Assembly (NCBI RefSeq): GCF_008189525.1
Contig: NZ_CP043314.1
Location: 180,001 to 212,000 of the forward strand
Origin: Candidatus Saccharimonadota bacterium
GTDB lineage: Bacteria > Pseudomonadota > Alphaproteobacteria > CAJXXZ01 > 1604HC
DNA: 32,000 nucleotides
Direction of reading: 5' to 3'
Below, piece after piece: positions 1 through 32,000 of this stretch; the first letter of the stretch is position 1; every line of letters begins with the position of its first letter. The position numbers and the translations under genes were made by a program. The notes beneath the pieces were generated by a model, which was given only the letters and a program-made list of their open reading frames with translations, did not search any database and was not told where the DNA came from.

Positions 1-1289
1 CTTATATAAACCATAAAACATTAACAGAAAAAGGATTTGACAAATCTGATATTGGTAAGTTGGAAAAAGCTTTGGCTAATTCTTTTAGTATTTCTCAGGC
101 ATGTTCAAAGTGGACTATGGGAGATGATTTTTGTAAAAGATTAGGAATAGAAGGTAATAACATATTGGCTGAATTAGGCTTTTCTGATGAAGAAATGGGT
201 GCTTGTAGTGAATATGCTTGTGGTACTTCTTCTATAGTAGGGTGTCCTTACATGAAAGAAAGTGATTTGGCAGTATTTGATTGTGCTACACATGGAGAGA
301 GGTTTGTATCTTGGGAAGGTCATGTAAAAATGATTGCATCTGTACAACCTTTCTTGTCTGGAGCAGTTTCTAAGACTATAAACATGCCTAATAATGCGAA
401 TATATCCGACTGTGCAGAAGCATATAGCTTAGCTTGGAAAATTGGTGTGAAGGCAATAGCTCTTTATAGAGATGGATCTAAATTAAGTCAGGCATTGAAC
501 TTAACAGGATCATCTTCAACTTATTTGGATGATGAAGAATTAAGCAATGAAGAAGATACTTTGAAAAGTGTAACTAATGAAGAAAAAGACACAAAACTAG
601 AGAGAGGTTACAAAGAAAAAATTCCATACAAGAGAAATGGATATACACAAAAAATCAATATATCTGGAGGATATTCTTTCTATCATACAACTGGTGAAAA
701 TGAAAAAGGTGAGCTTAGAGAGATCTTTACTAGTGGAATGGGAACTGAAGGAGCTTCTTTCAGAAGTTTGATGAGCTGTTTTTCAAAAGCTATTTCTATA
801 GGATTGCAATATGGTGTACCTTTGAAAGAATTTGTAAGTGCATTTAAATTTACTAAATTCGAGCCTTCTGGAATTATTAATGGTCACGATGAGATTAACT
901 TTGCAGACTCTTTGATAGATTACATATTTAGAGATTTAGAAAGTAGATATGGAAAAAACAATGTATCAAAAGATTTTCAGCATAATGTTAGTTTAAAATC
1001 TAATGATGCAAGTGCATTTAAAGGAAATGGTAGTATAAATGTGAATAATAGCCAATCCAAACCTCAAAAGAGTAATAATCTAAATCAATCAGATATTAAA
1101 AATAAAAATGATTTAAGTGGAGATGAAAAAGGTAGTGGGTTTGATGCTAAACAGACTGTAAATAAAGCAGAACAAACAAAGCTTGGTTACACAGGGGATA
1201 TGTGTGCTCATTGCAAAGAATTTTCTATGCGTAGAGTAGGTACATGTTTACAATGTGACAAATGTGGATCAACAAGTGGATGTTCTTGA
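1..1289 (+). CDS. nrdJ: Class II (adenosylcobalamin-dependent) ribonucleotide reductase, C-terminal part; the 5' end lies outside the window
   Basis: Frame 3 is open from the window edge: YINHKTLTEKGFDKSDIGK precedes the TTG that the ORF track shows as M. It contains TINMPNNANISDCAEAYSLAWKIGVKAIALYRDGSKLSQAL, the hallmark class II RNR block. A TSCPD-like segment follows (GYTQKINISGG...GASFRSLMSCFSKAISIGLQYGVPLKEF...FEPSG), then a Cys-rich tail CAHC...CLQCDKCGSTSGCS. Stop is TGA at 1287-1289. Confidence 0.85.
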   Translation, partial: YINHKTLTEKGFDKSDIGKLEKALANSFSISQACSKWTMGDDFCKRLGIEGNNILAELGFSDEEMGACSEYACGTSSIVGCPYMKESDLAVFDCATHGERFVSWEGHVKMIASVQPFLSGAVSKTINMPNNANISDCAEAYSLAWKIGVKAIALYRDGSKLSQALNLTGSSSTYLDDEELSNEEDTLKSVTNEEKDTKLERGYKEKIPYKRNGYTQKINISGGYSFYHTTGENEKGELREIFTSGMGTEGASFRSLMSCFSKAISIGLQYGVPLKEFVSAFKFTKFEPSGIINGHDEINFADSLIDYIFRDLESRYGKNNVSKDFQHNVSLKSNDASAFKGNGSINVNNSQSKPQKSNNLNQSDIKNKNDLSGDEKGSGFDAKQTVNKAEQTKLGYTGDMCAHCKEFSMRRVGTCLQCDKCGSTSGCS

Positions 1290-1483
1290 GATAGTTCTTA
1301 TCTAGTTCTGTTGATCTGATATTTATAAAATATTGTTTTGTTAAAAGTTAATTATAAAAATAAATTGCTTATTATATAGCATTTCAAGTGGTTAAAATGT
1401 GAGTCAATATGTAAGTGAGTTTGTCTTCATATTAAAAATATCCACCAACATTACTATTCATAAGTATTAATCAGCATTTTTGA

Positions 1484-2608
<1,125 letters not shown>

Positions 2609-2920
2609 AAAATAGAGTAAAAATATTTCTAGAAATAAGAATTTAGTAGTTATTCTCAGATTTTAATTAACTAATAATAAAAATTAAGGTAAAGATTGTT
2701 AATTTGGCGGATAATAAGAAAAATCATAAAAAAATTACATGAATTTAATTACATTATTTAATTTTAATTTTAAACTTATTGATTAAGTTATTAATCAAAC
2801 ATGCTTATATTTAAGTTAATTATCTCTCAGTGATGTAATTCTTATTTAAGTATTATAAATCTTACGCTCATATTTTCTACCAATGGCATTTATATGCTTA
2901 AAATATGAAAAGTTTCAAAA

Positions 2921-2926
2921 AGGAGG
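2921..2926 (+). promoter_or_regulatory. Shine-Dalgarno AGGAGG serving the ATG at 2932 (family copy A)
   Basis: aaaAGGAGGgattcATG: a perfect AGGAGG lies 5 nt upstream of the second in-frame ATG. The upstream ATG at 2905 has no comparable site. Confidence 0.6.
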
Positions 2927-2931
2927 GATTC

Positions 2932-3753
2932 ATGTTTATTTTAAAAAATATAATAAGAATTTCAAAATTTATTTTTCAAACACAAATTATTTTTTTATTC
3001 TGTTTTAAAATATACTCTAAAGAAGTTATTTTTAATAGAGAGTATGAAGGGTTAAGTAATGGGTTTTTAGAATCTATGAACGCCCAAGCTGATTCTTATA
3101 CTAAGCAAAACCCAGAATCAAAAGAAAGATATGACGAATTTATTGAAACACTAAGAAAATCTTTAATAATAAGCGATGATAATGAAAAGATTGTTCAATT
3201 GCAATGTACGGCAAGAGCATTTTGCAGAGTAAAAGGAAATGATCTTGTTTTATATTTAAATACGCATAGATTCATAAAAGAAAATGCAAACGATGAAATT
3301 CCTGAAGAAGAGGGCTCAGGCATGACATTTAGATCCATATTACTTCCAATTAGTGATGCCAGATCTAAAGGGTATTTAGGATCTTATGATGGGCAGGTTT
3401 TTATAACTGTCCATGCTTTTCTTGACAATATGGATAAGATTAAAAAAAGTACAGTTTCTTATACAGGAAATAATTTTAATACTCCAATTATTATTCTAGA
3501 AAAAGATGATTCTAGTTCTGGAGATTATAAATATTTCACTATAAAGAATGGTTTATTAGATAGCTTAGAAAGCTTTAAAGATCAAGAAATTGAAATTGAT
3601 CCATTTATTTTTGTTGCAGATTATAGTGCTAAGGATTTTGTAACAGAAAATTTATTTAGGTCTGATATTATCAGACAAACAATAGAAAAAGATGGAGATT
3701 ACTTTGATTATAATAACGCAAAAATAAAATTAACTAATATAGATGGATTCTAG
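2932..3753 (+). CDS. Signal-peptide protein, copy A of the five-member C-x5-C paralog family (function unknown)
   Basis: Long ORF in AT-rich, stop-rich DNA with a strong SD. The N-terminus is hydrophobic (MFILKNIIRISKFIFQTQIIFLFCFKIYS). Conserved blocks shared with the other copies are YDEFIETLRKSL, LQCTARAFCRVKGNDLVLYLN (Cys codons 3205-3207 and 3223-3225), FRSILLP...GQVFITVHAFLDNMDKI and IEIDPFIFVADYS. The ORF track starts it at 2905. Confidence 0.8.
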   Translation: MFILKNIIRISKFIFQTQIIFLFCFKIYSKEVIFNREYEGLSNGFLESMNAQADSYTKQNPESKERYDEFIETLRKSLIISDDNEKIVQLQCTARAFCRVKGNDLVLYLNTHRFIKENANDEIPEEEGSGMTFRSILLPISDARSKGYLGSYDGQVFITVHAFLDNMDKIKKSTVSYTGNNFNTPIIILEKDDSSSGDYKYFTIKNGLLDSLESFKDQEIEIDPFIFVADYSAKDFVTENLFRSDIIRQTIEKDGDYFDYNNAKIKLTNIDGF

Positions 3754-3919
3754 TATTGGTACAGACTTGAAATATAGATTAAATTTTTTATTTAAGCAGA
3801 AATTTAATTTTAATTCAATTTTCCCATTTAAGTTTTTGCACATTTAAAATACTTCTTTTATCTAGCATTTTGGTTTTATTTGTTTGCAGGAATAACTTAA
3901 TCTGCAGATATTATGTATA

Positions 3920-4345
3920 ATGTTTGCAATGTATAATTACTTAAATTATTTTTGTGATCTGGTGAACTACGTTTTTGTTTGCTTTCAAGGTGTATCCATA
4001 GATTTGAAATCAATGCTTATGTTTGTATTATTAAATAGGAATAGAGCTAAAAATATAAAGCTATATTCAATATACACTGTTTATATTTTACTTAATTATT
4101 TTATTACAAATAATTTATTCATTTTCGATATTTTATTTGATTTTATTTCTGCATATATTGTACAAGCATATGGAATGAAATTTTTCCACTTTTTGACAAT
4201 GAGGAGTATATATTTTTTGATATCAGGATATTTAGGGATTTCTGCTGGTATTCTGTTGCAAAACTATTTATGTACTTATTTAATAACTATGGTTTTTTAT
4301 ACCTGTTTTTTGAATATCCGTTTAAAAATAAAGGCTTATAAATAA
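3920..4345 (+). CDS. Small polytopic membrane protein; possible MreD by position only
   Basis: A 141-codon ORF is unlikely by chance in DNA this AT-rich, where stop codons are frequent. It is very hydrophobic with several predicted TM segments and ends 5 nt before the mrdA ATG at 4351. No sequence motif that I can tie to MreD. The start is uncertain and has no clear SD. Confidence 0.45.
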   Translation: MFAMYNYLNYFCDLVNYVFVCFQGVSIDLKSMLMFVLLNRNRAKNIKLYSIYTVYILLNYFITNNLFIFDILFDFISAYIVQAYGMKFFHFLTMRSIYFLISGYLGISAGILLQNYLCTYLITMVFYTCFLNIRLKIKAYK

Positions 4346-4350
4346 CTTAT

Positions 4351-5991
4351 ATGGAAAAGAACTACAAATTAAAAGTGTTTTTCATTTTTCATTCTTTGCT
4401 TATATTTTGTCTTTTTATTAGGTTTTTTTATGTACAAGTGTCTAAAGGTAAGAAGTACTTCGACATGTCTATGAAGAATTTTACTGTAGAAAGGAAAATA
4501 GAACCCCCTAGAGCTATTTTTTGTGATAGGAATAACACTATAATCGCTGATAATATACATAAATTTGATTTGATAATTTCTACTAATAAAAGAAAAAGAT
4601 ATTTAGAAATAACAAATAAAATAAAGGAATTTATTCCTGATATAAAAATTAATAAGTATAATTTCTCGCACATTCTAAAGAGAAATATAAACTGGGAAGA
4701 GCTTTGTTTAATAGAGAGGTTAGATATACCAGAGGTATACACAAAACAAGACTATAAAAGGGTATATATATTTAAATCTGTTGCAAATTTGATAGGGAAT
4801 TTGGTTACAGAAAATAGAAAATTAAGCTCTGGATTAGAGTCATTTCTATTAAATAAAATAAAAGGAAAAGAAGGAATTGAACAAATGAAAGTAAATGCAT
4901 TTGGTGAGATTTTATCTAGAAAAGCAACTTTGAATCCAGAACAGAATCCTCCTGTACAGCTTTCTATATGTATGAGCATGCAAAATAAAGCTTATGAATT
5001 GATTTCTGAAACTAGAATAGGATGTGTTTTGGTGACAGATTTGAAAACTGGAGAAATCCTTGTTTCTGCTTCTCATCCTTCTGTGGATACGAATAATTTC
5101 AATCAAGATTGGAACGATCATATAAAAAACAGAGACAATCCTTTGTTAAATAGAGTTTCTTCAGGATTATACCCAATAGGATCAATAATGAAAATCTTTG
5201 CGACACTTTATTTGCTAGAAAATAATATAGTTGATGAAAATACTACTGTAAATTGTGATGGAGAATTTACATTAGGAAACCATACATTTAAGTGTTGGAA
5301 ATCTCATGGGCAGAATATAAATTTACAAAAAGCTATATCTGAATCATGTGACATATACTTTTATACTATGTCTAAGAAGGTAGATTTAATAGATTATTTG
5401 AATTTTCTCAGAAAATTGGGATTCCAATCAAAAATAGATGTTATGCATAATGAGAAAAAAGGTTTTTTCATAGAAAAGAAAAGATATTACTTATATGAAA
5501 AGCTATTAACTTTAATCGGGCAAGGTTTTTTTCAATGCACTCCGCTAGAGCTTACCTTAATGATGAATAGATTTCTTAGTAACTCAAATCTAGATCTTAA
5601 GATTTTAAAGAATGAAAATTCTGAAATGAAATTTGAAAATAATGATGAAAATGAAAAACCGCTTTTTTCTGTTAAGAATATAGAAATGTTGGGACTTGCC
5701 ATGAAAAATGTTCTTCAAAAGAGCAAGGGAACGGCACACTATGCTTGGATCATAAATAAGAAGCCAGATATGGGTGGGAAAACTGGTACTGCTCAGGTTT
5801 GCAGGCTTTCGAAAGAAGAATATGGATTAAGCATACATAAGAAGAAATGGGAACGTAGAGAGCACAGTTTGTTTTGTGGATATTTGCCATCAGATAATCC
5901 TAGATATTGTATAACTGTAGTTACTGAGCATGATAATTTAGCTAAAAGCATAGCTATAAGATTATCAAAGTACATAGAATCTATTTTGTGA
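4351..5991 (+). CDS. mrdA: Penicillin-binding protein 2 (elongasome transpeptidase)
   Basis: N-terminal TM anchor (LKVFFIFHSLLIFCLFIRFFYV). Active-site SxxK is in GSIMKIF. Also present are the SCDIYFY region, IGQG...TPLEL, and KTGTA (the KTG box) near the C-terminus. Length and layout are typical of class B PBP2. Confidence 0.88.
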   Translation: MEKNYKLKVFFIFHSLLIFCLFIRFFYVQVSKGKKYFDMSMKNFTVERKIEPPRAIFCDRNNTIIADNIHKFDLIISTNKRKRYLEITNKIKEFIPDIKINKYNFSHILKRNINWEELCLIERLDIPEVYTKQDYKRVYIFKSVANLIGNLVTENRKLSSGLESFLLNKIKGKEGIEQMKVNAFGEILSRKATLNPEQNPPVQLSICMSMQNKAYELISETRIGCVLVTDLKTGEILVSASHPSVDTNNFNQDWNDHIKNRDNPLLNRVSSGLYPIGSIMKIFATLYLLENNIVDENTTVNCDGEFTLGNHTFKCWKSHGQNINLQKAISESCDIYFYTMSKKVDLIDYLNFLRKLGFQSKIDVMHNEKKGFFIEKKRYYLYEKLLTLIGQGFFQCTPLELTLMMNRFLSNSNLDLKILKNENSEMKFENNDENEKPLFSVKNIEMLGLAMKNVLQKSKGTAHYAWIINKKPDMGGKTGTAQVCRLSKEEYGLSIHKKKWERREHSLFCGYLPSDNPRYCITVVTEHDNLAKSIAIRLSKYIESIL

Positions 5992-6229
5992 AATTTGAGT
6001 ATAAAATTACTCTATATTAATTTTCCTACATAAAAAAATTACATAAATGAAATTGTTTTTAGTATAAATCCCAATTACAGTATGATTTCTAATTATCGTG
6101 TTTTTTATTTTTACCTTGCTAGTTTTGGATTATAATTAAAACTTTCTTTTTAAAAAGATACTATAAATTGATGTGAATGATTTTTGTAAATATTTTAATA
6201 TAGGAATTTTTAAGAATTTGTAAACAAAA

Positions 6230-6303
6230 CGAGAGTGACGGGACTCGAACCCGCGACCTTCGGCGTGACAAGCCGACGCTCTAACCAACTGAGCTACACC
6301 CCC
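6230..6303 (-). tRNA. tRNA-Asp (anticodon GUC)
   Basis: The reverse complement reads GGGGGTG TA GCTC AGTTGGTTA GAGC G TCGGC TTGTCAC GCCGA AGGTC GCGGG TTCGAGT CCCGT CACTCTC G. This folds as a cloverleaf with a 7-bp acceptor stem (two G-U pairs), D arm, anticodon loop TT-GTC-AC, a 5-nt variable loop, and a T arm identical in sequence to the E. coli tRNA-Asp T arm as I recall it. Discriminator is G. CCA is not encoded. Confidence 0.93.
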
Positions 6304-6525
6304 GTTTGTATAAGAATCATACATTATAGTTTCTTTTTTTAAAAGAGTATAAGAGATTTATTGTAAAAATTTGGTGGCTTTTTATGTTGATTTATAGATG
6401 TTATTTTTTGTAAAATCCTTCAATGTTTTACTGAATAATATTACATTTTATATTTTTAATAGGCATTTAATTCATACCTATTATCATATATTAGAATTTA
6501 ATATTAGAATTCATTTCTTATAAAA

Positions 6526-9228
6526 CTAACACTCTTGTTTTTCTAGGACTTTCTTACACCTTAAGCAAATTTCATCCACTTCTTTAAGAATTTTCTTGCA
6601 TCTCCCACATTTACTTCCTTCAGCTCTCTTTACAGAAACTTTCACATCATCAATTCCTTCTAATGAAAATAGACTTTCATCTACATCATCATTTATTCTA
6701 GAGCATTGCATTTTGGAAATTATACATATTTCTGTAATGTGATCTATGAACCTCATATCAGAATCCCTGAAATAAACAGTTACATCTGACTCTAAGCTAG
6801 AGTTTATTTCCTTCTTTTCTCTTAGAATTTCAATTGCACCTGTTACAACGCTTCTTATATCTCTAATTCTTTTCATTTGTGATAGTAAATCTTTATTTAG
6901 CCATCGTGTTTCAGCTTTTATTTTTTTAGATTCAAAAAAACTACTATCATATCCTAATTCTGCCCAAGCTTCCTCAGTAGCAAATGGTATGAATGGAGAA
7001 AGCCACTTTAATATGAATTGTAAGATTATACTTAAAACATTTCTGACAGAGTTGGGAAGTGTTTCTGTTGGATCATCGCAATATAATGTATCTTTTCTTA
7101 TGTCGAAATAAAAAGCTGATAAATCTACTGTGCAGAATAAATACACTTCTTTCAAAAATTTATGTATTGAGAAATTTTTACATGATTTATCAAATGACTG
7201 ATCTATTTCGTAAACTTTACTTAAAATCCATTTTTCCAAAAATGCCATTTCACTATAATCTGCGATTTTATCAACATATATTATGTTTCCAATTAAAAAT
7301 TTTATTGAGTTTCTAAGTCTTTTTTCTATATCTTTTACTCTGTTTAGATGTGAGTTATTCCATTTAAGATCTTCTGTATAATCGTGGTCTGCTACCCATA
7401 ACCTTAAAGCATCAGGTCCATATTTTTCTATAATATCCATTGGGTCTACACCATTTCCAAGAGATTTAGACATTTTTCTGCCCTGTTTATCTGTTACAAA
7501 TCCATGTGTTACAAGATTCTTAAACGGAAGCACAGCTTCATCCCTGCATGATTGTAATGTACTAGACTGGAACCATCCTCTATGTTGATCAGACCCTTCA
7601 AAATACATATCTGCTGGGAATCCTATGTTTTTCTTTAGTACATATGCCTGACTTGCTCCGGATTCAAACCATACATCCAAAATATCATAAGCTGGGATAT
7701 ATCCAGGGTATTCTTTTGAAATTTCTTCTGCATTTGTCCACCATGAATCAAGCCCATTTTCGCTTACATATGATCTTATTTTTTCTAAAACTTTTTTGTT
7801 TTTTAGAATTTCTCCTGTATCTGGATTGTACATTATGCAAATTGGTATTCCCCAAACTCTTTGCCTAGATATGCACCAGTCTGGCCTGTTTTTAAGCATG
7901 GAAACGAATCTCTGCTTCCCAGACTCTGGTATCCATCTTGCAGAATCTATAGAATCAAGGGCTCTTTCTCTTAAATCTTTTATTTTCAAAAACCACTGAG
8001 GAGCTAATCTGTAAATCAAAGGTGTTCTTGATCTCCAAGAGTGAGGGTAAGAGTGTACGATATTTTCATGAAAAATTAACTGTCCATTATTTTGTAAATG
8101 TTCTATAGATAGTTTTTCTACTTCTTTTATATTTTTACCCTTAAAATGTGTTTTAGTAAAAAATCCTTTTTCATCTATTAAATTTTCTATGAGTAGATTG
8201 TATTTTTTACCTGCATGAAAGTCTTCTTCACCATGACTTGGAGCAGTATGTACCAAACCTGTACCTTGATCTAATGTTACATGCTCTCCAAAGATTAATG
8301 GAATATTATAATCGAACCCTATATCATTCATAGGATGTGCACAGATACAATTTTTTAAATCAGAGGACTTTATTGTTGTGATTTTAGAATATTCTGTTAT
8401 ATTTGTTTTTTTCAAAAAATCATCGCAAATGGATTCAGCTACCACTACTTTTCTTTTTTTATTTGATAAATTTATTTCTAGAATAGAATAATCAAAATCT
8501 CCATATGATATTGCTCGGTTTGCTGGCAATGTCCAAGGTGTTGTAGTCCAGATTATAATTTCTGAATCTTTTAATTCTTTTACAGAAGTTTCTAGAACTT
8601 TAAATGCAACATAAATTGCGTTGCTTTTCTTGTTCATATATTCTATTTCAGCTTCAGCTAAGGTTGTTCCCTCATCGCAGGACCACATAACTGGTTTGTT
8701 TTCTCTGTATACATAATCTTGCTCTACAAATTTATGGAATTCATCTAAGATAGACATTTGGCTAGATTTATCCATTGTTTTATAAGGGTTTTCAAAATCA
8801 GCTGTGACTCCCATTTTCTTAAACCCATCCATTTGTACATCTATCCATTTATTGGCGAAATCTTTACACAGTTCTCTAAACTTTTTTATAGATATATCAG
8901 ACCTGCGTTTTCCTTGTTTTTTTAAATCAGATTCTACAGCAGATTCTATTGGTAATCCATGGCAATCCCATCCTGGTACAAAAACTAGTTTCTTTCCATT
9001 CATGATCATCATTTTGTTGAAAATATCTTTCATGATTTTATTTACAGCATGCCCCATATGAGGGTTTCCATTTGCGAAAGGAGGTCCATCATGCAGAATA
9101 AATGGTTCTTCATTTACTTCATTTAATATTTTGTATAAATCAATTTTATTCCAAAAATCTATGGATAAATTATAATCTCTAGGAATCAGAGAAAATTTAG
9201 TTTTTGGCAATAGTACCGGATAAGACAT
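6526..9228 (-). CDS. ileS: Isoleucyl-tRNA synthetase
   Basis: HIGH region is PPFANGNPHMGHAVNK; KMSKS is present as KMSKSLGN. There is an editing-domain-sized insertion and a C-terminal zinc-ribbon CGRCKK...CLRCKK. The first M in the track is a TTG (9229-9231); the ATG is at 9226-9228. Confidence 0.95.
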   Translation of the reverse strand: MSYPVLLPKTKFSLIPRDYNLSIDFWNKIDLYKILNEVNEEPFILHDGPPFANGNPHMGHAVNKIMKDIFNKMMIMNGKKLVFVPGWDCHGLPIESAVESDLKKQGKRRSDISIKKFRELCKDFANKWIDVQMDGFKKMGVTADFENPYKTMDKSSQMSILDEFHKFVEQDYVYRENKPVMWSCDEGTTLAEAEIEYMNKKSNAIYVAFKVLETSVKELKDSEIIIWTTTPWTLPANRAISYGDFDYSILEINLSNKKRKVVVAESICDDFLKKTNITEYSKITTIKSSDLKNCICAHPMNDIGFDYNIPLIFGEHVTLDQGTGLVHTAPSHGEEDFHAGKKYNLLIENLIDEKGFFTKTHFKGKNIKEVEKLSIEHLQNNGQLIFHENIVHSYPHSWRSRTPLIYRLAPQWFLKIKDLRERALDSIDSARWIPESGKQRFVSMLKNRPDWCISRQRVWGIPICIMYNPDTGEILKNKKVLEKIRSYVSENGLDSWWTNAEEISKEYPGYIPAYDILDVWFESGASQAYVLKKNIGFPADMYFEGSDQHRGWFQSSTLQSCRDEAVLPFKNLVTHGFVTDKQGRKMSKSLGNGVDPMDIIEKYGPDALRLWVADHDYTEDLKWNNSHLNRVKDIEKRLRNSIKFLIGNIIYVDKIADYSEMAFLEKWILSKVYEIDQSFDKSCKNFSIHKFLKEVYLFCTVDLSAFYFDIRKDTLYCDDPTETLPNSVRNVLSIILQFILKWLSPFIPFATEEAWAELGYDSSFFESKKIKAETRWLNKDLLSQMKRIRDIRSVVTGAIEILREKKEINSSLESDVTVYFRDSDMRFIDHITEICIISKMQCSRINDDVDESLFSLEGIDDVKVSVKRAEGSKCGRCKKILKEVDEICLRCKKVLEKQEC

Positions 9229-9362
9229 CAAAGAAATGATACATCAAAAAAAATGAAGGACAAGGTTTATAGAAATTTTAGCTGGTTAATTCATTTATAG
9301 TATTTAGATAATAGGCATTTCAAAGAGTGATTAATAACTGCTCTTTTAATTTCTTCTGATTT

Positions 9363-10142
9363 TTATGCTGATTCCTCTTCTTGCATCTCTTCCGTTTCTT
9401 CAGACCTCAAATCTATATTATCTTTTATATTTTTCTGTTCATAAAGTTTTGTTCTTGAGAATTCTTTTAGTTTATTTATGCTTTCACTATATTCAGCTAA
9501 GTTATATAAAGGATCTATAAATAAGTAATAATCATCTCCGAGCTTATTTGCCATATCATCTATTGCGTATTCATTCGCATAAAGGAAAATTTTAGTTCCT
9601 TGATCTATAAATATGTAATTGTATTTATCCTGAAGAATTATTTCTTCAGTGCATTCAAATAACTTTTCAAGATTATTTATAAAAGCATCTAACATGATGC
9701 ATGTTTTACCTTCTATTACCTTTAAGTAAGGTTTTATAGCTTCCATGTCTAATGATATATATTTGAAATTAGGCTTATACCCATCATTTGAGCTTGGTAT
9801 ATCAGAATTTTCGTTGTGATTCATAAAATTTACATACAAAGTTACTTTGTTTCCAGAATTTACCCTACAAAATGCATTTCCAGTACAGTGTAACTTTTTT
9901 GATAATTCATCAGATTTTGATCCAATAGTTTTTTCTACAGTGTCTATAAAATCTTCGTAAGATTTCTTTTTAGGGTCGTTAACATCTTTTTTATCAGTTT
10001 TTTGTTGCAGATCTTGTACAAAACTAGAAACACTAGAACCAAATTCTTCATCAAAAGTGATTTCAGATTTGATATTTAATGTAAAACATAAAAAAATTGA
10101 CAATATATTCCTTGTTTCTTTGCATATTGATTTATTTAACAA
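9363..10142 (-). CDS. Signal-peptide protein, copy B of the C-x5-C paralog family (function unknown)
   Basis: TTG start with GGAGA 6 nt upstream; there is no in-frame ATG near the N-terminus. Hydrophobic N-terminus is ILSIFLCFTL. Family blocks are YEDFIDTVEKTI, LHCTGNAFCRVNSGNKVTLYVN (Cys codons 9885-9887 and 9867-9869), FKYISLD...GKTCIMLDAFINNLEKL and YLFIDPLYNLAEYS. It is closest to copy A, with shared E[VI]xF...E[YF] and N[DS][ED]IP. Confidence 0.75.
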   Translation of the reverse strand: MLNKSICKETRNILSIFLCFTLNIKSEITFDEEFGSSVSSFVQDLQQKTDKKDVNDPKKKSYEDFIDTVEKTIGSKSDELSKKLHCTGNAFCRVNSGNKVTLYVNFMNHNENSDIPSSNDGYKPNFKYISLDMEAIKPYLKVIEGKTCIMLDAFINNLEKLFECTEEIILQDKYNYIFIDQGTKIFLYANEYAIDDMANKLGDDYYLFIDPLYNLAEYSESINKLKEFSRTKLYEQKNIKDNIDLRSEETEEMQEEESA

Positions 10143-10219
10143 AATAATTCTCCATTCTTATTTATATACCTAATTGTAAACTAAATATTGCTTATATAGA
10201 ATTAGAAATTTATAATATT

Positions 10220-12757
10220 TTATAATTTTCCGAAATTACAGTACGCTTCTAATTTATCTATACATAACCCTAGGATTTTTTGTACATTTTTATCCTCAGA
10301 TATAAAAACATTTTCAAATATTTCTTCTACTTCTTTTGATATATGGTACAGATTCTCTAAATTCAATTCAGATTTAAGTAAATGTAACAGAGAAGGATAG
10401 CTAGAGAAATCTGCAAGATTTTCTGGAATTTCTATATTTACTGTTTTGTAATTTTCGAACTTATTTGGTTTTTCTGATTTCGTTAAATTTATATTGTTTA
10501 ATCTTTTATAGATTGATACTACTTCACTTAATTTCCCATTTTTGTTAAATAGATCTATTTCATTTAATTTATTTTTAGAATTCCAGAAATAATCTGATTT
10601 GTGTATCAATTTGCTTACATTATTCAACTTGTTAAATTCTTTTGTATTTAAATATTCAATTCTTTTTTCTATAAATGGAATTACATCTTTTGTTTTGTGC
10701 AGTGTGATTCCTTGATTCTCATATTCATTACTTAGAAAATCAATTAAAGCATGTAAATCAGGGAATTTGTTTACTAGTTCAGATTTTTCATTGCTAATTT
10801 TACAGATTAATTCTTGATTTAAATAAAAACCTAAATCAACTAACTCAAGCGCTTTACGTCTAATTCCTAAAGGGTCTGATGATCCTGTTGGTGTGAATCC
10901 TTTTCCTATAAACCCTATTATAGTATCCAATCTATCAATGAACCCTAAAATCGCACTTTCAAGATTTTGTTCTGATTTAGTCAAGATTGAGTTTTTGATG
11001 ATTTTTCCTACAGTTTCTATGTTTATGTCATGGTTACTATTTTTTATTTCAAGAGGCTCATTATCATTTTTCTGATTTGTTATATTTTCATTATTATTGC
11101 AGTTAATTTTTTCATGTTGTGAAAAGAAAATTTCTGATAAATGGCCTCTTAATCCATTTATTTCATCTAAACAGCCCATACATAATTCAACTTGGTAAAG
11201 TTCAGAAGCTTTAAGTAATGTTTTATATTCTGAATCTCCTAGTAATATTGTGCTTAAGTTTAATTTTGTGTTGGAATTTATTTTTTCTATCTGCTTTTCA
11301 AGAATCTTCATTACATATGCTATAGAATTAGAAACTCTTTCTTGTTTCTGTCCTAACGAACCTAATGAATCAAAAAATGTAGTTTGTGCAAGTTTTTTTA
11401 AATATGATTCTACTGAAGTAGAGCAATCTTTTTCCCAGAAAAATTCCATATCATTTAATCTAGCTGCTAGAGATTTTGTTTTTTGAGATATTATAAATTT
11501 ATTGCATTCTTTTTCTGAGACTACTATAAATTCACTGTGTAGCTTATAACCTTTCTTTAATTCTGCTGAGTGAACCTTCTTTATATTATTTTGCAAATTT
11601 AGATTGTTATCATTAATTTGTGTATCATTATTCTCTTTACAAAGATTTTTTTGATCTGAATTTTGATCTACATTAATATTCATTTCACTTACTTTGCTTT
11701 TCTCAAACAAAGGTATATGCATATTTCCTTTTATAACCTCATATATAATTTGATCAGGTAGATTGGTTTTAGGTGATTGTGCTTTATGAACGAAAATAGA
11801 TTCAGCTTCTTCAGAAATGTATTCTAAATCTTCTTTAGAATAATATTTGGTTTTGTAATCTTGTATGCAAAATTCTTCATTAGGTTTATTTGAATCCTTT
11901 GAATCCGAGTTACATAAATTAGATTCATTAGAAGCATTGTGATTACAGCTTGCAGAGCTGGCATTGGCAATTTTAGAAATTTCAGATTCGACTTTTTCAA
12001 CTTTTTCAGACAAAGTTAAGAATATATTTTTCTTAGCTAGTTTTTGCAAGTAATCCTTGAAAGAATTTGCATGAAATTCTGTCTTTTCTTTCAGATTGTA
12101 CAAAAAACTTTGTGATGTAGTTATTTCAAATTCGTTAAAGTACCAAAGGAGTGGCATTCCATTTAATAGAGACACTATTCTTCTTACAGGCCTTATCCAT
12201 GGTTGTTTTTCTGTCCAACGCATGAATTCGTTCCATTTCATTGTTTTTATTGATTCTTTTGTCACTTCATACAAAATTTCATTTATTGGATTGCTCTCAT
12301 AGGTTTTTTTTATATACAAAAATCCATTTTTTTCATATAAATCTGTTTTTTTCTTATCATATTTATTTAGGAATTTTTCTACTATATTTTTATCAATTTC
12401 TTTTTTTGGTCCTTTTATTTCTTCTGAATCTTTTTGTACTGCAAATGGTAAGTTCGTAACATGAGAAACAAGTTTGTTTTTAGTGATATATGAGGTTGTA
12501 TTGAATCCTTTTATATGTTGAGAAACAAGGGCTTTTGATATACATTCATTCCATTTTGATAAAAAGGTCTGGGAGCTATTTGGTATGGATTCTTGTGAAA
12601 ACTCTACAATCCATTCATTTGAATTTTCATTTTCTGTGTTTAGGATTTTATCTATGTTTTCTATAGTATTTAGGACGTGACCTTTTGAATCTTTTGATAA
12701 AGAATTTGAATCTTTGTTTATAAGATTATGTTCTGATGTTTTATTGTGATTATTCAT
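10220..12757 (-). CDS. glyS: Glycyl-tRNA synthetase beta subunit, with low-complexity insertions
   Basis: Lies immediately downstream of glyQ. Conserved blocks are WIVEFSQESIP (matching the usual N-terminal LVEIGTEELP type), FMRWTEKQPWIRPVRRIVSLLNG and FTPTGSSDPLGIRRKALELV. At 845 aa it is clearly longer than the roughly 690 aa I recall for E. coli GlyS, because of N/S/K/D-rich inserts. Confidence 0.9.
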   Translation of the reverse strand: MNNHNKTSEHNLINKDSNSLSKDSKGHVLNTIENIDKILNTENENSNEWIVEFSQESIPNSSQTFLSKWNECISKALVSQHIKGFNTTSYITKNKLVSHVTNLPFAVQKDSEEIKGPKKEIDKNIVEKFLNKYDKKKTDLYEKNGFLYIKKTYESNPINEILYEVTKESIKTMKWNEFMRWTEKQPWIRPVRRIVSLLNGMPLLWYFNEFEITTSQSFLYNLKEKTEFHANSFKDYLQKLAKKNIFLTLSEKVEKVESEISKIANASSASCNHNASNESNLCNSDSKDSNKPNEEFCIQDYKTKYYSKEDLEYISEEAESIFVHKAQSPKTNLPDQIIYEVIKGNMHIPLFEKSKVSEMNINVDQNSDQKNLCKENNDTQINDNNLNLQNNIKKVHSAELKKGYKLHSEFIVVSEKECNKFIISQKTKSLAARLNDMEFFWEKDCSTSVESYLKKLAQTTFFDSLGSLGQKQERVSNSIAYVMKILEKQIEKINSNTKLNLSTILLGDSEYKTLLKASELYQVELCMGCLDEINGLRGHLSEIFFSQHEKINCNNNENITNQKNDNEPLEIKNSNHDINIETVGKIIKNSILTKSEQNLESAILGFIDRLDTIIGFIGKGFTPTGSSDPLGIRRKALELVDLGFYLNQELICKISNEKSELVNKFPDLHALIDFLSNEYENQGITLHKTKDVIPFIEKRIEYLNTKEFNKLNNVSKLIHKSDYFWNSKNKLNEIDLFNKNGKLSEVVSIYKRLNNINLTKSEKPNKFENYKTVNIEIPENLADFSSYPSLLHLLKSELNLENLYHISKEVEEIFENVFISEDKNVQKILGLCIDKLEAYCNFGKL

Positions 12758-12809
12758 ATTTTGTTCCCTGTATTAATTTTTATATTTTGTCGTAAAATCG
12801 TAAAAAATG

Positions 12810-13643
12810 TTAGTTTTTATAGCTATTGTAACACTCAACGCACTGTATACAATAATTTCTAATCATAGCTATTCTCTCTACTCTTTGAGTTTTACTAAAA
12901 CCACCTCGGGCTTCAAGTATATTAAAAACATTACTCATTTTCAAAAACGCTTCATAAGCTGGATAAGCAAATTTCTTGATTAAAAATAGTTCACAATTCT
13001 TTTTATAAATTTCAAATAGATTTCTTAGACTTTCTGTATCATATATATTACTAGAAACTTCACTAAACTCATCATCTCCAAAAAATACTTCACTGTATTT
13101 TTGTCCATTATTTACTTCTATTTCTCTCCAATTATTTAAATCTTGTATTATCATAGCTGTTCTTTCCAAACCATAAGTTATTTCTACTATAGGTTTCTCA
13201 AGCTCTTTATCTGCTATTTGTTGGAAATAAGAGAATTGACATATTTCTGTATCATTTGCCCATATTTCAGTTCCTTTTCCGAATGATCCTAGGCTAGGGC
13301 TTTTCCATTCATCTCCTATAAACTTTAGTTCATAATTGCTTGAAGAAAGACCTAAAATGTCAAAACTTTGCATTAATAAATCTTGCATGTTTTCTGGAAT
13401 TGGCTCTATAAGAACTTGAAATTGATGGTGTTTGAAAAGTCTGTGTGGACTGTTTTTTCTACTATCTTGAGGTCGTCTTGAAGGTTGTACAAATGCTATG
13501 TTAGTTTTTTTAGAAAGTATAAAAGCAGGGTGGAAAGTACCAGCTCCTATTTCTGTATCCCATGGCTGTATTAACGTACATCCTTGTTTGCACCAGAAAT
13601 CAGATAATTTTTCTATTATTTGATTGAAAGATAGTTTGTTCAT
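12810..13643 (-). CDS. glyQ: Glycyl-tRNA synthetase alpha subunit
   Basis: FWCKQGCTLIQPWDTEIGAGTFHPAF, QPSRRPQDSRKNSPHRLFKHHQFQV and ITYGLERTAMIIQ are all characteristic GlyQ blocks. At 277 aa the size is typical. Confidence 0.95.
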   Translation of the reverse strand: MNKLSFNQIIEKLSDFWCKQGCTLIQPWDTEIGAGTFHPAFILSKKTNIAFVQPSRRPQDSRKNSPHRLFKHHQFQVLIEPIPENMQDLLMQSFDILGLSSSNYELKFIGDEWKSPSLGSFGKGTEIWANDTEICQFSYFQQIADKELEKPIVEITYGLERTAMIIQDLNNWREIEVNNGQKYSEVFFGDDEFSEVSSNIYDTESLRNLFEIYKKNCELFLIKKFAYPAYEAFLKMSNVFNILEARGGFSKTQRVERIAMIRNYCIQCVECYNSYKN

Positions 13644-13815
13644 TTGTTTATTTTACTTCATGGATTAATAAAAAACAGCTCTGAGTTCAAAATCTTATTT
13701 AGGATTTGTAATCAAATTGTAATCAAAGTATAAAAATCACTTTAATTCTTGCTAGAATATCCTTTTTACAGCTCTTATCTATGTCAGTTGTTAATTAAAC
13801 TTGTTAATGAAAGTT

Positions 13816-14964
13816 TTAATTTTGTTTAATATGTTTTATATTTTCTAATTTATGTAAAATCTCTCTTTCCAAAGATTCTAAAAGTGTTATATCTATGTTT
13901 TTTTCTTTTTTAATACAAATTAACATTTCGAAAATATGACCTAGTATTGGATCTTTTTTGAAAATTTCTGATGCGTAATTCTTTGCAGAATTAAATATCC
14001 CAAAATCTATAGAAGCTTTAGTTAAAATAACAAGTGAACTTAATTCATTTTCAAACTTAGATACTAAATTCTCTACCATACTGAATTGCTTTGAATCTAT
14101 TTTGTCAATCAGCTTTAAATAGTAAATTCCTAGCTTAATAGAGTGGTTTTTTCTCCAAAATGCTTCTATTATTTCTAATTTCTGATTCTTATTTCTTTTT
14201 GTTAAGATTAGTTCATTAACAATATCCTCATTGTTTGGGTTTATTTCAAATGCATGCTCTATTTTCTGTACATCTTTCGTTGTTTTATAGTGTTCTAAAA
14301 GAACTAATGATTTTTTTTGTAAATATGCATTTTTGACTATTAAGTTGTCTCTTAGCATTTCTTTTAGTATTTCAATTGCCTTGTCGAAGTTCTTATTTAT
14401 AATTAAGCAGTTTATGAAATAATCATAAATATATTTTCCTACTTTAAAGTTCATTACTAAATATTCAAAATGCTTCAATGATTCTTCATAATTTTTGTCT
14501 TCATATGTTTCATTTGCTTTTACAAATGTACGTAAAGCCTTTGTTTTTAGTGTTTTATCTATCTTTGATGCAATGTCTAGATCTTTACAGTCACTTAACA
14601 AGAATCTTGAGATTAAATATGCTTGATCTGGATCTTTCATTTGTAGCAGAGGAGCTGGTTTGTTTCCCAGAATTTTTAGTACTACATGATTTGCTAACTT
14701 ATTATGCTCCTTTATTTGGTATTTTTTTTCTCTAGATTTGCCTATGGATTTGAAGAAATTCTTAATAAAAAACATCATCTTTGTAAGATAAATAGAAAGC
14801 ATTGAGAACAAAACTATATACATAAATACATCCCACACAGTAAGCGCTATGTTTTCTTCTGATAAGAACTGTATGTCTAAATTCTTTAGCGGATAAAATA
14901 TATATCCGAAGAATGTTAAAACCAGTAATGGTTTGAAAAGTTTGTAAATTATCTTAAAAAACAT
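13816..14964 (-). CDS. HemY-like membrane protein with helical (TPR-like) repeats
   Basis: Two N-terminal hydrophobic helices (LLVLTFFGYIFYPL and VWDVFMYIVLFSMLSIYLTKMMFFI) bracket a short DIQFLSEENIAL segment. A basic stretch follows (KSIGKSREKKYQIK), then repeated amphipathic helices (NYEESLKHFEYLV, FDKAIEILKEML, and others). This is the HemY_N-type layout, as in E. coli HemY. The start ATG overlaps the upstream stop. Confidence 0.6.
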   Translation of the reverse strand: MFFKIIYKLFKPLLVLTFFGYIFYPLKNLDIQFLSEENIALTVWDVFMYIVLFSMLSIYLTKMMFFIKNFFKSIGKSREKKYQIKEHNKLANHVVLKILGNKPAPLLQMKDPDQAYLISRFLLSDCKDLDIASKIDKTLKTKALRTFVKANETYEDKNYEESLKHFEYLVMNFKVGKYIYDYFINCLIINKNFDKAIEILKEMLRDNLIVKNAYLQKKSLVLLEHYKTTKDVQKIEHAFEINPNNEDIVNELILTKRNKNQKLEIIEAFWRKNHSIKLGIYYLKLIDKIDSKQFSMVENLVSKFENELSSLVILTKASIDFGIFNSAKNYASEIFKKDPILGHIFEMLICIKKEKNIDITLLESLEREILHKLENIKHIKQN

Positions 14965-14966
14965 TA
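14962..14966 (-). promoter_or_regulatory. TAATG stop/start overlap (translational coupling) between the 371-aa ORF and the HemY-like gene
   Basis: On the minus strand the sequence reads TAATG. TAA (14964-14966) ends the upstream ORF and ATG (14962-14964) starts the downstream one, sharing one nucleotide. Confidence 0.6.
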
Positions 14967-16079
14967 TTTATCTCTGCTTTCTATTTTTAACTGTTTATTG
15001 TTGTCATTTTTTGTATATTCTGATTGATTTTTGATTTCATGATTATTTTTACTGACCCTATAATTCATTCTACTGTTAATCTTATTTTTATTTATTAAAT
15101 CATTATAGGTTTTGTTATCGTTATCAGTTTTATCATTATTAATTCTATTTTCGTTTATTTTGCTTCTAACATGATTTTCTGCGTTTCTTACTTCTGTATA
15201 AGCTTTGATCCACATTTCTGCATCTTTTAACCATTTTTCGGCTTTGCTTCTTCTATAGCAACTACTAAAATGTTCATTTTCGTATTCTTCTTTTTCAAAA
15301 CTTGCTGTTTTATGCACGATTCCATTTTTAATGTCTGATTTGTTTTGCTTGAACTCTTCACTATATTCTTCAGGGTTTTGATTTATTTTTAAGTCTTGAT
15401 TATCTTTTACAGCTTCTATGTCTGGAAATGACTTGTGTTGCTTTAACATTGCTTTTGTAAAATGCACTGCTTTTATTAATCCATATATATCTGTAGATAT
15501 TAAAGAACGTACATTCATTGCTTGTTTGTATTCCGATTTCCAATAGCAAGAGAAGTCTTTTATTCTGCTTTTAACGAAATAGGATACAGAGTATATGTAT
15601 GCTAGGAATCCTTTGTCTTTTCTTGGAAATATTAAGCTATAAAATGGAAATGAATTTTTCAAGCTATGAAGTGAGATGTTATGTTCTTTAAGCTGATTTA
15701 TACTCTCGAAATCTGATTTATATTCTGAGATCGGATTAAATCTCGGATTTGAATTGTTAGTATTATTTTGGGTTTTATATGATTTTTTAGAGCAGCTTGT
15801 TTTTCTCTTGAAAAAATTAAAATTCCATCTTTTAAATCTTCTTTTTGTAGTAGAGCTGTCTTTTGTAGGACAGTAAGATCTAGTTTGTGGTTGGTACGAA
15901 AGTAGTATTAAGTAATCTTCATATTTTGGTATGTTTAGTGCGTTTTCTTTTGTTTTTCTATGTGTATTTATTGAATTAGATTCAATTTGTATGTTTGTTT
16001 TATTTTCTTGTGGCATGCAAAAAGAATTCTTACAAAACATTCCTAGAAGAACTGTAATTACAGAAGCATATAGTCTCAT
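14964..16079 (-). CDS. N-terminally anchored or secreted low-complexity protein; candidate HemX/Mic60-like partner of the HemY-like gene
   Basis: A 371-codon ORF with a hydrophobic N-terminus (MRLYASVITVLLGMFCKNSF) and N/K/S-rich composition. The C-terminal half has a hydrophobic-plus-basic segment (FLAYIYSVSYFVKSRIK) and an amphipathic AEKWLKDAEMWIKAYTEVRNAE helix. It is coupled to the HemY-like gene. The functional call rests on synteny, not on a confident motif match. Confidence 0.5.
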   Translation of the reverse strand: MRLYASVITVLLGMFCKNSFCMPQENKTNIQIESNSINTHRKTKENALNIPKYEDYLILLSYQPQTRSYCPTKDSSTTKRRFKRWNFNFFKRKTSCSKKSYKTQNNTNNSNPRFNPISEYKSDFESINQLKEHNISLHSLKNSFPFYSLIFPRKDKGFLAYIYSVSYFVKSRIKDFSCYWKSEYKQAMNVRSLISTDIYGLIKAVHFTKAMLKQHKSFPDIEAVKDNQDLKINQNPEEYSEEFKQNKSDIKNGIVHKTASFEKEEYENEHFSSCYRRSKAEKWLKDAEMWIKAYTEVRNAENHVRSKINENRINNDKTDNDNKTYNDLINKNKINSRMNYRVSKNNHEIKNQSEYTKNDNNKQLKIESRDK

Positions 16080-16323
16080 ACTTTTACTATATTATCTCTA
16101 TTCTTCTATTTAAAGACTAAATAAATATTAAATATAAATTAAGCAATAAGAATAATTAAAAATAAATTTTTATTCGAAGTTTAATTTAAGTTGAAATTTT
16201 TATTTTTAAATTAAATATCTTCTATTACTTCGAATTGTTTGTATATTTATTTAATTTTTGCATTTGTTTTATTGTACAATCCACATAATTGATGCATATT
16301 TAATAGAGTATAAAAGGGGAAAG

Positions 16324-16851
16324 ATGATTTTTGAGTTTATTTTTTTTATGATAGGATCCATTCCTTCAGGAAGATTGATTTCTTTTTTGTTTAGAAAAGA
16401 GGATTTGAGGTTTGCTGGTTCTGGAAATATAGGAACTAGTAATGCTTGGAGAGTTAATGGAAAAATGGTCGGTTCTTTGACAGGGATTTTTGATGTATTA
16501 AAAGGACTTTCTGTTATTTTTTCTGGATCTATATTTTATTACGGAATGTTTGTTGTTCTAGGTAATATGTTTGCACCTTGGTCTGGTGGAAAAGGAATGG
16601 CAGTATTTTTTGGAATATGTTTAGCTTTTTTTGGTAAGATTGCTTTCATTTTCATTTTCACTTGGGCATTTTGTGTTTGGATTGGTTTTAGACCAGCACA
16701 TTCTTCATATATCAGTCTTTTGTTAGTGAATTTGTATTTTGTTTTATGTGTAGGAAAATGTATTAGCTTTTTATTGATTATTTCACTAATTATTTTAATG
16801 AGACATTTGCTTTGGAATAAGAATTTTTACAATAAGGATAAAGAACTGTAG
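16324..16851 (+). CDS. plsY: Glycerol-3-phosphate acyltransferase PlsY
   Basis: IGSIPSGRLISFLF...DLRFAGSGNIGTSNAWRVNG matches the PlsY signature GSGNxGxxN. It is a multi-TM protein. The likely start is the ATG at 16324, preceded by AAAGGGGA; the ORF track extends to a TTG at 16258. Confidence 0.88.
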   Translation: MIFEFIFFMIGSIPSGRLISFLFRKEDLRFAGSGNIGTSNAWRVNGKMVGSLTGIFDVLKGLSVIFSGSIFYYGMFVVLGNMFAPWSGGKGMAVFFGICLAFFGKIAFIFIFTWAFCVWIGFRPAHSSYISLLLVNLYFVLCVGKCISFLLIISLIILMRHLLWNKNFYNKDKEL

Positions 16852-17201
16852 TAACTATTACTAGAGTTAATATTTATAGATAGAATAATTAAAAAAATCA
16901 AATAGATACAATTCAAGTTGTACGGTAAATTTAAATGTGCAATAAAATCAAATGGATGCACATGTTTAGATTGCTTATTTTAAATAGGTTTTAAGTTATG
17001 AAGTATATTTATTATTGATTGTGGTGTAGAAGGTTTGTGACAAGTTTTATTGTACTTATTGATTTATAAAGATATTTTGGTTTTATTTTTTTTACAGTTA
17101 AGAATCTTATGTTGTACGAATTCTTACATTCTTGATTAAAAATGTGTGCTAGTTTATTAAATGGGATTATATCTTGTTAATTCTTGTTTCTGAAAGGATT
17201 T

Positions 17202-18737
17202 ATGAATAAAAGTTTTGATATAGAAATATCAATTGAAGAGAAGGTTAAATGGATTCAAGTTATAAGGTCTAGAAATATAGGCCCTGTAACATGTAATTAT
17301 TTGTTTAGAAGATACAAAAGTATAAATGATGTAGCTAAAAGCTTGTTATCCGATAAGAAAGAGCTGATTTTAGAATCTGAAGCCAGAGCAGAATTAGAGA
17401 ATGTAGAAAAAATTGGAGGAAACATTATAACCTTCAATGACCCTAAATATCCTGCGTTGTTAAGAAATTTACGTGATGCCCCTCCAGTTCTTTCAGTAAA
17501 AGGAGATTTATCTTTGCTTGAGAAAAATGATAAGTTTTTTGCTGTAGTTGGTTCTAGGAATCCTTCAATACAAACCCAAGCAATAACAGAAAGATTGTCA
17601 AAAGGCTTAGGTGAAAAAGGTTATATTACTGTGTCTGGCTTGGCTAGAGGAGTAGATACAGCTGCTCACAAAGCATCTATAAGAAGTGGCACAATTGCAG
17701 TTATTGCAAATGGAATAGATCAGGTTTATCCAAGTGAAAATATGCATTTGTCTGATATGATTTCAAAAAAAGGTTTACTTGTTTCTGAAGTTAAGTTTGG
17801 CACTACACCTTCTCAACATCTGTTTCCTGCTAGAAACAGAATAATAGCAGGGATAAGTTTGGGTGTTTTGGTGGTAGAAGCTGGATTAAAATCTGGATCA
17901 CTAATTACTGTAGACTTTGCTTTAGAAAATGGTAGAGAGGTTTTTGCTGTTCCTGGCTGTCCTTTAGATCCAAGATCAAGAGGCACAAATAAGATGTTGA
18001 AGGAAGGTGCTGTGTTGGTAGAAAATATATACGACATAGTTGATAATATTCCTACAGAAGATGATGTTGAGAATAAGAATGTTTTTTTGGATTCTGAAAA
18101 AAATGAAAGAAAAATCTTGGAAACTGACTTAACAAATAAATCAAATCATGAAATTAACAGTGTAAAAGGTAGTAGTGTAAAAAGTGTGAAGAATATATTT
18201 AGTGAAAATAATTCGTTTGAAAAAAAAGATAATATTAATGAGCCGAAGGGTTGTGATTCAGAAAATATTGATTCAGAGCTACTAATTAATAATTTAAATA
18301 AAAAGAATTTAGAAAATATACCTAACTCAGATGGCTTGGATGTTCCTGATTTAGAAAACAAATCCGATTCTAATGAATCTCGTTGTGGAATAGATGTAAA
18401 ACATAATATTTCTGAAGAAGAGTCTAAAGATAGTAAAGTTAACAAGGGAAATATGCAGAATCATATATTTAAAAATATCACATTACCTTTCAGCACAGAA
18501 GATGTTAATGAAGATGCTCTATCTTTTAATAAGAAAGGTTGTGAAATCTTATCTTGCAGTAAGATAGATCTGAAGAATTATATATTATCCCTAATTGGAT
18601 CTAGCGCTATTTCTATAGAAAGTATTGTAGAAAAAATGGAATTACCTCCTTCCGAAATTAGATCCATTCTTGTGGAATTAGAACTGGAAGATAAAATAAT
18701 GCATTTAGTAGGAGACAAAATTTCCAGAATTTTTTAA
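17202..18737 (+). CDS. dprA: DNA-processing protein DprA/Smf, with a large low-complexity insertion
   Basis: The Rossmann-like core is VVGSRNPS...SGLARGVDTAAHKAS...AVIANGID..YPSEN...FPARNRIIAGISLGVLVVEAGLKSGSLIT...GREVFAVPG. A C-terminal winged-helix-like tail follows (SIESIVEKMELPPSEIRSILVELELEDKI). The ATG at 17202 follows AAAGGA; the track's first M is a TTG at 17184. Confidence 0.92.
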   Translation: MNKSFDIEISIEEKVKWIQVIRSRNIGPVTCNYLFRRYKSINDVAKSLLSDKKELILESEARAELENVEKIGGNIITFNDPKYPALLRNLRDAPPVLSVKGDLSLLEKNDKFFAVVGSRNPSIQTQAITERLSKGLGEKGYITVSGLARGVDTAAHKASIRSGTIAVIANGIDQVYPSENMHLSDMISKKGLLVSEVKFGTTPSQHLFPARNRIIAGISLGVLVVEAGLKSGSLITVDFALENGREVFAVPGCPLDPRSRGTNKMLKEGAVLVENIYDIVDNIPTEDDVENKNVFLDSEKNERKILETDLTNKSNHEINSVKGSSVKSVKNIFSENNSFEKKDNINEPKGCDSENIDSELLINNLNKKNLENIPNSDGLDVPDLENKSDSNESRCGIDVKHNISEEESKDSKVNKGNMQNHIFKNITLPFSTEDVNEDALSFNKKGCEILSCSKIDLKNYILSLIGSSAISIESIVEKMELPPSEIRSILVELELEDKIMHLVGDKISRIF

Positions 18738-18765
18738 TTTCCAGGTTTATCTAAATTAAAATTTT

Positions 18766-19683
18766 TTACTTGGGTTTTGCCATTGCTTTAATCTTTTTTA
18801 ATTTCTCTGGATTGAATACATCTTTTGTAGAATAGGGTTTGAGTTTTTCAAATGATTCTTTAAAAAACTTCTTGCTTTGGTCAGTAATTTCCATTTCAAA
18901 TTCTTCCAATATTTGTTCAATAGACAAGGCGCTTGAATTATATAAAGTTGAGAAATTTAGCAAAACATAAAGGCTCATTTTTTCTTCAGCTTCTGTATTA
19001 GTATTTAACGCATCAACTTCTTTAGTTAAGGTTTTATTTTCCCCTTTTAAATAGAGTGCAGGAATGTTGTAGTTCATTAATGCAGGCCTATCTTGCTGTT
19101 CTTGTAAATAGAGATCTGCAGAATTTTTAAAAAATGCTTCTTCGCTAATTACATAAGTTCCATCTATGCTTTTTATAAATTTAATTGCGTTTTTCAAATC
19201 TATAGAAGCGTATGTAACAGAGGCATCTGTATAGAATAAAATTACTTTATCACCTTGTTTTCTAGCAAAAAAACTGGTTGAAGATTGAAATGGGCTTTTG
19301 AGTGATTCTAGAACAGTTTCTGTGAAATCTTTTGCAATCTGTTCATGTCCTGTTTGGATTTTTGCAGTATGCATCAGTTGGTATTCTATTTCTTCCAGAT
19401 CTGGCTTACTAATTGGATCTGCGAAATACTTACTTATGGAAGTGTAATCTTTTACTTGAAGAACAGTGCTTTGAAGTTGTTTTTCATGTAAAGGAGCTTG
19501 ATTAGGATCAAAATCTCCAAAAAAAGAAAACTCTAATTCTTTCTCTTCAAGCATGTTTGAATGTTCAATTTCAGTTAATAATTCTTTTTCTTGCACTGCA
19601 GCTATAGCTCTGTTTGTAAAGGATAGAAAAATTGTCAAAATTTGGAAAAATTTCTTTATCTTGTTTCTAATTTTTATATACAT
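18766..19683 (-). CDS. Signal-peptide protein, copy C of the paralog family (cysteine-less variant; function unknown)
   Basis: The signal peptide has an AxA site (FFQILTIFLSFTNRAIA/AV). It shares FGDFDPNQAPLHEKQL with copy E (GFDFDPSQAMRNKQEL). Its core QSSTSFFARKQGDKVILFYTD aligns to C-x5-C-[RK]-V...LY of the other copies, with Cys1 replaced by Ser and Cys2 by Ala (19264-19284). ASIDLKNAIKFIKSIDGTYVISEEAFF and SLYVLLNFSTLYN match family blocks 3 and 4. Confidence 0.75.
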   Translation of the reverse strand: MYIKIRNKIKKFFQILTIFLSFTNRAIAAVQEKELLTEIEHSNMLEEKELEFSFFGDFDPNQAPLHEKQLQSTVLQVKDYTSISKYFADPISKPDLEEIEYQLMHTAKIQTGHEQIAKDFTETVLESLKSPFQSSTSFFARKQGDKVILFYTDASVTYASIDLKNAIKFIKSIDGTYVISEEAFFKNSADLYLQEQQDRPALMNYNIPALYLKGENKTLTKEVDALNTNTEAEEKMSLYVLLNFSTLYNSSALSIEQILEEFEMEITDQSKKFFKESFEKLKPYSTKDVFNPEKLKKIKAMAKPK

Positions 19684-19782
19684 AATCTTAATATATCATA
19701 TTATTATTAAAAACCTAACAAATTTCATTAGATTATACAGAGCATATTGATTATATGTTGTATATGTGCATTAATTCTTCTT

Positions 19783-22278
19783 ATGAGACTTATAATAGTA
19801 GAGTCACCAACGAAAGCTGTTGCAATATCTGGATATCTTAAGGGATTTGAAAACGGACCTTATAAAGTAATAGCGAGCTATGGTCATGTAAGAGCCCTTG
19901 CTAAAAAATCTGGATCTATAGATGTAGAAAAAGATTTTAAAATGAAATGGGAAGATGTTAGTACAGCTTCTGAAGTTATTAAAAAAATTGTAGATGAAGC
20001 GAAAAAGAGTAAAGAAGTTATTTTAGCTACTGACCCTGATCGAGAGGGTGAGGCGATTTCTTGGCATATAGTGCAAATTCTAAGAGAAAATAAAGTAGAT
20101 GTTAAATTCAGTAGAATGGTATTTAACTCTATTACTCCAAATGAAGTAAAAAATGCTTTAAAGAACTTAAGATCTATAAATGATGAGTTAGTAAGTGCAT
20201 ATAAGGCTAGGAAAGCTTTGGATTATTTGGTTGGATTTAATTTATCTCCTGTTCTATGGAAAAAATTGCCATGTAGATCAAACCAAAAGGTTCAATCTGC
20301 TGGTAGAGTTCAATCTGCAGCTTTAAGAATAATTGTTGAAAGAGAAAATGAAATAGTAAACTTTGAATCAAAACCTTATTGGACAATAAGTGGAGATTTC
20401 GTGCAAGAAACAAATTCATTCGAAGCAGATTTAGATTACTATAATAATGAAAAAATAGAGAAATTTTCTTGGACAGAGGATTCTGTAAAAGCGGCAAAGG
20501 AAGTTTTAGAGAAAGAAGAATACTCTGTTTCTAAAATAGATAAAACTGAACAGAAAAGGAATCCATTAGCTCCTTTTATTACATCTACAATGCAACAAGA
20601 AGCAGCTTCTAGACTGGATTGGAAGCCTTATGAAACTATGAGAGTTGCTCAGAAACTTTATGAGGGTGTTAAAGTTGGTTCTGCTGTGATCGGTTTGATT
20701 ACTTATATGCGTACTGATTCTGTAAAGATATCTGATCAAGGAATAAAAGAGTGTAGAGATTTTATATCTGATAGTTTTGGAAATAATTATGTATCTAAGT
20801 CTGTGAATCAATATAAATCTAGGGCGAAAAATGCTCAAGAAGCTCATGAAGCTATTAGGCCAACTAAATTTGATTTTACTCCTGAAAAAGTACAGGATTA
20901 TTTAGATGAAAAATCATTGAAATTATATAGATTGATATGGAATAGATCTGTAGCATCTCAGATGAGTCACGCACTTTATGATAAAATGACCATAAATATA
21001 GAAAGTAAAAGTTCTGCTTGGAAATCTACTGGTTCAAAGCTTAAGTTTGATGGATATCAAAAAGTTTATGGCAAAGAAGAATCTGAAGAGCAGGTTATAT
21101 GGAATTGCAAGGAAGGTTCTGTAAGTTGTGATGAAGTTAATATAAACCAACATGAAACGAAACCACCTAACAGATTTACAGAAACAGGGATTATAAAATA
21201 CCTAGAAGAGCATGGTATTGGTAGACCAAGCACTTATGCAAATATATTGAGCACCTTAGAGTACAGAGGATATGTAACGAAAAACAGGAAAACTCTGATT
21301 CCTTCTGAGATAGGTTGGTTAGTTACTGGATTTTTGAAAAATAATTTTGAAAAATTCATAGAAAATGATTTTACATCTGATATGGAAGAAAAGCTTGACT
21401 CTATAGCTAATGGTAAGCAAGATTTGCATGAATTATTAGAAACATTTTGGAAGGATTTTGAGAAATATATAGAAAAAACAGACGATTTAGATCCTAAATC
21501 AGTTATGCTTGATATTTCTTCTACTTATACAAAATTTTTCTTTGATCAAGATGAAATTCCAAATTGTCCAAAGTGTAGTGATGGTAAGCAAGAGTTGAAA
21601 GTAGGTAAGGGGTCTGCATTTTTGTCTTGCTCTAATTATCCTGATTGTAATTGGTCTAAATCTGCATCTAGTAAAATTGATTCAGATATGATTTTGGGAG
21701 ACGATCCTAAAACTGGTTTGCCAATAGCTTTGAAATATGGACCTTATGGGTATTATTTACAAATTGGGCAAAAATCTGACACAGATTTCAAAAGAATAGC
21801 ACTTCCTAAAAATATGAAAGATCCAGGAAACATGAATTTGGAAAATGCTTTGAAAATTGTAAACTCTGATTCTGTTTTAGGAGATGACCCTGAAACTGGT
21901 TTGAAAATAAATTTGAAACATGGGCCATATGGATATTATATACAAATAGGAGAAAAATCAGATGAAGGATTTAAGCGTATTCCTGTGCCAAAAATATTCA
22001 GAAATCCAGAAAATATTACTTTCGAAGAAGCTATAAAAATCAGATCCCTTCCATTGAAAATGGGAGAATACAACGATCACGATGTGCATGTAGATATAGG
22101 TAGGTTTGGTCCGCATTTGTTATATAATAATGTTTATATTTCCATTAAAAAGAGAAATCCTTTCGAAGTTACATGGGATGATTGCTTAGAAATATTAGAA
22201 AGCCCAGAATCAAAAAAGAAAATAGATCAGAAATCTAAAGAAAAACCTAAGAAACCTAGGAAATCTTACAAGAAATAA
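19783..22278 (+). CDS. topA: DNA topoisomerase I
   Basis: The TOPRIM start is MRLIIVESPTKA, with ATDPDREGEAISWH. The catalytic region contains LITYMRTDS (the active-site Tyr context). There is one C4 zinc ribbon (CPKC...CSNYPDC), then C-terminal repeats and a Lys-rich tail. The ATG at 19783 gives the canonical N-terminus; the track starts at a TTG at 19747. Confidence 0.95.
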   Translation: MRLIIVESPTKAVAISGYLKGFENGPYKVIASYGHVRALAKKSGSIDVEKDFKMKWEDVSTASEVIKKIVDEAKKSKEVILATDPDREGEAISWHIVQILRENKVDVKFSRMVFNSITPNEVKNALKNLRSINDELVSAYKARKALDYLVGFNLSPVLWKKLPCRSNQKVQSAGRVQSAALRIIVERENEIVNFESKPYWTISGDFVQETNSFEADLDYYNNEKIEKFSWTEDSVKAAKEVLEKEEYSVSKIDKTEQKRNPLAPFITSTMQQEAASRLDWKPYETMRVAQKLYEGVKVGSAVIGLITYMRTDSVKISDQGIKECRDFISDSFGNNYVSKSVNQYKSRAKNAQEAHEAIRPTKFDFTPEKVQDYLDEKSLKLYRLIWNRSVASQMSHALYDKMTINIESKSSAWKSTGSKLKFDGYQKVYGKEESEEQVIWNCKEGSVSCDEVNINQHETKPPNRFTETGIIKYLEEHGIGRPSTYANILSTLEYRGYVTKNRKTLIPSEIGWLVTGFLKNNFEKFIENDFTSDMEEKLDSIANGKQDLHELLETFWKDFEKYIEKTDDLDPKSVMLDISSTYTKFFFDQDEIPNCPKCSDGKQELKVGKGSAFLSCSNYPDCNWSKSASSKIDSDMILGDDPKTGLPIALKYGPYGYYLQIGQKSDTDFKRIALPKNMKDPGNMNLENALKIVNSDSVLGDDPETGLKINLKHGPYGYYIQIGEKSDEGFKRIPVPKIFRNPENITFEEAIKIRSLPLKMGEYNDHDVHVDIGRFGPHLLYNNVYISIKKRNPFEVTWDDCLEILESPESKKKIDQKSKEKPKKPRKSYKK
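21691..22056 (+). repeat. Two tandem 183-nt (61-aa) coding repeats inside topA (topoisomerase C-terminal repeat type)
   Basis: ILGDDPKTGLPIALKYGPYGYYLQIGQKSDTDFKRIALPK... is repeated as VLGDDPETGLKINLKHGPYGYYIQIGEKSDEGFKRIPVPK... exactly 183 nt downstream. A third, degenerate unit follows (GRFGPHLLYNNVYISIKK). Confidence 0.85.
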
Positions 22279-22325
22279 AGCTGTAATAATTATTCCTAAT
22301 TAATATAAATGCTCAATCTATATAT

Positions 22326-23108
22326 TTATTTTATAGATTCTTGTTCTTTTATGTATTTTGCATATTTTTTAAGGTCATTTATGGATTTTATCTCATTGTT
22401 TTTTGAAAACTCATAAGTATGTTTATATTCTTTAAGTTCTTCCATATCAAAATTATGGAGTAAATCTCCATAAGATTTTGCAATGTAGTTAAGAGATGAA
22501 AAATAAACTGCATCTACGTAAGTATAAGTTTGTTCATCTTTTATTAAATTGTTTTGAAAATTTTCATCAGATTCAACAAAAAATTTAGAACCATCACTTA
22601 CTAAAGTTTTACCAAGTCTAGGTGCTATATCAATAGAACTTAATGCAATCATTGACACCTGTGTTAATGGATATACGTCATTAATCTCTTCTATAATGTT
22701 TTGAGGTTTATTAAAATAACTAACGCTTAAGCAAGTTATGCCATTAACTACAAGCAAATAATCTTTGATTTTATCTATTTCTACATTAAGGAAGTTGAAC
22801 CCTCTCCCATAATCTATGAATAATTTAATGTGGTTTTTGTCCAATACCCTGCAATAAGCTTTTGTTGAACATTGTAATTTGGTTTTGTGAGATTGTTCTA
22901 TTGTGTCTATTAAGCTCAAGTGATCTGTTTTTGATGCTTTATAAAGATTTTGATATTCAACAGATTTTCCATCTCTATCTTTAAAATCTGTTTCAACTTT
23001 ATCTCTCATTTCTTGAAGATCTTCTGCTTTAGGTGCATAATCTACTTGCAGAACCTCAGCAAATGTAAATGACATTAGAAATAATATTAGTGATATAAAA
23101 AAATTCAT
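22326..23108 (-). CDS. Signal-peptide protein, copy D of the C-x5-C paralog family (function unknown)
   Basis: ATG with GAAGGA upstream. Signal peptide is MNFFISLILFLMSFTFA/EV. Family blocks are VDYAPKAEDLQE, LIDTIEQS...LQCSTKAYCRVLDKNHIKLFIDY (Cys codons 22869-22871 and 22851-22853), FNFLNVEIDKIKDYLLVVNGITCLSVSYF and YTYVDAVYFSSLNY. Confidence 0.78.
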   Translation of the reverse strand: MNFFISLILFLMSFTFAEVLQVDYAPKAEDLQEMRDKVETDFKDRDGKSVEYQNLYKASKTDHLSLIDTIEQSHKTKLQCSTKAYCRVLDKNHIKLFIDYGRGFNFLNVEIDKIKDYLLVVNGITCLSVSYFNKPQNIIEEINDVYPLTQVSMIALSSIDIAPRLGKTLVSDGSKFFVESDENFQNNLIKDEQTYTYVDAVYFSSLNYIAKSYGDLLHNFDMEELKEYKHTYEFSKNNEIKSINDLKKYAKYIKEQESIK

Positions 23109-23267
23109 TTTATCCTTCTTTCTTATAGATTTGTATTATGCTTAGATTCCTATTTATAAAATACCTTTGTTAATCTTTCTTAGATTTACTAAATTTATAT
23201 GATCTGAGTATTAATGAGATAGGATTCTGGCAAGGTTTTATAGTTTTATCAGATCGTTCTAGCCAGA

Positions 23268-24155
23268 TTAGGTATTTAATTCTGATTGTTCTACTTTTGC
23301 AAGCAATCCATTATAAAATCCCCTTAAGTTATCTATTCCTGAATGTGATTTATGTAAAATTTTTAAGTGTTCTTGGAACTCTTCATCATCACTTATACTG
23401 CCTTCAAAATTGCTGGCGAAGTCTATAAATGGATCAAAGAACAGAAGATCTGTGTAAGAGAAGTTGCTTAATGTACTTATTGCAAGATTTACTACATCTT
23501 TGTTTATAGGATTTATTTGTATTGCTGCACTAAGAAGTGAGTTTTCTCCATCTTCTGAAAGTGCATTAAAAGCTCCTCTTTTAGAGCTTTCTTGTATATA
23601 AATTAACTTTCCTATATGAAGTTGATCAATGAAGGGTTTTGTTTCTTCAGTGAGATTAAAATCCTTTTGTAAGAAATATTTATAGCTGATTCCGTAAGAT
23701 TTGGTATCATTTATATAAACAAGCCATTTCGATATTTCAGATAGTGGTACAGAGAATTTAGCAAAATTTCTTTCAAATTGATTTCCTGAGCTGCTTGTTT
23801 CACTTACACTAAATAATTTTTGATAAACAGATAGGTTTTCTCCATCTACTTTACAGTATGTTGATGTTGTGCATTGTGCCTTTGTTGCATGTGCAGATAA
23901 AATAAGATCGTGCAGTGTGTTATGCTCTTCAAGGCTATTATACTTACTTTTGTCTTGTTCAGGTATGTTAGAGAAATATTCTTCTAATTCTTGCTTGTTT
24001 CGCATGGCTTGACTTGGATCAAAGTCAAACCCAGTTTGAGAGATTACTTTTGCAGGAATTGGGTTGTCATTACTTGCACCAGATATAGATGTAATTCCAA
24101 TCATTGAAAAACATAGTAAAGTTTTAGATAGTATTTTTTTTAATTTTTTGTTCAC
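23268..24155 (-). CDS. Signal-peptide protein, copy E of the C-x5-C paralog family (function unknown)
   Basis: GTG start with AGGGA upstream. Signal peptide is KTLLCFSMIGITSISGA/SN. Family blocks are FDFDPSQAMRNKQELEE, LHDLILSAHATKAQCTTSTYCKVDGENLSVY (Cys codons 23871-23873 and 23853-23855), FAKFSVPLSEISKWLVYINDTKSYGISYKYF and LLFFDPFIDFASNF. Confidence 0.78.
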   Translation of the reverse strand: MNKKLKKILSKTLLCFSMIGITSISGASNDNPIPAKVISQTGFDFDPSQAMRNKQELEEYFSNIPEQDKSKYNSLEEHNTLHDLILSAHATKAQCTTSTYCKVDGENLSVYQKLFSVSETSSSGNQFERNFAKFSVPLSEISKWLVYINDTKSYGISYKYFLQKDFNLTEETKPFIDQLHIGKLIYIQESSKRGAFNALSEDGENSLLSAAIQINPINKDVVNLAISTLSNFSYTDLLFFDPFIDFASNFEGSISDDEEFQEHLKILHKSHSGIDNLRGFYNGLLAKVEQSELNT

Positions 24156-24301
24156 TTTTAATTTCCCTTTGTTTTATTTGATCATGAAACATTTAAGATT
24201 TTGTGAATATTGCTGTTTTTCATTAAGGGATTTTTACAATCTTTAATTTATTCTTATATTGAGTTGGTTTTAATGTTTTTAGCAGTGATTCTACTATGTT
24301 T

Positions 24302-25405
24302 TTATTTTAAATAAATCCTATCCACTCTTCTGCCTATTGTTGTTAGTATTTCAGTTCCTTGCGCTTTCTTATTATTCCAATGTTTAAGTTTTTCCGCTGT
24401 GATGTTTTTCCCTAAAAGCTCTATGTTTGCGAAAAGTAAGTCTTTATCTTTCAAATCTAAATCTGTTAAATCTATCATAGTGTAATCCATAGAAACTGAA
24501 AGTATTTTACAATATTTTCCATTTAAAAATCCATATGAATTTCCTACTATATATCCATCCCCATATCCAATATTTAATATACCTACCTTTGAATCTTTTT
24601 CTGTGATGTGTTTATGATCATAACCTACTCCGCAGTCTTTTTTTACATGATTTATTTTTATAACTTTTGCAAATAATTCTGCTACATTTTCCAATTTTAG
24701 ATCTGCACAATCTTCATTGAATCCATATAAGAATCTTCCTAGTCTTATCATGTTTCCATGGAATTCTCTTCCAAGCAAAAGTCCACAAGAAGAAGAAAGG
24801 CTGAATAATGTATTTGTAGAAAATTTTGTTTCATTTGCAAGTTGATTAAATTTTTCATTTATTAATTCTTTAAAATGATTTGTTTTTTCTATTTGAGATT
24901 GATTTTGGTCAGATTCTAAATCATAGCCATGAGATAAGTGTTGCATGAAAAATTTTACCCTAGTGATATCTGTCACATTTTCAAGTTCTTGCAAGGAAAT
25001 TCCAAGTCTATTCATTCCTGTTTCTAGCTGAACAACAATAGGTTTATTTTTTTTAACTTTTTCGCAATGATCGTTCCAATCTCTTATTTGCTCAACACTA
25101 AAACATACTGGTATGAAGCCTTTATCGAAAACATGATCTAACTGATATTTTGTATATCCACTAAGAATATATATATTATTATGTCCTGAAAGCGCTGTTG
25201 AAAGTATTTCATCTGCTTCTTCAACAGAATTTACAAAAAAATCTTTACAATTCGTATTTTTCCTTAGATGCTCATATATTTCTTTTGCACCTAATCCATA
25301 TGCATTACACTTAATAACAGCAGCGCATTTTATATCTTTAGATAAATTTAAGTAGTTTTTAACTAAATTACTTAAATTTATTTTTAAAAAAGGCTTATTA
25401 TACAT
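24302..25405 (-). CDS. alr: Alanine racemase
   Basis: The PLP-lysine block is AAVIKCNAYGLG. The rest of the N-terminal barrel follows, and the C-terminal block VSMDYTMIDLT is typical of Alr. At 367 aa the size fits. Confidence 0.88.
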   Translation of the reverse strand: MYNKPFLKINLSNLVKNYLNLSKDIKCAAVIKCNAYGLGAKEIYEHLRKNTNCKDFFVNSVEEADEILSTALSGHNNIYILSGYTKYQLDHVFDKGFIPVCFSVEQIRDWNDHCEKVKKNKPIVVQLETGMNRLGISLQELENVTDITRVKFFMQHLSHGYDLESDQNQSQIEKTNHFKELINEKFNQLANETKFSTNTLFSLSSSCGLLLGREFHGNMIRLGRFLYGFNEDCADLKLENVAELFAKVIKINHVKKDCGVGYDHKHITEKDSKVGILNIGYGDGYIVGNSYGFLNGKYCKILSVSMDYTMIDLTDLDLKDKDLLFANIELLGKNITAEKLKHWNNKKAQGTEILTTIGRRVDRIYLK

Positions 25406-25613
25406 CTTTTTACTCTACCTCTATTTTATTTATTTTAGAACAAGTAAGTTGAATATATCTTTTACTTTAATGTTAGAAGATGAAAATTATAAACAACTTG
25501 TTTTCTTATTTTTTTTGAAATGCTGTTCAACATAAAACTATACAGAAATAATATACAAAAATAAACGAATATTAATAAATTAAGTTTTAGCAAGCATTCA
25601 ATAGTAAATTATA

Positions 25614-26648
25614 TCAAGGAACATGTTCTTGGAAATATTTTATAGTTTCCATAGCAGCCATACAACCCTGTCCGCTAGCAGTTACAGCTTGTCTATATAC
25701 TTTATCCATTACATCTCCTGCAACAAAGAATCCGGGAATTTTTGTTTTTACTCCATCAGTAATTACATAACCTTCTGTGTCTAGATCTAGTAAATCAGAC
25801 ACTATTGAGCTTTGGGGTGAATGTCCTATTGCTATAAATACTCCTTGTAAATTTAAATCTTCTGTAGATCCTGTTTTTACATTTTTTATTCTTGCGCCTG
25901 AAACTGCTTTTATTCCACTGCCACTAGATTTTATTTCTTCAGAGTTCCCTAAAACCTCTTCTAAAATACAATCTAAATGTAAATATATATTTTTCATTGA
26001 TAACATTCTTTCTTGCATTATCTTTTCAGCTCTGAATTCTTGCCTTCTATGAATCAAATGTACTTTTTTTGCTATTTTGGATAAATATATAGCTTCTTCT
26101 ATAGCTGTATTTCCTCCACCAACTACTGCAATTTCTAGATCTTTGAAAAAGAATCCATCACATGTAGCGCAGGTAGAAACTCCATATCCTAGATATTCAT
26201 ACTCACTTTGTAGTCCTAAATATTTTGCTTTTGCTCCTGTTGCTAATATACAGGATTTGAAATTATATTCGTGCTTTCCTGAAATGATCTTCTTTTGATT
26301 TGTTTTTTTATCGAAAAAAACATTAGAGACTGTTTTGTTTTCCATTACACATCCCAAAGATACTGCCTGCTTTTCCATTGCATGCATTAAATCAGGAGCT
26401 GATCCTATGAATCCAGGGTAATTCTCAATATCTGTTGTTGTCATAAGCTGCCCCTTTGGATCATCTCCCATGAAAACTGTGACACTTAAACCAGCTCTAA
26501 CCGCATATATAGCAGCTGACAAACCAGCTGGTCCAGAACCTATAATAGCAACATCAGATACTTCTTTGCTTTTTAAAATATCTGAATTTATAGAATATTC
26601 AGAGTTAGTATTTGCCTTAGAATTAACATCTTTATGATTGATAGACAT
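25614..26648 (-). CDS. trxB: Thioredoxin reductase (low-Mr type)
   Basis: FAD site is DVAIIGSGPAGLSAAIYAVRAGL. The redox-active motif CATCDG is present. NADPH site is VVGGGNTAIEEAIYLSKIAKKVHLIHRRQEFRA, and the C-terminal block is GFFVAGDV...YRQAVTA.G.G. A roughly 30-aa N/S-rich N-terminal extension precedes the FAD motif. Confidence 0.93.
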   Translation of the reverse strand: MSINHKDVNSKANTNSEYSINSDILKSKEVSDVAIIGSGPAGLSAAIYAVRAGLSVTVFMGDDPKGQLMTTTDIENYPGFIGSAPDLMHAMEKQAVSLGCVMENKTVSNVFFDKKTNQKKIISGKHEYNFKSCILATGAKAKYLGLQSEYEYLGYGVSTCATCDGFFFKDLEIAVVGGGNTAIEEAIYLSKIAKKVHLIHRRQEFRAEKIMQERMLSMKNIYLHLDCILEEVLGNSEEIKSSGSGIKAVSGARIKNVKTGSTEDLNLQGVFIAIGHSPQSSIVSDLLDLDTEGYVITDGVKTKIPGFFVAGDVMDKVYRQAVTASGQGCMAAMETIKYFQEHVP

Positions 26649-26717
26649 GAAGAGTATTATAAACCAAAAAATAAATTAAACCATAAACCAGAAATTAAAT
26701 TTCCTTTTTTAAAATGC

Positions 26718-27386
26718 TTATTTGTTGTTTACCTTATTTGCTTGATTATCATGTTTTTCTATATTTGCTTGATTTTGCTTTCCAACCCAGACAAATTGAA
26801 TTTTATGCCAATCTCGATTTACATTAACTATGTTCTTTGAATTATAATTACCAATTAAAATATTTTTGTAATCATTATGTGCTAAATAAATATTTGAGTT
26901 CTCTTTCAGTTTATGTTCTTTTTCAGATTTTATGATTTTAAGATTTGTTATATTTCCTTGTAGAATAAATTTATTTCCGTATTCATCAACAGCAGGAATG
27001 GATACATTTTTCTTAGTAATTGGAATGCATAATCCTTTGTTATAAAACCCCACTAACCTACCGTTATGGATTAACAAAGCATTTTCCAGATCTTTTTCTG
27101 AAGATAATCTATTGGATTTAAGTTGTATTACTACATTTCCATTCATTGTTAATGGTGTTTTTAATTCAGCTACAAAAAAATCGTCATTTGCATTTTCAGA
27201 AGTAGAAATTTGAAGTATTTTCTTCATGGTCGCATTTTTCTCTAAAAGATTTCTATATTGGGTTTTATACTGTTCTATTTGACATTCGATTTCTTTAATG
27301 TTTATTAAATTTCCATCATATAGGAAATTAGTAATGAAGAATAATATATTCTTAAAAAATAGTAATACCAATGCAAAAAAATACAT
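26718..27386 (-). CDS. mreC: Bitopic membrane protein with a coiled coil and beta-rich domain; probable MreC
   Basis: ATG at 27384-27386 is preceded by GGGAGG; the track's first M is a TTG. The layout is TM (FFALVLLFFKNILFFITNFL), then a coiled coil (IKEIECQIEQYKTQYRNLLEKNATMKKIL), then IHNGRLVGFYNKGLCIPITKKNVSIPAVDEYGNKFILQGN. This resembles the MreC pattern G.VG.V......V.li.d....ipv......g..gil.G. Confidence 0.5.
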   Translation of the reverse strand: MYFFALVLLFFKNILFFITNFLYDGNLINIKEIECQIEQYKTQYRNLLEKNATMKKILQISTSENANDDFFVAELKTPLTMNGNVVIQLKSNRLSSEKDLENALLIHNGRLVGFYNKGLCIPITKKNVSIPAVDEYGNKFILQGNITNLKIIKSEKEHKLKENSNIYLAHNDYKNILIGNYNSKNIVNVNRDWHKIQFVWVGKQNQANIEKHDNQANKVNNK

Positions 27387-27597
27387 CAAACCTCCCGATA
27401 AGTTAATTTACAATCTACAGATCAATCTAAATTTATTAAAATAAAATTAATTTCAGATAAAATAATTTCAATAACAATTAATTATTAACTTCTACATATA
27501 TAAATTACTAAATAAATACTTAAGAAAAAATAGTTTTTTTGTTAAAGACTGTGAAAAGTAAGATATAAGAGGTAGTATTCTTCTGAAGGTTTTTTGT

Positions 27598-28428
27598 GTG
27601 GATTTAGTAATATTGGACGGATTTAGTATTTTGTTTAGGAATTTCTTTGGAATGAGTTCTTTGTATAACTCTGAGGGATTGCCTATTGGTGGAGCAGTGG
27701 GTTTTTTAAATACTATTTTTAAAGTTATGAAAAAATACAGGCCAGATTATATATGTATTGCCCTAGATAGCGGAGAGAAAACCTGGAGGCATAATTTATA
27801 TTCAGATTACAAATCAAACAGGAAAAAAACTCCAGAAGATTTAATTCCACAATTCCCTATAATACATGAAATGTGTGAAACGCTTAATTTAAATATATTT
27901 AAAGGCGGTGAGTGTGAAGCTGATGATTGGATAGGTTCTATTTCTAAGAAATATCAGAGTAACTGTTCAAATGTAGTGGTTTGTTCTTGTGATAAGGATT
28001 TGATGCAACTTGTAGAAAATAATGTATTTTTCGTCAATCCATTTAAATTTCAAAAAATGTATGAAGAAGATGTTGTGGAAAAAATGGGTGTAAGTCCAAA
28101 TCAAATCCCTGATTTATTTGGTTTGACAGGAGATGCAAGCGATTGCATCCCAGGTGTTCCTAATGTAGGGGCTAAAACAGCTAGCTCTTGGTTAAACGAA
28201 TTTAAAACTTTGGAAGGTGTGATAGATAATTTAGGTCATTTAAAACCTTTAAGTAGAAGAGGCAGCTTATCAGGGAATATAGAGCAAGCCCATTTATCTA
28301 AGACTCTTGCTACATTGAAATTGGATTTAGATTTGCCAGAAATACATGATCTTAAAACAAATTATGATAAAGATTTATTGTTAGATTTAATTCGTAAATA
28401 CAAAATGGAAAAGCATATTAGGTTCTAA
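27598..28428 (+). CDS. Stand-alone 5'-3' exonuclease (Pol I N-terminal-domain/FEN family)
   Basis: LVILDGFSILFRNFF, ECEADDWIGS, CSCDKDLMQLV and the H3TH region GLTGDASDCIPGVPNVGAKTA are all present. The 276-aa ORF ends with no polymerase domain following. GTG start has GAAGG upstream. Confidence 0.88.
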   Translation: MDLVILDGFSILFRNFFGMSSLYNSEGLPIGGAVGFLNTIFKVMKKYRPDYICIALDSGEKTWRHNLYSDYKSNRKKTPEDLIPQFPIIHEMCETLNLNIFKGGECEADDWIGSISKKYQSNCSNVVVCSCDKDLMQLVENNVFFVNPFKFQKMYEEDVVEKMGVSPNQIPDLFGLTGDASDCIPGVPNVGAKTASSWLNEFKTLEGVIDNLGHLKPLSRRGSLSGNIEQAHLSKTLATLKLDLDLPEIHDLKTNYDKDLLLDLIRKYKMEKHIRF

Positions 28429-28623
28429 GAAAATTAAATAAAAAGCAAAAGAATTGTTATTGAAAAGATTGTTATAAAATATTTACTGGTATTAAAAAGA
28501 CTTTATGATTATTAATATAATTCTAAAACTAATGTTGAAGTTATTACACAAGGCAGGTGGATTAAATTTTTTACTTTTCTTATTTGGTTTGACTTTTATA
28601 TATAATTCTAAGTAACATTGCTT

Positions 28624-29667
28624 ATGATACGTAAATTTTTTAGCAAATTTATAAATAAAATGTCTAAAAGTCTAGCTATAGATCTTGGTACAGCAAATAC
28701 ACTTATTCTTACACATGATGGAAAATTGATTAATGAACCATCTGTTGTTGCAATACAGGAAAATAATGGAAGCAAGAAGGTTCTGTGTGTAGGTTCTGAA
28801 GCAAAGAAAATGCTTGGAAGAACTCCGGAAAACACATATGCAATTAGACCAATGAGAGATGGAGTTATTAGCGATTTCATCATAGCTGAAGAAATGATCA
28901 AACATTTCATGAGATTAGCTAACTCAGATAAAGGACTTATTAATCCTAAGGTTATTATAGGTGTTCCTGCAGGAGCAACTATTGTAGAGAGAAGAGCTAT
29001 ACAAGACGCTGCTAAAAGTGCAGGAGCTAGGTATGTGCAACTTGTAAAAGAGCCTATGGCAGCTGCAATAGGGGCTGGTTTGCCGGTTTCAGATCCTATG
29101 GGTTCAATGGTTGTAGATATAGGTGGTGGAACAACTGAAATAGCTATACTTTCTTTGGGAGGAATAGTTATTGCTGAATCCTGTAGAGTTGGTGGAGATA
29201 GAATGGACTCTGCAATTGCTGAGTACGTCAAAAACGAATTTCAGATCAGCATAGGTGAATCTACAGCAGAGCTTATTAAAACAAGAATAGGTGCTGCTAC
29301 ATTGCCTCCTGGAGCAGAAGATAAATCATTTATAATCAATGGTTTTGATAGAGTTTCAGGAGCTCCTAAGAGAATAGAAATAAAATCTTCTGACGTAGTA
29401 AAGAGTATTGAAACTCCTTTGATAGAAATTTGTTCTAGGATAAAAGCTGTACTAGATCAAGCCCCTCCAGAATTAGCATCTGATATAGCAGAATCTGGAA
29501 TATGCTTAAGTGGTGGTGGAGCTTTGATAAAAAACATAGATGTGTTTTTTAATTCAAGGCTTGGTCTTAAGTTTTTCCCAGCTGATGATGCGTTGATGTG
29601 TGTTGTTAAGGGTGCTGCGAAAATACTTTATGAAATGGACGATTTAAAACTAGAATCTGAGCAGTAA
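28624..29667 (+). CDS. mreB: Rod-shape-determining actin homologue MreB
   Basis: [29 protein letters not shown] parallels the E. coli [25 protein letters not shown] N-terminus. Also present are [10 protein letters not shown] and [12 protein letters not shown]. The ATG at 28624 is preferred over the TTG at 28618. Confidence 0.95.
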   Translation: [347 protein letters not shown]

Positions 29668-29858
29668 GTAGAATTTAAATAATATATTTACTAAATGAAG
29701 TGTAAGATCTGAAATTAAATTTAGTAATATTTATACTTATAGTGTTTTGAAATTATAATGAAATTTATATTTAAGTAAAAACTAAATAAAAATATTAGAT
29801 TCAGAATGATTAAGTTAATCTATTAAGAAAATTAAACATAGAAATAGGCAGTAAATAA

Positions 29859-31067
29859 ATGAATATAACAGAAGAGAAGTTAAATAAAGGTATAGAAGAG
29901 ATAAAAGAAAGAGGTTTGGTTTATCAACAAACTGATGATGTAAGGAAGTCTGAAATTACTTTTTATATGGGAGTGGATCTTACAGCTGAAAGTTTACACA
30001 TAGGTCATTTAGTTCCTTTAAAAATAGTAGACATACTTTCTAAACATGGAAATAAGCCAATTATACTTCTTGGAGAAGGAACAACTATGATAGGGGATCC
30101 TTCTATGCGTAATAATGAAAGGCCTATGTTAGAAAAATCTTCCATAAAGAGAAATATGGAGTTTATTAAGAATCAAATAAAAAAGATATCCCCTAATGCT
30201 ATTTATGTAAATAATTTGGATTGGATTTCAAAAACTAATTTTATAGATTTTCTTAGAGATGTAGCTAGCAAGTTTTCAGTTAATCAAATGGTGAATTTGG
30301 AAACTTTTAAGAATAGGTTGAATAACAACTTACCACTTAGTTTTCTGGAATTTTCGTATCCTTTATTACAGTCTTTTGATTTTCTTGAATTATATAAAAA
30401 ATATGACTGTGAACTGCAAATTGGTGGTTCTGATCAATGGGGTAATATTATAAATGGAGTAAATTTACTTAAAAAATCAGGTGCAAAAAGTGCTTATGGG
30501 ATTACAACCCCACTTCTTCTTAGAGGTGGAAAAAAAATGGGCAAAACCACTTCAAACCCAATTTGGTTGGACAAAAACCTTACTTCTTGTTTTGATTTTT
30601 GGCAATTTTGGAGAAGTATCCCAGATTCAGATGTAGAATCTTACATGTTAAAATTCACTGATCTCAAAAAAGATCAAATATTAGAGAAAATAAGAAATAA
30701 TATTAATGAAGCTAAAAAACACCTTGCTGATTGTGTTACTTGTTGGGTTCATGGAAAAGAAATTTCTGAAGAAGTGCGTAATAAAGCAGAGAAAATTTTC
30801 GAACAAGGAAGTGAAGATGCTTATTTGGATTTGGTATGTGATTTTGATGGTAATAATGTTAGTGAAAATGGAGAGTTACTTCTTTACAACTTGCTTTTTA
30901 AAAAAGGTCTGGCTAAATCTTTATCTGATGCAAAAAGGAAAATTTCAGACAAGTCTGTGAAAATTAATGGAAAAGTGGAAATGGACTACAAATATGAAAT
31001 TAATCCTGAGCAAGATAGTATTTTGGAAATTGGTAAAAAATTAAAATTTAAGTTGAAATTTAATTAA
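29859..31067 (+). CDS. tyrS: Tyrosyl-tRNA synthetase
   Basis: HIGH motif is in TAESLHIGHL. GGSDQWGNI is present. The KMSKS-equivalent is KKMGKT. There is a C-terminal S4-like domain (LAKSLSDAKRKISDKSVKINGK). Confidence 0.92.
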   Translation: MNITEEKLNKGIEEIKERGLVYQQTDDVRKSEITFYMGVDLTAESLHIGHLVPLKIVDILSKHGNKPIILLGEGTTMIGDPSMRNNERPMLEKSSIKRNMEFIKNQIKKISPNAIYVNNLDWISKTNFIDFLRDVASKFSVNQMVNLETFKNRLNNNLPLSFLEFSYPLLQSFDFLELYKKYDCELQIGGSDQWGNIINGVNLLKKSGAKSAYGITTPLLLRGGKKMGKTTSNPIWLDKNLTSCFDFWQFWRSIPDSDVESYMLKFTDLKKDQILEKIRNNINEAKKHLADCVTCWVHGKEISEEVRNKAEKIFEQGSEDAYLDLVCDFDGNNVSENGELLLYNLLFKKGLAKSLSDAKRKISDKSVKINGKVEMDYKYEINPEQDSILEIGKKLKFKLKFN

Positions 31068-31169
31068 CCGTAAGCATAGCTCTAATTGAAGTGAGTGAGC
31101 TTATTAGTGCTTTCAATAGTGTATCTTTTTATCTTTTTGTGTTAATATATCCAGACTTATGGAGGTTAA

Positions 31170-31481
31170 GTGTCTATAGAAGTAAATAATATACATAGAA
31201 TTAAGCCAATCGCTAGCTATATCGTGGTTAAGGTGTTAGAAGAAACAAAGACTACAAGTAGAGGTATTCTTCTTCCTAATTCAAAAGAATCTCCACAAAA
31301 AGGCGAGATAATATCTGTTGGTCCTGGAAAGAAAAGCGAGAGCGGACAATTAAAGGAAATAGATTTGAAGCAAGGGCAGGTTGTCGTTTTTGGAGAATAT
31401 GCCGGAACACTTATTGCTCAAGATGAATCCAGTAAATATCTATTAATAAAAGAAGAAGATGTTTACGGAACATACGAATAA
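31170..31481 (+). CDS. groES: Co-chaperonin GroES
   Basis: IKPIASYIVVKVLEE.KTTSRGILLPNS...PQKGEIISVGPG...LKQGQVVVFGEYAG. At 103 aa the size fits. GTG start with GGAGG upstream (tatGGAGGttaaGTG). Confidence 0.9.
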   Translation: MSIEVNNIHRIKPIASYIVVKVLEETKTTSRGILLPNSKESPQKGEIISVGPGKKSESGQLKEIDLKQGQVVVFGEYAGTLIAQDESSKYLLIKEEDVYGTYE

Positions 31482-31486
31482 AATTA

Positions 31487-31528
31487 TTTTTTATTTAGAT
31501 TGTTTTATTTAGGTTGTTTTATTTAGTT
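31487..31528. repeat. Three tandem 14-nt repeats (consensus TGTTTTATTTAGNT) directly after the groES stop
   Basis: ttttttatttagat / tgttttatttaggt / tgttttatttagtt, read directly from the sequence and contiguous. They begin 6 nt after the TAA at 31479-31481. Confidence 0.8.
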
Positions 31529-31635
31529 TTTGTTCGTTAATTTAATTTTAAAATTGATATCAAGCTTATTAATATATTGAATAGTTGGGTATTGAACAAT
31601 TTGTTGTTTAAAATATTTTTTGTTTTTATGCAGAA

Positions 31636-31664
31636 TTGACTGAGTGGAAATTAAATAGTTAAAT
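31636..31664 (+). promoter_or_regulatory. Candidate sigma70-type promoter inside the groES-groEL spacer
   Basis: TTGACT (31636-31641), a 17-nt spacer, then TTAAAT (31659-31664), about 40 nt upstream of the groEL start. Chance matches are common in AT-rich DNA, although a -35 hexamer containing G and C is less likely by chance. Confidence 0.25.
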
Positions 31665-31702
31665 ATTTTACGTAATTTTATGTTTTAGAAAGGAAAAATC
31701 AA

Positions 31703-32000
31703 TTGTCAAATAGAATTTTAATTGGATCAGAATCTCGTTCTAGTATTTTGAAAGGTATTAATGATGCTTCAAATATAATAAAGAAAACATTAGGTCCTTC
31801 AGGTAGACTTGCTTTAGTGGATGAAGGAATGTCTATTAGATTTACAAAAGATGGAGTTAGTGTTGCAAAGGCGATAGATTTGTCTGATAAATCTGAAAGC
31901 ATTGGAGTGAAGTTAGTTCAAAAGGTTGCTTCAAAGACAGTAGATACAGCAGGTGATGGAACAACTACATCCGTCGTTGTTTTCCAATCGTTAGTTAACA
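31703..32000 (+). CDS. groEL: Chaperonin GroEL, N-terminal part (continues beyond the window)
   Basis: Not in the ORF track because it has no stop in the window. Translation from the TTG at 31703 (AAGGA lies 8 nt upstream) gives SNRILIGSESRSSILKGINDASNIIKKTLGPSGRLALVDEGMSIRFTKDGVSVAKAIDLSDKSESIGVKLVQKVASKTVDTAGDGTTTSVVVFQSLV. This is colinear with the E. coli AKDVKFGNDARVKMLRGVN...TLGPKGRNVVL...TKDGVSVAREIEL...AGDGTTTATVLAQ. An in-frame TAA at 31673-31675 limits any upstream extension. Confidence 0.9.
   Translation, partial: MSNRILIGSESRSSILKGINDASNIIKKTLGPSGRLALVDEGMSIRFTKDGVSVAKAIDLSDKSESIGVKLVQKVASKTVDTAGDGTTTSVVVFQSLVN

Follow-up and report, generated by a model that had tools for sequence, protein, structure and literature searches.

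The window analysed here is a stretch of 32,000 nucleotides from the genome of Candidatus Nesciobacter abundans, a member of the Holosporaceae that lives as an endosymbiont in the diplonemid Diplonema japonicum; this genome has 616 kb (G+C ~27%) and is under deletion pressure. Among the genes of the window are five ORFs, members A to E of a protein family, with the following features:

2932..3753, + strand: member A, ORF of 273 aa
2932-3018, + strand: proposed signal peptide of A (aa 1-29; simple rules)
3130-3492, + strand: conserved core of A (aa 67-187)
3205-3225, + strand: Cys92 and Cys98 of A
9363..10142, - strand: member B, ORF of 259 aa with a TTG start preceded by GGAG
10065-10142, - strand: proposed signal peptide of B (aa 1-26; simple rules)
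9600-9962, - strand: conserved core of B
9867-9887, - strand: Cys86 and Cys92 of B
18766..19683, - strand: member C, ORF of 305 aa, the most diverged member
19600-19683, - strand: proposed signal peptide of C (aa 1-28), ending AIA/A
18997-19359, - strand: conserved core of C
19264-19284, - strand: Ser134 and Ala140 of C, in place of both cysteines
22326..23108, - strand: member D, ORF of 260 aa with AAGGA before its ATG, in tandem with E
23058-23108, - strand: proposed signal peptide of D (aa 1-17; simple rules)
22584-22946, - strand: conserved core of D
22851-22871, - strand: Cys80 and Cys86 of D
23268..24155, - strand: member E, ORF of 295 aa with a GTG start preceded by AGGGA
24075-24155, - strand: proposed signal peptide of E (aa 1-27), ending SGA/S
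23586-23948, - strand: conserved core of E
23853-23873, - strand: Cys95 and Cys101 of E

All five ORFs had been delimited in a preliminary description of this DNA and were recovered at the same positions; the surrounding region, which it had characterised as purely housekeeping, does consist of housekeeping genes around A to E. Member A lies directly upstream of putative mreD and mrdA, E and D are downstream of alr, and B, D and E are co-oriented with their neighbours at gaps of 77-159 bp. No secretion gene adjoins any family copy; a secretin gene is located ~8.6 kb upstream of the window and lspA (PF01252) ~5 kb downstream of it. Shine-Dalgarno sites precede four of the five starts (A, B, D and E; of the GGAG/AGGA type in the last three), member C having no obvious one, and of the two candidate starts of A, 2932 and the 2905 of a longer ORF, the former was preferred for the AAGGAGG that immediately precedes it. 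Among the hypothetical proteins of N. abundans, P0003 is identical to member A and P0001 is 100% identical to B, its annotation being 13 aa shorter.

Homology, conserved core and predicted export

The five window ORFs are real paralogs. Leave-one-out profiles, built on mature regions only (signal peptides removed) and controlled with 2000 shuffles, scored the whole mature proteins at 40.1 (A), 58.8 (B), 37.0 (D), 38.7 (E) and 13.9 bits (C), the best of the 2000 shuffles reaching 5-10.5 bits and none of the other window ORFs of at least 60 aa exceeding 3 bits. With the comparison restricted to a 120-aa core and a sixth member (F) added, the omitted proteins scored 38.9 (A), 51.5 (B), 21.8 (C), 44.3 (D), 50.8 (E) and 32.4 bits (F), the top shuffle ranging from 7.6 to 17.6 bits; the two scores of member C, 13.9 (mature) and 21.8 bits (core), compare with top shuffles of ~7-8 bits. 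The shared family proposed earlier is thus borne out by scores that lie far above the shuffled controls for each omitted member, and its portrayal as a set of old, highly diverged paralogs is supported; core identities between pairs are 16-35%.

Four ordered sequence blocks had been proposed to run through all five proteins. Significant similarity is confined to ~120 aa, comprising a helix, Q-C-x5-C and a 'YL..I.G...I...F' run, which correspond to blocks 2 and 3; blocks 1 and 4 fall short of significance family-wide. Block 1, thought to be a single pattern, separates into two sub-patterns, one in A and B and the other in C and E, and the C-terminal parts that include block 4 ('IDP...') score 1.4-6.9 bits in the five window members and -4.5 bits in the sixth, with the best shuffles (6.8-15.7 bits) above every member's score. 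We also considered an internal duplication, with the C-terminal half as a repeat of the core, and rejected it since the core profile scored at most 3.7 bits on the C-terminal parts. Each protein consists of a short signal-type segment, a variable acidic stretch predicted to be helical, the core, which is of putative alpha/beta type, and a C-terminal part of 80-170 aa that is unalignable between members, a layout with a conserved centre and variable flanks; the hydrophobic core of the N-terminal signal is itself conserved as [FL]-L-x-[CS]-F. The motif C-x5-C-[RK]-V, formerly assigned to all five copies, is found in four of them, S-x5-A-R-K taking its place in member C. Counting the sixth member, five of six proteins have both cysteines and C has lost the two together, a joint presence and loss that fits a putative disulfide and an oxidising compartment.

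The N-terminal hydrophobic segment noted in the preliminary description was seen in all five window proteins by hydropathy heuristics, with h-regions of ~7-15 residues and best 10-aa hydropathy windows of 2.0-3.0. The n-regions of A to E carry 3, 3, 5, 0 and 5 K/R residues, i.e. positive charge in four of the five and none in D, and the residues at -3/-1 are I/S, I/S, A/A, T/A and S/A, respectively, the I-x-S sites of A and B being weak and those of C, D and E of a good A-x-A type. No second TM-like segment was found in A to E (no 19-aa window above 1.6 after residue 35), and the mature parts are hydrophilic and acidic (pI 4.6-5.6) proteins of 26-32 kDa; the annotated N-terminus of the sixth member is weakly signal-like. 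Judged by these heuristics, the hallmarks of Sec substrates cleaved by signal peptidase I (charged n-region, h-region, small -3/-1 residues, no later TM segment) are present, export of all five by a signal peptide is plausible and the family is probably exported via Sec.

AlphaFold models of members were of low confidence (pLDDT 46 and 45), and Foldseek searches with both retrieved no match above noise, neither Cache nor PAS. Among PDB sequences, the core profile scored best against the dCache domain of Campylobacter Tlp3 (4xmq; E 0.09, 16 bits), while the full-length profile matched none of them; identity of the core with this domain was rejected, the E value not being significant and the aligned secondary structure being mismatched.

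These data bear on three other views of what the proteins are. The core could be a very diverged version of some known periplasmic fold, for instance a ligand-binding domain of Cache/PDC type, which would make the family unrecognisable rather than new; the alignment to 4xmq does take in the 'YL..nG' strand motif and the mature size of 230-280 aa is near that of a dCache module, but besides the insignificant E value and the silent full-length profile, the Cys-x5-Cys segment, with its hairpin-like pattern, is aligned onto Tlp3 helices, and the Pfam dCache/sCache models and Foldseek were negative, so that we hold this to be quite improbable. Somewhat less so, although still improbable, is an uncleaved signal anchor, by which each protein would span the inner membrane once and hold its conserved domain in the periplasm, in a layout like that of PilN/PilO/GspM-type assembly proteins. 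The weak cleavage sites of A and B, the long helices that follow the hydrophobic segment and precede an alpha/beta domain in the low-confidence models, and a reduced T2SS/T4P without recognised assembly-platform genes in this genome would all suit such anchors, yet a typical TM helix is longer than the hydrophobic cores of ~7-15 residues, the sites of C, D and E are good ones of the A-x-A type, Pfam PilN, PilO and T2SSM gave no match even at E up to 1, and Cytomitobacter has the same T2SS/T4P remnant without the family at the loci examined. Processing by LspA at a non-canonical lipobox, finally, is suggested by a Cys at a conserved position of the hydrophobic segment in four of the six members (FLFC, IFLC, TLLC, MLLC) and by the lspA gene downstream of the window. 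It is nonetheless very improbable, given that no member matches the regular expression [LVI][ASTVI][GAS]C in its first 40 residues, a bulky F or L stands at -1, members C and D have Ser at the Cys position, and the hydrophobic run extends past the Cys, before which the n- and h-regions would be very short.

Taxonomic range and origin of the family

When 1.84 billion representative proteins were searched in full with a HMMER profile, only the five window members and P0006 (QEK39172.1) were returned, all six being hypothetical proteins of N. abundans. P0006, the sixth member, is encoded ~245 kb from the window copies and carries the motif DQCTAGAFC (profile E 4.9e-4); the original count of five thus becomes at least six, with lengths of 259-308 aa among the six. 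A word-indexed protein search, also when iterated with the six-member profile, found nothing further, and no additional member occurs in the 8.5 kb upstream or 9 kb downstream of the window or in the 21-kb locus that includes the sixth. Scanning the full-length proteins and the cores against Pfam (E up to 1 and up to 10, respectively), NCBIfam, PHROGs and PADLOC gave nothing above noise, only isolated single-member matches far below cut-offs; together with the negative PDB-sequence and Foldseek searches, this upholds the earlier statement that the family holds no characterised domain. In relatives, none of 696 six-frame ORFs from five TopA-anchored loci was a family hit, and the hypothetical proteins at matching positions (for example those of 277 and 213 aa in C. 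primus and of 101 aa in C. indipagum) have neither a profile hit nor a C-x5-C motif. On the strength of these sequence searches, the family is shown to be restricted to N. abundans. It is described neither in the main text and supplement of 10.1101/719211 nor in the passages searched in other papers that mention Nesciobacter and, with respect to these sources, is a previously undescribed, orphan family.

The clustering that had been called striking is non-random, the chance that a circle of 616 kb would hold five of six copies within 21.2 kb being ~3e-5. Relatives share the gene order mrdA-mreD-mreC-mreB-exo-glyS-glyQ-...-dprA-topA; at each of the four window sites (A, B, C and D/E) this conserved order is interrupted by an insertion or broken, and every break of it within the window carries a family copy. 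Member C, for instance, is an insertion that separates dprA from topA, two genes spaced by 48-171 bp in four relatives, and no family copy is present at the matching positions in the relatives (Cytomitobacter species and a MAG). The G+C and GC3 of the family genes match those of their neighbours, showing that they are residents and not recent imports, and no DNA-level repeats link the copies. The family most likely arose in the Nesciobacter lineage by local duplication, in keeping with the tandem of D and E and the clustering; its birth and duplication would postdate the split from Cytomitobacter, and the copies would now mark insertions and rearrangement junctions.

Proposed role and significance

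The preliminary description had likened these proteins to the OMP families of Anaplasma/Ehrlichia and to the chlamydial Pmps, an analogy that fails on structure, the Nesciobacter proteins being small, acidic and hydrophilic, with predicted helices. Like them, the OMP-1/Msp2/P44 proteins (PF01617) form a multi-copy, partly tandem family in an alphaproteobacterium that is reduced and lives obligately inside cells, and they carry signal peptides, as predicted for the Nesciobacter proteins. Its members, however, are beta-barrel outer-membrane porins with conserved flanks and a hypervariable centre diversified by gene conversion, whereas the Nesciobacter family shows the reverse, a conserved centre with variable flanks, its mature parts are acidic, hydrophilic and in part predicted to be helical, and no DNA-level repeat exists among the copies. 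A C-terminal aromatic residue is found in only one of the six members (A, ending in F), and there was no Pfam match to Surface_Ag_2 (PF01617) at E up to 1 with full-length proteins or up to 10 with cores. The Pmps are likewise expanded and highly diverged exported paralogs of an obligate intracellular bacterium, export being predicted in our case, but they are proteins of 90-180 kDa with GGA[ILV]/FxxN repeats and a C-terminal autotransporter barrel, against 26-32 kDa after predicted cleavage here; the family has no GGA[ILV] motif, one or two FxxN matches (chance level) and no Pfam hits to Chlam_PMP or the autotransporter domain (PF03797). Phytoplasma SVM proteins are lineage-restricted small secreted proteins of a reduced genome, with a conserved signal peptide and much of the mature part variable. 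The resemblance lies in the signal peptide itself being conserved between paralogs that vary largely in the mature part; SVM proteins share mainly this peptide, whereas conservation in Nesciobacter is strongest in the internal 120-aa core with its Cys pair, and, as the SVM signal model in Pfam did not match the family, the two are unrelated in sequence.

N. abundans has only 44 predicted signal-peptide proteins and 116 hypothetical proteins, and these have been proposed to act in host or inter-bacterial interactions (10.1101/719211). The family forms part of both sets and has no counterpart at the loci examined in Cytomitobacter primus, which inhabits the same host cell; both bacteria are in close association with the mitochondrion. 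In N. abundans, the genes secABDEFY, gspD, gspF, pilB and pilQ have been reported (10.1101/719211 and its supplement), Tol-Pal is nearly missing and the reduced T2SS/T4P, the same in Cytomitobacter, is without recognised assembly-platform genes (10.1101/719211 supplement).

We consider it moderately probable that this is an N. abundans-only family of at least six locally duplicated paralogs, exported by Sec and sharing a disulfide-stapled core; its export, disulfide, route past the outer membrane and host role are what we infer. SecYEG/SecA would carry each protein to the periplasm, where signal peptidase I would cut behind a small residue and the cysteines of Q-C-x5-C-[RK]-V would form a disulfide stapling a putative first beta-hairpin of the core, while the variable flanks may give each paralog its own partner. 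The proteins would have their site of action in the periplasm or on the cell surface; some copies may leave the cell by the reduced T2SS/T4P secretin system or in outer-membrane vesicles and so get to where the bacterium meets the host cytosol and mitochondrion. A host-interaction role is plausible for this putative exported family. It is tempting to go further and speculate on a secreted effector or adhesin of new fold, evolved after the split from Cytomitobacter, that would leave by Sec and then the T2SS/T4P secretin or vesicles and serve attachment to, or envelopment by, the mitochondrion, recombination between copies having possibly driven the rearrangements; so specific a proposal is unlikely.

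A distinct, if minor, possibility is a housekeeping role in the periplasm or envelope, with structural or chaperone-like proteins that do not face the host and would compensate for lost envelope functions such as the largely missing Tol-Pal, the paralogs dividing the work. Their neighbours are cell-envelope and housekeeping genes (mreD/mrdA next to A, alr upstream of E and D), and the shared strand and short gaps of B, D and E make co-transcription possible. Nevertheless, such a function would be expected in Cytomitobacter too, whose similarly reduced genomes lack the family at matching positions; the 1.84-billion-protein search found no match outside N. abundans, and six divergent copies with unalignable flanks are more in keeping with diversification than with a fixed structural role. 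Strong divergence and the lack of homologues elsewhere could also be read as signs that the ORFs are decaying, non-functional leftovers of duplication, which we find hardly credible. From base composition, a stop is expected about every 12 codons in random sequence of ~27% G+C, and therefore ORFs of 260-305 codons are kept open by selection; chance cannot account for the persistence of six ORFs, all intact and 259-308 codons long, under deletion pressure, the flanks are saturated whereas the core motifs have been conserved, and four of the five window starts have Shine-Dalgarno sites.

Endosymbiont genomes of ~600 kb mostly lose genes; therefore, the putatively Sec-exported, N. abundans-only family favoured here, apparently invented and expanded to at least six copies, is a strong candidate for serving an active need in the host. 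The six copies make up ~5% of the hypothetical proteins of N. abundans and up to six of its 44 predicted signal-peptide proteins (14%). Their location at breaks of gene order also makes the window a modest example of how, in a reduced genome, gene birth and duplication go with rearrangement. Since C. primus shares the host cell and is without the family at the loci examined, these proteins are a concrete starting point for learning what sets the two co-resident symbionts apart.

Membership, extent and distribution of the family

The hypothetical proteins encoded by the genes listed here constitute a real orphan paralog family, previously undescribed and annotated just as hypothetical in a genome that had been sequenced before. 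Protein B matches, at 100% identity, a hypothetical protein encoded on a 616-kb contig of Candidatus Nesciobacter abundans, and the window, placed from the position of obg, lies at ~481.5-513.5 kb of GCA_960610765.1 / OY490516.1.

2932-3753, plus strand, family member A
9363-10142, minus strand, family member B
18766-19683, minus strand, family member C
22326-23108, minus strand, family member D
23268-24155, minus strand, family member E
~110.2-111.2 kb of OY490516.1, between fabH and gltX, sixth member F (P0006)

All five reading frames of the preliminary description were present in the window, at the coordinates given there. Profile HMMs were built in a leave-one-out manner from proteins stripped of their N-terminal hydrophobic segments, and the omitted member was scored against 2000 shuffles of itself, over the mature protein and over a conserved core of ~120 residues.

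Leave-one-out profile scores (bits) of the family members
Member, mature protein, core (6 members)
A, 40.1, 38.9
B, 58.8, 51.5
C, 13.9, 21.8
D, 37.0, 44.3
E, 38.7, 50.8
F, -, 32.4

The top shuffles reached 5-10.5 bits in the mature-protein test, in which no further window ORF (>=60 aa) exceeded ~3 bits, and the best shuffles in the core test 7.6-17.6 bits across members. Therefore, the membership of C is secure, and the view of the five proteins as genuine, highly diverged paralogs was sustained, with leave-one-out scores above shuffles and a core pairwise identity of 16-35%. The conserved blocks proposed around this core fared less well. The C-terminal 77-171 residues scored -4.5 to 6.9 bits, under the best shuffles, so that this part, which holds the C-proximal block, is not demonstrably homologous; the block at the mature N-terminus did not hold as a single motif and resolved into two patterns, E[VI][IT]F[ND]xE[YF] in A and B and [GF]DFDP[NS]QA in C and E. 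Likewise, the C-x5-C-[RK]-V signature stood in A, B, D and E (as Q-C-x5-C-[RK]-V) and failed in C, which has S and A where the other members carry the two cysteines; F reads Q-C-x5-C-V-Y. Both cysteines are thus kept jointly or lost jointly, as expected of a disulfide pair.

A full-sensitivity HMMER search of 1.84 billion cluster representatives with the five-member profile retrieved only A-E and P0006 (QEK39172.1, 308 aa, E 4.9e-4, N. abundans), and word-indexed searches across 5.8 billion sequences brought no further members. The family, initially counted as five, has accordingly at least six members and no detectable homologue outside N. abundans in these searches, whose whole-library E-values could miss members as weak as C. 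Around the circle, P0006 and the window cluster are ~245 kb apart. Were six genes placed at random on a circle of 616 kb, five of them would fall within 21.2 kb with a probability of ~3e-5. The adjacency of D and E points to local duplication.

Genomic setting and gene order in relatives

N. abundans, a member of the Holosporaceae, is described as an endosymbiont of the diplonemid Diplonema japonicum, residing in the cytoplasm in close touch with the host mitochondrion and sharing the host with Ca. Cytomitobacter primus (PMC13598402; PMC13462478). The window has a G+C content of ~28%, and its non-family genes are housekeeping ones, among which the copies are indeed scattered, as originally noted: the nrd C-terminus, obg, putative mreD, mrdA, ileS, glyS, glyQ and a hemY-like gene, followed by a gene for a 371-aa protein of unknown function, and then plsY, dprA, topA, alr, trxB, mreC, a 5'-3' exonuclease gene, mreB and tyrS. 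The family genes share the G+C and GC3 of their neighbours and are therefore not recent imports.

We compared 22-kb TopA-anchored loci from five relatives (C. primus, C. indipagum, two ~620-kb genomes and a 558-kb MAG). The full order mrdA-mreD-mreC-mreB-exonuclease-glyS-glyQ-hemY-like-150-aa protein-trcR-plsY-dprA-topA is found in two of them (L007 and L008) and from the exonuclease onward in C. primus; the MAG retains the trcR-plsY-dprA-topA stretch, its glyQ/glyS block being inverted, and C. indipagum is rearranged at topA. The homology of the hemY-like, 150-aa and mreC genes was supported by BLAST. In N. abundans, C occupies the dprA-topA gap, which spans merely 48-171 bp in four genomes (L007, L008, C. 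primus and the MAG), B lies next to glyS in the exonuclease's place, D and E follow topA at the junction with alr, and A sits upstream of putative mreD and mrdA, in mreC's place. Family and core HMMs found no match among 696 six-frame ORFs of the relatives' loci (best E 0.05, 9 bits). Taken together, the relatives' gene order and the absence of the family from their loci identify all four window sites as derived insertions or synteny breaks. The closest pair, A and B, stands in inverted orientation around the mreD-mrdA...ileS segment, itself inverted with respect to the ancestral order, and it is tempting to speculate on recombination between the two copies, with which this arrangement is compatible.

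Several other features of these loci deserve mention. The mreB-mreC-mreD-mrdA cell-shape cluster, unbroken in L007 and L008, the two relatives with loci extending that far, is in three pieces of differing orientations in N. abundans (mreD?-mrdA, mreC and exonuclease-mreB, at window positions 3920-5991, 26718-27389 and 28618-29667). Downstream of topA, C. indipagum (L003:12376-13102) has genes for two proteins, one of 101 aa with a signal peptide and one of 157 aa with leucine-rich repeats; lineage-specific genes of the exported or effector-like type thus share this junction across genomes. The 371-aa protein (14964-16079, minus strand) has an N-terminal hydrophobic segment and N/K-rich extensions, is homologous over ~45-100 residues to 147-161-aa proteins beside the hemY-like gene of Cytomitobacter and related genomes, and is ~2.5 times their length. 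GlyS (10220-12757), DprA (17184-18737) and TopA (19747-22278) have 845, 517 and 843 aa versus 624-647, 360-381 and 750-770 in relatives, an excess that appears to consist of low-complexity N/K/E/S-rich insertions; such protein lengthening is unusual in a reduced genome. A direct repeat in topA (21692-22040; 166 nt, copies 72% identical, spacing 183 nt) corresponds to the duplicated C-terminal 'GDDP.TG..I.LK.GPYGYY.QIG' module, Toprim_C_rpt, normal for TopA.

Export, fold and competing explanations

Could these be junk ORFs? A stop is expected about every 12 codons in random sequence of the window's composition (arithmetic from base composition), so that intact frames of 259-308 codons are not due to chance and argue that selection maintains the family. 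Shine-Dalgarno-like sequences precede D (AAGGA) and E (AGGGA), none being obvious before C; AAGGAGG ahead of the ATG at 2932 favours this start of A over 2905, and GGAG ahead of the TTG at 10142 favours a longer B than the 246-aa GenBank annotation. Each of A-E begins with a hydrophobic stretch of ~7-15 residues, which follows K/R residues in all of them except D, with similar cores (A FLFCF, B IFLCF, C IFLSF, D FLMSF, E TLLCF, sixth member MLLCI). This segment could be an uncleaved membrane anchor; plausible signal peptidase I sites follow it in all five (A IYS|K, B IKS|E, C AIA|A, D TFA|E, E SGA|S), and no further TM-like segment occurs in A-E. The signal sequences ascribed to them were thus recovered by heuristic criteria in five out of five. 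As for non-canonical lipoproteins, lspA lies ~5 kb downstream of the window and no member fits a lipobox. We infer export from these signal-peptide-like N-termini, which support it well.

Curated libraries (Pfam, NCBIfam, PHROGs, PADLOC) were all negative for the family. The best PDB sequence-profile match, the Tlp3 dCache domain, was rejected because its E of 0.09 is not significant and the Cys-x5-Cys segment falls on helices. A diverged known fold is a rival, less likely reading of the core. AlphaFold2 on shallow alignments gave low overall confidence (pLDDT 46 for B, 45 for D), with both models concurring on a core (pLDDT 55-76) of a helix, 3-4 strands from the Cys pair, a short helix and 2 strands, and a C-terminal half without resolved structure; Foldseek of these models against PDB returned nothing at E <= 0.001 (TM-scores ~0.1-0.16). 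The initial impression that no characterised domain is recognisable therefore agrees with libraries, PDB profiles and Foldseek alike, and the proteins cannot be placed in a known family. The analogies then drawn with Anaplasma OMPs and chlamydial Pmps have to be abandoned, since the family proteins differ from both on each structural criterion checkable. Periplasmic housekeeping proteins constitute another alternative.

On the best-supported reading, the family would be specific to its lineage and consist of soluble, acidic proteins (mature pI 4.6-5.6) exported through Sec, with a conserved core that a disulfide probably staples and flanks that diverge rapidly.

Export context and biological meaning

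According to a published account (10.1101/719211), N. abundans encodes secABDEFY, gspD, gspF, pilB, pilQ and a modified T6SS, and its proteins include 44 with a predicted signal peptide and 116 classed as hypothetical. Upstream of the window start lie a secretin gene (PF00263, 520 aa; L005:898-2460, ~8.6 kb away) and, after it, that of a 1015-aa Tricorn-like/S41 peptidase (L005:2774-5821, ~5.7 kb away), possible export and processing components near the family cluster. A 380-aa hypothetical protein ~8.5 kb downstream of the window (L006:19593-20735, minus strand) has an N-terminal hydrophobic segment, no Pfam match and, by HMM, no place in the family. Near accB/accC, two paralogous genes in tandem (L001:16728-17417 and L001:17507-18043) encode hypothetical proteins of 229 and 178 aa (40.5% identity, E 1e-37), which share near-identical signal peptides (…FALCVLFSFV…SSLELE) and a beta-rich, OMP-like sequence ending in GIAI(N)RTIK; they are a second small exported family of N. 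abundans, unrelated to A-F.

The A-F family would have been born and have expanded locally in the Nesciobacter lineage, and its products may reach the periplasm, the cell surface or, via the secretin or vesicles, the host side; that they act where the bacterium meets the host or the host mitochondrion can reasonably be proposed. Expanded families of exported proteins are familiar from obligate intracellular bacteria, and the present one adds a new case; it is unusual in its expansion inside a 616-kb genome, its restriction to one species and its position at synteny breaks.
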